64,000 nucleotides of DNA from Promethearchaeota archaeon (GTDB lineage Archaea; Asgardarchaeota; Lokiarchaeia; Sigyniarchaeales; SOKP01): positions 64,001 to 128,000 of the forward strand of contig JAHPZA010000002.1 in NCBI GenBank assembly GCA_019058445.1. The letters run 5' to 3'. Shown in pieces: positions 1 to 64,000 of this stretch. Position 1 is the first letter of the stretch. Each line of letters starts with the position of its first letter. The notes beneath the pieces are model-generated. The model ran no database searches. It worked only from the letters and a program-made list of their open reading frames with translations, and was not told the origin of the DNA. A program made the position numbers and the translations under genes.

Positions 1-120
1 TAAAGTAAAAGTTTTCCCTTAAACGAGATGGAACTCTTAAAAATTAAAATATTTATTAATGATTTAATTACTAATCTTAATTATTGTTTTGATGATTTAG
101 ATTTTAATAACTTTTATATA

Positions 121-561
121 ATGATTATAAGAGAATTTTCTGAGCATGATATTGATGAGATCACCTCTTTGATGAAAAAACTCTGTATAATGAAAGGCCA
201 GGAGTTTGATGAGGAGAGGTGGAGGATTAGCTTGGAAAATCGTATGCGAAAAGAAAATTCAGAAGTTATAGTTGCTTTTGATAAAGATACGAATCAAGTT
301 ATAGGGATGGCACAATGCTCCATTAGAAATTCCGATAATGGAGTTCGATTTGGGTATATTTCTAACTTGATTGTGAAAGAAGAAAAACGGAGAACTGGGA
401 TCGGAGAAAACTTAATGAGATATATTGTAGATTATTTCAAAAAAAACCATATCCAATCAATTAGATTGTCCCTAAAAACAAATTTAGATGAAGCAGCTGT
501 TACTTTATTTACGAAATTAGGATTTCAAGAAATTTTTCGTGTATTAGAATTAAATATATAA
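121..561 (+). CDS. GNAT family N-acetyltransferase
   Basis: Motif A-like ISNLIVKEEKRRTGIG and C-terminal LFTKLGF. ATG at 121 is a more likely start than 28, whose upstream part reads as AT-rich promoter DNA. Confidence 0.85.
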   Translation: MIIREFSEHDIDEITSLMKKLCIMKGQEFDEERWRISLENRMRKENSEVIVAFDKDTNQVIGMAQCSIRNSDNGVRFGYISNLIVKEEKRRTGIGENLMRYIVDYFKKNHIQSIRLSLKTNLDEAAVTLFTKLGFQEIFRVLELNI

Positions 562-600
562 TTTTAAATTGATTTTCACATAAAACAAATTGATAAAATT

Positions 601-1845
601 ATGATTAAGGAAATAAAAAAAGCAAATACGTTAATCGTAAGAGGTCCAACAAGAGTAACCTTATTAGAAGGGAAATTAGAAGTCCTTGGAAAAATGATAA
701 GTCCAGATGAGAAAACGGATTTATCAGATCTTGCCGAATTAGAGGGAGAAAATGTAATCATCATTCCAAGCGCAAATACGCTTCCCTTATTTGCATTAGA
801 AACATCTAAATTAGAAATTTATACGAATTCAGAAGAAAACTTAAAACTTATTACGGAAAATTCCATTCCAGAAAAATGGATCGAAATTAAGAATTCTTTA
901 ATAAAAACGATAAGAACTAATAAAGCAAAGGGAAAACCAGTAAGAATTATGGTATTAGGTATAAGTAGCGGCAAAACTACAATAATTAAGTACTTAGCAA
1001 ATAATTTTCTTAGAGAGGGTTTCAAAGGCGGATATTTAGACTCCGATCTCGGTCAACAGATTATGTATCTCCCTACGACAATTTCAATTGGAGAACTCGA
1101 GGATTCGGTAATAGCAAGCGAAGATATTGAACCTGAAGATACCGTATTTATAGGAGCTACTTTTCCAAAAGGAAATTATAAGTTTATTGTTTCTCAATCA
1201 TGTAGAGATTTAATTGATAAATACTTAACAAGACACAAGGATACCGATTTTGTGTTAATCGATACAGATGGTTGGATAAAAACTGAAGCCGGAATTATTT
1301 ACAAATCGTTTTTTATAGATACCGTAGATCCTGATGTGATTATTGTGTTTCATGATGAGACAGTGGAAGAATTGACAATTCTAGAAAAACAAGCAGTTAA
1401 AACTCGAAAAGACAGAAAGATCCATCTTGTTAAAGAAATGAACCAGTATTTTTATGATAAAACTAAAGATGAGCGAAGATTTTTGAGACAGAGTCAATTT
1501 GCAAAGGTTTTAGAAAGTTATAGAAAAATAACCATTTCATTATCCCAAAATGAGATTCAATTTGTAAAAACAGATTATGACCCAGATACGAAGCAATCAG
1601 TGGAAAAAACCATCGATGTTGAAGATTTAATTAACCTTCCCTATCATTATGTAATTATTTCTTTACTTGATGAAAACTCTAATATGATTAAACTAGGACT
1701 TCTATTTACAATAAATATTGAAAAAGATTACGTCTTAATTTTTTCAGATTTATCGTATAAAGAGCAAATAAGAATAAAGAAAATTCTCCTTGGGAGCTTG
1801 CGTCTTTCCACAAAAGGCAACCACCAAGGATATCTTTATTTGTAA
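601..1845 (+). CDS. Clp1/Grc3/Nol9-like polynucleotide 5'-hydroxyl kinase
   Basis: N-terminal TLIVRGP..V.LLEG.L.VLG domain, P-loop GISSGKTT, DSDLGQ and IDTDGW motifs, and R..LR lid. Confidence 0.8.
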   Translation: MIKEIKKANTLIVRGPTRVTLLEGKLEVLGKMISPDEKTDLSDLAELEGENVIIIPSANTLPLFALETSKLEIYTNSEENLKLITENSIPEKWIEIKNSLIKTIRTNKAKGKPVRIMVLGISSGKTTIIKYLANNFLREGFKGGYLDSDLGQQIMYLPTTISIGELEDSVIASEDIEPEDTVFIGATFPKGNYKFIVSQSCRDLIDKYLTRHKDTDFVLIDTDGWIKTEAGIIYKSFFIDTVDPDVIIVFHDETVEELTILEKQAVKTRKDRKIHLVKEMNQYFYDKTKDERRFLRQSQFAKVLESYRKITISLSQNEIQFVKTDYDPDTKQSVEKTIDVEDLINLPYHYVIISLLDENSNMIKLGLLFTINIEKDYVLIFSDLSYKEQIRIKKILLGSLRLSTKGNHQGYLYL

Positions 1846-1956
1846 TTAATATACTCATCCTTCCATATTTTTTAAGGAAAAAGCAAACCAAAGAATAGCA
1901 TAGTATTCTTTCTGAAATAAAGAAAGTTTAAATAAGTTAAGCTTTTCTAAGTTTAT

Positions 1957-2715
1957 ATGGTAAATCTAATGTTTATAGGAATGGTATATGAACTTATTAT
2001 CATTATTATTGCCTCAATTTTTTTGTTCCTTGTTTTTAGAAAATATTCAGAAAGGCGTCATAGACTAACCCTGTACTTATTTATCATTTTCTTGAATTTT
2101 GTAATCGCTCTCATTTTTTCATGGCTTTCAAAAGTGTTACGCTTGTATTCTGGTCTCGAATATTTAATAGATCCTTCAGTTCCAGATCCTATGACTATTG
2201 AATCTTGGTTTTTACTTAGAATTGTAAGCTTTCGAATTACCATGATTTTTACCATCATTGCACTCTTATATAATTACATTCTAAAAATAAACCTTTTTGA
2301 GGCAGACGGTACTACTTCCAATAAAATTTACAATTACATTATCTATAGCTACGCGGGAGGTTCTATTGGTTATATGATAATTGTATATATAAAAGGAAAC
2401 TTTATCTTAGATCTTCTAACATTTGTACTGATTCTGATATATATATGCTTAGTTATGATCCCCCTTATGAAGAGTTGTCTTCAGGCATACAAGGCGGTGG
2501 ATGATCAATCCTTTAAAAGGGGTTTCTTATCTTTATTCCTTATGGCGCTCTCTATAATTCTCATCTTTGTTTGTCAGGTTATCGATCGAATCCTAATGAT
2601 CACGCTGAATATTATCGGGTATACTTTATTTTATTTCTTAGGGTGGAGTTTTGCAATAGTAGCAATCTTTTTCGCTTATTTCGGCTATATAAATCCCAAG
2701 AGCAAAAAGGAATAA
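1957..2715 (+). CDS. Multi-pass (about 7 TM) membrane protein of unknown function
   Basis: About seven hydrophobic segments; no catalytic motif recognised. Confidence 0.7.
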   Translation: MVNLMFIGMVYELIIIIIASIFLFLVFRKYSERRHRLTLYLFIIFLNFVIALIFSWLSKVLRLYSGLEYLIDPSVPDPMTIESWFLLRIVSFRITMIFTIIALLYNYILKINLFEADGTTSNKIYNYIIYSYAGGSIGYMIIVYIKGNFILDLLTFVLILIYICLVMIPLMKSCLQAYKAVDDQSFKRGFLSLFLMALSIILIFVCQVIDRILMITLNIIGYTLFYFLGWSFAIVAIFFAYFGYINPKSKKE

Positions 2716-3046
2716 TCTTATATTTTTAATTTTCCTTTTTTTTAGCAATTTCCCTTAAATTTCTTGTTTTTCTGTAAATTTTCAATTGATATAAGCAAAA
2801 AATTATTAATATACCAATTCGGGAAATATTATGCGGAGTAAAGCAGAATAGTAAAACTGATTATTTTTATAAACACATCTTAGTTATTAGGAAATATACT
2901 AGCTAAAGGGGTTAAAGTTCCCTTTTTATAAAACCTGATTTTACTAGGTTTAAATATTATATTGACATAAGTGTAATTAATTTACATCTGTGTAAAAATC
3001 ATGTTAGAAATTAAAATTTAAATTAATTAAATAGAGGTGTGATATA

Positions 3047-4075
3047 ATGAAAGAAAGAAATTTAATGGTATTAGCTCTCTTAGGAGTCATAATTGGGGCA
3101 AGTGGTCTTGGATTTGGAACTTATTCTATCATGCAAATACAGACAGGAGCATTGGACGGAGATGATGGAGATGATGGAGATGATGGGGTTGACTGGCAAG
3201 CCCTATCAGAAGTTCATTACTGTTCTTCTCAATCTGAGATTGTTAACGCAATAAATAAAATCGGTACAGGTCATGGAACAATTATTATAACTAAAAACAT
3301 TACTCTTAGCTCTACAATAAGTATTGACGACGGAGGCCATTATATTATCCGAAGTGAAGGTCCTGTTACACTTAATCGCAATGCAAATGCCGAAACATTC
3401 TTAGTTACGAATGTACAATCTTTGACTATAAAAGATTTAATTATTGACGCAAGTGATATCACATCAACAACAATATCTGGAATAGAAATAAATGAAGCTA
3501 ACAATAATCCAGTGTATCTTCAAAACATCAAAATCTGTGGTGATAGTGAGGGTCGAGGAATTTATGTTAATTCTGAAAATGTCTGGATACAAAATTGCAT
3601 CATTAAAAGCTTTCGCTTTGGGATTTATATAGACGATTATAGTGCATACTGCCATATCTTTGATAATTCAATTCTCGAAATGAATCCTAGCAGTGGTTCT
3701 GCATATGGTATTTATTCAACTGAGTCCGAATACAATATGATTAGTGGTAATTTGATTCATGATATTGATGTTACAGGCACTTATTCTGTATGTGGCATTT
3801 TGTTAAGTAAATCTTATTATAGTAATACAGTTACAGGCAATATAATTAAGTCAATTAGTTCTGCTGGTGGTATTGTATATGGCATTTCTTTAGCATCTAG
3901 CAGACATATTGCGGCTACGGGTAATACATTATATGACTTAAATGGAGCCACTGAATATGGTATTTATGTAGATGGCCGTTATAATGCAGTTGTAGGAAAT
4001 GTACTTTATTCAGCAGGGATTATTGTTGTGAGCATTCCGACTGAAAATGAGGTATACCATAATTATGTTAATTAA
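3047..4075 (+). CDS. Membrane-anchored/secreted right-handed parallel beta-helix protein (NosD/pectin-lyase-like)
   Basis: N-terminal hydrophobic helix, GDD repeats, repeated GI.L....N.I.GN.I units; GAGGTG SD-like motif upstream. Confidence 0.8.
   Translation: MKERNLMVLALLGVIIGASGLGFGTYSIMQIQTGALDGDDGDDGDDGVDWQALSEVHYCSSQSEIVNAINKIGTGHGTIIITKNITLSSTISIDDGGHYIIRSEGPVTLNRNANAETFLVTNVQSLTIKDLIIDASDITSTTISGIEINEANNNPVYLQNIKICGDSEGRGIYVNSENVWIQNCIIKSFRFGIYIDDYSAYCHIFDNSILEMNPSSGSAYGIYSTESEYNMISGNLIHDIDVTGTYSVCGILLSKSYYSNTVTGNIIKSISSAGGIVYGISLASSRHIAATGNTLYDLNGATEYGIYVDGRYNAVVGNVLYSAGIIVVSIPTENEVYHNYVN
3158..3184 (+). repeat. In-frame 9-bp tandem repeat (GGAGATGAT)x3 encoding GDD x3
   Basis: Read directly from the sequence. 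Confidence 0.9.
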
Positions 4076-4331
4076 CATCTCTAAAATTCCTTTTTTTTTC
4101 TTTTCAATATTCATAAATAGGATTAGATGTGCTTCAGTATTTTAAATTTTGAGACATAAAAGGTAGTTACATGTCTCGGTAGCATGAAATAAATAGTAGA
4201 TCCACCGAAGACATAATAGTTTATGATTGGAATAAATTTTAGGATTTTATAGTAAATTCCAAATTTTTATAAATAATTAGAAAGTTAATATGCTTAAATT
4301 AGTTTTAATTTAACGCTTAAATAAATATTTA

Positions 4332-5789
4332 GTGTTTTCTATGGATGAGGATGGACTTTCTAAATTTATAGATTTGATGTCAAAAGATTTATCATATTCA
4401 GAAGCGGAATTAATCAATTTAGGAGAATCTTTTGGGATGGACTTATTTTCCACGGCCCCAATTAAGGATTCCACGGATGATGAGTATGTGGATAAAATAA
4501 GACAAAAATCTTTAGAAATATTGGAAAAATACAAAGATAATTATTTACCTCAATCTGACTTATTTTATGCTGGAAGTATCGATTTTATGGTCTGCGATGA
4601 GTCTGAAGGAAAGAAATTCTTCCTTTTAGAGACTAATGGAGGATCAAATAGGGGACTTTCATCCATAACCGAAAAACAACAGGAGATCATTTATGATGGA
4701 TATTTTGAGGCAATTGATCAAGCCGTTAAAAACAACAAACGGGGAGATAATAAAGTATTAGTTCTGGTGGGAGTTCCCGTCAATGACGGCTTAATTCATG
4801 AAAAAGTAATAATGGTCGATTATTTTCGAAATAAATTGCAAAAAAGAAATCTAATAGTGGAAATACTTGATATAAAGACCTTCAATCAAGCGTTTAAGGG
4901 GGATGTAACCTTTCTTATCGCCGATTATAAGCAATTATCTACAACACTTTCCTTTTCAGAAAATTGGGTAAAAATTAATGGGCAAAAGATAAGTGTATTG
5001 ATAGGTGATGGTATTGCAAGACGGTTGCATAATGAAGAATTTGTAAGGTTAATAAGGGAAGATTTTCGCAAAATTCACACTATCATTGTGAATCCAGTAT
5101 TTAGAATCACGGATGATAAATCGTTAACCTATTTGGCTAGTTATTTTGCGAAAGATATACTGGAAAAATATAATCTAAAATATCTTCTTTTTACTAAAGC
5201 TTATGATGAAAAAGAATTGATTGATAAAATCCACTATGTCATCACTAAATTTAAAAGACCATTCATAATTAAACCTGACGGAGGATCGGGGGGAGCTGGG
5301 GTTATTCCTATATCTCCAGAAGAAGATCTTTCTAATATCAAAAATCTCATTGAAGAAAGTAAAAAGGAATTCTTTGCGAAATTTATGAAAAACAGAAACC
5401 CCTTCCCTTATACCATCCAGGAAATGGCGGATTTTTCACTCATAACACCACCTTGGGATAAGAAAGGCAAACATACTTTCGATCTTAGAATTTATATGGC
5501 TCAAAAAGAAGGAATAATTATACCAATTGGAGGGTTGGCAAGGATCGCTAGGGAGAGTTATTCGGGGAGTTTGGATAAGCAAGAATTTGTAGTTAATTTG
5601 TCGGGCTATGATGGATTCATCGATATAAAACGCGGACGGGGTATTTCAGAAGAAATCAGCAAACTTCTAAATTTAAATTTTGATGATTATGTCAATATGT
5701 TTTGCATTGGATGTGTAATGTTTGTTAGCATGGCTAAAAATTATCAAAAAATAATGAATTTCTCAAGCTGGGACAAAACTATTGGATAG
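4332..5789 (+). CDS. Circularly permuted ATP-grasp ligase
   Basis: The metal-binding IDF...LLETN motif is N-terminal, ahead of IIKPDGGSGGAGV, TIQE, FDLRIY, GGLARIA and VVNLSG. Confidence 0.75.
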   Translation: MFSMDEDGLSKFIDLMSKDLSYSEAELINLGESFGMDLFSTAPIKDSTDDEYVDKIRQKSLEILEKYKDNYLPQSDLFYAGSIDFMVCDESEGKKFFLLETNGGSNRGLSSITEKQQEIIYDGYFEAIDQAVKNNKRGDNKVLVLVGVPVNDGLIHEKVIMVDYFRNKLQKRNLIVEILDIKTFNQAFKGDVTFLIADYKQLSTTLSFSENWVKINGQKISVLIGDGIARRLHNEEFVRLIREDFRKIHTIIVNPVFRITDDKSLTYLASYFAKDILEKYNLKYLLFTKAYDEKELIDKIHYVITKFKRPFIIKPDGGSGGAGVIPISPEEDLSNIKNLIEESKKEFFAKFMKNRNPFPYTIQEMADFSLITPPWDKKGKHTFDLRIYMAQKEGIIIPIGGLARIARESYSGSLDKQEFVVNLSGYDGFIDIKRGRGISEEISKLLNLNFDDYVNMFCIGCVMFVSMAKNYQKIMNFSSWDKTIG

Positions 5790-5795
5790 TGTTGG

Positions 5796-6971
5796 ATGGT
5801 AATGGATATTGAAATTTTAAAGCATTTGTTGAACGTAAAAAAGCGAGAAGTGTTATTTGATAAAATTTTTGATGAATTAAAGGAATTTAGTAATAGTAAT
5901 TATGTAAAATTTGATACCTTCGAAACTTCTGAGGGAACGATCCCAGTCGTTTCGATTACAAAGAACTTGGATCCAAAAGAAGTTAAATTTGTGAAAGTGT
6001 TTGTTGGTGCTCAACATAACGAATATAACGGACTTTTTGGAATATTAAATTTTCTAAAACTAATTCAAAATCAAAAAATTAATGTGGATGAGATCTTAGA
6101 TAACCGTCAGATGCTGATCTTTCTTCCATTAATGAATCCCTATGGCTTTCTTAATCCCAGAAAAGATAATAAATCAGGATACTATCTGAAGAATGGAACA
6201 AACCTTAATCGATACTGGCGTCGTACATTTGCTCCCGAATTCCAAAATCTTAATGATGATCACAATGAGCATCCCATACCAGAACATACTAAGATAGTAA
6301 AGAAAATCCTAGAACCATATTGGGACCATGAAGATACTGCAATTTATATTTTAGATTTCCATGAAACCTCTTTGCTCCGAAGAGATCTAAACGATTTAGT
6401 TCAAAATTTACCCAAAGAATCAATAACGTATAAATTCGATCATGTTTATAAAGATATGATTATTCTAAACATCTTAAAAATGTATAATATCCCTTATTAT
6501 CGTGAACCTTTATTTAAGACCTGCGGACGCAATGCGAATCATAGGCACATACAACTATCAATGAAACAAATAGATATTGTGTGTGAAAAGCTCTTTGATT
6601 ATGTCTCCAATAATCATAACAAACTTCCGTTCTACTTCTGCTACAGCGAAAGGAGTAAAAAATATTGTCAAAAATTAGCAAACAGAGTGTATAATAAATT
6701 AAAAGCGAAAAAGACCTTGTGGGAAACTTGTTATCCTTCTATTAGCCACCAACATGTATATCATGGATGCATTGTGTTAATGAACGATGCAACACCACGA
6801 CCAAACGTCTATGCACTGGAAATTGAAGGTCATAAACAATTCTTCAATATATTCGAGGAGTTAGAAAAGTCAAAGACTGATCCTCAGTATTTTGATGAAA
6901 AGCTAAGAAGTATTAACATCAGTCTCGAGTTAATTGTTGAAAGCATAAGAGAAATGATTAAATTGTTTTAA
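5796..6971 (+). CDS. M14-like zinc carboxypeptidase/deacylase fold protein
   Basis: GAQHNE, NPYG, NLNR, LDFHE and ALEIE motifs in M14 order; 6 nt downstream of the ATP-grasp gene. Confidence 0.7.
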   Translation: MVMDIEILKHLLNVKKREVLFDKIFDELKEFSNSNYVKFDTFETSEGTIPVVSITKNLDPKEVKFVKVFVGAQHNEYNGLFGILNFLKLIQNQKINVDEILDNRQMLIFLPLMNPYGFLNPRKDNKSGYYLKNGTNLNRYWRRTFAPEFQNLNDDHNEHPIPEHTKIVKKILEPYWDHEDTAIYILDFHETSLLRRDLNDLVQNLPKESITYKFDHVYKDMIILNILKMYNIPYYREPLFKTCGRNANHRHIQLSMKQIDIVCEKLFDYVSNNHNKLPFYFCYSERSKKYCQKLANRVYNKLKAKKTLWETCYPSISHQHVYHGCIVLMNDATPRPNVYALEIEGHKQFFNIFEELEKSKTDPQYFDEKLRSINISLELIVESIREMIKLF

Positions 6972-6972
6972 T

Positions 6973-7956
6973 CTATGAATTAAAAAATCCAAGAGTCGCA
7001 CCAACTAATGCTAACTCATTTTTCTTCTGCATGTGCCCCCCTTTTCTTAATACTAACTGTCTTTCATCGGGAAGATTTAAAATCGATGTGTTTTCCTCAA
7101 AATTTATGAAGGGAATGATTTTATCGTTTTTAGCATGGACTAATAAGACTTTTTTTGAAAATTTCCTCCATTCAGAAGGGGACATCGTATCCTTTAGTCT
7201 TTCAATAACGATATAAGGCGAGAATTTTTGGTTTAATTCCTCATCTGGAAATAAATCAACTCCTTTCAAATGATAACTAAATCTTACAATAGGATTGGCG
7301 GTGGATATGCTTTGTTTATAATGAGACATTGACGAGACGGCGACGATTTTTTCTATGTTCTTGTTTGGAAATCCGGCACAAAGCACGGTTATAGCACCTA
7401 TACTAATCCCAAGGGCATAGAGCTTGACATGTTTAAGATCTTCATTACTTCTTATCCATTCAATGATGGAATTAAAATCGTCTATTCTTTTCAGAAAATC
7501 GGACCTTTGACCTGCTTTTTTAGATTCTCCAATTCCTCTTGCATCATAGGCTAAAATTATATATCCCTGAATAGCTAATGGATAATAATAATATTGAAGC
7601 GTTTCTTTTTTGTCTGAAAACCCACCACTTACTACAATTAACGCGTTTTTCGATTTAACAAGCTCTTTGTTTTTTGATTCTACTAAATCAGCATGAATAT
7701 TTTCCCCATCTACTTTGATTTTCAGCTTTTTAACTTCGAGAATTTTGAGACGTAGTGTCTCCCATCTGTCAAACCAAATATCTCTAAAGGTGAAATATAT
7801 TTCAAAAGGGGCATAAACCGTTAAAAAGGTGAGAACAGAGGCGATGAGTAATACCCGTAAAGTATTACTCCAAGAGGCATTGACATACCAGATGAATGCG
7901 CTCACCAAGAACGCAACAATAAAGACAATGATACGCTTATGGGTTTTAGTGAGCAA
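6973..7956 (-). CDS. Alpha/beta hydrolase with two N-terminal TM helices
   Basis: YDARGIGES, nucleophile elbow GISIG, catalytic D (NDKII) and H (GGH). Confidence 0.85.
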   Translation of the reverse strand: MLTKTHKRIIVFIVAFLVSAFIWYVNASWSNTLRVLLIASVLTFLTVYAPFEIYFTFRDIWFDRWETLRLKILEVKKLKIKVDGENIHADLVESKNKELVKSKNALIVVSGGFSDKKETLQYYYYPLAIQGYIILAYDARGIGESKKAGQRSDFLKRIDDFNSIIEWIRSNEDLKHVKLYALGISIGAITVLCAGFPNKNIEKIVAVSSMSHYKQSISTANPIVRFSYHLKGVDLFPDEELNQKFSPYIVIERLKDTMSPSEWRKFSKKVLLVHAKNDKIIPFINFEENTSILNLPDERQLVLRKGGHMQKKNELALVGATLGFFNS

Positions 7957-8096
7957 GTCTTATCATCACGAATTTAAAGTATATTAACAGCAATGAATAA
8001 TTTTCTAATCAAAAAAATAAAATTTTAAAAGGAATTAAAGTCTTTAGAAAAAATTAAATTATATCCTTTTATCAAATTCAACCTGGATAGCTTTCG

Positions 8097-9626
8097 ATGA
8101 AATGGAAGAAAATTTTACTAATCGTAGCAAATTATAAAACAACGGGTTATGATTTCTATGATTCCGCTTTTCCGCCGTTGGCGTTGGAATATATAGCTGC
8201 CTACGTGGAAGATATATTGGATGTAAGCATCTTAGACACAAAAGCAGCAAATTTAAGTTTAACACAAACCAGAGACAAAATTGCAGAATTTAATCCTGAT
8301 TTAGTAGGATTAAGCGTCCCGGTCACGAGCGCAATTGATACTGTGCTTAGCTATGCAAAGATAGCTAAACAACATGGATGTACCACCGTAATCGGGGGAT
8401 GGCACCCTACACTCGCAGTTGAGCAGACCTTATCATCTCCGTGGATTGATATTTTAGTAAGAGGGGAGGGAGAATTCACGTTCAGGGAGCTCATAGAGAG
8501 AGGAACCCCGGAAAATATAAAGGGTTTATCGTATAAAAATAACGGGAAAATAATCCATAACCCAGATAGACCTTTTCTTAGAGATTTAAATGAATTAATG
8601 TTTCCTTCTAGGCATTTGGTAAAAAAATATGAGTACAAGATATTTAATATGAACTGTGATGTGATAGAGACATCTCGGGGTTGTCCGCAAGGGTGCCGAT
8701 TCTGCAGCACGCATGTCGTCTATAAGCGCAGGTGGAGGGCTCGTTCGGTGGAAAACGTAGTTAAAGAACTGGAAAATATTTCGCAAAATAAAAATATCAC
8801 AGATGTGTTTTTTGTTGATGATAATATTCTCGTGGATATGAAACGGGTTGGCAAGCTATGCATAGAGATTATCCGGAGGAAAAGAGAGGGTAAAATTAAT
8901 AAAAAATTGAAATTTTTTTTCCAGGGCAGATTAGATTCAATGGCTCGATATCCAAAAATAACCAAACTGATGGGCATTGCAGGCTTTTGGCTTGTCTTAG
9001 TAGGAGTAGAAGCCACGGATGATGAAACCTTAAAGATTATTGATAAGGGATGTAAATTAGAAAATATTAAAAAAGGCATAGAAGTACTGCATGACAGCGG
9101 TATCTTAGTTATGGGAAACGTAATTATAGGGGCAAACCTTGAAGATAGGATAGAGGATGTCTTTATTACCATAAAAAGAACCAGAGAGTTAGGTTTAGAT
9201 TTACCCAGTTTTACTCTCCTAACTCCATTCCCCTCTACCGATTTTTATAAGGAAATAAAAGAAAAAAACCTCTTATTGACGGAAGATTATTCTAGCTACA
9301 ATTGGCTAAATCCAGTAATAAAAACCCCAAATCTTAGTCCTGAGGCTCTTAAACACTTATTATTCTTAGCCTTTTTTTATATTAATTATTACGGAGGAGG
9401 CTGGGTACATAAATTAAGTTTGTTTTATAGGAGTACCAAATATAGAGGGTGGAATTTCACTTTTCACCCGATTAGATTTTATCGAACGTTATTGTCTTAT
9501 ATCAAATGGCGACGCATCGTTCATTATAATTTACAGGATTTAGATAAAAAAATTCATCAAATTAAATTTGGAACACTTAAAGAAATGGAAGAATTAAGGC
9601 ATGCCATCGCACAAGAAATTGAATAA
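8097..9626 (+). CDS. B12-binding domain radical SAM protein
   Basis: PPLAL and GGWHPT cobalamin-binding domain, GEGE, TSRGCPQGCRFC, FVDDN. Confidence 0.9.
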   Translation: MKWKKILLIVANYKTTGYDFYDSAFPPLALEYIAAYVEDILDVSILDTKAANLSLTQTRDKIAEFNPDLVGLSVPVTSAIDTVLSYAKIAKQHGCTTVIGGWHPTLAVEQTLSSPWIDILVRGEGEFTFRELIERGTPENIKGLSYKNNGKIIHNPDRPFLRDLNELMFPSRHLVKKYEYKIFNMNCDVIETSRGCPQGCRFCSTHVVYKRRWRARSVENVVKELENISQNKNITDVFFVDDNILVDMKRVGKLCIEIIRRKREGKINKKLKFFFQGRLDSMARYPKITKLMGIAGFWLVLVGVEATDDETLKIIDKGCKLENIKKGIEVLHDSGILVMGNVIIGANLEDRIEDVFITIKRTRELGLDLPSFTLLTPFPSTDFYKEIKEKNLLLTEDYSSYNWLNPVIKTPNLSPEALKHLLFLAFFYINYYGGGWVHKLSLFYRSTKYRGWNFTFHPIRFYRTLLSYIKWRRIVHYNLQDLDKKIHQIKFGTLKEMEELRHAIAQEIE

Positions 9627-9689
9627 AAAAATAGAGAATGTTTAAAAATAATGAAAAAAGGAATTAAAATCTCAGAAATGCTGTAATTA

Positions 9690-10088
9690 TTATTTTTTTT
9701 TCTTTGGTTTTCCAGCTGCTCTTCTTTCTGCTTCGGTCCATGGCTTCTTCTTCGATTCTTTTCCAGGAGGACACCCAAAATCATCTCTTACTTTACATTC
9801 AGGTTTACTGTCTGATCCAGGACAAGGTTCACATTTCATCTTTCTTAACATCGCTTCAACTTCGTTTACTTCATATCCAAATTCCTCGTCTTCTGTCTCA
9901 TCTGTGAGCATATCATCTTCGATTTTACTGAGGTCAAAATCAACATCCTCTTCTAAATTATCTTTTTCATCATATAAATCGATAACCTCATCTCCATCTT
10001 CATCCGCTTTGCCTTCGGGAATTTCATCCTCTTCAGGTTCAACCGTTACTTTTTTCTTTTTAGCCACTACTATTTTCACTAACTCCAT
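9690..10088 (-). CDS. Acidic low-complexity protein with 4-Cys motif and basic termini
   Basis: D/E-rich core, CEPC-x7-C-x7-C, KKKK at both ends; the start may be a downstream GTG. Confidence 0.7.
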   Translation of the reverse strand: MELVKIVVAKKKKVTVEPEEDEIPEGKADEDGDEVIDLYDEKDNLEEDVDFDLSKIEDDMLTDETEDEEFGYEVNEVEAMLRKMKCEPCPGSDSKPECKVRDDFGCPPGKESKKKPWTEAERRAAGKPKKKK

Positions 10089-10292
10089 TAATTGGATATA
10101 GAATTTAAAATTAGTTGGTACATTAAAATGTAACTTAAAATTTAGACTTTTTGTTTTTTTAGCAAATTATACATATATAATATGAGGAGTAAATTCTTAA
10201 AAAAGAGGGATAGTTAAACCATTTTTGTGCAGATTTGAGAAAAAAAGATAAAGAAAATACAAGTCGCTTCGCATATTTGTGTTTTTTCTTGC

Positions 10293-10415
10293 TTAAGGTG
10301 ATCCTTCTCCACAACCAGGGATAGAAACCCCTGCTGCGGCCATACTAAGACCATATGACAGCGTTAATAAGATGGCGAGAGCCACTATTACTTTCTTGGA
10401 ATAAGCTTTAGGCAT
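10293..10415 (-). CDS. Unannotated 40-aa ORF with signal-peptide/TM architecture: MPKAYSKKVIVALAILLTLSYGLSMAAAGVSIPGCGEGSP
   Basis: Hand translation from ATG (10415) to TAA (10293). GC-richer than its flanks; purine-rich AGGTTGGG upstream; T-rich tract downstream. Confidence 0.7.
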   Translation of the reverse strand: MPKAYSKKVIVALAILLTLSYGLSMAAAGVSIPGCGEGSP

Positions 10416-10659
10416 ATGATAACCCAACCTTGTTTATTGATAAATTTTCGTTAAATGAAAAATTAACAGCAATAATTTAATTTTAGTCTATTTAAATGCC
10501 GAAAATTTTGAGAAGGAATTTTACCGCATCACAAAATACTAATTTAAAAAAGACAGGTGAAATTGAGTAAAAATGACAAGACGATATGAAAGAGCAGGTT
10601 TTTTTTAAAAATTAGTCTGACTAAAGATGCTTGTATTAGAAAGTGGAAAGCTCCAGCAA

Positions 10660-11658
10660 TTAACTCATTCCAATTTCTGTTTCAATTAATCTAGTTATTC
10701 CGATATCAAAGAAATTATTGAAACTATTTAAGAAATAGCTAATTATATTTCTAACTTGTTGTTCTTCGATATTTGACTCATTAAATTTAATTTCTTGGAG
10801 TATTATGCGCAATCGAATGAGATATTCTTGAAATTCTGATATTGAGTCTAGATTAATAATATCATAGTTTTTGATGATCTCACTCAGTAAATTGGGGATT
10901 CGTTCTAAAAGTTCTGAGTATTTTTTAATAACTGTGTTTGAAATGAGTTGTAATGTTAATGCCTCATTAATGAAATCACGCACGTAGAGTAAAATCACCC
11001 TATCCCCTAAAAACCTAATAATGGGGAAATTCTTATATCCTTTCGAGATGGGATAATCTGCCAAACCTGTAATAAGGATTCTACGACCCAGACTGTATTT
11101 TCTGTCTATTTCGTCTAATATAAGTTGGTTGTCCTTTCTAATACTGCCTTTAATAATATCAGTTACTACTGTAGTAAACACACTCGATAAATCAGACAAC
11201 ACTTCCGGGAGAGCTGTTTTGGATGTATCAAGTAAAAAATTTATCAGAAATTCGCTATTTTCGTTGATATTTTTGAAATCAATTCCGATAATTTCGCTCC
11301 GTAATGAAACTAATAATTTGTTAACCTCTTCTTGATTATCATCGTTATACTTTATGTAAATCTCGTCTATATTCAATTTAAAAGCACTAATAATTGCTTG
11401 CTTTATTAGATTCATGGACCAAATATTCGCATCAATTCTAAAAATGGTTTTAGCTTTTTCTTTATCAAAAGCCCGGATAATGATCGTCTTTTCGTCTAAA
11501 GGATAGAGAGTCACCTCTGATTTTTCGTCTAAATCTGCGTTTATAGTCCAGTCTTGAGGAAAAGTTATGGCTTTGCTATTGCCTAGCTTAATAACGCTCC
11601 TTACATATTTACTTTTAAGTTTTGGCTTCTCTTCAGACTCTTTTTTAGATTTTGGCAT
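10660..11658 (-). CDS. AbrB-like N-terminal domain regulator of the archaeal PhoU-type family
   Basis: RSVIKLGNSKAITFPQDW..LDEKSEV AbrB/MazE domain followed by a helical region with DEIDRKY. Confidence 0.75.
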   Translation of the reverse strand: MPKSKKESEEKPKLKSKYVRSVIKLGNSKAITFPQDWTINADLDEKSEVTLYPLDEKTIIIRAFDKEKAKTIFRIDANIWSMNLIKQAIISAFKLNIDEIYIKYNDDNQEEVNKLLVSLRSEIIGIDFKNINENSEFLINFLLDTSKTALPEVLSDLSSVFTTVVTDIIKGSIRKDNQLILDEIDRKYSLGRRILITGLADYPISKGYKNFPIIRFLGDRVILLYVRDFINEALTLQLISNTVIKKYSELLERIPNLLSEIIKNYDIINLDSISEFQEYLIRLRIILQEIKFNESNIEEQQVRNIISYFLNSFNNFFDIGITRLIETEIGMS

Positions 11659-11750
11659 AGGGAAAGCAATATAATTTTTATATTATTATATAATTAATAT
11701 AATTCTCTTATCATTATATAAATTTTCATGCCAAATATAAGGAAAAAAAT

Positions 11751-13829
11751 TCATAATTTAAAAACCCGATTGGCTATTTCATCAATTTCAAAAACAAGCT
11801 GCTGATTTTTAGATAAAAATTTGTATGAATTCATAATCGAACGTAAGTTTAGTTCTAATTCTTTTTTTGAATAGAGTTTAAATTTAGGTAAACTAAATTT
11901 GGGAAATAAGAATTTAAACTCTATATTTGGGAGAATTTCTTGTGGATGGGTTAGTAATTTCAATAGATTTGATATTTTAGTATTATCAAAAAGTTCCTTT
12001 ACGTACACTAATCGTACTAATGAATTAGATAAGTTAAGAAAAAAAGTGTGACACATTTCAATTTCCTGAGAACTGAAAAATAACATGTTTTGCTCCATTA
12101 AAATTTGAGATAAGACTTGATTGATCTTACCCAAATAAGAAAGAGATATGGGAAAACTTTCCGGTATGGGCAGTCTTTTGATAAAGCTCCCGTTAAACCT
12201 TAAATATCCGCCGGACATATGCAGAGACCAAAATAAAGCCTTAAAAATAGAATCCATTAATTTCGAGTTGAGGAGAGATAACAGACAAAACAGTTTATTT
12301 GTAGTAAATGATGGAATTGTTATGAAATAGAGCCCAGTGATGTTTGTAAAAACCCCCGGATCGTATAACGCCGTTAAACTTTTTGCAATTTCCCTAAAAA
12401 TTAATTTTTCACTGCTTAAATCTTGCCAAATATCTTTAAACACCTCATTATACTTAAAGTAAGAAATAGCGATGTCCCTTTTAGCTATTCGAATTCTTTT
12501 CTGAAAATCTATGTGAAATTGTTTAACATTACCAGTTCCTAAAAGGAGTAAGTCATTCTGGGAACTTTTAGTTTCACTAACGTTCTTAAAATGTTTTTCC
12601 CATTGTAAAAAGCCAAAAGGTCTATATATGATTTTCAAATCGTTAATTACTTGAGACATAGGTTTAAAATTCGAGAAGATATATTGCATGAGTTCAATAT
12701 TACCAAATATGGGAATAACTTTTGATGGAAACGTATTAATCCAGTGTTGACTCACTATTTTTGAATTCATAAAATTATACTTAACCATATCATCCAGAGT
12801 TTCGCAATTCTGAATAGTAAATTTAGTACGATTATTGGAACTTTTTTTTCTGAAAGAGAGAATGATTGGATATATCGCAGCTTTGGCAAAGACAGGCAAT
12901 GAAGATATATTGATTATTTCTTTAATTTCAGTATTTTGAAGCAAAATCGTCCTTATTTTTATCCCATAATCGGCTGCCAAAAATTTATTAGTCATCAGAA
13001 ATGAAAGGTATCCATAATTCTCTTTTAGCATTTCTAAGGATTTTTCAAGAAATACAATTGAGAGATCATAGAGTCGATAGGCAGATGTGAATCTTTTTTT
13101 TACCTTTTTTTTAAAATTCATATCTTTAATTTTTTTATTTTCGATATAAGGGGGATTTCCAAGAATGATATCAAATTTCTCATGAGGATTGAATTCTAAA
13201 AGAAAATCTGAGTTATAGATATGAAAGGAGATCTCAGCATTATTTAAAATTTCATCGAGGGTCGCATTTTTTAGTGATATAAATTTCGGGTCGATATCGG
13301 ATGATGTTTTGGGTGATGTATCTGATAAATACCATGAAAGTAATCGTATTTTGCAAATATTATGAGCTGGTATATCAAGATCCACACCATACAAGATGTT
13401 TTGAATGATATTTTTTTTGATTTCAACTTCTTCGAGATCTGGTGTGAGCAGCTTGTATATGTTTAAGATTAGCTTTCCCGCAGAAATTAAAAATCTCCCA
13501 GAGCCACATGCGGGATCCATAATTTTAATATGTTCAATTCTACGAGTTAATACTTTTTTCATTTCTGGATGTCGTTCAAATATCGAAGAGAGTGCTTTAA
13601 GATCTCTTGGATTAGTAAGGAGTATATCATCTTTTAAACCAAATTCTTCAAACATATCTTTAAGATAGATGCGAAAGAGATTTCTTATAATAAATTCTGC
13701 CATCTGACTTGGGGTATATACGCTTCCAGAATATTGCCCACTTTCTTTTTCTCTTAATATTTTGTTTTCAAACTTATCCACTACCTCATTAAAGAAAGCG
13801 ATAATTTTTCTAGAACTGAGATTTTTCAT
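11751..13829 (-). CDS. N6-adenine DNA methyltransferase (Eco57I/TaqI-like, gamma order); no cognate endonuclease seen
   Basis: GSVYTP, DPACGSG, FDIILGNPPY and a C-terminal TaqI-like target-recognition region. Confidence 0.85.
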   Translation of the reverse strand: MKNLSSRKIIAFFNEVVDKFENKILREKESGQYSGSVYTPSQMAEFIIRNLFRIYLKDMFEEFGLKDDILLTNPRDLKALSSIFERHPEMKKVLTRRIEHIKIMDPACGSGRFLISAGKLILNIYKLLTPDLEEVEIKKNIIQNILYGVDLDIPAHNICKIRLLSWYLSDTSPKTSSDIDPKFISLKNATLDEILNNAEISFHIYNSDFLLEFNPHEKFDIILGNPPYIENKKIKDMNFKKKVKKRFTSAYRLYDLSIVFLEKSLEMLKENYGYLSFLMTNKFLAADYGIKIRTILLQNTEIKEIINISSLPVFAKAAIYPIILSFRKKSSNNRTKFTIQNCETLDDMVKYNFMNSKIVSQHWINTFPSKVIPIFGNIELMQYIFSNFKPMSQVINDLKIIYRPFGFLQWEKHFKNVSETKSSQNDLLLLGTGNVKQFHIDFQKRIRIAKRDIAISYFKYNEVFKDIWQDLSSEKLIFREIAKSLTALYDPGVFTNITGLYFITIPSFTTNKLFCLLSLLNSKLMDSIFKALFWSLHMSGGYLRFNGSFIKRLPIPESFPISLSYLGKINQVLSQILMEQNMLFFSSQEIEMCHTFFLNLSNSLVRLVYVKELFDNTKISNLLKLLTHPQEILPNIEFKFLFPKFSLPKFKLYSKKELELNLRSIMNSYKFLSKNQQLVFEIDEIANRVFKL

Positions 13830-13909
13830 TGAAATCTAATAAAAATATAATACTTTTTCACTTGATTGAGTATAATTTGTTTTTAATTTAGGTTTTCTTA
13901 TATATATAT

Positions 13910-14812
13910 ATGATTGATGGTTCATTAGTACAAAAATTACTTAAAAATCCAGAAGAAATTTCCAAGTTAACATTGCACGATATTTCTCAGATTTTGAGAG
14001 ATGCAAAAGGATTATTTGAGAATGAAACCCTATTATTAGAGTTTACTATTGGGGAAAAAGAGGAAATTTATGTACTTGGAGATATTCATGGAAATATGCA
14101 ATCTTTACTGAAATTAGTAGAGCTTATTAACAAAAATAATCCAAAATTCGTTATATTTTTAGGAGATATAGTGGATCGTGGACCAAAACAATTAGAGTGC
14201 TTAATATACGTTTTGCTGTTAAAGATTCTCAAACCTCAAACCTTTTATATTTTAAGAGGGAATCACGAAACCTTAGAAATGAACCAAGCATATGGTTTTT
14301 TTTATGAATTTTCCCAGAAATTTGAGAATTATGAGGCATTTAAAGAAATTCTGGCCGTTTATGACGTACTTCCGATATGTTCGATTATTAATAATAGTAT
14401 CCTATGTTTACATGGGGGAATCCCTGAAGATGGTGGTATTTTAAAAAAATTGAAAGGCCTAAAACCACAAGATATTGACACATCAACTTTAGAATCTATC
14501 GCACTGGGAATTTTTCAAATCATGTGGAATGATCCAAAGCCTGGTTTAGGAGGTTTTATGAGAAGTTATAGAGGTCCTGGTATAAAATTTTTTGGACAAG
14601 AGGCTTTTAATAGGTTTATGGTAGAAAATAACTTAAAATATCTTATAAGAGCACACGAGTGTTTTCCAGAGGGTTATGTATGGTTTTTTAATTATCGTTT
14701 GTTATCTATATTCTCTTCTGCTAATTATCGGGGAGATTATTCTCCAAATCCAGCTAGTTATGCAATAGTAAAAGATAATGATGTAATTCCAAAAAACATA
14801 GAACTTTTATAA
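13910..14812 (+). CDS. PPP-family Ser/Thr protein phosphatase
   Basis: GDIHG, GDIVDRG, RGNHE, HGG, WNDP, RAHE and FSSANY motifs. Confidence 0.92.
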   Translation: MIDGSLVQKLLKNPEEISKLTLHDISQILRDAKGLFENETLLLEFTIGEKEEIYVLGDIHGNMQSLLKLVELINKNNPKFVIFLGDIVDRGPKQLECLIYVLLLKILKPQTFYILRGNHETLEMNQAYGFFYEFSQKFENYEAFKEILAVYDVLPICSIINNSILCLHGGIPEDGGILKKLKGLKPQDIDTSTLESIALGIFQIMWNDPKPGLGGFMRSYRGPGIKFFGQEAFNRFMVENNLKYLIRAHECFPEGYVWFFNYRLLSIFSSANYRGDYSPNPASYAIVKDNDVIPKNIELL

Positions 14813-15226
14813 AACTAATTCTGGAAAATTTAGAACAACTTCAGGATATTTTTTAATTTCTTCTTTCCATCTATCGTTTAAATCAAGATCAGGTGTTAAC
14901 TTTAAGGAATTTATGGTTTCTTGAGTGGGAACATATATCAAGGCGTTCGACCTCTTGTTATTTTTTAAGATAATTTCTATTTCATAGCGTTCATAAAGAC
15001 CAGAATGAAGTCCTTCATAATAATCTAATTCAATGAGCTGCTCCTGATTTACATCAAATTTAAGAGCCCAAAAAGAAGAATTCCTTAATGGTAAAACAAA
15101 TGGAAACCAATTTCCTTTAGGAAAAATTCGTATAAAATTAGGAACTTTGCATACTTCTACATTATTTTTTTCTTTCCAATGCCCCCGTGTGATAAAAGTT
15201 CCATAACCGATAACGGAAATACTCAT
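14807..15226 (-). CDS. Gamma-glutamylcyclotransferase family protein
   Basis: N-terminal GYGT and LDYYEG...YER motifs. Confidence 0.75.
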   Translation of the reverse strand: MSISVIGYGTFITRGHWKEKNNVEVCKVPNFIRIFPKGNWFPFVLPLRNSSFWALKFDVNQEQLIELDYYEGLHSGLYERYEIEIILKNNKRSNALIYVPTQETINSLKLTPDLDLNDRWKEEIKKYPEVVLNFPELVL

Positions 15227-15339
15227 TATTAGATTTTTAGTCTATTGTAAATTCTTTATGATCTGTAAAATGAAAAGGTTTTTGAGAGAGATAAAATCCA
15301 GTATAGTTAAATAACCAAAAAAAATAATTTTATCAAATA

Positions 15340-15600
15340 TTAATAGATTTCGCTTGCATCTGGTTTTACAAATAAGAGATTATTACCCCTAATAAAGATT
15401 TCATTATACTTTGCCACAGGGGATCCATCCATGATTTCAGTGGCATCTTCCAAAATCATGTTCATATAAGCGTCAATTTCTTTTAACAATCCACGATATT
15501 CTGTGCCGTCCTTTAATCTTAGCAAAATTTTAGATTTTTGGGCGTTTTGTAATATGTGTAATGGATTTTTTGATTTCTGTTGTGAGTTATTTCTCGACAT
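15340..15600 (-). CDS. Sm-like (LSm) RNA-binding protein
   Basis: Sm1 motif LKDG..YRG.L...D.YMN and Sm2 motif IFIRGNN. Confidence 0.95.
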   Translation of the reverse strand: MSRNNSQQKSKNPLHILQNAQKSKILLRLKDGTEYRGLLKEIDAYMNMILEDATEIMDGSPVAKYNEIFIRGNNLLFVKPDASEIY

Positions 15601-15782
15601 ATTAAATGTTTACCTTTAACAAAATAAATTAATTATAATTATAAACGTATAAAATTCTAATCTAGAAAAAACCAATTCTAAATTAAAACCTTTTGATTAT
15701 TTTTTAATGAGATTCTTAAAAAAGATCACAAAAATTTAATTTTCACTTATCATAGACTTAATGGAAAATTAAGAAATTAAAA

Positions 15783-16370
15783 ATGAAACCTGTAAAAAAT
15801 AACAAGAAACGAGAGATCATAGATAAATATAATCAAACGTCAGAGTTTTATGATAGACGGTATGAAAAAATTCAAGAAGATAAATACCGTTTAATTTTAA
15901 ACGATATAAGGATTAACGAGAAGGTTATTTTAGATACAGGTTGTGGTACAGGACTTTTATTTGATTATATGAAGAGCTCATTTGAAAATCTTTTTAACCA
16001 TGATTATCATTATGTGGGAGTGGATATTTCAATTAACATGCTAAAAAGGTTCTACTTCAAAATTGATCAAAAAGCCAAAAATATTGATTTAATCTTGTCT
16101 GATTTAGAGAATTTACCTTTGAGGGACAATACGTTTGATTTATTATTTTCATTTACATCTTTACAAAACTTACCGGATATCATTCAAGGAATAAGAGAAT
16201 CATTTAGAGTAGTAAAAAATGGTGCAGAAGTACATTTCTCTATTTTAAAGAAACGATTAAATAAAAAAAAGCTAATAAGCATAATAGAACATAAATTAAA
16301 GCATATGAAAATTATAGAGAGAGAATCCATTGAGGACACACTGTTTACAGGAATAACTTTAAAAAAATAA
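15783..16370 (+). CDS. Class I SAM-dependent methyltransferase
   Basis: LDTGCGTG, GVDIS and LPLRDNTFD motifs. Confidence 0.85.
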   Translation: MKPVKNNKKREIIDKYNQTSEFYDRRYEKIQEDKYRLILNDIRINEKVILDTGCGTGLLFDYMKSSFENLFNHDYHYVGVDISINMLKRFYFKIDQKAKNIDLILSDLENLPLRDNTFDLLFSFTSLQNLPDIIQGIRESFRVVKNGAEVHFSILKKRLNKKKLISIIEHKLKHMKIIERESIEDTLFTGITLKK

Positions 16371-17261
16371 AAACCTTTTTTTCTTCTTCTGATAAAAAGT
16401 CTCTATAATTTCATTTACATTGCTCTCAATATTGAATTTTTTTTGAAAATAATTACACACATTTTCAATGTCTCGTCGTAGAATACTTTGAGCATTTGGA
16501 TGATCACTTGGTATCCATTGCAGCCAATCAATTATGAGAATATTACCAACCTCATCCACAACTATGTTAAATTCTCCAAGGTCCCCATGGATCATATTAG
16601 CGTTTTGGAAAATAATTCTTGCTTGATCAATTATTTTATTAAATATATAAAGCGGATCATCAATATGTTTATAATAAGAGAGTTCTTTTCCCCTTAAATA
16701 TTCCATTACCACAATATGTCGATTATATCCTATTGGTTTAGGGGTATTTAAGTTAAGAGCATATATGTTTTTTAATGCTTCATATTCTCTTTTAGCTGCA
16801 AGTCTATTTACATAAAGCCATGAAAAATGAGCTCTCTCTCCGATAAGATCTCTATACTTTTTTATGTTTTTAAAACTCGTTCTACCCATCCGGTACAACT
16901 TAAGAGCGTATATATTTTCATCATCATCCATACAACTATATACATCAGATTCCTTTCCCTTTCCTAATAAGGGTCCCAGCTGGCTTACAATATTCTTTTC
17001 TACTAAAGTATGTAGTGCTAATAAATCATATCCTATAGAATTAAGGGTGTAACCCACTTCACTTTTAGAAGAATCTCGAATTATTAAATCAAATTTATGT
17101 ACTTTCTTTAAACGATAAAGAGTCTCTTCCATTTTATATCGAGAATAGAATTTGATATCATTAATTTTAACAAATTCTGATCTCTTCATTCCTATTTCAA
17201 TTGATTGAAGGATTCTTAAATCTTCTTTCTCAAGTTCGGTCAGTAGTTTTGCAGCTTCAAT
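16359..17261 (-). CDS. rio2: RIO2 serine/threonine kinase
   Basis: GKGKESDVY, HGDLGEFN and IIDW motifs. The Rio2 wHTH signature EDLRILQSIEIGMK extends upstream of ATG 17189 to ATT 17261, and an in-frame TAG lies two codons further up. Confidence 0.88.
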   Translation of the reverse strand: MEAAKLLTELEKEDLRILQSIEIGMKRSEFVKINDIKFYSRYKMEETLYRLKKVHKFDLIIRDSSKSEVGYTLNSIGYDLLALHTLVEKNIVSQLGPLLGKGKESDVYSCMDDDENIYALKLYRMGRTSFKNIKKYRDLIGERAHFSWLYVNRLAAKREYEALKNIYALNLNTPKPIGYNRHIVVMEYLRGKELSYYKHIDDPLYIFNKIIDQARIIFQNANMIHGDLGEFNIVVDEVGNILIIDWLQWIPSDHPNAQSILRRDIENVCNYFQKKFNIESNVNEIIETFYQKKKKRFLFF

Positions 17262-17360
17262 AAACTAATGGTAAGTTTGTTACTTTAAAAGATTTATTGA
17301 TCTGAATAAAACAATTACGCAAACCAAATTTAAAATAGTATAAAGAGCCCACAAATAAAC

Positions 17361-18140
17361 TCAAAAAATATATTCACGATATTTTCTAACAAAGATAGCT
17401 AACTTATAAGTACTCGGAACTAAATACATAATTTCTGCCAATAGTATTGTAATAAAAAACCAATTAACATCAGATCGAGCTATCACATAAAAAGAAGAGC
17501 TTGATCTTTCATCAAATAAGAAGAGATATATTCCTTGATTGAGATAAAGGATTATTCCTATACAGATTATAATTCCAGCACTCGAAAATACAATAACTTG
17601 ATGCTCACTTTCCAAAATCCCAATGCCAAGATTAATAACAAAAAGAATTAAGGTAATTATAATTAAATACTGGGTTATATTTATCCATGTCTCGTAATTT
17701 GCTGGTTTTATGGCAATAGTGCCGTTCCAATCTAATAATTCAGCGTGTCGCATTACATTTAAGAGAGATAAGGCAGAGAGGGTAATAATTGCCAATGTTG
17801 AGATGAAAAATATTTTAATAGAAAAGAGTCGAGTAAATTGTAGAAAATCATCATCATCACTCTCAATTGATGCTAACATCGTATCTATTTTCTTTTTAAT
17901 TTGTGGTGGAATCTTTTTCTGAAGTTTAATCAATTTTAGATTCAAATTTGGATAATTTGATAATAATTTTTCAATTAAATTGCATCCTTTTTCAAGTCGT
18001 TCAGGAGAACTTTTTGGTCCATTCCATAAATAAAGATTTTGCTTATCCTCATCTAAAATTGCGCAGAGATCATGCAATAACAAGGATTCTTCCTCGAGCC
18101 AAGCTTTTTTATCTTCGTCAAAAATATAAGTCCTTAGCAT
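17361..18140 (-). CDS. Gelsolin-like N-terminal domain fused to about 4 TM helices
   Basis: DLCAILDE....LYLWNGPKSS matches the gelsolin-repeat core (ILD...YxWxG..SS); hydrophobic C-terminal half. Confidence 0.6.
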   Translation of the reverse strand: MLRTYIFDEDKKAWLEEESLLLHDLCAILDEDKQNLYLWNGPKSSPERLEKGCNLIEKLLSNYPNLNLKLIKLQKKIPPQIKKKIDTMLASIESDDDDFLQFTRLFSIKIFFISTLAIITLSALSLLNVMRHAELLDWNGTIAIKPANYETWINITQYLIIITLILFVINLGIGILESEHQVIVFSSAGIIICIGIILYLNQGIYLFLFDERSSSSFYVIARSDVNWFFITILLAEIMYLVPSTYKLAIFVRKYREYIF

Positions 18141-18196
18141 TACTATTCAAATAATTATAATATGCAAATTTTTTATGTTTTTTGCTATAAAATATT

Positions 18197-18227
18197 GAAA
18201 AAAAGGGTATTCTACTACTAGTAGAAT
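18197..18227 (-). terminator. Candidate terminator of the por operon
   Basis: 9-bp inverted repeat ATTCTACTA-N-TAGTAGAAT (18209-18227) followed on the minus strand by ACCC and a T7 tract, just after the porB stop. Confidence 0.5.
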
Positions 18228-18238
18228 GGTAATAATTA

Positions 18239-19135
18239 TTAAGATTCTATTCTGTTCTTAATCTCATTCCACAGATCATCAATATATTTCCTGTAGACTT
18301 CAATTTCTTTTTGAGAAATTTTATTAAATCTTTTTTGAGTGTTAAAGTACTCTTCAATAGGTTTTCGTTTGGAAGGATCTAAATTTTTTTTACTGTCTTT
18401 TGATAAAATAAACTTCCCGTTGATTATTTCATAGAGCGGCCAAAATCCCGTATCATTTGCTAACTTACCTATTTTTATGGTATCTTTAGGATCATAACCC
18501 CATCCAGGGGGACAGGCAGAGAGAATATGGATATATTTAGCTCCTTTTATTTCTCGAGCTTTTTGAAATTTTTCGTATAAATCGAGAGGATATGAACCAT
18601 TGGCTGTTCCAACATACGGAATCCCATGAGCTTCTAATATTTTAGGCATATTTTTTTTAGCTCTAATCTTTCCACCGGGAGTTGTCGCTGTAAATGCCCC
18701 TAGAGGTGTAGATCCACTTCTTTGAACCCCTGTATTCATATAAGCCTCGTTATCATAGCAAGCATAAATAAAGTTAGTACCTCTCTCTACAGCTCCGCTT
18801 AGCGCTTGAATACCAATATCGGCAGTACCACCATCACCCGCGAATGCTACAACGCAAATATCATCTGCTAATCCTTTTTCTTCTAAAGAGGCAACGATTC
18901 CCGAGGCTGATGCTCCTGTAGTCGCAAAAGGTGTATGAAGCACAGATACTTTAGTCGTGCAAAAACCTTGCATTCCATGAAGAACTGTAAGACAGGAAGC
19001 AGGTACAGTCATTATAGTCTTGGGTCCAAGAGCCTTAAGAGCTATTCGATATATTAAGGCCATTGCGCATCCAGAACACATTCTCGTTCCTGGGTTTATA
19101 AATTCTTCTTCTCGAACATCCATAACATTTACCAT
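18239..19135 (-). CDS. porB: Pyruvate/2-oxoacid:ferredoxin oxidoreductase beta subunit
   Basis: CSGC, TPP-binding GDGG...DNEAYMNTG.QRS, CPPGW. Confidence 0.9.
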   Translation of the reverse strand: MVNVMDVREEEFINPGTRMCSGCAMALIYRIALKALGPKTIMTVPASCLTVLHGMQGFCTTKVSVLHTPFATTGASASGIVASLEEKGLADDICVVAFAGDGGTADIGIQALSGAVERGTNFIYACYDNEAYMNTGVQRSGSTPLGAFTATTPGGKIRAKKNMPKILEAHGIPYVGTANGSYPLDLYEKFQKAREIKGAKYIHILSACPPGWGYDPKDTIKIGKLANDTGFWPLYEIINGKFILSKDSKKNLDPSKRKPIEEYFNTQKRFNKISQKEIEVYRKYIDDLWNEIKNRIES

Positions 19136-19149
19136 CTTTTACACCTCCT

Positions 19150-20412
19150 TTAATCTAAAAAATCTAGTTCATCTAGTTTCAAACCATAATATTCTGTTTC
19201 AGAAGTGATTTCTCCTTTATCAGACAAGTCAAAAGCTCTATGAACACCTTCTATAATATGATCTCCTTTAACATCTCTACCACCTAGACCAACAATGAAT
19301 CCTTTTATAAAAGGAGGATCTTTTACGCCATAAAGTGCTGCTTTTAATTCATAGCATAATACTCCTTCATAGCCATATCCTATCGCTCTGTCAAAAACTA
19401 CAATATTCTTTTTATTTTTAAGAAATTCTCTTAGATACTTCACTGGAAAAGGTCTAAATAATCTTAAGGTAACTAATCCTATTTTCAGTCCTTCATCTCG
19501 AAGTTTTTCTATCACTGTTCTCACTTGTGCTGATACAGAACCCATTGCAAAAATTATAGTGTCCGCATCCTCAGTTTTATATGTTTTAAATAATCCGTTC
19601 CCGTAGGATCTGCCAAATTTTGCAGCGTACTCGTCATGTACTTCTTTTATTACATCAATAGAATTTTCTAATGCTTTTTGTAGCGCATATCTAAATTCAA
19701 AATACCCCGGAGCCGTGCCTTCTTCTCTTTTTATAATATTTGGGGTGGTTACTGGTCCAACTCCTTTAACTTGAGAAATATCTGAGAGGTTAATATGATG
19801 GTTTAATGGGGGTAAAAAATCATCAATATCTTCTTGATTTTCCAATTGAACAGGCATTAAAGTATGAGATAATAAATAGCCATCATATGCAACAATTGTT
19901 GGAATATATACACGCGGATCTTCAGCAATTTTAAATGCTTGGAAATTAGTATCGTAGATCTCTTGATTATCTTCGCACATAAACTGTATCCAACCTACAT
20001 CTCTCGCTGCTATGAAATCAGAATGATCGTCCCAGATACTCCATGGAGCTCCACAGCTTCTAGTAGCCAAATTTATTACAATGGGTAATCTGGTTCCTGC
20101 TGCCCAGGGCAACATTTCATACATTAGCATAAGACCATGCGCTGATGTGGCTGTTCCTACTCTTGAGCCTGTCGCTGATGCAGCACAACAAGCAGCCGCC
20201 GCAGAATGTTCAGATTCAACTAATAAAAATTGTGCTTTGAGTTTTCCATCACGAATGTATTCAGATATTTTTTCTACTACTGGACTTTGAGGTGTTATCG
20301 GATAAGCAGATACAACTCCTACTCTAGATTGCATATAAGCATAAGCTGCTGCGTGATTTCCAGTCATAATTTTGATGTTTTTCTCTTTATCTTGTATTTC
20401 AGTTTGAGTCAT
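19150..20412 (-). CDS. porA: Pyruvate/2-oxoacid:ferredoxin oxidoreductase alpha subunit
   Basis: AYPITPQ, ESEHSA, ATSAHG and GLGGRD motifs. Confidence 0.92.
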   Translation of the reverse strand: MTQTEIQDKEKNIKIMTGNHAAAYAYMQSRVGVVSAYPITPQSPVVEKISEYIRDGKLKAQFLLVESEHSAAAACCAASATGSRVGTATSAHGLMLMYEMLPWAAGTRLPIVINLATRSCGAPWSIWDDHSDFIAARDVGWIQFMCEDNQEIYDTNFQAFKIAEDPRVYIPTIVAYDGYLLSHTLMPVQLENQEDIDDFLPPLNHHINLSDISQVKGVGPVTTPNIIKREEGTAPGYFEFRYALQKALENSIDVIKEVHDEYAAKFGRSYGNGLFKTYKTEDADTIIFAMGSVSAQVRTVIEKLRDEGLKIGLVTLRLFRPFPVKYLREFLKNKKNIVVFDRAIGYGYEGVLCYELKAALYGVKDPPFIKGFIVGLGGRDVKGDHIIEGVHRAFDLSDKGEITSETEYYGLKLDELDFLD

Positions 20413-20708
20413 TCAGGTCTCACCTCTATCATTGTTATAGCATCCACCGGACATTCTTCCGCGCAAATCCCACATCCTTTACAATATTCTAAATCTATTT
20501 CAGGTGGGATAGTCCTAGTTACAACTGCCTCTGGACAATAAAGCCAACAATTAAAGCACGCAGCTTTTCCGGTTTTTGCGGGGATGCATTTTTTAAGGTC
20601 AATTATGGGTTTAAAATTACTCCAAGTCCCAGTTTTTCCAGCCTCACCTTTTACTGGTTTCTGAACCGAAGCTAATATCTTTTGATAATCTTTTTTTGAA
20701 TCCGTCAT
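20409..20708 (-). CDS. porD: 2-oxoacid:ferredoxin oxidoreductase delta subunit (2x4Fe-4S)
   Basis: KTGTW..FKP, CFNCWLYCP and YCKGCGICAEECP. Confidence 0.9.
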   Translation of the reverse strand: MTDSKKDYQKILASVQKPVKGEAGKTGTWSNFKPIIDLKKCIPAKTGKAACFNCWLYCPEAVVTRTIPPEIDLEYCKGCGICAEECPVDAITMIEVRPE

Positions 20709-20814
20709 AGTATCAACTAAATTAGACTATTCAAATATTAAAAGAATTAATAAATCTTGAAATAAAATTCTTTTTATTATTATTAAAAAGCACTTTCTTA
20801 AAATTAGGAATTCT

Positions 20815-21606
20815 TTATTCTTTAATGCTTTTTTGGCTTATTATATCCTGAACTGTGATTTCAGGATGATGATACCGTTGATTTTTTAATTTCACATCAC
20901 TATATTGAATTGATTTTTCGGGGCAATAATTAATACAGGCAGCACATCTTTGGCATTTATGTTGCCATTGTGGTACTCCTTCTACAAGTTTTATGTTATT
21001 AACGGGACAAATTTTTTCACATGTACCACATTGAGTGCAATTTTCATCTACATAAAACAACTCATCACTCTTGTAAACAGTTTTATGAAACTTATAATTA
21101 TGTTTTTCGAATGACTTCCTATTCCTTTCGCTTAATTCTATTTTAAGATGTTTCTGGTTATTATTTATAATTGTAGAGATCCTTTCAATTTCTCTAATCG
21201 AATTTTCAAATATTTGTTTTTGTAGAGTTTGAGGATCATTATGATAAAAGTTTGCAGGCATCCTAATAAAAAAGCCAGCGTTGAGAGTTTTAGATTTAGA
21301 TTTAAGAATTTCCTCTAACTGATGTAATGCCACGCAATCAAAATCACCGCCTTTTGTTACAACAGCAAAAAAGTAATTAGATTTGTCAATATCTATCTTA
21401 GTTATAAAATCAAAGATAATTTTAGGAAGTCCAAGGAAATAGAGAGGAAAAACAAAACCAATTTTTTCACTTGTTGAAGCAAGACTTTCCATTTGCCAAA
21501 TCTTTGCAATAGGTACTAATTCACATTCATCTAACTTGTTTGTGAGATCTCTTGCAATTTTTAAAGAATTGCCTGTTCCAGAAAAATAATAAATTGTGGT
21601 TTTCAT
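20815..21606 (-). CDS. EFR1-type ferredoxin (flavodoxin-like N-terminus plus 2x4Fe-4S)
   Basis: YYFSGTGNS, CTQCGTCEKICP and CQRCAACINYCP. Confidence 0.88.
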   Translation of the reverse strand: MKTTIYYFSGTGNSLKIARDLTNKLDECELVPIAKIWQMESLASTSEKIGFVFPLYFLGLPKIIFDFITKIDIDKSNYFFAVVTKGGDFDCVALHQLEEILKSKSKTLNAGFFIRMPANFYHNDPQTLQKQIFENSIREIERISTIINNNQKHLKIELSERNRKSFEKHNYKFHKTVYKSDELFYVDENCTQCGTCEKICPVNNIKLVEGVPQWQHKCQRCAACINYCPEKSIQYSDVKLKNQRYHHPEITVQDIISQKSIKE

Positions 21607-21647
21607 ATCTTCTCAAATAATTTATATCATATAAAAATAATAAAAAT

Positions 21648-22247
21648 TCATAATGTTTTTGCTAGTTTGAATCCTTCTTCGATTAATTCTATGTTCAATT
21701 TTGCTATTTCGTCACTCATCCTTTTTTGAACTACTTTATTTATATTATCTAAGCTAAGCTCTATTAATGAACGAGAAAGCAGACCTAAAATAGGTGTATT
21801 CACCATGGGAGCACCATCAATGATAAGTCCTCTTTCTAAAGCCAATTTATTGATATCAGCAACCACGATTTTGTTACTCTTAGATAGATTATATTTTTCT
21901 ACAAAAAATTGTGGCTCTTTATCAGAATTTATGATGAAAATTCCATTTTTATCTATTGAACTTGCAATAACTTGATTGAGAACAGTTTCATCTAGAACAA
22001 TAATGATGTTTGGGTATTCTATTGCAGCACGATCCCATATTTTATCCTTTCTTGAAAGCTTAGCAAAAGCCTGCACTGGAGTGCCTCTTCTTTCGGTTCC
22101 AAAAGTGGGATAGGCTTGAACGTCCACAAAATTACCACTTAAATATGCTGCCTCTGCGATTATTTCACACGCAGTTACCGCTCCCATGCCTCCACGCCCA
22201 ATAATTACAATACTTATCGTATCCCATTTATTATTATTTTCTGTCAT
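21648..22247 (-). CDS. porG: 2-oxoacid:ferredoxin oxidoreductase gamma subunit
   Basis: GRGGMGAVTA, YPTFGTERRGTPV and PMVNT. Confidence 0.9.
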   Translation of the reverse strand: MTENNNKWDTISIVIIGRGGMGAVTACEIIAEAAYLSGNFVDVQAYPTFGTERRGTPVQAFAKLSRKDKIWDRAAIEYPNIIIVLDETVLNQVIASSIDKNGIFIINSDKEPQFFVEKYNLSKSNKIVVADINKLALERGLIIDGAPMVNTPILGLLSRSLIELSLDNINKVVQKRMSDEIAKLNIELIEEGFKLAKTL

Positions 22248-22422
22248 TGAAAAGAACCTGATTCATTAAAATAAAAAATGAAAACATATGTTTTAATATG
22301 AAATACAATTAAAAATTAAAAAGTTTCCCTAATGAACCTTTTTCTAAAAAAAATAATAACGATAATAAAGGCAATGATCTTATTTATTAATCATAAAGTT
22401 TGTATTATGCTCATAAATTAAA

Positions 22423-23283
22423 TTGGTAAGAATGATGGTAAAGAAACATGAAATGGGATATTTTGAAGGACGTGAAAATAGGAAATTATTCTATCAAAAT
22501 TGGCTACCCGAAGGTAAGATTAGAGCATATGTAGTTGCTATGCATGATTGGGGTACTCATTCAGATAGAATGAAATATCCCGCTCAATACTTAACGGAAA
22601 AAGGGTATGCCATCTATACTTTTGATTTAAGGGGACATGGGAGAAATGCAGGCGAGTTCCCTGGGCATATAGACGATATGGATCATATCCAAAAGGATAT
22701 TGTTCTTTTTATGGATTTAGTTAAAAATATTGCACGAGATAGAAAAATATTTATTATGGGGCATGGTTTTGGCGGATTAAGTAGCTTAATCTATGCTATT
22801 CATCGTCCTGCATTGCCAGGAGTTCTAGTATCGTCTCCTGTGTTAGGATTGTTAAAAAAATCTTCTGTTGGAAAAAATTTATCTAAAAAATTTTCTGGAT
22901 CCCTTTCAAAATTAGCGCCAACTAAAACTATAGAATGGAATATCGATCAAAATCAATTAACTGGTGATTTAAAAATCTTGCGAGAACACATTGCTGACAA
23001 ACAAAAAACAGAGGTGATTTCAGTTAAATCTGCTGCAGAAATGAATAATGCTATGAAATGGACGATGAAAAATGCTCCAAAACTTTTATGTCCGGTCTTA
23101 TTAATGCAAGCGGGTAATGATAAAATAGTAGACAAAGGAAGAACCAAGGACTTTTTTAGTAAAATTAAATGTGAAGATAAAATGTATAAAGAATACGATG
23201 GATTTTTACATGAATTATGGAATGAACGAGGACGTGCTCAAGTTTATCAGGATATGTTTATCTGGTTAGAGAAACACCTTTAA
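22423..23283 (+). CDS. Lysophospholipase/monoglyceride-lipase-like alpha/beta hydrolase lacking the catalytic Ser
   Basis: FDLRGHG, GHGFGG in place of GHSxGG, GNDKIV, YDGFLHEL. Confidence 0.8.
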   Translation: MVRMMVKKHEMGYFEGRENRKLFYQNWLPEGKIRAYVVAMHDWGTHSDRMKYPAQYLTEKGYAIYTFDLRGHGRNAGEFPGHIDDMDHIQKDIVLFMDLVKNIARDRKIFIMGHGFGGLSSLIYAIHRPALPGVLVSSPVLGLLKKSSVGKNLSKKFSGSLSKLAPTKTIEWNIDQNQLTGDLKILREHIADKQKTEVISVKSAAEMNNAMKWTMKNAPKLLCPVLLMQAGNDKIVDKGRTKDFFSKIKCEDKMYKEYDGFLHELWNERGRAQVYQDMFIWLEKHL

Positions 23284-23304
23284 AAAAAAAAATTGAAAAC
23301 TTAT

Positions 23305-24204
23305 TTACAAACCAAACAATTTTTTTGCATTTTCTCCAAGAATTTTATTCTTTTCATCTTCGGTAAATTCAGGTAGGCCCATCATTTTCATGGGAGGAGG
23401 GAGTTTCATCTTTTTAATTCCATCCACATATTCTTTTAAAGATAAAATTGATGTGAATAAAGGCCAATCTGTACCAAATAGTATCTTATTTATACCACAT
23501 GTCATCTTGGCTTCGATAAGAGTCTCATAAAATGCAAATGGGGCCATTTTCAAATGAGGTTCCCATGCGGAAATATCTAAATAGACATTAGAATTTTTTG
23601 TGGCAACAGCAATAGCTTCTTTAGTCCATGGATCACCTATATGTGCCATAATAAAGTTGATTTTTGGAAAGTCGGTTGCGACTTTATCAACGTACACTGG
23701 TCTACAATATTTAAGGTAAGTACCAGTAGGGCCCAACCCGGTATGACATAATATAGTAGCTCCAAGTTCTTCTACACGCTCGTAAAAAGGATAAAATTTT
23801 AAATCATCTGGATAAAAACCGGTAAGGGTCCAAAATTTAACTCCACTACATCCTAAATCATTTATACATCTTTCCAACTCCTTAATTGCTTCTTCTCCTC
23901 TCCGAGGATCAATACCTGCAAAACCGATAAATCTATCAGGATAGTTGCGCATATACTTTGCCAATAAATCATTGTATTCCTTATAGGTGACCCTAGATCT
24001 AAAAATAAATTCACCATCTAAAGCAAGCAACACAGTTTTATCGATTCCAGCTTCGTCCATTTCTCTGATTAATCTTTCAGCATCACCATTTGAAAGAAGA
24101 GAATACTCAAAATTAAACTGCTTCGCAATTGCACTTAAAACTTCTTTAAAATCATCAGAGACTAAATCTGCCTCCCAAAAATGACAATGAGCATCAATAA
24201 TCAA
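23305..24204 (-). CDS. Amidohydrolase (Amidohydro_2 type)
   Basis: IDAHCH, HTG, MAHIG and FGTDWP motifs; likely TTG start 5 nt after GAGGTGA. Confidence 0.88.
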   Translation of the reverse strand: MIIDAHCHFWEADLVSDDFKEVLSAIAKQFNFEYSLLSNGDAERLIREMDEAGIDKTVLLALDGEFIFRSRVTYKEYNDLLAKYMRNYPDRFIGFAGIDPRRGEEAIKELERCINDLGCSGVKFWTLTGFYPDDLKFYPFYERVEELGATILCHTGLGPTGTYLKYCRPVYVDKVATDFPKINFIMAHIGDPWTKEAIAVATKNSNVYLDISAWEPHLKMAPFAFYETLIEAKMTCGINKILFGTDWPLFTSILSLKEYVDGIKKMKLPPPMKMMGLPEFTEDEKNKILGENAKKLFGL

Positions 24205-24381
24205 AAATATCACCTCATATTTTTTTTCTAATTAAAATCTGGTTATTTTTTAAATTTGAATAGAAAATCTAAAATATTTTTTGATAAAATTGGATTAATT
24301 AATTCTAATTGACCATTATATATAAACTAAATTCTCTAAATATCTAAAATGAGAGAGAAATTTATTAATTAACTTATATCT

Positions 24382-24549
24382 TCAGGGATATCTCTTATAT
24401 AAATCTTGGATGATGTCTTCCAGTTCTTTTATGGTTTTTCTTTCCCCATACGCTATTTTACCACATTCATCTTCTAAATTCATGCACGATTTAATATATG
24501 CTTTATTCATTATCGTGAGCATTACTTTCGTAAAGAATAGGAAGGGCAT
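24382..24549 (-). pseudogene. Diverged duplicate of the last 55 codons of the enoyl-CoA hydratase gene (25937-26101)
   Basis: 149/165 nt identical by hand alignment; reads MPFLFFTKVMLTIMNKAYIKSCMNLEDECGKIAYGERKTIKELEDIIQDLYKRYP*. Confidence 0.9.
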
Positions 24550-24575
24550 CTTTAATAAAAAAATGTAAAATTGTA

Positions 24576-25757
24576 TTAAGAAGCGATTCTTAAAAAGAAT
24601 TCTTTTGGAGGTGCTCCTTTCGACTTGGATATGAACATTCCTAACAATTGTTCCCTAAATTCCTCATCTTGTTCGGCAATTTCTAGCATTCTATTTAAAC
24701 TTCTTCCTTCATTCTCGTAAAAGAATTTCATCAATGAGCTTTTTAATTTGAAAGTTCTTGAGATCTCCTTAATATCGGGGTGAGTTTTATACTTTCTTAA
24801 AATGATTTTTGAATAATCCTCTTTTTCTAACGCATCAATCGCTATTTCTGCAGCCGCTTTACCTGAAGCAATTGCTGTATGAATACCTTCTCCATTTATT
24901 GGCGATATAAATCCTCCAACATCTCCAACAAGTAATAGATTATCATCATATAAACTTTTATCCAATATCCCAGTTACGGGAAATGGATAAGCTCCAGACC
25001 AAATTATTTTACATTTTGAAGCTTTTACATATTTTTGAATATTCGGATTTTTAAGAAATTCATTATACACAGTATGCAAATTATATTTAAGATTGTCTTC
25101 CGAAAAGGTGTAAACACCAATATTGAATCTGTTTTTACCTATTGGGAAGATCCATCCGTATCCTTTATAAGGTTTAAAATAAATATAGATAAGATTTTCA
25201 TTCAAATTATTCTCACCTTCCATAATTGCACATTTAGCATTTGCAATTTCTTCTATTTTCCATTTTTTTCTCAAACCGGATTTTATAGCTAATCTGGAGC
25301 TCATTCCTTCAGCAATAATAAAAATTTTTCCATAATACACTTTAGTTCCCTCTGGGCTTTTAGTTTTAATTCCTATCCTTTTTCCGTCCTTTAGAATAAA
25401 ATCGGTTGATATATTTTTATCAAAAAGTTTAGATCCAACATCTACGGCGGAATCTCTCAAAAAATTGTCAAATTCTAAACGATCAATAATTATAGAATAT
25501 TTTTGCTTCTCAACATAAGCTTCAATTTTGTGAAAGTCCGCACTATATAGTTCAATTCCCTTAATTAATGGAATATTTAATTTTCTTAATTCAGGATAAA
25601 AATTAAGTACTCGATAATTAAGAGCCCCACCACAAGGTTTCCTCCAGTTGGAATCTTTTTCAATTAAAGCAACATTATATCCGGCTTTAGCAAGGACCTC
25701 AGCACATTGAGAACCTGAAGGTCCTGCTCCAGAGATTACAACATCAAATTTGATTAT
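24576..25757 (-). CDS. Geranylgeranyl reductase family FAD-dependent oxidoreductase
   Basis: The frame stays open 99 codons upstream of the ORF-track start and encodes FDVVISGAGPSGS and KPCGG; GYGWIFP, VGDVGG and GEGI follow downstream. Confidence 0.88.
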   Translation of the reverse strand: MIKFDVVISGAGPSGSQCAEVLAKAGYNVALIEKDSNWRKPCGGALNYRVLNFYPELRKLNIPLIKGIELYSADFHKIEAYVEKQKYSIIIDRLEFDNFLRDSAVDVGSKLFDKNISTDFILKDGKRIGIKTKSPEGTKVYYGKIFIIAEGMSSRLAIKSGLRKKWKIEEIANAKCAIMEGENNLNENLIYIYFKPYKGYGWIFPIGKNRFNIGVYTFSEDNLKYNLHTVYNEFLKNPNIQKYVKASKCKIIWSGAYPFPVTGILDKSLYDDNLLLVGDVGGFISPINGEGIHTAIASGKAAAEIAIDALEKEDYSKIILRKYKTHPDIKEISRTFKLKSSLMKFFYENEGRSLNRMLEIAEQDEEFREQLLGMFISKSKGAPPKEFFLRIAS

Positions 25758-25936
25758 TGGTTCACCTCATAAAATCTTAGATATTTAATATTTATAGTTT
25801 GAATTATTTAAATCTACACGAGAAAACTTTGTAATAATTATCGCCCTTTATTATTAAAGCATTATGATCATTCTGAAAAAACTTCAAATACAATTAGATT
25901 GTATTTCTTTGAATTGAAAAAAAAAAAGTTCTGTTA

Positions 25937-26725
25937 TTAGGGGTATCTCTTATATAAATCTTGGATGATGTCTTCCAGCTGTTTCATGGTTTTTCTTTCC
26001 CCGTAGGCTATTTTTCCACATTCGTCTTCTAAATCCATGCATGATTTGATATATGCTTTATTCATAATCATAAGCATTACTTTCGTAAAGAATAGGAAAG
26101 GGGTTTGAATTTTACAAAGATCTTTCGCAAATGATAGTGTGTCCTCATCAAGCGTTTCCTTTGGAAATATCCTTGTGGGGAAATTTATGTTCTTTAATTC
26201 TTCTAAACCGATATTATCACCAGTAAAAAGGAATTTCTTCGCATTACTAAATCCAAAAGCTAATAAAGGCATGAGGGTTGCGCCAGTTTGCGGGAAAGCG
26301 GAGATAACAAGCTCTGGCAATCTAATATAGAGTTCTTCTTTCGGTCTGTCAGCAAAAATCCTTAAATCCGATGCTACCATCATCAATACTCCGAAGCCAA
26401 CAGCAATCCCTTGACATTGGGTAATGACTGTTTTTTTCATGAGCATTATTTTCTCATTCACTTTCCTACCCCAGATTGTTACTTGCTTTACATTCTCAGG
26501 ATCTCCTTGAACTTGCTTTAGATCATAACCCGCAGAAAAGAATCTATCCCCTGTACTCCTAATAATTATACACTTCACTTTCTCATCTTCATCTGCTTTG
26601 CTTAACGTGTCATAGAGTGTCATTAACATTTCAATAGTAAAAGCATGTGCCTTTTCCGGCCGATTAATTGTGATAATAGCAACACATCTTTTTACTTCAT
26701 ATAAAAGATTTTCTTGATCGCTCAT
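25937..26725 (-). CDS. Enoyl-CoA hydratase/isomerase (crotonase) family protein
   Basis: ITINRPEKAHA, FFSAGYDL, GIAVGFG and LPE motifs. Confidence 0.88.
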   Translation of the reverse strand: MSDQENLLYEVKRCVAIITINRPEKAHAFTIEMLMTLYDTLSKADEDEKVKCIIIRSTGDRFFSAGYDLKQVQGDPENVKQVTIWGRKVNEKIMLMKKTVITQCQGIAVGFGVLMMVASDLRIFADRPKEELYIRLPELVISAFPQTGATLMPLLAFGFSNAKKFLFTGDNIGLEELKNINFPTRIFPKETLDEDTLSFAKDLCKIQTPFLFFTKVMLMIMNKAYIKSCMDLEDECGKIAYGERKTMKQLEDIIQDLYKRYP

Positions 26726-26944
26726 ATTTATCTAAACTTAAAATGAAATTTAAAATGTTTTAAAATTCAACCCAAGAAATAATAATACTAACCTTAGATG
26801 ATAAATTTTCGATGATTTATTGGACTCTTAATAATAAAATATCTAATTTACTTCTTGATTATTGATATTAAAAATTTAACAATTACTATTAAAAAAAATC
26901 ATTTCAATTAATTATTGTACTAAAACATCATTTACTTTTCTAAA

Positions 26945-29830
26945 ATGCCCTTGGAAGATTTAAATTTTAAGGATCTTACGCCTATGATGCGTCATTGGTT
27001 CTCAGTGAAAAAGCAGTATCCTGAACATTTACTTGCTTATCGAATGGGAGATTTTTATGAGTTCTTTTATGATGATGCTGAACGGGTTTCTAATTTATTA
27101 GGCATAACCTTAACAAAACGGAAAATAGGTAATGATAGTTACCCTCTCGCGGGAATACCATATCATGCCGGGCATTATTTAAATAATTTAGTTAATATGG
27201 GTCAAACGGTAGTTATTGTTGATCAACTTGAGGACCCATCTACCGTAAAGGGGCGTATCGTGAAACGGGGAGTCGTGAGAATCTTATCTCCTGGAACTAT
27301 AACAGAATATGATATGCTACGGCCCCATGAAAATAATTATATCGCTTCGATGGTTAAGGAAAGAAATGGATATGGCATCGCGTTGGCGGACTTATCTACG
27401 GGTGAATTTGTTGCGACTGAATTTTCTTCAAAAGAGGAGGATCCTTTAGAGAAATTACTTAGTTTATTTGCTCAATATGATCCAGTAGAATTAATAGTGC
27501 CTTCAGAAATAAAAAAGGACGAGAAGCTTTTTCTCCTTATCACAGATTTAACAGAGGCCATAATAAAGCATTACAATGATTATGTGTTTACTTATGAGGA
27601 GGCCTATAGTTTAATTACACGCCACTTTAATCTTTCGAACTTAAAAAGCTTTGACCTAGAAGATTCTCATATGGCAGTTCAAGCCGCTGGGGGCCTTCTA
27701 GCCTTTTTAAAGGAAACTCAAAGGGATATCATTCCCAACATTTTTAAAATAACTCTGCTAAAAGAAGAGAATACTTTACATTTAGATTATATTACTCAAA
27801 GAAATCTTGAATTAATTACTTCTTTATGGGAAAAAGGAAAAGATATCACTTTATATTCCATTTTCAATCACACCCATACACCAATGGGTGCACGCTTATT
27901 AAAAAAATTTATTTTGCAACCATTAATCAGTACTGAGGAAATCAATGAACGGCTTAATATTGTACAAAAATTCAAGGATGATATTTTTCTTAGATCTGAT
28001 TTAAGAGAAGAATTAAAAATTATTGGTGATCTCGAGAGATTTATTAATCGAGTGAATTACTCTAAGAGGACTAACGCACGAGATTTGCTCAATATAAAAA
28101 ATTCCTTAGAAAAAATCCCAAAAATCAAAGAATTATTAGAAAAAGCAGAAATTCCTGAAATCTCTAAATTTGTTGCAAAAATTAATCTTTTTGATGATGT
28201 GAGAGAATTAATAGATAATGCAATCAAGGAAGAACCTTCTCAAAAAATAACAGAAGGCAATATCATTAAAGATGAATATAATGATAAGGTTGATGAATTA
28301 AGAGATCTTCTCCATAATGGAAAAAAGTACCTTTTAGATTATGAGGAGGAACAAAAAAAAAGATGGAACCTCACTTCAGGGCTCAAGGTAGGACATAATA
28401 ACATTCTTGGTTATTATATCCAGATTACCCAGAGAACTCTCCAACTAATTCCGACTATCCCCGAAGATTATATTGAAAGATCCACCTTAAAAAATGCGAA
28501 GAGGTTTACTACTGAAAAATTAAAAGAACTTGAGGAAAAAATAGTTACCGCAGAAGAAAAAATTAATGATTTAGAATACGAGCTATTTTGTGAGGTAAGA
28601 GATAAGGTTGTTCAAAAGACTGTCGATATTTTAGAAACTGCGAAAAATATTGCCATTATTGATGTGTTAGCTTGTTTTGCAGAAATTTCTGAAAGAAATA
28701 ATTATTGTCGTCCAATTATCAACAATGAAAATAAATTAATTATAAAAGAAGGTCGTCATCCTGTCGTTGAGCAAATAAATCTTGCGGAGCAATTTATTCC
28801 TAATGATTGCTATTTAGATCCTGAAAGTGATCAACTTCTAATAATAACTGGGCCGAATATGGCTGGTAAAAGCACTTATTTAAGGCAAGTTGCGTTAATA
28901 TGTTTAATCGCCCAAATGGGATGTTTTGTTCCAGCGAAATCTGCAACTCTTGGTGTAATAGATCATATTTTTACGCGTATTGGTGCCTCAGATGATCTTG
29001 CTAGGAAACTGAGCACATTCATGATTGAAATGACCGAGACGGCTAAAATATTGAATTATGCGACTCCGAAAAGCCTTATAATAATTGATGAGCTTGGTCG
29101 CGGTACAAGTACCAGTGATGGACAGAGCATTGCAATGGCAACATTAGAAAAATTACATGATTTAAAGACAAAAACTCTTTTTAGTACCCATTATCATCAA
29201 TTGACTGAAATAAAATTGCCTCGGGTAAAGAATTATCATCTCGATATAATTGAGAATGAGGATGGGAGCATTAATTTTGTAAGAAAACTCAGAGAAGGGA
29301 GTACTGATAAATCCTATGGGATTCATGTTGCGAAATTAGCGGGTATACCTGATGACGTAATAATAAGAGCGTTTGAAATTTTAGAGCAAATAGAAGCGAA
29401 AGATCCATTTAAAACCACTGTAAGGGAAAATGGAAACGGGACGAATTCGGGGAAAATTTATGATAAGATGATAAGTGGGAAGAAAAAAGAACTCGAAAGG
29501 CTAAATTCTGAATTAAAAGGGATTAAGGCAGAACTTAGCAAATATGATGAAGATTTAAGAAAAAAAGAAAAGGAATTAGATGTGAAAAAAGTAGAAGTAA
29601 CAGAATTAAAAGAACAACTTGAAAAAACTCAAACTATAACTCTTAAGAAGAAAAAGTATGTACAAACTACATTTTTTAAACCAGTTGTGAAGAAAGAGAC
29701 GATAATGGATAAAGATCTTGAAAATTTATTAGATATAATTAAGGAAATAGATATCAATTCAATTACGCCTATAGATGCTATGAAAAAATTGAGTGAAATC
29801 AAGGAAAAGTTAGGGGAGTTGAATTCATGA
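26945..29830 (+). CDS. mutS: DNA mismatch repair protein MutS (MutS1)
   Basis: TPMM, RMGDFYE, TGPNMAGKST, DELGRGT and STHYH motifs. Confidence 0.97.
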   Translation: MPLEDLNFKDLTPMMRHWFSVKKQYPEHLLAYRMGDFYEFFYDDAERVSNLLGITLTKRKIGNDSYPLAGIPYHAGHYLNNLVNMGQTVVIVDQLEDPSTVKGRIVKRGVVRILSPGTITEYDMLRPHENNYIASMVKERNGYGIALADLSTGEFVATEFSSKEEDPLEKLLSLFAQYDPVELIVPSEIKKDEKLFLLITDLTEAIIKHYNDYVFTYEEAYSLITRHFNLSNLKSFDLEDSHMAVQAAGGLLAFLKETQRDIIPNIFKITLLKEENTLHLDYITQRNLELITSLWEKGKDITLYSIFNHTHTPMGARLLKKFILQPLISTEEINERLNIVQKFKDDIFLRSDLREELKIIGDLERFINRVNYSKRTNARDLLNIKNSLEKIPKIKELLEKAEIPEISKFVAKINLFDDVRELIDNAIKEEPSQKITEGNIIKDEYNDKVDELRDLLHNGKKYLLDYEEEQKKRWNLTSGLKVGHNNILGYYIQITQRTLQLIPTIPEDYIERSTLKNAKRFTTEKLKELEEKIVTAEEKINDLEYELFCEVRDKVVQKTVDILETAKNIAIIDVLACFAEISERNNYCRPIINNENKLIIKEGRHPVVEQINLAEQFIPNDCYLDPESDQLLIITGPNMAGKSTYLRQVALICLIAQMGCFVPAKSATLGVIDHIFTRIGASDDLARKLSTFMIEMTETAKILNYATPKSLIIIDELGRGTSTSDGQSIAMATLEKLHDLKTKTLFSTHYHQLTEIKLPRVKNYHLDIIENEDGSINFVRKLREGSTDKSYGIHVAKLAGIPDDVIIRAFEILEQIEAKDPFKTTVRENGNGTNSGKIYDKMISGKKKELERLNSELKGIKAELSKYDEDLRKKEKELDVKKVEVTELKEQLEKTQTITLKKKKYVQTTFFKPVVKKETIMDKDLENLLDIIKEIDINSITPIDAMKKLSEIKEKLGELNS

Positions 29831-30742
29831 GAGAACAATAGGAATTACAAAAACAATTACAGTCAGATATATATAATATCCTACTAAAATTGGTAGTATG
29901 CATCTATTAAACTGCTTTTTTCGTTTATCACTATTGAGATTTTCAATAAATATTAATATAAACAAGCTTATAGTCATTAAATGCGAGGGCTGTAAAGCTT
30001 TCCAAAATATGGAATCATAAATAGTAATGCCTTTGACATATTCATCAGAATAAAGCCAATTTCCCAACATTTGCATGAAATAGTTAGGAAAGATGATATA
30101 GGGAATACACATAAGAAAAAAAGGAATTAAATAGTACTTGAGATCTTTTATGCTAATTTTTTTGGTAATAACTAATAAAGGGAGAAAAATTATTGAATTT
30201 ATCTTGAAAGTAGCTAATACAAAACAGATCCCCGAAAGCCATTTTCTATCATGCTCCAATGAGTGATAAGATAGAAAAAGAAAAAAAGTGATTAAGAAAT
30301 TGCAGTTATTATAAAATGCATCTAAACCATAGCTAATTGAACTTAAGACATAAAAAATAAATAAATCAGTTTGCCTTTTGAATATTTTGGGTGCTTCATC
30401 TGCAATAAATATCCCAATTATTAATCTTAAAAGATCCCATATAACAACTCCAATCTCAACAGGAAGTAAATACATTGGATAAAAGAGAAAATACCAAAAA
30501 TAGAGGTAATAAGGAGGCCAATCAGAACCCTCCACAGGATCATAGAAATTAACCAATCCATTATCCATCCCTCTAATTAGCAAATTATAATCATAATCTT
30601 TAGCAGTTTCAATTATTTGAGGAAATTCAAATAAAGAGAATAGTATTCTGAATGTGATGAGGGTAATGGTAACCGTGATGAGAATGCATATAAACATCTG
30701 ATGAAATGGATATTCACTTTCCTCATTCATTAAGTCGTTCAT
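29825..30742 (-). CDS. GT-C (GT87/DUF2029-like) membrane glycosyltransferase
   Basis: Multi-TM protein; D..L...G..FY...PPYY, N.N and LATFK pattern. Confidence 0.6.
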   Translation of the reverse strand: MNDLMNEESEYPFHQMFICILITVTITLITFRILFSLFEFPQIIETAKDYDYNLLIRGMDNGLVNFYDPVEGSDWPPYYLYFWYFLFYPMYLLPVEIGVVIWDLLRLIIGIFIADEAPKIFKRQTDLFIFYVLSSISYGLDAFYNNCNFLITFFLFLSYHSLEHDRKWLSGICFVLATFKINSIIFLPLLVITKKISIKDLKYYLIPFFLMCIPYIIFPNYFMQMLGNWLYSDEYVKGITIYDSIFWKALQPSHLMTISLFILIFIENLNSDKRKKQFNRCILPILVGYYIYLTVIVFVIPIVLS

Positions 30743-30949
30743 TACTCATCAATAAAGGATTATTGGAAAAATAATTAGGAAGTTAAACTATAAAGTAATT
30801 TTTTCATTTTAAAGTAAATTAAAAACTAGTAGAGTAAAATTTATTTTATCATTAATAGAGTATTCATTTAAATTTGAGTTCATAAATATGATTTATAACT
30901 GTAACAAATCAAAATTTTCCATTTTAATCGTAATTTGAATTGAAAGAAA

Positions 30950-32845
30950 GTGAACAGAAACAAAATCAAAAAAATTAGAGACTCTGAAAAGATAGCTGCC
31001 GGTGAGGTTGTAGAGCGGCCAGCCAATGTTGTAAAAGAATTAATAGAAAATAGTATCGACGCGGGAGCTAAAGAAGTTAGAGTAATAGTTAAGAAAGCAG
31101 GTAAGACATTAATTCAAGTAATAGATGATGGCATTGGAATACCCTCAGATGAGATTGAGTTTGCATTTGAAAGACATACAAGCAGTAAAATAAGAGGAAT
31201 TGAAGATTTAGAGACTCTTTCTACATTAGGTTTTAGAGGTGAGGCTTTAGCGAGTATTACAGCTGTAAGTCAGGTGGAAATTATATCTAGGACCGAAAAC
31301 GAAGAAGCTGGGATTCAATTATATATAGAAGGCGGAAAATTACTAGAAAAAAAGGAAATATCCTGTCTCGTTGGGACTAATATTAAAGTTAAAAATGTGT
31401 TCTATAATATTCCTGCCAGGCAAAAATTTCTCAAATCGGATTCAACAGAACTGGGACATATTACGGATATTATGCAAAGATACGCATTAGCTTATCCCGG
31501 TATTCATTTTATTTATAGACATAATGATTTAGATGTTCTTAACTGCCCTGTGAATGATTTAAAAACGACTGTGTTCCACATCTATGGGAAAAAGAATGCA
31601 AAATATATGGAATCAATAGATTATTCAGAAGAAGATAATGATTTTAAAATATATGGGTTGTTAGGACATCCTGAGGTTTCGAATAAAAATAGAAATTATT
31701 CAAGTCTATTTATTAATCATCGCTATGTCATTAGCGATCTTTTATATAGAGCAGTTCAAGAGGCTTATAAAGGAACCCTAATGGTTGGGAAACATCCTTT
31801 TTTCATATTGCATATTGAATTAGATCCTTCTGCAATAGATTTTAATGTGCACCCTAAAAAACTTCATATTAGATTTGAAAATGAGGATTATATTTTTAAT
31901 AAAGTGTATAATGTGATTCGAAACTTTATAGAAGAGACATTTATTGAGAAAGAAGCGAAATATATCTCTACTGAAATTAGCGATTATATTTCAAATAAAG
32001 AAGAATTAGCATTAACAGATGAGGAGAATGAATCACAAGCTGCTTCTACTTCTAAAAGAACAACTCAGAAGATTGTTGAGGTTAGGGATGAGAGTAAAGA
32101 CCTGATTGATAGAAAAGATCAGATGGTAGAGGAATCAGTTCAGCTGCATTTAACAGAATCTATTACTAAGAGAAAATCTATAAAAAAGCAAATGCCTGAA
32201 ACCTACATACGGGATAAATATATCATAGCCAAAAATTTTCCTAAAATTCGCCTTATCCCTTATACAGGCCAATTAAGCAATAATATCTATGTTGTATTAG
32301 AAGGAACAAGTCAAGATGGAGAACAAGGATTATATATTTTGGACCAACACGCGGCTTCTGAACGTATCACTAAGGAATATTTTTTAAAAATGTATGAATC
32401 ATCAAAAAGGAGTAAGCAACAGTTAATATCTCCTCTAAAACTAGAAGTAAATCCTTCTGAAAAATTCTTTATAGAAAGCAATTTAAAAGAAATTAATATG
32501 CTGGGATTTACGTTTGAACATTTTGGGGGTAATACTTTTATTTTAAGAGAAATCCCGACAATTATGGGAAAACTTCCCGATGTAAAAATAATCAATGAGA
32601 TTATCGCAGATATTACGGAAATCGGAAAAGATAAAACTTTTTCTGAAATTAAAGAAGAAATAATCAATTATCTCGCATGCCATAAAAGTATCCGAGGAGG
32701 TGATGAATTAACTTTAAAAAATATAAGGAATTTGTTAATTGATTTAGCTAATTGTAAGAATCCTTTTCATTGTGCTCATGGGAGACCCACTCTTAAATTT
32801 ATCTCATTTAAAGAGTTAGATAAGCTATTTAAAAGGACAGGTTAA
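30950..32845 (+). CDS. mutL: DNA mismatch repair endonuclease MutL
   Basis: IAAGEVVERP, GFRGEAL, DQHAASER, ACH and CAHGRP. Confidence 0.97.
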   Translation: MNRNKIKKIRDSEKIAAGEVVERPANVVKELIENSIDAGAKEVRVIVKKAGKTLIQVIDDGIGIPSDEIEFAFERHTSSKIRGIEDLETLSTLGFRGEALASITAVSQVEIISRTENEEAGIQLYIEGGKLLEKKEISCLVGTNIKVKNVFYNIPARQKFLKSDSTELGHITDIMQRYALAYPGIHFIYRHNDLDVLNCPVNDLKTTVFHIYGKKNAKYMESIDYSEEDNDFKIYGLLGHPEVSNKNRNYSSLFINHRYVISDLLYRAVQEAYKGTLMVGKHPFFILHIELDPSAIDFNVHPKKLHIRFENEDYIFNKVYNVIRNFIEETFIEKEAKYISTEISDYISNKEELALTDEENESQAASTSKRTTQKIVEVRDESKDLIDRKDQMVEESVQLHLTESITKRKSIKKQMPETYIRDKYIIAKNFPKIRLIPYTGQLSNNIYVVLEGTSQDGEQGLYILDQHAASERITKEYFLKMYESSKRSKQQLISPLKLEVNPSEKFFIESNLKEINMLGFTFEHFGGNTFILREIPTIMGKLPDVKIINEIIADITEIGKDKTFSEIKEEIINYLACHKSIRGGDELTLKNIRNLLIDLANCKNPFHCAHGRPTLKFISFKELDKLFKRTG

Positions 32846-32924
32846 ATTCTTTAATTGGATTTATATAAATCAAAATATAAATATAATTATTTTATCTATT
32901 TAACTACGAGAATTAGTTTGAGAT

Positions 32925-33425
32925 TTGAAAATGCGAAAAAAGGATAAAAAATCGAAGAAGAAATCTAAGGAAGGAGAACAACGTCGAGAGAGTTTTCATC
33001 AAAAGGATAGTAAAATAAAAATGCTTTCAAAAGTTGATGAGTTGAAATTTCAAGCCATTAAAAGCTTATCGGAAGGAAACTTAGATGATGCTATTTATAA
33101 CGCTGAACAGATAATTCGACTAGCAATTCTTGCTGATATGCCATCTTATATTAAGGAACAAGAGGATTTTATTAATTCAATTGCGAAAGATGTTCAGAAA
33201 GATTACCTAATCAATGAAATTAAAAAGGCAAGTAAATCACTAAATGAAATGTATGATAAATTAGTATCCTCTAATCAAACGTCTCAAGCTCATGAAATTG
33301 TGAAAGGTTTTAAAAATAGATATCAAGACATGCCATTTTTTGACTCAATTGAGACCGTTAAAGAGCTTATTGAGAAAGATAAAAAAATATGGATACAGCA
33401 TATCACTAGTCTTGAGGATGAGTAG
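32925..33425 (+). CDS. Hypothetical helical protein
   Basis: 166-aa ORF with a basic N-terminus; no recognised motif. Confidence 0.6.
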   Translation: MKMRKKDKKSKKKSKEGEQRRESFHQKDSKIKMLSKVDELKFQAIKSLSEGNLDDAIYNAEQIIRLAILADMPSYIKEQEDFINSIAKDVQKDYLINEIKKASKSLNEMYDKLVSSNQTSQAHEIVKGFKNRYQDMPFFDSIETVKELIEKDKKIWIQHITSLEDE

Positions 33426-33472
33426 ACAATTCAATAAAAAAAGACATTAATAACTCAAACTTACATTCAATT

Positions 33473-33742
33473 TTATGCTTTTGAAAAGGCAATTCCTTCT
33501 ATTCCTTGAATCCCATCAACCTGACCGAATAACTCTTCAAGTTTATCCGTTCCTCCCCACTCTTCAGGATATCTAACTTGAACTCTCGCTTTTTTTAAAC
33601 CAAAGGCAACCGGGACAATATCATATTTTTCAATTGTACAGGAATCAGGTAAAGCAGCCTTTAATTTCCCTACAAATACTTCAAAATCAATATCTGTTTC
33701 TTCTGGTACTACATCAATTAATGCTACAAATTCTTTTCCCAT
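33473..33742 (-). CDS. ef1b: Archaeal elongation factor 1-beta
   Basis: PVAFGLK and GGTD motifs; conserved position after the zinc-ribbon gene. Confidence 0.9.
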   Translation of the reverse strand: MGKEFVALIDVVPEETDIDFEVFVGKLKAALPDSCTIEKYDIVPVAFGLKKARVQVRYPEEWGGTDKLEELFGQVDGIQGIEGIAFSKA

Positions 33743-33744
33743 GG

Positions 33745-33930
33745 TTAGGGCCCCTCAAATTCACATTTTAAACATTTATATGTCTTTCCCATAGCTCTGC
33801 ACCGTTCGCATCTCCAAATTTCCACATCTCCGCACTGTGGACATGGGAAATGAACCGCATTTTCATAAGGCGCTATAGGTCTTCCACATGAAAAACACAC
33901 ATTCCTTTTAAATGTCGACATAATTACCAA
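33745..33930 (-). CDS. DUF1610/HVO_2753-type zinc-ribbon protein
   Basis: CFSC, FPCPQCG, RCERCR and YKC..C.FEGP. Confidence 0.9.
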   Translation of the reverse strand: MVIMSTFKRNVCFSCGRPIAPYENAVHFPCPQCGDVEIWRCERCRAMGKTYKCLKCEFEGP

Positions 33931-34105
33931 AAAAAAATATGTGATAGAATTAATTATTTTTGGTTTTTAGAAATTGAAAGAAATCAAAATTTAAATTTTA
34001 ACTCAACATAAAATATATATAGAAATATAATTAGATTATCTAATATATTATTAATTTCACACATGTTCTAATTATCCACCCCACACAAGAGGTTAGAAAG
34101 AATAT

Positions 34106-34639
34106 ATGCCAGAGAATAAAGTGAAAAAATATTTTAGCCTTGTTGAAGTATGGGCTTGGTGCGACATTTGTCAGGACATGGTTGCATTGAGCGTAGATAA
34201 AGATGAAATTCACAACGGTCTTGAAATGGGCATCTATACGAAAGAGTTCAAACATAAGAACCCCCATCCCGAATTAGAAGATCCTGATGATTTATCTGGC
34301 GATGAACATACAATATATGTATATATTAATGATAATTATGATGTCACAGGAGTGAAGTCATTTTTTGGAGATTCTCCAACCATAGAATCCTTAGAGGAAG
34401 CTGCTGCTGCATCAGGGGCTACTGAGGTCAGAATACCCATTATTATTAAAGATGTTCCGGCAACAAGTGTTCATTTAGGTATGATTACCCCCGATGAATA
34501 TAAAGTCTTAAAAATCTGTGACGGAATGAACACTCTTGAGCAGGTTGCCGAAATTGCTGGCCAAAACTTGGAAGATGTGGAAAAAATGATGGAAAAGCTC
34601 CATAAAAAAGGCTTAGTTGATGTGATTAAAAGAGTTTAG
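34106..34639 (+). CDS. Hypothetical protein with N-terminal CxxC/His motif and C-terminal winged helix
   Basis: WCDIC...H...H; C-terminal CDG.NTLEQVA...L.KKGLV. Confidence 0.65.
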   Translation: MPENKVKKYFSLVEVWAWCDICQDMVALSVDKDEIHNGLEMGIYTKEFKHKNPHPELEDPDDLSGDEHTIYVYINDNYDVTGVKSFFGDSPTIESLEEAAAASGATEVRIPIIIKDVPATSVHLGMITPDEYKVLKICDGMNTLEQVAEIAGQNLEDVEKMMEKLHKKGLVDVIKRV

Positions 34640-34745
34640 TCTTTTTCATCTAATTTTAAAAAAAAATTTGCAGCCTATTAAAAGATATGGCTGGAAGTTT
34701 TATCTTTTCTATTTAATCAGAGTTTCTTGTTAATGATAACAAAAT

Positions 34746-35522
34746 TTATTCGAGTTTTATTAAACCGAGAACTACAGGAACCACAAGATAGTGCGCTCGT
34801 GGAAACACTATTTCTATTAAATATGAAAGAAGCATAATAAAAACCTGATAAACAGGATCGGCATATGTCACATTTCCATTGGATAAGACTCCGATGTATC
34901 TAGTCCCAAGGATATGCATAGGCTCGAGGTTCACCACAATAAAAATGAATGAGCCTAACAGATAGTTTCTAAGGTGTTTAAGAAACCCTTCGCCAGCTAC
35001 AAACTTGGCAAGCACAAAACTAATTATGATCACTAAGGATAAATAAAGGATAGCGACAACACCGAACATGGGACGTACTGATGTTATAGGTTTAGTGCTT
35101 CCTAGAATACCAACGATAATTGAACATATAAATACGATAATCATCGTTATTATGAAAAGATTTCGGCGTAAATTAAATTCCTTCTCATCATCCCGCTTCA
35201 AATACATATCAAGAAATAAAAATCCTGAAACTCCATAGATAGCTCCCTCGCCTAATCCTTGAAAAAGCCATGTTAAATAGGTCGGAATTACAACCCCAAA
35301 TACTGTTACTGTCCAACTTTCAGCTCTCATCCCCAGTGAAGACAATATTAACTCTACAATCCCAAAAAAGATCGTTGAGCTAATGAAAATAACGATATAA
35401 TTATTATCTTCCTTTTTAAACGCAAAAAATAGAGAAATCGCGAGAGCTATAATCATAAGTAGTACCCGTGTCTCAAAATAACCTGCCTCATCAAAACTCC
35501 TCACCATTGCAAATCCATTCAT
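34746..35522 (-). CDS. Multi-pass membrane protein of unknown function
   Basis: Seven to eight hydrophobic segments. Confidence 0.7.
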   Translation of the reverse strand: MNGFAMVRSFDEAGYFETRVLLMIIALAISLFFAFKKEDNNYIVIFISSTIFFGIVELILSSLGMRAESWTVTVFGVVIPTYLTWLFQGLGEGAIYGVSGFLFLDMYLKRDDEKEFNLRRNLFIITMIIVFICSIIVGILGSTKPITSVRPMFGVVAILYLSLVIIISFVLAKFVAGEGFLKHLRNYLLGSFIFIVVNLEPMHILGTRYIGVLSNGNVTYADPVYQVFIMLLSYLIEIVFPRAHYLVVPVVLGLIKLE

Positions 35523-35673
35523 TACATTATCACCAATTTTTTATTTGAATTTCTTTTTTTATATTATTTTATTATCTTTTACTTTATATACTTAAGGCGC
35601 ATTTTCAAAAAAATATATATAAAAAAAGATTAATAGTATGAATTAAGAAATCAACTTATTTGGATGAGTAAAA

Positions 35674-36147
35674 ATGACAGAAAATTTTGAATTTAATCTT
35701 GGGAATTTAAAAATTGAGCAGCTAAGCTATGTATACAAGGATATTAAAAAACAAGCGAAAATTATGGAAGAACTGTATGGCATTCCTACTTTCGCACAAA
35801 TGGAAGATATAGTCCATCAAGAGGCTACTTATCGTGGTAAACCCGTAGAAATAACGGTAGATTATGCATTTAGCCGTTTAATAAATGTACAAATCGAGCT
35901 TCAACAATGGAAAAGCGGAGATTGCTCCTTTAAGGATTTCATCGATCAAGGAAAAGAAGGGCTTCATAGTATAGGTTTGTATGTCGATGATTTAGATACC
36001 TACGTTGCAGAATTTAAGAAAAGAGGTATTGAAGTATTACAAACCGGGCAGGTTGGTAAACAGAAATTTGTGTATCTGGATACTGAAAAAACTTTCGGAG
36101 TCCTTCTTGAAATTTCGACTACAGTTAAAAGGCGAAGAAAAAAATAA
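35674..36147 (+). CDS. VOC/glyoxalase (methylmalonyl-CoA epimerase-like) protein
   Basis: IEQLSYV.KD, QIELQQ, EGLHSIG and YLDT...G..LE. Confidence 0.8.
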   Translation: MTENFEFNLGNLKIEQLSYVYKDIKKQAKIMEELYGIPTFAQMEDIVHQEATYRGKPVEITVDYAFSRLINVQIELQQWKSGDCSFKDFIDQGKEGLHSIGLYVDDLDTYVAEFKKRGIEVLQTGQVGKQKFVYLDTEKTFGVLLEISTTVKRRRKK

Positions 36148-36224
36148 AGAATTCTACTAGTTTTTCATTAAGTATATATTAAAAATAACTTTTTTTTTAA
36201 TTTCTATTTTTTATTGATTAAAAA

Positions 36225-37106
36225 CTAATTATCTTGATCCCATGGTGCCAGTTCGGGCATGTTCCATTTATACGCCAAAAATTTTATTAACACCATTAAT
36301 ATTAGTCCAGTTAAAATTGAAACTGTTCCCGATATAATTATTGCCATATTTAAGATTCCCTCTTCTGTGCCCAATGGTATACTAAAAATAAGTAAATTTA
36401 ATGTAGAATTCCAGATAAAGTGGCTAATCCAGCTGGGCCACAGGCTGTTAGTTTTGTAATACATATATCCCCACATAAAACCAATTAGAAAAGGAGCAAG
36501 AAAATTTATGAAAACCGCATTGAATAGAGCCTGCATTAAGGTCATTTGGCCTGTTATATAATATTTCAGTGGCCATCTTAAATGCCATGCTCCGAAGAGC
36601 ACGGCTTGTAAAAAATTGGCCTTCCAAAAATCCACCCTAGTTAAAAATTTACGAGTCATTAATCCCCTAAAGAGTCCTTCTTCCATGCAGCAATTAACCA
36701 CATTCCCGAATACCAGCCATAGACCAAATATAACACCACCTCCTATACCCCCTTTAGGATCGGTGGGTGAAAAAATGATTGCTGTTTTTACATTGGAACT
36801 GGTTAGAACCAGAAATCCGGCTGTGAAATAAATCACCACCATTATGGTACTTACAAGCACCCCTATAAGAAAAGCCTGAAAAATCATGGTTCTATGAAGA
36901 CCGATTGCCGCGACACTTCTCTGTACCGACCAGAGGTATAAAACAATAATGAAAAAACCCAAAGCTTTGGATATAATTATTTCACCCCATAACTCGTCGA
37001 TGCGGAGTATGAAAATGTCAATTAAGCTAAGTATAAGGCATATAAGGGTAATAAGGGACAGAATTACAAATGGATGATTTTCAGCAAAAATCCGCCACTT
37101 TTCCAT
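36225..37106 (-). CDS. CPBP (CAAX/Abi) intramembrane metalloprotease
   Basis: EEGLFRG, FGAWH and H..WN motifs. Confidence 0.9.
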   Translation of the reverse strand: MEKWRIFAENHPFVILSLITLICLILSLIDIFILRIDELWGEIIISKALGFFIIVLYLWSVQRSVAAIGLHRTMIFQAFLIGVLVSTIMVVIYFTAGFLVLTSSNVKTAIIFSPTDPKGGIGGGVIFGLWLVFGNVVNCCMEEGLFRGLMTRKFLTRVDFWKANFLQAVLFGAWHLRWPLKYYITGQMTLMQALFNAVFINFLAPFLIGFMWGYMYYKTNSLWPSWISHFIWNSTLNLLIFSIPLGTEEGILNMAIIISGTVSILTGLILMVLIKFLAYKWNMPELAPWDQDN

Positions 37107-37153
37107 AATTATAGCTTTAGAATGCTTATTAAATAAAATTTTATTTTTCCTAT

Positions 37154-37804
37154 TCAGTTCTTTTTGATAATTTTATTTCCCTTTTCGATTCCAAGATGCA
37201 ATGCTCGAATATTATCGTCCGGATCTCTTAACCATTCTTTAATGACTTCTTCATAATGTTTAATATCAATAAACGGAATTTTGCCTGTTGGAATCGCAAA
37301 GCCTAACATTATTATGTTTACCTGTTGGTTTCTGTTAAACTCTTTGAGCGATAGTTCGGTGGCATTCATGGTATAGACTTCTTCAGTATAACCCTTTAAT
37401 ATCTCTTTTATTTTTTCTAAGGAAGGGTATTGATCTAAATCAGCAGTGATTAAAATGGGAGGAATTGTACGCTCATTCAATACAAAGGTAGTTTTATTTG
37501 ACGCAAAAATACCTCGTCTCAAGGATTCCACGGGTTCAATACAAATATATAAGTCAGCATCCCCATAACAAATTAAGGAAGAGTTCAGGTTTTTCTTTGG
37601 ATCATCAGTGGCCTTTTTTTGATATCTTGTGTGGCTAATTATTGCTCCTTCGCGTTGAGCTAATCCATGTTGCTCTGCTCCAAGTATTATATCAACACCA
37701 GCTTTTTGCGCCGCAAATTCGATCAATCTTTTTAATGATATAACCCCTTGTCCCGCTGTGCCCGCAATGACCACATTTATGATATCAGTTTCTTTAAATT
37801 TCAT
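37154..37804 (-). CDS. iorB: Indolepyruvate:ferredoxin oxidoreductase beta subunit
   Basis: AGTAGQGVI, EQHGLAQREG, EPVESLR and NIIMLG. Confidence 0.9.
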   Translation of the reverse strand: MKFKETDIINVVIAGTAGQGVISLKRLIEFAAQKAGVDIILGAEQHGLAQREGAIISHTRYQKKATDDPKKNLNSSLICYGDADLYICIEPVESLRRGIFASNKTTFVLNERTIPPILITADLDQYPSLEKIKEILKGYTEEVYTMNATELSLKEFNRNQQVNIIMLGFAIPTGKIPFIDIKHYEEVIKEWLRDPDDNIRALHLGIEKGNKIIKKN

Positions 37805-37893
37805 AAAATAACTCCAAATTTCATTTAATAATATGTCTAATATTATATTATTTAATTTGATAATTTTTTTTATATTATCTTAAATTGGTAAAT

Positions 37894-38967
37894 TTACGTT
37901 TCTCTCATAATTGTTTCATAAAGTTCTTTATTATTTTTTGGTATATTTATTTCATCTTGTTTTTTAGTGAGAGAGATCGCTTCATTTGGACAAATTATTA
38001 CACAATTACCACATCCAATGCATCTTTTCAAATTAATTGTTGCTATTTTATTTCTTAGTTTTATTGCATTTACTTCACATTGTTTTAAACAAGCGCGACA
38101 ACCCTCACATAATTCAGCATTTACTGTAGCATAATAACTATTTGTCCAAAATTTTGTTGGATTAGGAATTAATTTTTGCATAGATAAAACTCCACAACAG
38201 CATCCACAACATGAGCAAACAAATTCTGGTTCTTTTGAGTTTGAAATTTGAAGAACTAAACCATCTTCTTGATTCTTTTTTAAGATTTGAAGTGCTTCTT
38301 CTTTAGTGATTTGCTTTCCTAAACCTCTTCTTAACCATCTCTCCGCAATTTCATTAAAAACAAGGCATATATCTAATCGATCTGTTTTTTGACAAGGTCT
38401 ACCATTTATTTTTGCAGTTTTTTTACAAACGCAATCTAATAGGACAATGGGTCCTTCTAGATTCTTAATAATTGCTTTCAAATCATCATAATTGCCAACT
38501 AAATGTTCAGGTTCTACACTGTATTCAACAGGAATTGTGCGCATTTGAGGGATTTTTGAATTTACTAATCTCAAGGGAAATTGAGATTCTAACATATAAT
38601 CTATTCCCAGTTTTATATATTCAGGGGTGCGATTATAATTTACAGATTCGTCTAATCCTATAACTAATGGTAATAGTCTATAAAACATTATACCATCTCG
38701 TAATTTCCAGCCAATGATTCCTTTATTCACCATATTTTCTAAAATATTATGTAAATTGGTCTTAGTGTATTCTTCTTTCAAATGTTCAAAAATCTCTTCT
38801 ATATTTTGCTCTTTATAACTTAACTTCAATGCAACTTTAGCCTCTTCTGGTTGAAAAAAGTATTTTAATAAAGAGATATCCGAACCAGTAGTCGTGGGTG
38901 GAAATCCTACAGGTTGATTGTCTAAATGCTCTTGTAATTTGTGATAAATTTTATCTTCTAAACTCAT
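37894..38967 (-). CDS. Cys-rich 4Fe-4S dicluster protein with N-terminal wHTH-like region
   Basis: CVC, CSCCGCCC, CEGCRAC..C and CIGCGNCV.ICP. Confidence 0.85.
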   Translation of the reverse strand: MSLEDKIYHKLQEHLDNQPVGFPPTTTGSDISLLKYFFQPEEAKVALKLSYKEQNIEEIFEHLKEEYTKTNLHNILENMVNKGIIGWKLRDGIMFYRLLPLVIGLDESVNYNRTPEYIKLGIDYMLESQFPLRLVNSKIPQMRTIPVEYSVEPEHLVGNYDDLKAIIKNLEGPIVLLDCVCKKTAKINGRPCQKTDRLDICLVFNEIAERWLRRGLGKQITKEEALQILKKNQEDGLVLQISNSKEPEFVCSCCGCCCGVLSMQKLIPNPTKFWTNSYYATVNAELCEGCRACLKQCEVNAIKLRNKIATINLKRCIGCGNCVIICPNEAISLTKKQDEINIPKNNKELYETIMRET

Positions 38968-39009
38968 TAGATTATACTCAATTTTTCAATTAATTATTCT
39001 TTATAAATA

Positions 39010-39097
39010 AAATTCAACAATCCTATTTAAGTTACGACTCCTTTGCCAGAGGTAACTGCAATTACTACGCTTTTTATATCATTTTTTTAAATTTCGC
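39010..39097 (-). pseudogene. Decayed copy of the iorB 5' end overlapping the iorA stop codon
   Basis: Reads (A)KFK/NDIKSVVIAVTSGKGVVT*IGL/EF versus iorB MKFKETDIINVVIAGTAGQGVISLKRLIEF. Confidence 0.8.
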
Positions 39098-41042
39098 GAA
39101 AAGGAACCTCTGTTGCTAATGCATGTATTACGGATTTGTGAATTGCTCCATTTGGGCAGATTTGATAACAAACGCCACATCGTATACATCTATCCTCATC
39201 AATCTGCATCGTCTCTCTTCCGTCAATCTCTGTTCTCCTTATAGCAGGACAGCTAAGTATTCTACTACATTCATGGCAAACTTGACAGCCTGAGATATAA
39301 TAGGTGATTTCTTGTACTTTCTGCCCTTGCGCTTCAAGATCTCTGATCTGACTCATTCTCCATCTATGAGCTTGAAGTCCACATTCTCGTTTAAGAATTA
39401 TAACTTTTAATCCTTTTTCTTGAAGTGCCTCCTCAATGGATTTTGTCAATTTTTTAGGGTTATATGAATCTTCAATTCGAAGCCAGGGTACTCCTAACGC
39501 TTTGCAAATGTTTTCAATTGAGAAGCCTCGATTAATTAAGTAACGAAGTACATCATCTTGGTGACCAGTCATTGCAGTCCAAGAATTCTCGAAAATGATG
39601 AGCAACACATTAGAATTATAACCGACTGCTTCTGCCAAGGGTGCCATACCCGTATGAAAAAAGGTGGAATCGCCAATCATAGCAACTATTTTTTGATCTG
39701 ATTTGGTCGACATGCCTATGGCAGCACTTATTCCCCCTGACATGCATATTACGAGATCACTACATTCTTGCGGAGGGAAAAACGACATTACATAGCATCC
39801 AATATCTCCACAAATCACGGTATTTTCTAGCTGATTTGTGGCTTTTAATATGGAATAGAGTGTAGCTCGTTCGGGACAGCCAGCACAGAAAGTCGGAAAC
39901 CTAGCCGGAACAATCTCCTTATAAGAATTGAAATATTCGATTGCGTTCGTCATCTGTTCGCTCGGTGTTTTATCAAAAATTTTCGCTAAACTAGTAGCGA
40001 TTAATCCAGTGGAATATTCGTTATATTTTGGGAAATATTCTTGACCGATCATTTGAACATTCAATTTGTTATGATGAGCGATTTCCGACACTTTTACTTC
40101 TAAAAATGGTTCTAATTCTTCAATAATAATGACTTTTTCAAGGGAATTCAAGAAATTCGAGATCTCTTCATAATTTAAAGGATAAATCATCCCCAACTTT
40201 AAAACTGGTACATCATCAAGTCCCAATTGGTCCAATGCTTCCATGGTATAGCCAAAAGGCATTCCACTGGTAATGATTCCAATTTTATTTTCTCCCGGAA
40301 TTATTTTATTTACACCAAGTTCTAGTATGATTTCTCGAATTTTTTCAATTCTTTCATATAATCGTACGTGGTTATTTATGGCGTGAGGAGGGAGTGAATT
40401 AAACTTAGGAATGTTTCGGATAAATTCTCCTTTTGCTTTCCCCCTCTTTATTGGTCCTAATTCTACATAACCTCGGGAATGAGCGCTTCTTGTAGAGGTT
40501 CGAACTTCAAATACGGTATCATACTTTTCGGAAAGTTCAAATGCTAGTTTGGTGAAATCTTTACATTCTTGAGGTGTATGGGGTTCAAAACAAGGGAGAT
40601 GGAGCATCCAGGTGTAAAATCGTTCATTTTGCTCTTGATGAGAGCCTAAACTGCCCGGATCAGCTCCCACCAATATCACCATTGCACCAGGATTTGGGCC
40701 ATTTAAAGCAATCACGCTTAAGGCATCACTTGCTACATTTAATCCGACATGTTTCATTGGATTTAAACTTCTACATCCGGTCCAGGCAGCACCAGCACAG
40801 GCAGAAGTTGCAACCGCCTCATTTACCGCCCAATGATGTACCAAATACTCTTTTGCTTCAGGATTTTCTCTTAAGATTTGATGAAAATATTCTCCAATGT
40901 CGCTGGTGGGAGTGCCAGGATATTGAGACGCATATGATACCCCAGCCTCAAGGCATCCCCGTACTACAGCTTCATTTCCAAGCATTAATACCTTTCCTTT
41001 TTCGTCAGAAAAACGAGTATCTTTTATTGGCATGTGAATCAT
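39087..41042 (-). CDS. iorA: Indolepyruvate:ferredoxin oxidoreductase alpha subunit
   Basis: LGNEA, YPGTP, MKHVGLNVA, FCAGCP, GDIGCY, IGDSTFFH and a C-terminal ferredoxin domain. Confidence 0.93.
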   Translation of the reverse strand: MIHMPIKDTRFSDEKGKVLMLGNEAVVRGCLEAGVSYASQYPGTPTSDIGEYFHQILRENPEAKEYLVHHWAVNEAVATSACAGAAWTGCRSLNPMKHVGLNVASDALSVIALNGPNPGAMVILVGADPGSLGSHQEQNERFYTWMLHLPCFEPHTPQECKDFTKLAFELSEKYDTVFEVRTSTRSAHSRGYVELGPIKRGKAKGEFIRNIPKFNSLPPHAINNHVRLYERIEKIREIILELGVNKIIPGENKIGIITSGMPFGYTMEALDQLGLDDVPVLKLGMIYPLNYEEISNFLNSLEKVIIIEELEPFLEVKVSEIAHHNKLNVQMIGQEYFPKYNEYSTGLIATSLAKIFDKTPSEQMTNAIEYFNSYKEIVPARFPTFCAGCPERATLYSILKATNQLENTVICGDIGCYVMSFFPPQECSDLVICMSGGISAAIGMSTKSDQKIVAMIGDSTFFHTGMAPLAEAVGYNSNVLLIIFENSWTAMTGHQDDVLRYLINRGFSIENICKALGVPWLRIEDSYNPKKLTKSIEEALQEKGLKVIILKRECGLQAHRWRMSQIRDLEAQGQKVQEITYYISGCQVCHECSRILSCPAIRRTEIDGRETMQIDEDRCIRCGVCYQICPNGAIHKSVIHALATEVPFREI

Positions 41043-41075
41043 CCAAATGCATAATCAAATTAATTTATTATTTTA

Positions 41076-41107
41076 AACCTAAATAAAAAAACCTTATTAT
41101 TTAGGTT
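41076..41107. promoter_or_regulatory. 11-bp perfect inverted repeat upstream of iorA (candidate operator)
   Basis: AACCTAAATAA-N10-TTATTTAGGTT. Confidence 0.45.
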
Positions 41108-41192
41108 AATAATAGAGAGAAATTAATAAAGATACCTTTCTAAAGAGATATTATCTCAATGCATAAAAAAAGGGTAAAAAATTGAAAATATC

Positions 41193-42338
41193 CTAAAATG
41201 CAGGTTTCTTATCCGGTTTGAACTCACTAATACTATCTAGTATGAGCTTATTTAAATTCAGACACGCAAGATCTACTAATTTTGAATAAGGCTCCTCAAG
41301 AATCTTCGCGACCCCTTCTGGAGTTCCATCCCAAATAGGATTTTTTTCCCGAGCAATGATGGGCCTTAATTCTAACTTATGATTATCGGGTAACCCCACT
41401 CTCACAAAATAAACACTCTCATAATGTCGATGCAGACCTTTGCCGAGTCCACCCCATTGTTTTTTTCCTAATTGGTATGTCTCTATCCACCCCAGATCAA
41501 GAGCGATTTCAGGTTTAATGCTTATAGTTTCGCTTGTATCAGAGGGCTTATAATCGAATGATAAGATATTCCACACATTTAACGTCCATTGGGTTTTTAA
41601 TTCTTTTAAAATAATATTGGTAAATTTTTTATAACGATCAATAAAATCCGTAGAATCTTCTTTTCCTACAACCACGGGAACGCTGTATCTCCTTGGGATA
41701 AAACTACACCCTGAGGGACATTTATACTGCCAAGGACCATTCTTTTTTGCGCGCCACTTGTTTTTTTTAAATACATATGAATTATAGAATTTGGGAGCTA
41801 ATCTTTCGGCAATTTTCTCTTTAAGATTCAGTTTTTCAGGCATCGTCTCTTCATGCCATTCTCCTTGCCAATTATCTTCATCAATAATTAGACTAAACCA
41901 ACGCCACCCTCCAATTTGCCTCTTTTTAAATGAGCCTCCTGAATACCCCGGCGCATTTCCTAGAGAAGGACCAGGAAATTGCTCTTTTAAACAGTCTGCT
42001 TTATACAGACCAAAATCATTGGCATCTGATATAGAAACGATTGGTAAATATCTGCTAAAGATCGGTTCAAAAATAGCCCACATTCTTTGGGCCATTCCTT
42101 GAAAAAATGACATGTAGTCGGGATTGTCATACCCTAAGAGCGGTGGTTTGTGCCAACCAAGAATCATTATATTATCTCTTGGATTACAAATAAAATTCCA
42201 CAGCGCAACTTTATCTGGTTTACTCGCTTCTCTGACGATTTTTTTATTAACAGTAGCCTCTATAGAGCAATGTTGTGAAAATTTTTTCTCTTTATCTCTT
42301 ATTAGCTCATATCGTCCTAACCAAAGATATTTTCCCAA
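41193..42338 (-). CDS. Hypothetical Trp/Pro-rich soluble protein
   Basis: 381-aa ORF with TTG start; no family recognised. Confidence 0.7.
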   Translation of the reverse strand: MGKYLWLGRYELIRDKEKKFSQHCSIEATVNKKIVREASKPDKVALWNFICNPRDNIMILGWHKPPLLGYDNPDYMSFFQGMAQRMWAIFEPIFSRYLPIVSISDANDFGLYKADCLKEQFPGPSLGNAPGYSGGSFKKRQIGGWRWFSLIIDEDNWQGEWHEETMPEKLNLKEKIAERLAPKFYNSYVFKKNKWRAKKNGPWQYKCPSGCSFIPRRYSVPVVVGKEDSTDFIDRYKKFTNIILKELKTQWTLNVWNILSFDYKPSDTSETISIKPEIALDLGWIETYQLGKKQWGGLGKGLHRHYESVYFVRVGLPDNHKLELRPIIAREKNPIWDGTPEGVAKILEEPYSKLVDLACLNLNKLILDSISEFKPDKKPAF

Positions 42339-42466
42339 TTATTACAGCTCCGATTGAATTGTTATTACCTTCCCTAGATTATGAAAAAAGTAATTTAAAA
42401 ATGTATTGACAAGCAAAAGACTATAAATAAATCTTCTTAAAAAGAAAAAATAGTTAGATCCAATAA

Positions 42467-42508
42467 TCCGATTTCCTTATATTCCCGCTTGCTGACCCAT
42501 ATTTTGTA
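42467..42508 (-). pseudogene. Remnant of an actin 3' end (YKIWVSKREYKEIG)
   Basis: 31/42 nt identical to 42675-42716, with a 16-nt exact match ATTTCCTTATATTCCC; no in-frame start codon. Confidence 0.7.
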
Positions 42509-42607
42509 ATTTAAAAATATACTGACAAAGCATAATTAAATATAATGATAGTATGAACTAAGAATGAATCATATGATTCAAGAAATAAAGAAAATAAAAA
42601 AAATCTT

Positions 42608-42647
42608 AAAAAAAATAAAATTTTATAAAAAACCCGTTTTTACGGGC
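42608..42647 (-). terminator. Hairpin plus U-tract terminator of the actin gene
   Basis: GCCCGT-AAAA-ACGGGT followed by T-tracts immediately after TAA. Confidence 0.7.
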
Positions 42648-43793
42648 TTAGAAGCATCTGTGGATGACCTGAGGTCCCATTTCCTTATATTCCCTGCGTG
42701 TAACCCACATTCTGTGGAAGGTCTTTAAGGAACTTAAAATTGATCCGCCGATCCATACGGAGTACATACGCTCTGGAGGAGCGATGATTTTTACATCAAC
42801 CGACTCTGGAATCTGTTCTTTAATTTCCTTGGTTAATCGTTCTTTTATACCAGGGAACATTGTAGAACCACCAGAAAGGACAATATTGCTGTAAAGGTCT
42901 CTTCGTAAGTCGACATCACACTCGGAAATAGCTCCTACAATTACGTCATCTAAAGGCTCTAATTCTTTACCAATTACGGATGGATTAAAGAAACACTCTG
43001 GAGCCAAGAATCTCTCGACACCTACATTGATGGTTTCCCCATCAGGAAGCATGTAGCTCTTTTCCATGCCTGCCACTTTCTTGGAAAGCATCATCTCCTT
43101 TTCAGGATCAATTGCGACATAGCAAAGTTTCTCTTTAATGTCTCTTACAATTTCTTTTTCCGCTGATGTGGTAAAGGAATAGCCTTTTTGCCTGAGTAGT
43201 CTCTGTAAATAGGTAGTAATATCTCGTCCTGCAAGGTCAATTCTTTGGATTGCGTGGCTTAACGCGAAGCCCTCGAAAATTGGGACTACGTGTGAAACAC
43301 CGTCCCCGATATCAATAACGCATCCAGTTGTACGACCTGAGGCATATAGGGATAATACTGCTTGCATTGCGACGTAAAGCGCTGGGGTGTTAAAGGTCTC
43401 GAACATAATTTCAGCCATTTTCTCTCGGTTTGGTCTTGGATTTAATGGAGCCTCAGTTAAGAGAACAGGATGTTCTGATGGATCAATACGAAGATCTGTG
43501 TAAAAAGTATAGTGCCAGATCTTTTCCATAGCGGTCCAATCTTCAATTATACCATGTTCTACTGGGAACATTAACTTCAAAACACCTTTGAGTTGCATGG
43601 CTTCTTCTCCGATATAGTATTCACGGGTATAATGTTCAACATCGGTCATTATTGATTCATATTTTGGATAACCAATTAAGGTTGGGAATACTGATCGAGG
43701 TTGATCTTCCCCAGCGAATCCATTTTTTGAGATTCCGGTACCATTGTCAACCACTAACGCTTTTGCATTTAAAAAGCTTTCTTCTTCTCCCAT
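42648..43793 (-). CDS. Actin (lokiactin-type)
   Basis: [58 protein letters not shown] and SVWIGGSIL. Confidence 0.97.
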
Positions 43794-43894
43794 TTTTATT
43801 CAGCCTTGTTAATTATTAATTTTTTTGTTTTGTTTTGATATATTTTTTGATGAATCAAATTTACATTTATTGTGTTAATTTTTATTTTTAACTG

Positions 43895-43930
43895 TTTTTA
43901 TAACAAATTAGTTTTTTTTTATAACAAATT
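43895..43930. repeat. 15-bp direct repeat TTTTTATAACAAATT x2 with 21-bp period upstream of actin
   Basis: Copies at 43895-43909 and 43916-43930. Confidence 0.7.
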
Positions 43931-44064
43931 TTATTAGATAATATATTGTATGTTTATAAATTTGTTTTAATACAAAACCAAATCTTTTAGTCAAACAATT
44001 GTTTAACTAAATGTTTTTGAGTAAAAACCGTCCTAGGCGGGTTTTTCCGTTTTTTATTGTCGGA

Positions 44065-44087
44065 TTCCTATTTCTCGGAAATAGGAA
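44065..44087. promoter_or_regulatory. Perfect palindrome upstream of the wHTH gene (candidate operator)
   Basis: TTCCTATTTC-TCG-GAAATAGGAA. Confidence 0.55.
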
Positions 44088-44155
44088 ATTACGATAGATT
44101 TTATTTAGAACCATTCTTTTAAGTATTTAAAATAAATTTCTCTAAAACTAGACTT

Positions 44156-44659
44156 ATGAAGTTAGAAAAAAGCTTTCTTGCCATCCGAGTCTTGAAATAT
44201 ATAATGAACAATCCAAACTGCACAATCCCTCAAATCAGAGATTATTTCGGTATAGAAAGCTTTAATCCGCCACAACGTGAGGAGAAAAATTTATATAAAG
44301 TTATCTCTTATCTGGATAATGATGAGTTCATCGCTAAGATAGATAATCCTTCGATGTCATCAAGAGGGGCTCATTTTTTTCTGGAGGTAACACAGAAAGG
44401 AACAGACACAATTTCAGCGTTTAAAGAGCTTTTTTTAGACCTTCCGAGCGATCAAATTAGACCTGAGGATTTATCAACAAGATTTTCTAAGCTCTCTTAT
44501 GGAATTCTTAAGGATGTTTTGTATGGAATACTCAATGAATTGGATTACGAAACAAGACGGATCCTCAATTCAAAAAAACCAAGAATAAATGTGCTTATTG
44601 AAAAATGCCATGCAGAACTTCAAGAAGAAGTATCAAAGATAATTGAATCTTTAAAATAA
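44156..44659 (+). CDS. Winged-helix DNA-binding protein
   Basis: VLKYI..NP..TIPQI, LYKVISYL....FI and wing FLEVTQKG. Confidence 0.7.
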   Translation: MKLEKSFLAIRVLKYIMNNPNCTIPQIRDYFGIESFNPPQREEKNLYKVISYLDNDEFIAKIDNPSMSSRGAHFFLEVTQKGTDTISAFKELFLDLPSDQIRPEDLSTRFSKLSYGILKDVLYGILNELDYETRRILNSKKPRINVLIEKCHAELQEEVSKIIESLK

Positions 44660-44819
44660 TTAATTCTTAAATCAGATAATTCTCGAATATTTGACAACTT
44701 TGTTGAATTAGGGAACTATTTGGGTTAAAAATTTGGTGTAAAAAATTTTCTTTTTATGAAAATCATGCTTTTTGTTTATAAAAAAGTATTTTTAGCAGTA
44801 ATAATATTATATTTTAGGA

Positions 44820-45935
44820 ATGACAGAATCGGACGTAAAAAAGATTCAGAAGCGAATTTATGCATTAGAACGCGAAAACGAGTTATTACGCCAGGAAATT
44901 GAGAATTTCAAAAAGGCTTTAGACAACTTGAAGAAAAATCCATTGATACTCGGCTCAGTTGAGAGGGTATTAGACGATGGGCGCACGATCGTTTCACACT
45001 CACCTGGAAGTAGAATCCTATTGCCCCCAAATGATCTCGTCAATCCATCTGCGGGCGATTCGGTAACCCTCCACCCCCAGAGTTATCAAATTTTAGAGAT
45101 CCTCTCAAGAAAAATCAGGGGGCATGTAGCAGCCATGGAATTATTAGAAACACCAAAAGAGACGTTTGCTGATATTGGAGGGTTAGATGATCAAATTCAA
45201 GCGATTAGAGAAATCATAGAATTACCATTAGTTCATCCAGATTTATTTGAAAAAATAGGCATAGATCCACCCTCAGGAGCCTTATTAGCCGGTCCCCCTG
45301 GAACGGGAAAGACCTTATTAGCGAAGGCAGTTGCAAATACAACCCATGCGCGATTCATTCATCTAGTGGGATCGGATTTAGTCCAAAAATTTATCGGCGA
45401 AGGGTCCAGAATGGTAAGAGAAGTATTTTCCCTTGCAAAAGAAAACACTCCAGCTATCATTTTTATAGACGAGATAGATGCAATTGCGATTAAGAGAACA
45501 AGCGAAGTATATAAAGGAGACCGTGAGGTACAAAGGACTTTCATGCAATTACTCAGTGAATTAGATGGATTTGCTAATATAGAAGGAATTATGTTTTTAG
45601 CAGCTACCAATAGGGAAGATGTATTAGATCCCGCGATTTTAAGACCCGGAAGGTTTGATCGGATAATTAGGTTTGATATGCCGAATGAAGAAGCTAGGTT
45701 AATGATTCTTAAAATTCACACGAGGAAACTGAACATAGATAATAATATTAATTTAAAAGATTTTGCGAAAAGAACCGAAAATTTTAGCGGGGCTCATATT
45801 AAGGCATTATGCACTGAGGCGGGCATGAGATGTCTAAGGGAGCGAAAAACGAAGATAACTCAGAATCATTTTGAGAAAGCATTATTAGAGATTATGGATA
45901 AAGAACATACTGTCAAGGAATATATTTATTCTTAA
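44820..45935 (+). CDS. pan: Proteasome-activating nucleotidase (AAA+)
   Basis: N-terminal coiled coil plus OB domain, [29 protein letters not shown], and C-terminal HbYX motif (IYS). Confidence 0.9.
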
Positions 45936-46051
45936 GTGTTCTTCCTTTAACTATTTGGTAATATTAATATACGTAGCTTTAAATTTATTATATAAAGTAT
46001 AAATAACTGAATTCAATTTCTAGTTTTTAAGAATCGAGATTAGATTAATCT

Positions 46052-47497
46052 ATGGAACTAAATCCCACATATATTAAAGAGAATTTACACAAAATCGGGA
46101 TAAAAGAAGCGTCTGCTTTACTTAAAGAGTGGATAATTAGTTCGAATATTCTTGAATTGAGAAAAGATGCCTTAGAGCTCTTTGGTTCACTCGATGATGG
46201 AAAAAATTTTAAATTTCTTGAGCAGGTATTTCTTTCTGATGAAGATCTGGAAATTAGATTAATAGCAGGAAAAATTTTGGAACATAATTATATGAATCAT
46301 AAGAAATTAATCCCGCTTCTGGAATATTCATTAAAAAAAATTAAAGAGTTTGAACAAAAGTTCCTTGTTGTAGAATTTTTAAACCGAATTGATACGAGTG
46401 CTTCAAGAAAAATTCTTAAAAATTTTCTCAAAACCTATATTAAAGAAAAATTGGGTCGTAAACTACAAGAATTTCCAGAAGAAATTTTCACAAAAGATTA
46501 TCAATTTGCATTACCATCCCAAATCTTAGATATTTGTTTTAACCTAATTTTATATGACTTTTATACCTATGAATGTAGGTATAATATCTCCTTAAGAAAG
46601 GGATTAATCATTCTTTTAAACTGTGAGGGTGCAAATTTAAACAGTATAAAAGAAATAGCTGCTTTGCATCGTCTTTCACATTTAGAACATCTCTTACTTC
46701 ATAGGAATAATATTGAAAAGATCAATGGGTTAGACGATTTAAAAAAGTTAAAGGTTCTGGATTTATCAAACAATACAATTGAGACCATAGAAAATCTTGA
46801 AGGATTACCATTTTTAGAAGAATTAAATCTCTCACAAAATAAAATAGAGACCATAGCAAACTTAAATTCTCTAAAAGATTTGAAAAAATTGAATCTTGCA
46901 TCGAACTTAATCACTGAAATTAAAGGATTGGAGAGTTTAAGGAGTTTAGAAGATTTAAATCTTAATAAGAATAAGATAATGGAAATAAAAAATATTAGTC
47001 ATCTTCTTAATTTAAAAAGATTAAGCATATCATTTAATCAAATTACCTCTATATCTCAAATTGGTGCGTTAGAGAACTTAATTTGGCTAAATCTTAATGA
47101 TAACAAAATATCTCAAATACACGGATTAGATGGTATGCATAATTTAAAAGTACTTAATTTGACAAATAATTTGATAACAAAGATAGAGAACTTAGAAAAT
47201 TTGGAAAATCTAGAAAGATTGGAACTCTCGAATAATAAAATCCAAGAGATTAGAGGGTTGGAAAGTTTATTAAAACTCAATTCATTATATCTTAATGATA
47301 ATAAGATAAAAATTATGGAAGGCATTGATTATTTAGATAATTTAATCATTCTTAATATAGAAAATAATCAAATATCTGAATATAATGATACTTACAAAGA
47401 AAAATTGAAAAAATTATATTATATCTATTTGTCTGGGAACCCTCTCACTCCAAAAAGCTGGATATGCTATAAAAAGCATATGACCAGATATCCCTAA
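46052..47497 (+). CDS. Leucine-rich repeat protein (SDS22-like repeats) with N-terminal HEAT-like helices
   Basis: About 12 copies of a 22-aa LxxLxLxxNxIxxIxxLxx repeat, ending in L.GNP. Confidence 0.9.
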   Translation: MELNPTYIKENLHKIGIKEASALLKEWIISSNILELRKDALELFGSLDDGKNFKFLEQVFLSDEDLEIRLIAGKILEHNYMNHKKLIPLLEYSLKKIKEFEQKFLVVEFLNRIDTSASRKILKNFLKTYIKEKLGRKLQEFPEEIFTKDYQFALPSQILDICFNLILYDFYTYECRYNISLRKGLIILLNCEGANLNSIKEIAALHRLSHLEHLLLHRNNIEKINGLDDLKKLKVLDLSNNTIETIENLEGLPFLEELNLSQNKIETIANLNSLKDLKKLNLASNLITEIKGLESLRSLEDLNLNKNKIMEIKNISHLLNLKRLSISFNQITSISQIGALENLIWLNLNDNKISQIHGLDGMHNLKVLNLTNNLITKIENLENLENLERLELSNNKIQEIRGLESLLKLNSLYLNDNKIKIMEGIDYLDNLIILNIENNQISEYNDTYKEKLKKLYYIYLSGNPLTPKSWICYKKHMTRYP

Positions 47498-47596
47498 AGA
47501 GTATTTTTAAATAATGAGATTTTAGGTAGTGAATTGATTTTTATAATCTAAATTATATTTATATTTCAACAAGCTCAAACAATATATCAAAGAACT

Positions 47597-48430
47597 ATGA
47601 CTCAAGATAATAAAATCACTATGTTTCAACCTCGGTTAATAAAGGAAGATGACATGTATGGTAAAATTGAGGGATATACATTAAATTTAATCAGACCCAA
47701 TATTTATCAATTTGCCTCAAAAGGTGCAGGGTGCCATATTTATCTTATAATAGGTGAGGAATTAAATGTTCTGATAGATACGGGGATTATTTCGAAGTTC
47801 AATAGTTTTAATTATTTGCTTACTACTGAAGTTGGATTACGCGTCGAGGACATTAATCTTGTTATCAATACTCATGAACATTTTGACCACATAAGTTCAA
47901 ATGCCTATTTCCATTGTGCAATTGCTGCACATCGACTGGCAGCTACGAAGATTCAACACACAGATGAATTAATTACAAAAGGAAAAAAATGGGGAATCGA
48001 CTTAACAGATTTAAAAGTAAATATTTGGCTTGAAGAGGGGAATATTATTGATTTAGGCAACGTATTTTTAAAAATAATTGCTACTCCTGGGCATACCTCG
48101 GGGTGCATTTGTGTTTATGATCCCTATAAACACTATATTTTTACCGGAGATACCTTATTCCAAGGATCATCGACGAATGTGTATGAATCTGGCTCCATAT
48201 CGGAATATATTAACTCATTACAACTATTAAATACTTTAAAAATTAGAAGTTTTTACCCAGGACATGGCAATTGGGTAATGGGATTTGATGACGTTAATAA
48301 AGAAATTGAAGATTCAATCCAAAACGCTAAAAAAGAACTTCAAGCTTTTATAGATAAAGTCAAAAGTAAATCTCTTGAATATGCGAGGCCACCTCCCTCT
48401 CTCTATAAAAGAGAGGAAGAAGATTTATAA
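47597..48430 (+). CDS. Metallo-beta-lactamase fold hydrolase
   Basis: THEHFDH, TPGHT, FTGD and PGHG. Confidence 0.9.
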   Translation: MTQDNKITMFQPRLIKEDDMYGKIEGYTLNLIRPNIYQFASKGAGCHIYLIIGEELNVLIDTGIISKFNSFNYLLTTEVGLRVEDINLVINTHEHFDHISSNAYFHCAIAAHRLAATKIQHTDELITKGKKWGIDLTDLKVNIWLEEGNIIDLGNVFLKIIATPGHTSGCICVYDPYKHYIFTGDTLFQGSSTNVYESGSISEYINSLQLLNTLKIRSFYPGHGNWVMGFDDVNKEIEDSIQNAKKELQAFIDKVKSKSLEYARPPPSLYKREEEDL

Positions 48431-48435
48431 TCATT

Positions 48436-49047
48436 CTATAATGGGACCGGTTCGAGTTCAGATTTAGCTCCACAATAATTACAGAATTTTAAATTCTTAA
48501 TATAAAATTCTTGACAGTTTTTACAATATTGAAGATTTTGTTTAATTATTTCCTTAGATACTTTTAAAAAAGCTTTTTCAACATTCTCACCGGTTTTTGA
48601 TGATGTTTCAAGCGGATCCCCTAAACAATCAAATTTCTGGCTTGCCTTTTTAGCTTCTTCGACAGATATTACTCTCTGATCTTCCAAATCAATTTTTGTA
48701 CCAATTAAAATCTTAATTACTTTTTCTATCGCATTTTTATCAATAATCTTAACCCAATTTTTAACATCATTTAAGGATTCTTTATCAGTTATATCGTACA
48801 AAATAAGTGCTGCTGAGGCACCATTGCAGTAAGAAGGAAATAGTGTTCTATATTTCTCTTCTCCACCAAAATCCCAGATATGTAATTCAATACTTATATT
48901 ATCATTTACTTTGACTTTTTTTCGTTTAAAAGCGACGCCTATGGTTGACATGGTTTTTTCGTGAAATACATTATCACAGAATCGAGCGATTAATGAGCTT
49001 TTGCCAACGTCTTTTGATCCAGCAAGAACAATTTTATATTTTAACAT
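48436..49047 (-). CDS. Rab-like small GTPase with C-terminal zinc ribbon
   Basis: GSKDVGKS, STIG, WDFGGE, TKID, ETSSKTG; CKNC...CNYCG. Confidence 0.9.
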   Translation of the reverse strand: MLKYKIVLAGSKDVGKSSLIARFCDNVFHEKTMSTIGVAFKRKKVKVNDNISIELHIWDFGGEEKYRTLFPSYCNGASAALILYDITDKESLNDVKNWVKIIDKNAIEKVIKILIGTKIDLEDQRVISVEEAKKASQKFDCLGDPLETSSKTGENVEKAFLKVSKEIIKQNLQYCKNCQEFYIKNLKFCNYCGAKSELEPVPL

Positions 49048-49206
49048 TTCTAAAGATATTCTTATTTTAAGTTAATTAGAGACGATAATTGTATAAAAAC
49101 TTTTCATAATAAAAAAATGGCAAATTTTCTGGTTAAAATTTAAATCTTCAAATGAAAATCATAACATTTTTGTAAAAATAGCTTTCTTATAAATTCTTAA
49201 ACTCTT

Positions 49207-49773
49207 TCAAGGATTGTTTCGTAAATATTCCTCTATAAACAATTCCATGACTACTTCGTCATAATAAACAGCATCCATATAGAACTGTTTTTTCCTCACT
49301 CCAACCACTCTAAAGCCCATCTTTTCATAAAGATGGAGAGCACGCTCGTTGTTCGAAAAGCAGCTCAATATTATTTTTTCTTTATTATTTAGTTTGTTAG
49401 ATTCTCTAATCGCAATATCAATTAAATTTCTTCCAACACCCATATCCCGATATTTTTCCGAAACAATGATTCCAAGACTACCTACATGTGTTGCAGCTTC
49501 CCATTCTAAGTTTGAAATCTCGCATTGTCCGATAATATCGTAAGGTGGTTTATGATTAGTGATTTCGGCAACGATGCAAACTTCGTGTTCTCGTTTAATG
49601 TTATCATACCATGAATTTTTTTCAATTTCAGTTTTGACAGGGGTAAACACTGGAAGATAGGTTCCCTCTTCTAATACGTTATTAAAATTCCTCCATATGC
49701 CATCTATATCGGATTTTTTGACATGTCTTAAAATTACTGTTTCTTCTGTGTCAATCTTTAGCACTTTTTTCAT
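49207..49773 (-). CDS. GNAT family N-acetyltransferase
   Basis: GIIVSEKYRDMGVG and NERALHLYEKMGF. Confidence 0.88.
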   Translation of the reverse strand: MKKVLKIDTEETVILRHVKKSDIDGIWRNFNNVLEEGTYLPVFTPVKTEIEKNSWYDNIKREHEVCIVAEITNHKPPYDIIGQCEISNLEWEAATHVGSLGIIVSEKYRDMGVGRNLIDIAIRESNKLNNKEKIILSCFSNNERALHLYEKMGFRVVGVRKKQFYMDAVYYDEVVMELFIEEYLRNNP

Positions 49774-49831
49774 TATTTTATTTATAGTTTTACAATTAAA
49801 AATATATATTTCTAAAATTTATTGTATTATT

Positions 49832-50269
49832 ATGGAGAACGAAAAAGATGATACGTCTAATAACGATAAAGAAGATTTAGCCGATGTTTTTAAAAAAGTT
49901 GGTCAAGACAAGGAAAAAGCAGTTGCTAAAGATTTAGTTCAATTAAAACATGTGGATACTAAAAAGCAAGAAGTCAGTCAAGAAACGAAAAAACTTGCGG
50001 ACGCTTTAAAGCAACAAGAAGAGGAGGAAAAACTTTCTAATGATGAAATCACTATTCTCGAGTCATTTATCGGGAAACGATTATTCCTTAGAAGAATCGC
50101 AATAGTTGTGAATCAAAGTAGAATTCCCTTAGGGATTGAACCATTTAAAAAAGAGGATTTAGAAAAATTGCTCGACCGTTTAATTCATTATGATTATATA
50201 GATTATGATATTATTAATGACGAGAGGGTTTATTTTCTAACAGAAAAGGGAAAAGAACATATTCAATGA
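49832..50269 (+). CDS. Hypothetical protein with C-terminal winged helix
   Basis: Likely ATG at 49832, which avoids overlap with the GNAT gene; wing motif YFLTEKG. Confidence 0.6.
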   Translation: MENEKDDTSNNDKEDLADVFKKVGQDKEKAVAKDLVQLKHVDTKKQEVSQETKKLADALKQQEEEEKLSNDEITILESFIGKRLFLRRIAIVVNQSRIPLGIEPFKKEDLEKLLDRLIHYDYIDYDIINDERVYFLTEKGKEHIQ

Positions 50270-50316
50270 TAAGAAAGAAAAACAAATTTGTGATATTGGA
50301 TTTATATTTACACGCG

Positions 50317-50619
50317 TTAGTCCTTTTTTAGTATGAGACGATTAATAGGAATGTCCATATACTCCCCATCAGGAAGCTCTCGTCGTATTGTGAGAGGTAA
50401 TATTTGAGACTTTAACTCCAATTGTGCTATTTTAATCGGATCAATAACATTCATTGGCTTTTCAACTAATATTGGGGCTCCAAAACTTATTTGTAACGCT
50501 CTCGCACCTACAATCCTAGCCTTTTCATATCGGGTTAAGAAGATTGTGCCAATTTTAACATATTCTTGTACTTCTTTATATTTTTTACGTAATTCTCGAG
50601 ATTCTAAGAAGCTTGACAA
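50317..50619 (-). CDS. rpo6: DNA-directed RNA polymerase subunit Rpo6 (K)
   Basis: LTRYEKARIVGARALQIS and PLTIRRELPDG. Confidence 0.95.
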   Translation of the reverse strand: MSSFLESRELRKKYKEVQEYVKIGTIFLTRYEKARIVGARALQISFGAPILVEKPMNVIDPIKIAQLELKSQILPLTIRRELPDGEYMDIPINRLILKKD

Positions 50620-50736
50620 AGTGATTCAAACCTAAAAATAAGTAGTTAAAAAGTAGAAGAATGGATTTGATTTAACTTTTTTGGTTTTTATTTCAACTTT
50701 GTATTCGAAAATAAGAGAAATGGTCAAAATAATAAA

Positions 50737-50874
50737 TGCGCAAGGGGGGATTTGAACCCCCGACCGTCGAGAGCTATGCTTACATAAGCATCACTTTACA
50801 CGGTGTGAGCGTTTAGCGTTTTCCATATATTTTATGTGAAAAATGTCGTTATAGCCAGGCTAAACCACTCGCGC
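50737..50874 (-). tRNA. tRNA-Val(CAC) with two introns (50813-50844 at position 28/29; 50766-50796 at position 44/45)
   Basis: Spliced 75-nt cloverleaf GCGCGAG TG GTTTAGCCTGGCTATAAC G ACACG CTCACAC CGTGT AGGTC GGGGG TTCAAAT CCCCC CTTGCGC A; both junction pairs fit BHB geometry; CCA not encoded. Confidence 0.85.
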
Positions 50875-51090
50875 TTGCAAGATATATTTTACAATGAGCC
50901 ATGAGAATTAAATCTTTCAGATTTCTTTTTTTAAAATAAAGGAGGGTGATAATGAATTATTAAATTATTATTAAAAATTTTTAAGAATTTAAGAATTTTT
51001 TAAGTATTTTGTAGACTCCGCTAATTTATATAATATCTTTAAGTTAATTAATCAATGGTGTTAAAAGAAAGTTTATTTTCGGTGATTTAA

Positions 51091-53457
51091 GTTTTAAAAA
51101 CAAAGGAATATATATCCCATCCATTAGTCAAAAAGGATTTGGTACTCAGAAGAGAATACCAAGAGAATATTTTTATAAGTTGCTTAAAGCACAATTGTTT
51201 AGTGGTTATTCCCACGGGACTCGGGAAAACAATAATTGGATTAATGCTTGCAGTACATAGATTAACAGAGATACCTGAATCTAAAGTTATTTTTTTAGCT
51301 CCTACAAAACCGTTAGTAGAACAGCATTATCACTCATTTTTAGACCTTACTACGATATCCCACGAATCGTTGAAATGTATTACAGGCGCAACACAACCAG
51401 GGAAGAGAAAACTATTATGGGATGATTTAACCATCGCTTTCATGACACCTCAGGTACTCCAAAATGACATCATCTCAAAAACCTATTCGATACACGATGT
51501 ATCATTAATTATTTTCGATGAATGTCATAGAGCAGTGGGAGATTATGCTTATTGTTTTATTGCCAAAAAATATATGGATGACTCAAAATGCCCTCAGATA
51601 TTAGGGCTTACAGCCAGTCCAGGTTCAACGAAAGAGAAGATTAACGAGATTAAAGAAAATTTATTTATTGATCACGTTGAAATAAGAACAGAAAAGGATT
51701 CAGACGTAAAGCCTTATATTCATAATGTGGATAATGAATGGATAAAGATTAAGCTTCCAAGTGAATTTTTAGAAATCAAGAATATTTTAACTGAAAAATT
51801 AAAAGATGGGTATAAATGGTTAAAACAAAATGACTTACTTGATTCTTATGATGTGAACAAAATCACTCGTAAGGATATTTTAAAATTAAATAATCAAATA
51901 AATAAAAGAATTTCATACGCACGAGATGACAATGAAAAGTTTCAAATGTTTACTGCTAAAAAATTGGCTGCTAATGCCATTAGATTATCCCATATGTCTG
52001 AATTAATAGAAACTCAAGGCGTTAATGCGCTGAAAGACTATATTGAAAAAAATGAAGAAAAGATAAAGCGAAATACCGCAAATAAATCTTTAAAGGAACT
52101 ATTTTATGATAAGGATTTTAAACGTGTGAAAACCTTAACATTTCATGTTCAATCAAAAGGCATAGTTCACCCTAAATTAGAAAAATTAAAAGAACTTTTG
52201 AGTCAACAGCTAACTGAGAACAAAGATTCTCGAATTCTGGTTTTCTGCCATTTTAGGGATTCAGTGAATAATATTGTGAAAATTTTTAAAGAGGATGATA
52301 TAATAAAAGCTCATAAATTTGTAGGGCAAGCAACTAAAGGTTCAGATAAAGGTTTAACCCAAAAACAGCAGATAAACCTCCTTGAAGACTTTAAAGAAGG
52401 GATTTATAATACCCTAATAGGAACAAGTGTCGCTGAAGAAGGACTTGATATAGCAGAATGTGATTTAGTAGTCTTTTATGATGTTGTACCCAGCGCTATT
52501 CGTTCAATTCAACGTCGCGGTCGTACAGGTAGGAAAAAAGAAGGAAAAGTGTATGTATTGATGGCAGAAGACACTAGAGATGAGGGATATTATTGGGCAG
52601 AAAAAGTAAAAGAAAGAAATATGAAAGAAAGCTTGAGAATGATTAAAAGCGGTGAAAAAAAATCGAATTCAAAGCAACAAAAAAACATATTAAATTATGC
52701 TATACCGGAAAAAAAGGAAAAAATACAAGGTAACCATTTAGACAAAAACGATAATGAGAAGGAAGTAGAGAGGAGTGAAAAATACGATTCAAAATCAATT
52801 AACAAGATTGAGGATGCGAATAAATTCACAATAATATGTGACAACAGAGAAACTGCGTCACCAATAGTTCGAATTCTGTCATTATTAGGAATCAATTTGA
52901 AATTAGAGCAATTGCCTGTGGCTGATTATGTTATATCTGAAAGAGTAGGGATTGAGAGAAAATCTTCACAAGATTTTAACGATTCTATAAAGGATGGTCG
53001 TTTATTTAATGAATTAATTGAATTAAAAAACAATTTTGAGCGATCTATTCTTATTTTAGAGGGTGATCCTTTAGAAAATTCAAATATCAATGAAAATGCT
53101 TTATATGGAGCGATCACGTCTATAATTTTAAATTTAGGGATAACCATCTATAAAACTAAAAATCCAGAAGAGACTGCGACGTTTTTATTCCAAATGGCAA
53201 AAAAAGAGCAATCTGAAAAGACTACTCAAATGAAACTAAGGTTTGAAAAAGCTCCTTTAGATTTATCTCATCTTTTAGAGTTTATCATTGCTGGAATTCC
53301 CGGAGTGAATTATTCAAGAGCAAAAAATTTATTAAATGAATTTAAGACATTACAGCAGATATTTAATTCAGATATTCCTGATTTAACTAATGTTGATAAC
53401 ATTGGCAAAAAAATTGCTCAAGAAATCTATAAGATAAGCAGATATAAATACAAATAA
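51091..53457 (+). CDS. hef: Hef/FANCM-like DEAH helicase with ERCC4 nuclease and HhH domains
   Basis: PTGLGKT, DECH, TASP, QRRGRTGR, DNRE, ERK and IPGV. The conserved EYISHPL N-terminus lies upstream of the ORF-track TTG at 51139. Confidence 0.93.
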   Translation, partial: VLKTKEYISHPLVKKDLVLRREYQENIFISCLKHNCLVVIPTGLGKTIIGLMLAVHRLTEIPESKVIFLAPTKPLVEQHYHSFLDLTTISHESLKCITGATQPGKRKLLWDDLTIAFMTPQVLQNDIISKTYSIHDVSLIIFDECHRAVGDYAYCFIAKKYMDDSKCPQILGLTASPGSTKEKINEIKENLFIDHVEIRTEKDSDVKPYIHNVDNEWIKIKLPSEFLEIKNILTEKLKDGYKWLKQNDLLDSYDVNKITRKDILKLNNQINKRISYARDDNEKFQMFTAKKLAANAIRLSHMSELIETQGVNALKDYIEKNEEKIKRNTANKSLKELFYDKDFKRVKTLTFHVQSKGIVHPKLEKLKELLSQQLTENKDSRILVFCHFRDSVNNIVKIFKEDDIIKAHKFVGQATKGSDKGLTQKQQINLLEDFKEGIYNTLIGTSVAEEGLDIAECDLVVFYDVVPSAIRSIQRRGRTGRKKEGKVYVLMAEDTRDEGYYWAEKVKERNMKESLRMIKSGEKKSNSKQQKNILNYAIPEKKEKIQGNHLDKNDNEKEVERSEKYDSKSINKIEDANKFTIICDNRETASPIVRILSLLGINLKLEQLPVADYVISERVGIERKSSQDFNDSIKDGRLFNELIELKNNFERSILILEGDPLENSNINENALYGAITSIILNLGITIYKTKNPEETATFLFQMAKKEQSEKTTQMKLRFEKAPLDLSHLLEFIIAGIPGVNYSRAKNLLNEFKTLQQIFNSDIPDLTNVDNIGKKIAQEIYKISRYKYK

Positions 53458-53586
53458 AACCCTTTGCAATAAATTTTCTGTAATTAATTTTCCCTCAGTT
53501 TTATATACTAATGTTCAATTTACATGAACTATTTTGTATAACAATAAGAATTATATGATTTCTTTCTGATATAATATTGGGATATA

Positions 53587-54774
53587 ATGAAAGTTAATCA
53601 CTGGAATTTTGACGAAGTAATTGATCGTAAGAATACGTGCTCATCAAAATGGGATGGAACAGATAGATTTTTCCAGAAAAAAAATTTATTACCTATGTGG
53701 GTGGCAGATATGGATTTTCTTTCTCCACGTCCCATCATTGATGCTATAATTCGCCGTGCCGAGCATGGTGTATTTGGGTATACCTTTTTAAGTCCTGAAT
53801 ATTATAAAGCTTTAATTAATTGGTTTCAACGGCGCCATAATTGGCCAATAGAGAAGAAATGGATATTTTCTGCTCCCGGAGTTCTTCCTGGTCTAAGTTT
53901 TTCAGTCCAAGCATTCAGTAAACCAGGAGATAAAATTATTGTACAAAATCCGGTATATACGCCATTTTACCAAATTATTAAAAATAATGCTCGTAAAAGA
54001 TTATTAAATCCCTTAAAATTATCGAATGGTCATTATGAGATGGACTTTAAAGATTTAAGGGCAAAAGCACGCCATCCCCGAGCTAAACTTATGATACTCT
54101 GTAATCCCCACAATCCGACGGGAAGGGTTTGGACAAGGGAAGAGTTAATCACCCTAGGAGAAATCTGTCTAGAAAATCAGATTTTAGTCATTGCTGATGA
54201 AATACATTGTGATTTAGTATATTCTGGATATAAATACACACCATTCGCCTCAATATCTGATGAATTTGCCCAGAATTGTATTATTTGTAATTCTCCAAGT
54301 AAGACATTTAATATACCTAGTTTAAAACTCGCAAATGTTATTATTCCAAACGCTCAATTACGAACTAAATTTAGCAGAATTAGACAGAGTCATCACATTA
54401 CCACACTCAATTGCTTTGCATCAAGTGTATTGGAAGCAGCTTATAATGAATGTGAAGAGTGGTTGGATGAACTTAAAGTATACCTCAAGGAGAATTTGGA
54501 ATTTTTAAAACATTTTATTAAAGAAAAGATTCCTGAGATTAAAGTCATTGAGCCAGAAGGGACATATTTAGTATGGCTTGATTTTCGAGGATTAGGATTT
54601 GATAGCAAAGAAATAACCAAAATTTTGTTTGATAATGCAAAAGTAGCATTATGGGAAGGGCATCTCTTTGGAAAAGGTGGCACAGGATTTGAACGAATAA
54701 ATATTGCTTGCCCTCGTTCAATTTTAAGCGAAGGACTTAATCGGATCGTTAAAGCTATAAAAGAATTTTCGTGA
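53587..54774 (+). CDS. MalY/PatB-type PLP-dependent C-S lyase/aminotransferase
   Basis: PMWVADMDF, CNPHNPTG, DEIH, SPSKTFN and EGTYLVWLD. Confidence 0.9.
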   Translation: MKVNHWNFDEVIDRKNTCSSKWDGTDRFFQKKNLLPMWVADMDFLSPRPIIDAIIRRAEHGVFGYTFLSPEYYKALINWFQRRHNWPIEKKWIFSAPGVLPGLSFSVQAFSKPGDKIIVQNPVYTPFYQIIKNNARKRLLNPLKLSNGHYEMDFKDLRAKARHPRAKLMILCNPHNPTGRVWTREELITLGEICLENQILVIADEIHCDLVYSGYKYTPFASISDEFAQNCIICNSPSKTFNIPSLKLANVIIPNAQLRTKFSRIRQSHHITTLNCFASSVLEAAYNECEEWLDELKVYLKENLEFLKHFIKEKIPEIKVIEPEGTYLVWLDFRGLGFDSKEITKILFDNAKVALWEGHLFGKGGTGFERINIACPRSILSEGLNRIVKAIKEFS

Positions 54775-54896
54775 AATCCCTTTCTTTTTAATAGTAAGAT
54801 AGTTAAAAGTAGTTAGATATTTAGATATTAAAAAGGCAATCGATCCATCTTTATAGAAAAAAAGGAAATGATAAAAAACTTTATTCTAGGTTGATA

Positions 54897-56183
54897 CTAT
54901 TTTACATCGCTCAAGTTTATACCTTTGGTTTCTTTCAAATATGAATAAGTTAATGGTATAATAATTAGATGTGGCAAGCTCAATATTATGAAAGTGAGTC
55001 CTAGACCAAAAAATAATATAAGAATGCTGCTGATAAACAAACCACTAGTCATACCGATAGCTACTATCAAAGTTCTTAATCCACTTCCCGTTCCTCTAGC
55101 ATCTGTAGGTGTTATTTCTACCGTTATTAACCTTGCAATGATTGTGATACCTTGACCTGTGATATAAGCGATTCCCACACTAATTCCTACTATTATTAAG
55201 ACAAGGACCCCTGAGAGATTCACACTCATGACTGTAACTATTATTGAGACTGGAGCCAAGACACTATATATATAGAGCATTGGTTTTCTCCCCCACTTAT
55301 CTGCGAGTATTCCTGTTATGAGATATCCTAAAATAACAGATATTGCGATGATATAGATTAAAAGATTAATTTCGGTCTCGCTCACGTGCCCACTACTTGC
55401 CCAATATGCTTCAATTAATCTATAGAACACGACATCTAAACCAGCAATTAAGCCAATTATCAATATTACTATGAGCTCCGTTCGTCGGGCATGATTGAAT
55501 AAAATTTTCAAATTTTCTCTAAACTTCGGCATTTCTTCTCTTAAAGCTCGGTTCTCCTTCATCTCTTCAAACTTTTGAGTCTCTTTAAATGTTAATAATA
55601 TAAGAAGACTCAGTGAGAAACCGAGAACTATCGCGAAATATGTCATGCCTCTCCAATTTGCCGAAGTCTCAGTTATAAATATAGAACGAAAAGTTGGGAG
55701 TAATAATGCACCCCCCATCCCGCCCATTAGCACAAATGTGTTCCATTGACCGCGTTTCTCTGGTGGACATTCTTCACTAATATAGATAGTCCAAATGTCG
55801 GAGCTAAAAAAGATATAAAGCATGAATAGATAAATGGTGTATTGAATAATATTAGTTGCCGTTGCGATCAAGAGTGAAGAAAAACCCATGCCAAACACAG
55901 TAAATGCTAGGAGTATTTTTCTTCCTTTGCGATCTGCTAGGAATTGATTTAATAGCACAAAATACGTCCCGATCGATGCAATTGCGATACAAAATGCATA
56001 TATTGAATGAGCTACATTTTCGGGATAATTTGATAAGAATTCGGCGATAACCTTACTAGGAATGACAGTTGGATAAAGAGTAGAATATGTATCAAGAATT
56101 TCAACAAGCATTAAGACGATAATCATGTATAATAAAGCAGCTTTGGATCTTTCCCGAGAAAAATCGTTTTTATTTTGAGTCAT
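54897..56183 (-). CDS. MFS transporter
   Basis: About 12 TM helices; LADRKGRK, LADKWGRK and KETKG motifs. Confidence 0.9.
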   Translation of the reverse strand: MTQNKNDFSRERSKAALLYMIIVLMLVEILDTYSTLYPTVIPSKVIAEFLSNYPENVAHSIYAFCIAIASIGTYFVLLNQFLADRKGRKILLAFTVFGMGFSSLLIATATNIIQYTIYLFMLYIFFSSDIWTIYISEECPPEKRGQWNTFVLMGGMGGALLLPTFRSIFITETSANWRGMTYFAIVLGFSLSLLILLTFKETQKFEEMKENRALREEMPKFRENLKILFNHARRTELIVILIIGLIAGLDVVFYRLIEAYWASSGHVSETEINLLIYIIAISVILGYLITGILADKWGRKPMLYIYSVLAPVSIIVTVMSVNLSGVLVLIIVGISVGIAYITGQGITIIARLITVEITPTDARGTGSGLRTLIVAIGMTSGLFISSILILFFGLGLTFIILSLPHLIIIPLTYSYLKETKGINLSDVK

Positions 56184-56361
56184 GAAAATATATTTTAGTT
56201 TCTGGATATTTAAGGATTTTGGATAATACGCCCCAAAAATTGAATACTTTAGAAATTAACTTCTGATTAAAAGATTAAATATTTTTAAGCATAATTATTA
56301 TAAAGTAATATATTCGAATATATTTTATATATCATTAGATATTAATAGAGCTAAATTTACG

Positions 56362-56952
56362 ATGATAAAATTTAAAGTCGTTATCGCTGGTCAGAAGGAT
56401 GTAGGCAAAACCTCACTTCTTCGCAGGTATGCGACAGGTAAGTTCGATACCTCTACTCTAAGCACTATTGGCGTAGATTTTGAAACGAAAAAAATTATGG
56501 TTGATGATGTAGAGATATTGCTCAATTTATGGGACTTTGCGGGGGAAAAAAAATTCAGAACATTATTTCCTTCTTATGTTTCCGGAGCTTCAGGAGCTTT
56601 GATATTGTATGATATTACGAGTAAAGATTCTCTTTATGACCTTGAAAGTTGGATGAAGGTTATCGATAATGTGGATAATCCCCCAAGGACCAGGATTTTA
56701 ATAGAACATAAAATAGATTTAGAAGACCAGAGGGAAGTTTCTACAAAAGAGGCTAAAAAATTTCATAAAAAATATAATTTTAAAGGAGATATTTTAGGCG
56801 CATCGGCAAAAACTGGAGAAAATGTAGAAAATGTATTTGTGACTTTAGGAACTGAGATTCTGAAAAATTCATTACGTAAGTGCCCTAATTGTGGAAAACA
56901 TTATCCACTTGAACTTAAGTTTTGCCAATATTGTGGAACCAAAACGTACTAA
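56362..56952 (+). CDS. Rab-like small GTPase with C-terminal zinc ribbon
   Basis: GQKDVGKT, STIGVDF, WDFAGE, HKID, SAKTG; CPNC...CQYCG. Confidence 0.9.
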   Translation: MIKFKVVIAGQKDVGKTSLLRRYATGKFDTSTLSTIGVDFETKKIMVDDVEILLNLWDFAGEKKFRTLFPSYVSGASGALILYDITSKDSLYDLESWMKVIDNVDNPPRTRILIEHKIDLEDQREVSTKEAKKFHKKYNFKGDILGASAKTGENVENVFVTLGTEILKNSLRKCPNCGKHYPLELKFCQYCGTKTY

Positions 56953-57121
56953 CTTTGGTTTACGTTTAATTTTAATTTTTAAGAGATTCAAGACTAGGTT
57001 TTGAAATATTAATTCCAATTAAATTCAAGTAAAACGGAAATTTTTAAAAAATAATATATCTTAAAGAGCATTTATTTATAAAAAAAAGAAATTTATTATC
57101 CCAAATTTAAAGGTTTTAAGA

Positions 57122-58186
57122 TTGAATTACGAAATTTCTCAAGATATACAAGAAATTATAAATAGAATCGAAAAAGAAAATATTTCTTTTAAGAATAAAA
57201 CGGTGTTAGTTACTGGTGGTGCGGGATTTCTGGGCTCATGGACTTGTGATGTCTTAGTAGCACAAGGAGCTTATTGTATTTGTTTAGATAATTTATCATC
57301 AGGAAGGTTTGAAAACATATCACATTTAATGGATAAAAAGAACTTTCGATTTATTAATCATGATATTTCAGAACCAATATTTTTTGGTTTAACCCATCAT
57401 CCGAAAGGAATTTGTATTGGTGATATCAATAAAATCGATATAGTAATGCATATGGCAAGTAGAGCGTCTCCATTTGAATTTAAGAAATATCCAATTCCTA
57501 TATTAAAGAGCAATACGCTCGGAACAATGAATGCTTTAGGGATTGTAAAAGCACATAATGCATTATTTTTCTATACAAGCACGTCGGAAGTATATGGCAA
57601 TCCTCCTGATGAGGCAGTACCAACTCCGGAGACTTATTTTGGGCATGTTAATCCTGTGGGACCTCGTAGTTGCTATGACGAGTCAAAGAGGGCAGGAGAA
57701 GCTTTCGTGAAAGCATATGAGCTTCAACACGACATTAAAAATAAAATAGTCAGAATATTTAATACATCTGGACCACGAATTCGTTCTGGTCCTGAATTTG
57801 GAAGAGTTATTCCCAATTTTATATACCAAGCGCTTAATGACGAGGATATCACCGTTTTTGGTGATGGTTCACAGACTCGCTCCTTTACTTATATTGTTGA
57901 TGAGATAGAAGGATTTTTAAGAATGGTTTATAAACCAGAAGCTCTTGGAGAAGTTATAAATTTGGGAAATGATAAAGAGTTTACCATATTAGAATTGGCG
58001 AATATCATCCTTGAGTTAACGAATTCTCATTCAAAAATCGTTTATAAACATCTCCCTATTGATGATCCCGTAAGAAGGTGTCCGGATCTGAAAAAAGCAA
58101 AAGAAATTTTAAATTGGGAGCCCACAACCACCTTAAGGGAAGGGCTGAAAAAGACTATATCATGGTTTAAAAAGAATGAACAGTAA
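57122..58186 (+). CDS. UDP-glucuronate decarboxylase-like NAD-dependent epimerase/dehydratase
   Basis: TGGAGFLG, STSEVYG, GPRSCYDESKR and DDPVRRCPD. Confidence 0.88.
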   Translation: MNYEISQDIQEIINRIEKENISFKNKTVLVTGGAGFLGSWTCDVLVAQGAYCICLDNLSSGRFENISHLMDKKNFRFINHDISEPIFFGLTHHPKGICIGDINKIDIVMHMASRASPFEFKKYPIPILKSNTLGTMNALGIVKAHNALFFYTSTSEVYGNPPDEAVPTPETYFGHVNPVGPRSCYDESKRAGEAFVKAYELQHDIKNKIVRIFNTSGPRIRSGPEFGRVIPNFIYQALNDEDITVFGDGSQTRSFTYIVDEIEGFLRMVYKPEALGEVINLGNDKEFTILELANIILELTNSHSKIVYKHLPIDDPVRRCPDLKKAKEILNWEPTTTLREGLKKTISWFKKNEQ

Positions 58187-58703
58187 AATCGCTCAGAAGA
58201 AAAAATCCGAAATGGAAATTGCCAGCATTCAGTTTCAACGTCTTTTAAGATTTTCATTGATTTCTGGAATCCTTATTGTGTCCGGATTTATCGTGTATTA
58301 TATCTTAGTTCCTGAGGAAGGCTATGTAGGGTTTGGTATTTTAAATCATGATGAAAGAGCAGAAGATTATCCTACTACTGCTAAAGTGAACCAATCTATT
58401 GGATTTTATATAACTGTTGATAATGAGTTAGATCACGATTTTACTTTCAAGCTCATTATTTTATTAGGAAATGAGGATACAAAACTAACTCCCGACGAAG
58501 GTTCAAAACATGCGAATAAAACGTTTACGACAGATAAAGAAACGTTAAAGCCAACCAAGCATTGGATGTCTGATAAATTATATGTTTCGTTTCCGTATAA
58601 CGGAACGGATCAAATATTAATAGTAGAATTATGGAAATATAACGCAGATAATAGCAGAGAATTTTGGGATATATTATGGTTGCGAATTGATGTATATAGT
58701 TAA
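58176..58703 (+). CDS. DUF1616-like single-TM protein
   Basis: TM helix followed by F.IL.....A.DYP and C-terminal L.L.I.V. Confidence 0.6.
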   Translation: MNSKIAQKKKSEMEIASIQFQRLLRFSLISGILIVSGFIVYYILVPEEGYVGFGILNHDERAEDYPTTAKVNQSIGFYITVDNELDHDFTFKLIILLGNEDTKLTPDEGSKHANKTFTTDKETLKPTKHWMSDKLYVSFPYNGTDQILIVELWKYNADNSREFWDILWLRIDVYS

Positions 58704-60076
58704 TGAGCGGCCCCGATAATTTGGACATCTTTTATTCTCACGTATGGAGCTTGATATCTCCCATATATTTTAAATTCTTTAGAAACTGCATCAAGATTAT
58801 TAAACAGTTCGAAAAGATTTATTCCGACCATAGTTTCATTCAAAGGTTTTTTAATTTCCCCATTTTCAATTAAATTACCTTGAAGGATTAGTCCTGAGAA
58901 ATCTGCTGTTGTAATGTTGGGGCTGTCTCCCGTATATTCTAAAATTATGCCTTTCTTCACATCTCTTATCATCTCGTTATAAAAAAAATCTCCAGGTTTC
59001 ATTATAAAATTAGTAGCTCCGATCGAAGGAACAGAACTATAAGAGCTTCGCACAGCGTTTCCTGTACTTTCAATTCCTTCCTTACTCGCAGTATAACTAT
59101 TATGCAGTAGACCATCTTGTAAGAATTTTCCAGATTGTATAACTGATTTATTTTTACATGGAACTCCCTCGGCATCAAAAGGAGAAGATCCAAGAGCACC
59201 GTCCATAAGAGCATTATCCTCAATATTTAGAAGTTCTGAACCGATAGTTTCATTTCTTTTCCCTATTAGAAAGCTTCTTTTATATTGAAACGTTTCGGCA
59301 TTTATAGCTGAAGCGAGTGGACTCAATATTAAACTTATTGTGCCATTCGGCGTTAAAATTAATGGAACTTTCATATTGTTGATTTTAATTCTGTTTAAAT
59401 TCCTTTTGGCCTTGGTCAATGCGCTTCTGGCAATGTCAATTGCATTGATTTCCTTCAAATTACGAGCAGATTGCCAATCAAAGCCGAAAGAAGTCTCATT
59501 ACTTACTTTATCTTTTACAATAATGTTCGAAGTAATTGAACATGAGGTTACTTTTCCATTTATTTCAATCCCGTTAGAATTAAACACATAGGCTTTAGTA
59601 TAACTTGAAGAAAAATCAGCAGATTGAGAAATAGCGAATTCATCCTCCTTACATACATTAATTAAGTCTTTTGCATAACTTATTGAATCTTCAATTTGAA
59701 GAGCTTTTAATTCTTTATCAAATAGACCCTTTACAGAAGGATATTTCTCGTAATGTTCTGGCAAATCTTTAAAATCTGGATCCCCTGTACCGGCATTCAT
59801 CATCCCGAGAGCGTTTGATATCATTTTTTCCATCGATTTTCTTTCTAAGTTATTTGTAAAGGCAAAACCCAGGGATCCTCTCTTATCAATGGCCCTAATC
59901 GAAACTCCAAGCGAACTTCCCATTTCATTATTTTTAACCGAATTTTCCTCAATTTCTATAGTTATAAATTTACTTTTACCGAAATAGACCTCAGCACATT
60001 TGAGATTACTGTTTTTAGTCTCAGCAAATTTAAGAGCATTACTCGCCAAGCTATAAAAATCTGGTTTGTCTTGCAT
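58700..60076 (-). CDS. pmbA: TldD/PmbA family protein, PmbA (TldE) type
   Basis: SFL, FDAEGVP and STGNA.R; no HExxxH motif. Confidence 0.85.
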   Translation of the reverse strand: MQDKPDFYSLASNALKFAETKNSNLKCAEVYFGKSKFITIEIEENSVKNNEMGSSLGVSIRAIDKRGSLGFAFTNNLERKSMEKMISNALGMMNAGTGDPDFKDLPEHYEKYPSVKGLFDKELKALQIEDSISYAKDLINVCKEDEFAISQSADFSSSYTKAYVFNSNGIEINGKVTSCSITSNIIVKDKVSNETSFGFDWQSARNLKEINAIDIARSALTKAKRNLNRIKINNMKVPLILTPNGTISLILSPLASAINAETFQYKRSFLIGKRNETIGSELLNIEDNALMDGALGSSPFDAEGVPCKNKSVIQSGKFLQDGLLHNSYTASKEGIESTGNAVRSSYSSVPSIGATNFIMKPGDFFYNEMIRDVKKGIILEYTGDSPNITTADFSGLILQGNLIENGEIKKPLNETMVGINLFELFNNLDAVSKEFKIYGRYQAPYVRIKDVQIIGAAH

Positions 60077-61522
60077 TTAATTCAAACCTCCAACAGTAAC
60101 ATCTTCGACACGAATATATGGTCCTCCGTCGCATACTCTTACTCCTTGACCTCCCTTCCCACAAGTCCCGTCACTTAGCCCTATCTCATTACCAATCGCC
60201 GAGATTTTATTGAGAACCTCAAGAGTCATCCCTGATAAAGCTACATCTCTCATTAAATCAGTCTTTTCCCCATTTTTTATTAAATAAGAAATTTTACATT
60301 TAAATTGAAAGTTCCCAGTACTTGGATCCGTATAACCATATTGAAAATCTTCACAGAGAATTCCATTTTTCATATCTTTTATCATCTCGTCCAATTCCCA
60401 GTCTTTTGGTTCAAGAAACGTGATCCCCATACGCACTTGAGGCTTTGAAGTATTGGTTGATGCCCTCCCATGTCCATTAGGAGAGACTCCCATTCTTGAG
60501 GAAGTTTCTAAATTATGTAAATAATTCCGAAGAATCCCATTTTTAATTATTTCCGTCTTTTGAGAAGGGATACCCTCATCATCCACGAAATAACTTCCAT
60601 ATAATTCATAGGGTAAATTATATTTCTTTCCTTGCCCCATGGTTGGATCATCGATAATATTGACATCCACATTAGCAATTTGTGTACCAGTTTTCCCTTC
60701 TAAGATACTTTCTTTATTTAAGACCGTATCCGCTTCAATCGCATGGCCAAGAGCTTCATGAATTAAGACTCCGCAAAATTTTGGGTCCATTATAACTGTA
60801 AATTTCCCCCCTACGGGCGATTTTGCCTTAAGTAATTCGACTGCTTCCTTTGCAGATTTGGAACCTAATATTTTAGCTTGATCTGTTTCAATTATCTCAA
60901 ATCCTCCAAGTCCTCCCACGGAATTTACTGATCTTTGAAGTATTCCGTTTTCTTGGGCATAGACTAAGCTAAATAATCTTATTAATGATAATTCTTGGTA
61001 TATAACGCTCCCAAATGAATTGATAAATAAATTGCTCCCATAGCCATCCATATAAACGGTATGGGTGTTTTTAATTTTGGGTGAGTATTTTGAAGCAATT
61101 TTTTCTTGTTGCTTTACTTGATTAATTTTTTCCTCTACGTGAATATCTTCAATATTTTTCTTACTCTCCAGTTTGAAATTTGTTATTAGCGCGTCTCTTT
61201 CCTTTATTTTAAATTTATTTTTACATAAGGATTCAGACAATCGGGCTAATTTTATTGCTTGTTTAAAACCCTCTATCACAGATGGTTTAGAAATATCCTG
61301 CAACGTATTAAATCCCCAACCTCCATTTACAAACGTTCTGATGCCACAATCTATAAGTTCGTAAGAGGAAACTTCCTTGCTTTTTTGGTCTGTAAAATCA
61401 AGGCTTGTACCAATTCCCACTCCAGATTTGATATCCCAGTATTCGATCTTGTTAGCGGCGAGTTGGTTTAATTTTTCAATTAATTGGTCATCAAATAATT
61501 TTAATTCATCAACAACTTCCAT
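60077..61522 (-). CDS. tldD: TldD metalloprotease
   Basis: HEALGH, DDEG, NGHGR and CGKGGQ. Confidence 0.9.
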   Translation of the reverse strand: MEVVDELKLFDDQLIEKLNQLAANKIEYWDIKSGVGIGTSLDFTDQKSKEVSSYELIDCGIRTFVNGGWGFNTLQDISKPSVIEGFKQAIKLARLSESLCKNKFKIKERDALITNFKLESKKNIEDIHVEEKINQVKQQEKIASKYSPKIKNTHTVYMDGYGSNLFINSFGSVIYQELSLIRLFSLVYAQENGILQRSVNSVGGLGGFEIIETDQAKILGSKSAKEAVELLKAKSPVGGKFTVIMDPKFCGVLIHEALGHAIEADTVLNKESILEGKTGTQIANVDVNIIDDPTMGQGKKYNLPYELYGSYFVDDEGIPSQKTEIIKNGILRNYLHNLETSSRMGVSPNGHGRASTNTSKPQVRMGITFLEPKDWELDEMIKDMKNGILCEDFQYGYTDPSTGNFQFKCKISYLIKNGEKTDLMRDVALSGMTLEVLNKISAIGNEIGLSDGTCGKGGQGVRVCDGGPYIRVEDVTVGGLN

Positions 61523-61647
61523 TTTTCCACTTTTTTCTATTGATTTTATCTAAAGAAAAAAATAATGATATCTTTAAAAGTTTTAACAAAGAATCTTACT
61601 ATGCAAACTGCAACTTTTTTTTTCTACATTCTTTACAAGGAAGGAGT

Positions 61648-61921
61648 CTTAACCCATTTTATATTCTTTGTAGATTTTCCAAATTTAGGGGGATAATTTA
61701 AATTAGAAAATCTTCATTTTCACTAAAAACAGATTTAGTTTTGGGATGATAAAAAGCCATAGGTGTATTATAGCTAAATTATACTGTAAAATTTCCAATT
61801 CTAAAAGCTAAGGCATTTGAATTTTGAGTTTTACTATTTTACTATTTCCATAATACCATCTATTTAATGTGATGGAGTAATTGTTTTGGTGTTCAATTAA
61901 TTTCTCTACTTTTTCAATTCT
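61648..61921 (-). pseudogene. Decayed gene resembling an uncharacterised virus/phage protein family
   Basis: Removing an 8-nt tandem duplication (61831-61846) gives RWYYGNSKTQNSNALAFRIGNFTV*FSYNTPMAFYHPKTKSVFSEN; family resemblance is from memory only. Confidence 0.5.
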
Positions 61922-61983
61922 TGTTTTCTAATCTTGATTTAAGGTTTTTTAAGATTATTATAGCTGCTTGGCAATCTATTATA

Positions 61984-62364
61984 TTATTTGGGAACTCCTC
62001 CTGCTCCTAGTTCAGAAAATTTTTTCAGGGTTGCATTTATACCATCATCAACAAGGTGATGTTGCGATTCATCTCTAATCATAGATTTTAAACGCCTTTT
62101 TAGAATTTCATTCAGTTCTTTAGCCACTTCAACAGCATTAGATCCTCTAGCTTCAATAGTAAAATCCAAACCAGGGTGATTTTTGTTCCACTCATTTATA
62201 GACAATAAAATGAATCCAGCAATTAAGTCTTTACTCAAAGGTATGTATTGTGAAGCTAATTCAGCGTAAAATTTAGTATTTTCCGTTTTTTCGATGGTTA
62301 GTTCAAGTGCAGAAATTTCTTTTTTAGCTTTATCTAACTTAGATTTTGACCAATTTATTGACAT
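61984..62364 (-). CDS. Hypothetical protein
   Basis: 126-aa ORF; no recognised motif. Confidence 0.6.
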   Translation of the reverse strand: MSINWSKSKLDKAKKEISALELTIEKTENTKFYAELASQYIPLSKDLIAGFILLSINEWNKNHPGLDFTIEARGSNAVEVAKELNEILKRRLKSMIRDESQHHLVDDGINATLKKFSELGAGGVPK

Positions 62365-62412
62365 AACATATTAATTATAAAATTAGTATTTATATTTCTT
62401 TTGCATTAAATT

Positions 62413-62490
62413 CTATTCAACTTTCTTTATTGTTAGGAGAGATTCCATATTGATATGGTTCGAAAGATCTTCAAGTTGCTTTCTTTTTTT
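62413..62490 (-). pseudogene. Diverged copy of the 3' end of the zinc-ribbon gene ending at 63765
   Basis: KKRKQLEDLSNHIN versus KKRMHNEDLSKYIS; 33/42 nt identical, with an exact 15-mer TTCGAAAGATCTTCA at 62459 and 63808. Confidence 0.7.
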
Positions 62491-62653
62491 TTTCCAATTT
62501 AACAGTTTTTATTATATATAGGAGAAATTGACTTAATTTATTAAATAAATGATTTACTCTAAAGACGTTGTAGAAAGACAGATTAACTTTTTTATGTTTT
62601 TATTCAATAAATAAGTAATGGAATATAACAAAATAATTTATTAAAATTTTAAA

Positions 62654-63778
62654 ATGAAATTAAGCATTTATGGTACAGATTTTTTAATACTTATAGGAAA
62701 AGCTTTAGAAAGAGATGGGCATTGTGTTTTTTTTAATGAGTTTTCTCCTGATATTGATTTGATAATTATACAAAGTATGAAACAAATGTATAAGGTTTAT
62801 AGACTATTAAAAAGTATTAGAAAAAATAAAATCAAAATTATTAATTTTGTATTAGACATTCCTCCCTACAGATTGGAAAAAAGAAAAGGTCCAAGATCCT
62901 TAATTAGAACTGAAAATCAATTGTTATTTGATGACCAAAGAGCCAATAATACACTATTTAAGTATTTTCATCAAACTCTTTTTCATATTGGTGCCAAATA
63001 TTTATTGTTAAGTAAAATCTTAGGTTGTTTTTATTTAAATTCAATGAAAGGTAGTGGAATTTCTAAGTTTTTCTCAAGATTTATTCTGAAAATATTTAAT
63101 AAAACTTATATTAATAGAATATCATATCAAATATTTTATCGGAATTTTTTAAAAAAATCGGATTTGATTTTATGTGTATCAAAATATACTCAATATTGCC
63201 TCAAAAAATTCTTGAAACTTGATAGCAAATTATGCTATCAATGTGTTGATTCAGACTTCTTATTAAGTTTAGAATTACCATTTGAAAGTAAATATGACGC
63301 AATAAGCATAGGGAGGTTTGTTGATCGCAAGAGGCATGAGATATTTGTCAAAGCTGCTAAAAAATTAAGATTGAAAATATTAGTGATTGGAAGTCCAGAG
63401 GAACCATGGATCAAATTAGATTGTCCTCGTCATTATTTCCATAATATACATGATGTTTGGAGAGAATTATCAAAAGCACATATCTTCGTTGATTGCTCTA
63501 TATTTGAAGGTTTTGGAATGCCTCCGATTGAAGCAGCATATTTGAATAAAATTGTAATCGCATCAGATACATTTATTCACAGAGAAATTATAGGAGATTA
63601 TGCGCTCTATTTTAAAAAGGAAGATGTTGATGATTTAGTAGATAAAATACAAGTAGTTCGAAATAGGCATTATACTATTAACAAAAGGGAACTACAAAAA
63701 ATTAAGGAAAAATACTCTATTCAAGAAGCAAAAAAAAGATTATTAAATTATATTGAATCAGAATTTAAAATTTCTTAG
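62654..63778 (+). CDS. GT4 (GT-B) glycosyltransferase
   Basis: CVSKYT, IGRFVDRK, EGFGMPPIEA and VIASD. Confidence 0.88.
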   Translation: MKLSIYGTDFLILIGKALERDGHCVFFNEFSPDIDLIIIQSMKQMYKVYRLLKSIRKNKIKIINFVLDIPPYRLEKRKGPRSLIRTENQLLFDDQRANNTLFKYFHQTLFHIGAKYLLLSKILGCFYLNSMKGSGISKFFSRFILKIFNKTYINRISYQIFYRNFLKKSDLILCVSKYTQYCLKKFLKLDSKLCYQCVDSDFLLSLELPFESKYDAISIGRFVDRKRHEIFVKAAKKLRLKILVIGSPEEPWIKLDCPRHYFHNIHDVWRELSKAHIFVDCSIFEGFGMPPIEAAYLNKIVIASDTFIHREIIGDYALYFKKEDVDDLVDKIQVVRNRHYTINKRELQKIKEKYSIQEAKKRLLNYIESEFKIS

Positions 63779-64000
63779 TTAACTGACTAATATCACTACT
63801 AATGTATTTCGAAAGATCTTCATTATGCATTCTTTTTTTAAATTCCTTTAGAATCGAAATTGCATCTTCTATTGAGCATTGTTTAGAGAATTTTGTTGAT
63901 TTTTGAAATTGGAAAGATCTATTACATTTCACACACTTTTTTGTTTTAATAAATCTATTAGTGTAATGCCACATACCACAGTGATAGCATCTAAAGAAAT
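63765..64000 (-). CDS. Zinc-ribbon protein (DUF1922-like), 5'-truncated by the window edge
   Basis: The frame is open to the edge: FFRCYHCGMWHY...KTKKCVKC. Confidence 0.6.
   Translation of the reverse strand, partial: FFRCYHCGMWHYTNRFIKTKKCVKCNRSFQFQKSTKFSKQCSIEDAISILKEFKKRMHNEDLSKYISSDISQLTKKF

Follow-up and report, generated by a model that had tools for sequence, protein, structure and literature searches.

The 64,000-nt stretch of DNA analysed here (the window), from an Asgard archaeon of Loki type, carries an enoyl-CoA hydratase gene (ECH; 25937..26725, minus strand; Pfam ECH_1, 1e-31) followed on the same strand by a gene for a geranylgeranyl-reductase-like protein (GGR; ~24576..25754; Pfam GGR_cat) and then by a second, displaced ECH 3′ end of 57 codons plus stop (24385..24555), located by tblastn and by alignment with the nearest relative, G003. 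The GGR frame is open from 25754, with ATG, GTG and TTG absent ahead of its GxGxxG motif. By tblastn, the tail copy matches the intact end over 57 aa with 87.7% identity (E 1.9e-29); at the DNA level the two are 91% identical over 163 nt and the match stops at the stop codon. ECH orthologues of G003, G008 and G007 show 97, 91 and 89% identity, respectively, and GGR is missing at the ECH locus of all three genomes.

The nucleotide sequence of the G003 ECH tail is 96% identical to the displaced copy (the scar) and 90% identical to the intact tail, and the DNA downstream of the scar is collinear with G003. Fourteen sites group the scar with the G003 tail versus three for each of the other two groupings (four-taxon counts 5:0:1 and 3:0:0); the scar is the sister of the G003 tail, and the intact end falls outside this pair on a branch about fivefold longer than that of the scar. 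Judged by these alignments, the intact ECH end carries a foreign allele. The identity between the intact ECH gene and that of G003 is a uniform 90% over the full length, with no crossover point visible, and the scar (96%) is nearer to G003 than its flanks are (82-90%), a combination that is not predicted by a simple one-sided-homology import into the resident gene. No donor with ECH beside this GGR was found among 30 relatives or metagenome contigs; the best GGR homologues are 62-66% identical and none of them adjoins ECH.

At a second locus, also on the minus strand, an iorA-like gene for a 2-oxoacid:ferredoxin oxidoreductase alpha subunit (39087..41042; Pfam TPP_enzyme_C, POR_N, Fer4) is followed by an old iorB 5′ remnant of ~88 nt (39010..39097), which overlaps the last iorA codons and was delimited by alignment with the iorA/iorB junctions of G003, G008, G006 and G009. 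The remnant has lost its start (GTG to GCG) and carries a 1-nt deletion. Next come a cargo gene for a 357-aa protein with a C-terminal 2x[4Fe-4S] domain (37894..38967; Pfam Fer4 families) and the intact iorB (37154..37804; POR gamma-type, by Pfam POR and alignment), which has its own ATG and a GGAG upstream. In the same four relatives iorA and iorB abut or overlap, without the Fer4 gene between them. The duplicated segment straddles the junction of two genes, each of which retains one working copy.

At the window's end lies a DUF1922 zinc-ribbon gene (63765..64000, minus strand, extending 22 nt past the window; Pfam DUF1922), whose final 14 nt overlap the end of a GT4-family glycosyltransferase gene on the opposite strand (62654..63778, plus; Pfam Glycos_transf_1). 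On the far side of this cargo is the displaced old zinc-ribbon 3′ end of ~78 nt (62418..62495, minus), which alignment with the tails of G003 and G008 identified as the entire old tail, beyond the 15-nt match. GT4 is missing at the zinc-ribbon locus in both relatives, and the DNA 3′ of the scar matches G008. Both the iorB and the zinc-ribbon remnants are short, are confirmed by cargo-free genomes of the same genus, and have some states in common with the G003 end in comparisons less formal than that at ECH; for the zinc-ribbon remnant, the four-taxon counts favour no grouping.

The fourth locus comprises an actin gene (42648..43793, minus strand; Pfam Actin, 1.5e-132), a terminator-like hairpin with T-run immediately 3′ of its stop (42627..42647, minus), which is kept in G003, and a probable displaced fragment of the actin 3′ end (~42464..42502, minus) with the 16-nt exact core GGGAATATAAGGAAAT. 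The fragment matches 12 actin residues in frame (IWVSKREYKEIG), its DNA score of 17.5 falls in the noise zone of the genome-wide control, yet G003 homology 3′ of actin breaks off exactly at the copy; we therefore rate it as probably a displaced gene end. All four loci are real, as the original prediction had it, with the displaced copies at ECH, iorB and the zinc-ribbon gene confirmed and the one at actin only probable. The claims that integrases, transposases and an att core are absent were also borne out: the Pfam domains of the cargo include neither type of enzyme, the mismatches are dispersed across the repeats, and there is no core common to the loci.

Synteny in relatives, which had been proposed as a check, revealed cargo-free empty sites. 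At eight of eight loci compared (ECH, iorB, zinc-ribbon, leuS, P-type ATPase, DedA, diphthamide-synthase-like and Adk), at least one congener has an empty site with a single tail, and alignment of that tail to both copies showed that the flanking direct repeats correspond to one copy in the empty-site genome. Site comparisons were equivocal on the origin of scar versus intact end at leuS, DedA and the zinc-ribbon gene, with a mosaic pattern at leuS. Changes specific to the intact or to the scar copy numbered 14/3 at ECH, 28/30 at leuS and 12/12 at DedA; intact-specific changes that exceed or come near the scar-specific ones are unexpected if the intact end were a constrained sister copy. The DedA cargo is common to the genome analysed here (G000) and G008 with 86-88% identity, versus 72-73% for the flanks, and the scar in each genome is that of its own lineage, with the same start point.

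The frequency of such scars, which the original prediction proposed to set against controls, lies far above that of control arrangements. In the DNA control, which covered intergenic DNA at scores of at least 20 and set the scar arrangement against three control arrangements, same-strand copies of 3′ ends lying downstream numbered 15 versus 0, 0 and 2, and copies of 5′ ends lying upstream 12 versus 1, 3 and 0. The tblastn screen gave 41 intergenic near-hits, with ~19 C-terminal ends downstream and five N-terminal ends upstream, all on the same strand. About 35 scar loci were present in the genome at the thresholds used. Only two of the four window loci surfaced in these screens, one of them at noise level only; the true number of insertions is probably two to three times higher. 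The copies begin sharply right behind the cargo, their identity to the intact end ranges from 71 to 98% across loci, and at ~6 of 19 loci, including the two youngest-looking, homology breaks off no more than 2 nt from the stop codon, the point at which orthologues set among different neighbouring genes would cease to match. Scars decay, as seen from the stop codon in the leuS scar and from the lost start and frameshift of the iorB remnant. The insertions also recur: Adk is followed by arrays of displaced tails with differing start points in G000, G003 and G007, and the IlvD/PD40 locus is nested. Many anchors are highly conserved genes (LeuRS, Adk, IlvD, AroA, actin, P-type ATPase), and no shared junction motif was seen by eye across loci.

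The cargo comprises GGR, the Fer4 protein, GT4, PAS kinases, transporters, methyltransferases and similar genes, most of them without a close paralogue anywhere in the genome. Domain annotation found no recombinase or transposase among 50 cargo proteins, and the only two genes of the genome with PF00589 (tyrosine recombinase) both lie outside the cargo. Throughout the genome, accessory genes have been inserted repeatedly beside conserved genes, integrase-free, each insertion leaving a worn second copy of a gene end.

We favour, with moderate confidence, the explanation that these footprints reflect a recombinase-free, homology-guided additive integration. The mechanism is recombinase-free; it is probably homology-guided, with homology serving as the anchor. 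The incoming DNA, once taken up, would consist of a copy of a conserved gene's end linked to a single accessory gene or a small number of them, and the host's own recombination machinery would insert tail and cargo in the chromosome, forming the first junction in the homologous gene end and the second by an illegitimate join inside or just past the gene. The product would be an intact gene, then the cargo, then the displaced and useless gene-end copy, which decays. A linear incoming DNA would lead to homology-facilitated illegitimate recombination (HFIR); alternatively, a circle of tail plus cargo could integrate by a single crossover, and the two forms may fit the scars alike. Circles would arise when the intact and displaced tails of an insertion already in place recombine, which means that a cassette, once formed, could spread among relatives. 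On this basis it is conceivable, if rather unlikely, that Asgard archaea share accessory genes as "tail-tagged cassettes", circles of gene end and cargo that are released and, once transferred, re-integrate through the host's homologous recombination at the same conserved gene in relatives. If true, actin, Adk and leuS would be addresses of a recombinase-free, self-perpetuating gene sharing that could supply a sizeable part of accessory gene gain.

A possible but less than probable explanation is long target duplication in situ, in which foreign DNA that lacks homology enters by illegitimate joins at two staggered points, for instance on sister or multiple chromosome copies, leaving 40-350 nt of resident DNA on both sides; the survivors would be those duplications that span a gene end, and a later allele exchange would give one copy its foreign look. 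Repeats that are single in empty-site genomes, as in Furuta et al. (2010, PMC2853133), would be expected from it, as would the lack of mobility genes and the iorA/iorB segment with its one working copy per gene. The two P-type ATPase copies agree at every one of 176 nt and are both unlike G003, and those at the diphthamide-synthase-like locus are sisters (9-10 informative sites vs 4-6); these patterns fit an in-situ duplication, or require a near-identical donor or a later gene conversion, and from the sequences a conspecific donor would fit them as well. The original prediction of a swapped gene end was accordingly upheld at ECH, where the scar goes with the closest relative, and not at these two loci. 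The sister relation of the ECH scar and G003, with the long branch of the outlying intact end, speaks against in-situ duplication; random staggered joints also do not predict homology that halts at stop codons, nor that the same genes, such as Adk, are struck repeatedly across lineages.

It seems improbable that the insertion of tail plus cargo is driven by a dedicated system that cuts gene ends in trans, whether a homing-type nuclease or a recombinase not recognised as such. In its favour, the architecture is that of the gene hybrids made by mobile endonuclease ORFs, in which the native displaced tail is closest to that of a relative (PMC3630166), and a LAGLIDADG_3 domain occurs in one of the cargo proteins (G000 C6:704205-706280). 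That protein is, however, the only nuclease-like one of 50 annotated, no nuclease or recombinase occurs among the four window cargos, the ~35 target genes would require equally many specificities, and the loci have no common junction motif by eye. A local tandem duplication of segments, parts of which were later lost or diverged, without any import, is very unlikely as a general explanation and could explain a subset of loci: outside the window, at G000 C2:47022-52600, a paralogue 79% identical to the first cargo gene sits immediately past the scar, and C4:131239 has a partial tandem copy at a distance of 63 nt downstream. Against it, most cargo genes have no close paralogue, congeners lack the cargo at the eight loci tested, and the predicted second cargo copy behind the scar is missing at the four window loci. 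That strain haplotypes of a metagenome-assembled genome were strung in series is most improbable, even though G000 consists of 10 contigs with N gaps (92.6% complete, 4.3% contaminated), since the copies (71-98%) are mostly well under strain-level identity, the leuS scar and iorB remnant bear pseudogene damage, and the same architecture occurs inside single contigs of other assemblies (the cargo-scar junction on G008 C642; Adk with two displaced tails on G003 C227).

The mechanism is probably shared with bacterial displacement arrays, which would make the additive integration favoured here a known process carried further and not a novel principle. That the route is undescribed, as originally proposed, held for Asgard and other archaea in the literature searched, and not for bacteria and fungal mitochondria (PMC2935791, PMC5361080, PMC2853133, PMC3630166). 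C-terminal displacement was described for Rhs loci (Jackson et al., 2009, PMC2935791) and sequential displacement for Vibrio cholerae T6SS effector-immunity modules (Kirchberger et al., 2017, PMC5361080); the mechanisms proposed there are HFIR or a single homologous crossover with a circular intermediate made of tail plus cargo. Those loci share with ours the displaced 3′ fragments after an intact gene, in the same orientation, in arrays and integrase-free; they differ in being polymorphic toxins with variable tips and immunity genes, whereas here housekeeping or metabolic anchors receive unrelated accessory cargo in an archaeal host, the new tails are alleles of the same protein end (88% aa at ECH) and the cargo is not toxin or immunity. 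Long target duplication was found by genome comparison for bacterial restriction-modification genes (Nobusato et al., 2000; Furuta, Abe & Kobayashi, 2010, PMC2853133), in a screen that no archaeal case passed (PMC2853133). It likewise has direct repeats (30 to >400 bp there) that are single in the empty site, and no mobility genes. Its repeats are near-identical, in contrast to 71-98% here with one ECH copy from another lineage; the cargo here is not a restriction-modification system. The two repeats of an insertion resemble each other more than either resembles the empty site at the diphthamide-synthase-like locus and the P-type ATPase, which is not so at ECH.

The mobile endonuclease ORFs (mORFs) of fungal mitochondria, at Allomyces atp6 and Glomus atp6, atp9, cox2 and nad3 (PMC3630166), show a like order, with a gene, a foreign C-terminal end plus cargo, and a native displaced end that, as at ECH, is nearest to the relative's gene. 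There, unlike at the four window loci, the cargo is the homing endonuclease that drives the event. Phage 21 and e14 integrate at the 3′ end of E. coli icd in an integrase-mediated process, the insert supplying a substitute end, so that, as here, the target remains intact and its former end persists as a diverged direct repeat. That route depends on an identical core and on a site-specific recombinase carried by the element; both are missing here. As summarised in PMC5361080, naturally transformable bacteria have given experimental evidence of HFIR (de Vries & Wackernagel, 2002; Prudhomme et al., 2002), which too combines a one-sided homologous anchor with an illegitimate join and adds foreign DNA without a recombinase; here it is deduced only from scars.

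Two further classes of element were considered and set aside. Integron gene cassettes would appear a poor match, given dispersed loci, no tyrosine recombinase nearby, boundaries that are copies of neighbour-gene ends, and no shared attC-like repeat. An integrase-mediated integrative element was rejected on account of cargo without a recombinase and borders without an identical att core.

Asgard genomes are large and contain many acquired genes, and their route of gene uptake is poorly known. A recombinase-free route with conserved genes as landing sites would account for many small strain- or species-specific insertions. The literature on Asgard gene gain emphasises viruses, integrase-bearing elements and transposons, and PMC8813620 is silent on such scars. 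Scars of this type could flag recent gene gains and allow insertions to be dated by decay; they would also explain contig breaks in related assemblies and warn annotators of orphan gene fragments.

The assembly under study, G000 (GCA_019058445.1; 4.61 Mb, 10 contigs, about 31% GC; the window is C2:64001-128000), encodes Asgard hallmarks including actin, Ras-family GTPases and others, and was compared with 30 relatives of the same order, nine of them from the same genus. Two Ras/Rab-like small GTPase paralogues lie in the window (48436-49047, minus strand, and 56362-56952, plus strand); they are 54% identical, 7 kb apart and on opposite strands, and the second carries a zinc-ribbon (DUF7575) at its end.

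In the protein screen, each of the 3,909 called ORFs was translated and searched against the genome, and intergenic matches no more than 6 kb from the gene queried were retained. The 41 matches obtained comprise about 19 in which the last residues are copied downstream on the same strand and five in which the first residues are copied upstream on the same strand, the reverse layout being nearly absent. A seed-and-extend DNA scan searched each gene's own flanks for its 150-nt ends in four arrangements, which served as an internal control; matches inside called genes were excluded, as tandem paralogues had swamped the signal beforehand. At a score ≥20, gene 3′ ends recurred downstream on the same strand 15 times, compared to 0, 0 and 2 in the control arrangements, and 5′ ends recurred upstream on the same strand 12 times, compared to 1, 3 and 0. 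The two screens together list about 35 loci, a rate of about 1% of genes and far above the control arrangements. The displaced gene ends beside cargo genes described for the window by the original prediction were confirmed and extended to the whole genome. The locus at C4:131239 proved to be a partial tandem copy only. Because among the four window loci the screens recovered only ECH and, at noise level, actin, the true number of loci is likely two to three times that listed.

At the first window locus, the intact ECH gene (26725..25937, minus strand) is followed by a GGR-like cargo gene (approximately 25754..24576, minus strand) and by a displaced ECH end of 57 codons (24555..24385, minus strand), which is 87.7% identical at the protein level (E 1.9e-29) and 91% identical over 163 nt at the DNA level, with homology ending at the stop codon. 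In the congeners G003, G008 and G007, which lack GGR, the genes run hydrolase, amidohydrolase, ECH, MutS. Compared to the G003 tail, the ECH scar is 96% and the intact ECH tail 90% identical, the two G000 tails being 90% identical to each other; identity to G003 is 90% in the remainder of ECH and 82-90% in the flanks. Intact-specific, scar-specific and G003-specific sites number 14, 3 and 3, respectively, and four-taxon counts with G007 or G008 as outgroup favoured the grouping of scar and G003 (5:0:1 and 3:0:0). Since a decaying pseudogene cannot outrank a constrained sister copy in closeness to a relative, these sequence comparisons indicate that the intact and the displaced ECH ends stem from different lineages. 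The exact junction between GGR and scar had no match in metagenome contigs, and the search for a GGR donor returned relatives at most 66% identical, none adjoining an ECH gene. The GGR-like frame opens just after a TGA (25740-25760, minus strand), with an FAD-binding GxGxxG motif near its start, no ATG, GTG or TTG ahead of the motif and a GAGGTGA a few bases 5′ of ATA/ATC, suggesting that the start is non-canonical or that the gene is not fully translatable.

At the second locus, iorB begins with a GTG overlapping the iorA stop in G003, G008, G006 and G009. In the window the matching stretch of about 88 nt behind iorA has its start changed to GCG and a 1-nt deletion, and is followed by a Fer4 gene and then by an intact iorB that starts at a separate ATG; the last few iorA codons also seem to be within the duplicated segment. 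This short stretch behind iorA is the true iorB remnant; the N-terminus of the 357-aa Fer4 protein was rejected as the 5′ copy of iorB, to which it has no similarity. At the third locus, TldD directly adjoins the DUF1922 zinc-ribbon gene in G003 and is separated from it by a 126-aa ORF in G008, and among these three genomes GT4 lies between the two genes only in G000. The zinc-ribbon copy of about 78 nt is the entire former tail including the stop, and the sequence downstream of it is the same as in G008; four-taxon counts favoured no single grouping.

The fourth locus carries an in-frame fragment of the actin end, about 40 nt long and about 145 nt downstream of actin. Between the two are the stop, a hairpin terminator and AT-rich DNA also present downstream of the G003 actin, and the G003 homology stops exactly at the fragment, the DNA score of which is by itself indistinguishable from chance. 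The iorA-actin intergenic block, flanked by two conserved genes, is variable within the genus: it holds a 381-aa ORF (41193-42338, minus strand) that is present in G008, while G003 retains only its 5′ end plus about 6.5 kb of different DNA. This ORF was rejected as a diverged actin paralogue, having neither actin similarity nor a Pfam match. The actin 3′ end of the congener G009 (G009:C2 approximately 176925-177145, minus strand; approximately 4740-4960 of extract L057) contains two extra stretches of 31 and 29 nt (60 nt in total), each hairpin-capable (TTCAAGCG/CGCTTGAA and AAGTTGG/CCAACTT) and missing from the actin of G000, G003 and G006, which may represent very small in-frame insertions or mini-introns in a conserved gene.

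Across the genome, the copies start sharply, right behind the cargo. The homology boundary falls no more than 2 nt from the stop codon in about 6 of the 19 C-terminal cases and 7-90 nt beyond it in the others; copy identity ranges from 71 to 98%, and older scars are damaged, the leuS scar, for example, by a nonsense codon. Anchors include LeuRS, adenylate kinase, IlvD, AroA, P-type ATPase, actin, ECH and IorB. The cargo consists of one to five genes, among them GGR, Fer4 proteins, GT4s, PAS histidine kinases, MFS transporters with TetR, corrinoid/UroD proteins, radical-SAM enzymes, methyltransferases, glucoamylase, methylmalonyl-CoA mutase, and LRR-TIR and SIR2-TPR proteins. Most cargo genes lack close paralogues in the genome and are therefore not products of local copy-and-paste.

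An empty site was found in at least one congener at all eight compared loci, its single tail aligning with both G000 copies; at C4:284048 (amidohydrolase with a TetR/MFS/corrinoid cassette) the entire region is absent from the relatives. At DedA, G008 shares the cargo at 86-88% identity, both flanks being 72-73% identical, and its scar starts at the same nucleotide as that of G000 but resembles G008's own tail, indicating that the cassette moved between lineages or was refreshed by recombination with the tails as arms. The Adk 3′ end (G000 C6:1005438-1007786; 438-544, 1463-1505 and 2546-2786 of extract L061) has two displaced tails in G000, two to three in G003 (L121) and two in G007 (L128), with differing start points within each genome; these represent independent, repeated hits on one gene. 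Intact-specific and scar-specific changes are nearly equal in number at leuS (28/30) and DedA (12/12), where the intact-specific changes exceed the expectation for a constrained sister copy; no single topology is favoured at either locus, nor by the leuS four-taxon counts.

The expectation that relatives without the cargo have a gene end nearer to the scar holds at ECH but fails at the diphthamide-synthase-like locus, where the two copies are sisters, and at the P-type ATPase, where they are identical over 176 nt, the first 20 nt containing four mismatches, and where neither copy is identical to G003. The patterns are therefore mixed: they could reflect donors that differ in relatedness, perhaps followed by gene conversion, or two distinct processes. 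The proposed import of related-cell DNA, anchored by homology on one side and joined illegitimately on the other, is partly supported: the different lineages of the ECH copies speak for it, the sister or identical copies against it. For the sister-copy loci, long target duplication in situ (PMC2853133) is a serious rival.

Overall, the findings are explained most economically by recombination of the host, directed by gene-end homology that the cargo brings with it. Two routes proposed for bacterial displacement arrays are possible: homology-facilitated illegitimate recombination (PMC5361080), or a circular tail-plus-cargo intermediate entering by one crossover (PMC2935791). Such a circle could be generated by the two tail copies themselves, and would allow the scar to be donor or resident DNA, which would fit ECH, whose scar is the out-of-place-looking piece. 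Under a Campbell-type crossover, scar-specific changes should give way to intact-specific ones along the repeat; the profiles are flat at ECH and only weakly graded at leuS.

Insertion driven by a site-specific recombinase is unlikely, as some 35 different targets would have to be recognised, no common core is seen, and the cargo carries no such enzyme. The claim that mobile-element machinery is missing held up: no recombinase or transposase is present among the 50 cargo proteins examined, and both PF00589 (tyrosine recombinase) genes of the genome lie outside any cargo. One of the two (C6:27026-27523) adjoins a gene (28049-28390) whose 3′ end recurs 18 nt downstream, and C6:27026-28390 may be a conventional integrase-borne element. 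The sole nuclease-like protein among the 50, with a LAGLIDADG_3 domain (691 aa; G000 C6:704205-706280; 3206-5281 of extract L036), sits behind a metallo-beta-lactamase-fold gene with a displaced tail. An assembly artefact is also unlikely, since most copies have diverged well beyond the level of strain haplotypes, pseudogene damage is present in them, and the same architecture occurs inside single contigs of independent assemblies.

Scars of this type are already known from other systems, the architecture matching Rhs/T6SS C-terminal displacement, the insertion of RM genes with long target duplication and the mORF gene hybrids of fungal mitochondria. In the latter the native displaced tail is the one nearest to the relative's (PMC3630166), as at ECH. 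In contrast to all three, the cargo here consists of ordinary genes, with no toxin or RM system and no nuclease apart from the one nuclease-like protein, the anchors are housekeeping genes, the scale is genome-wide and the host is different. The survey by Furuta et al. yielded no archaeal case (PMC2853133), a paper on Asgard mobile elements does not mention such scars (PMC8813620), and no archaeal description was found in the literature searched, which is not proof of absence.

Events can also be compounded. A nested case occurs at IlvD and a PD40-repeat gene, and G000 C6:648800-656000 (extract L060) is crowded with interleaved end copies: 653711 holds a copy of the tail of gene 650124-650828, 649297 one of the tail of 652613-653551 (minus strand), and 655128 one of the 5′ end of 650909-651208. 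Within one 6-kb stretch of this patch, several events seem to overlap.
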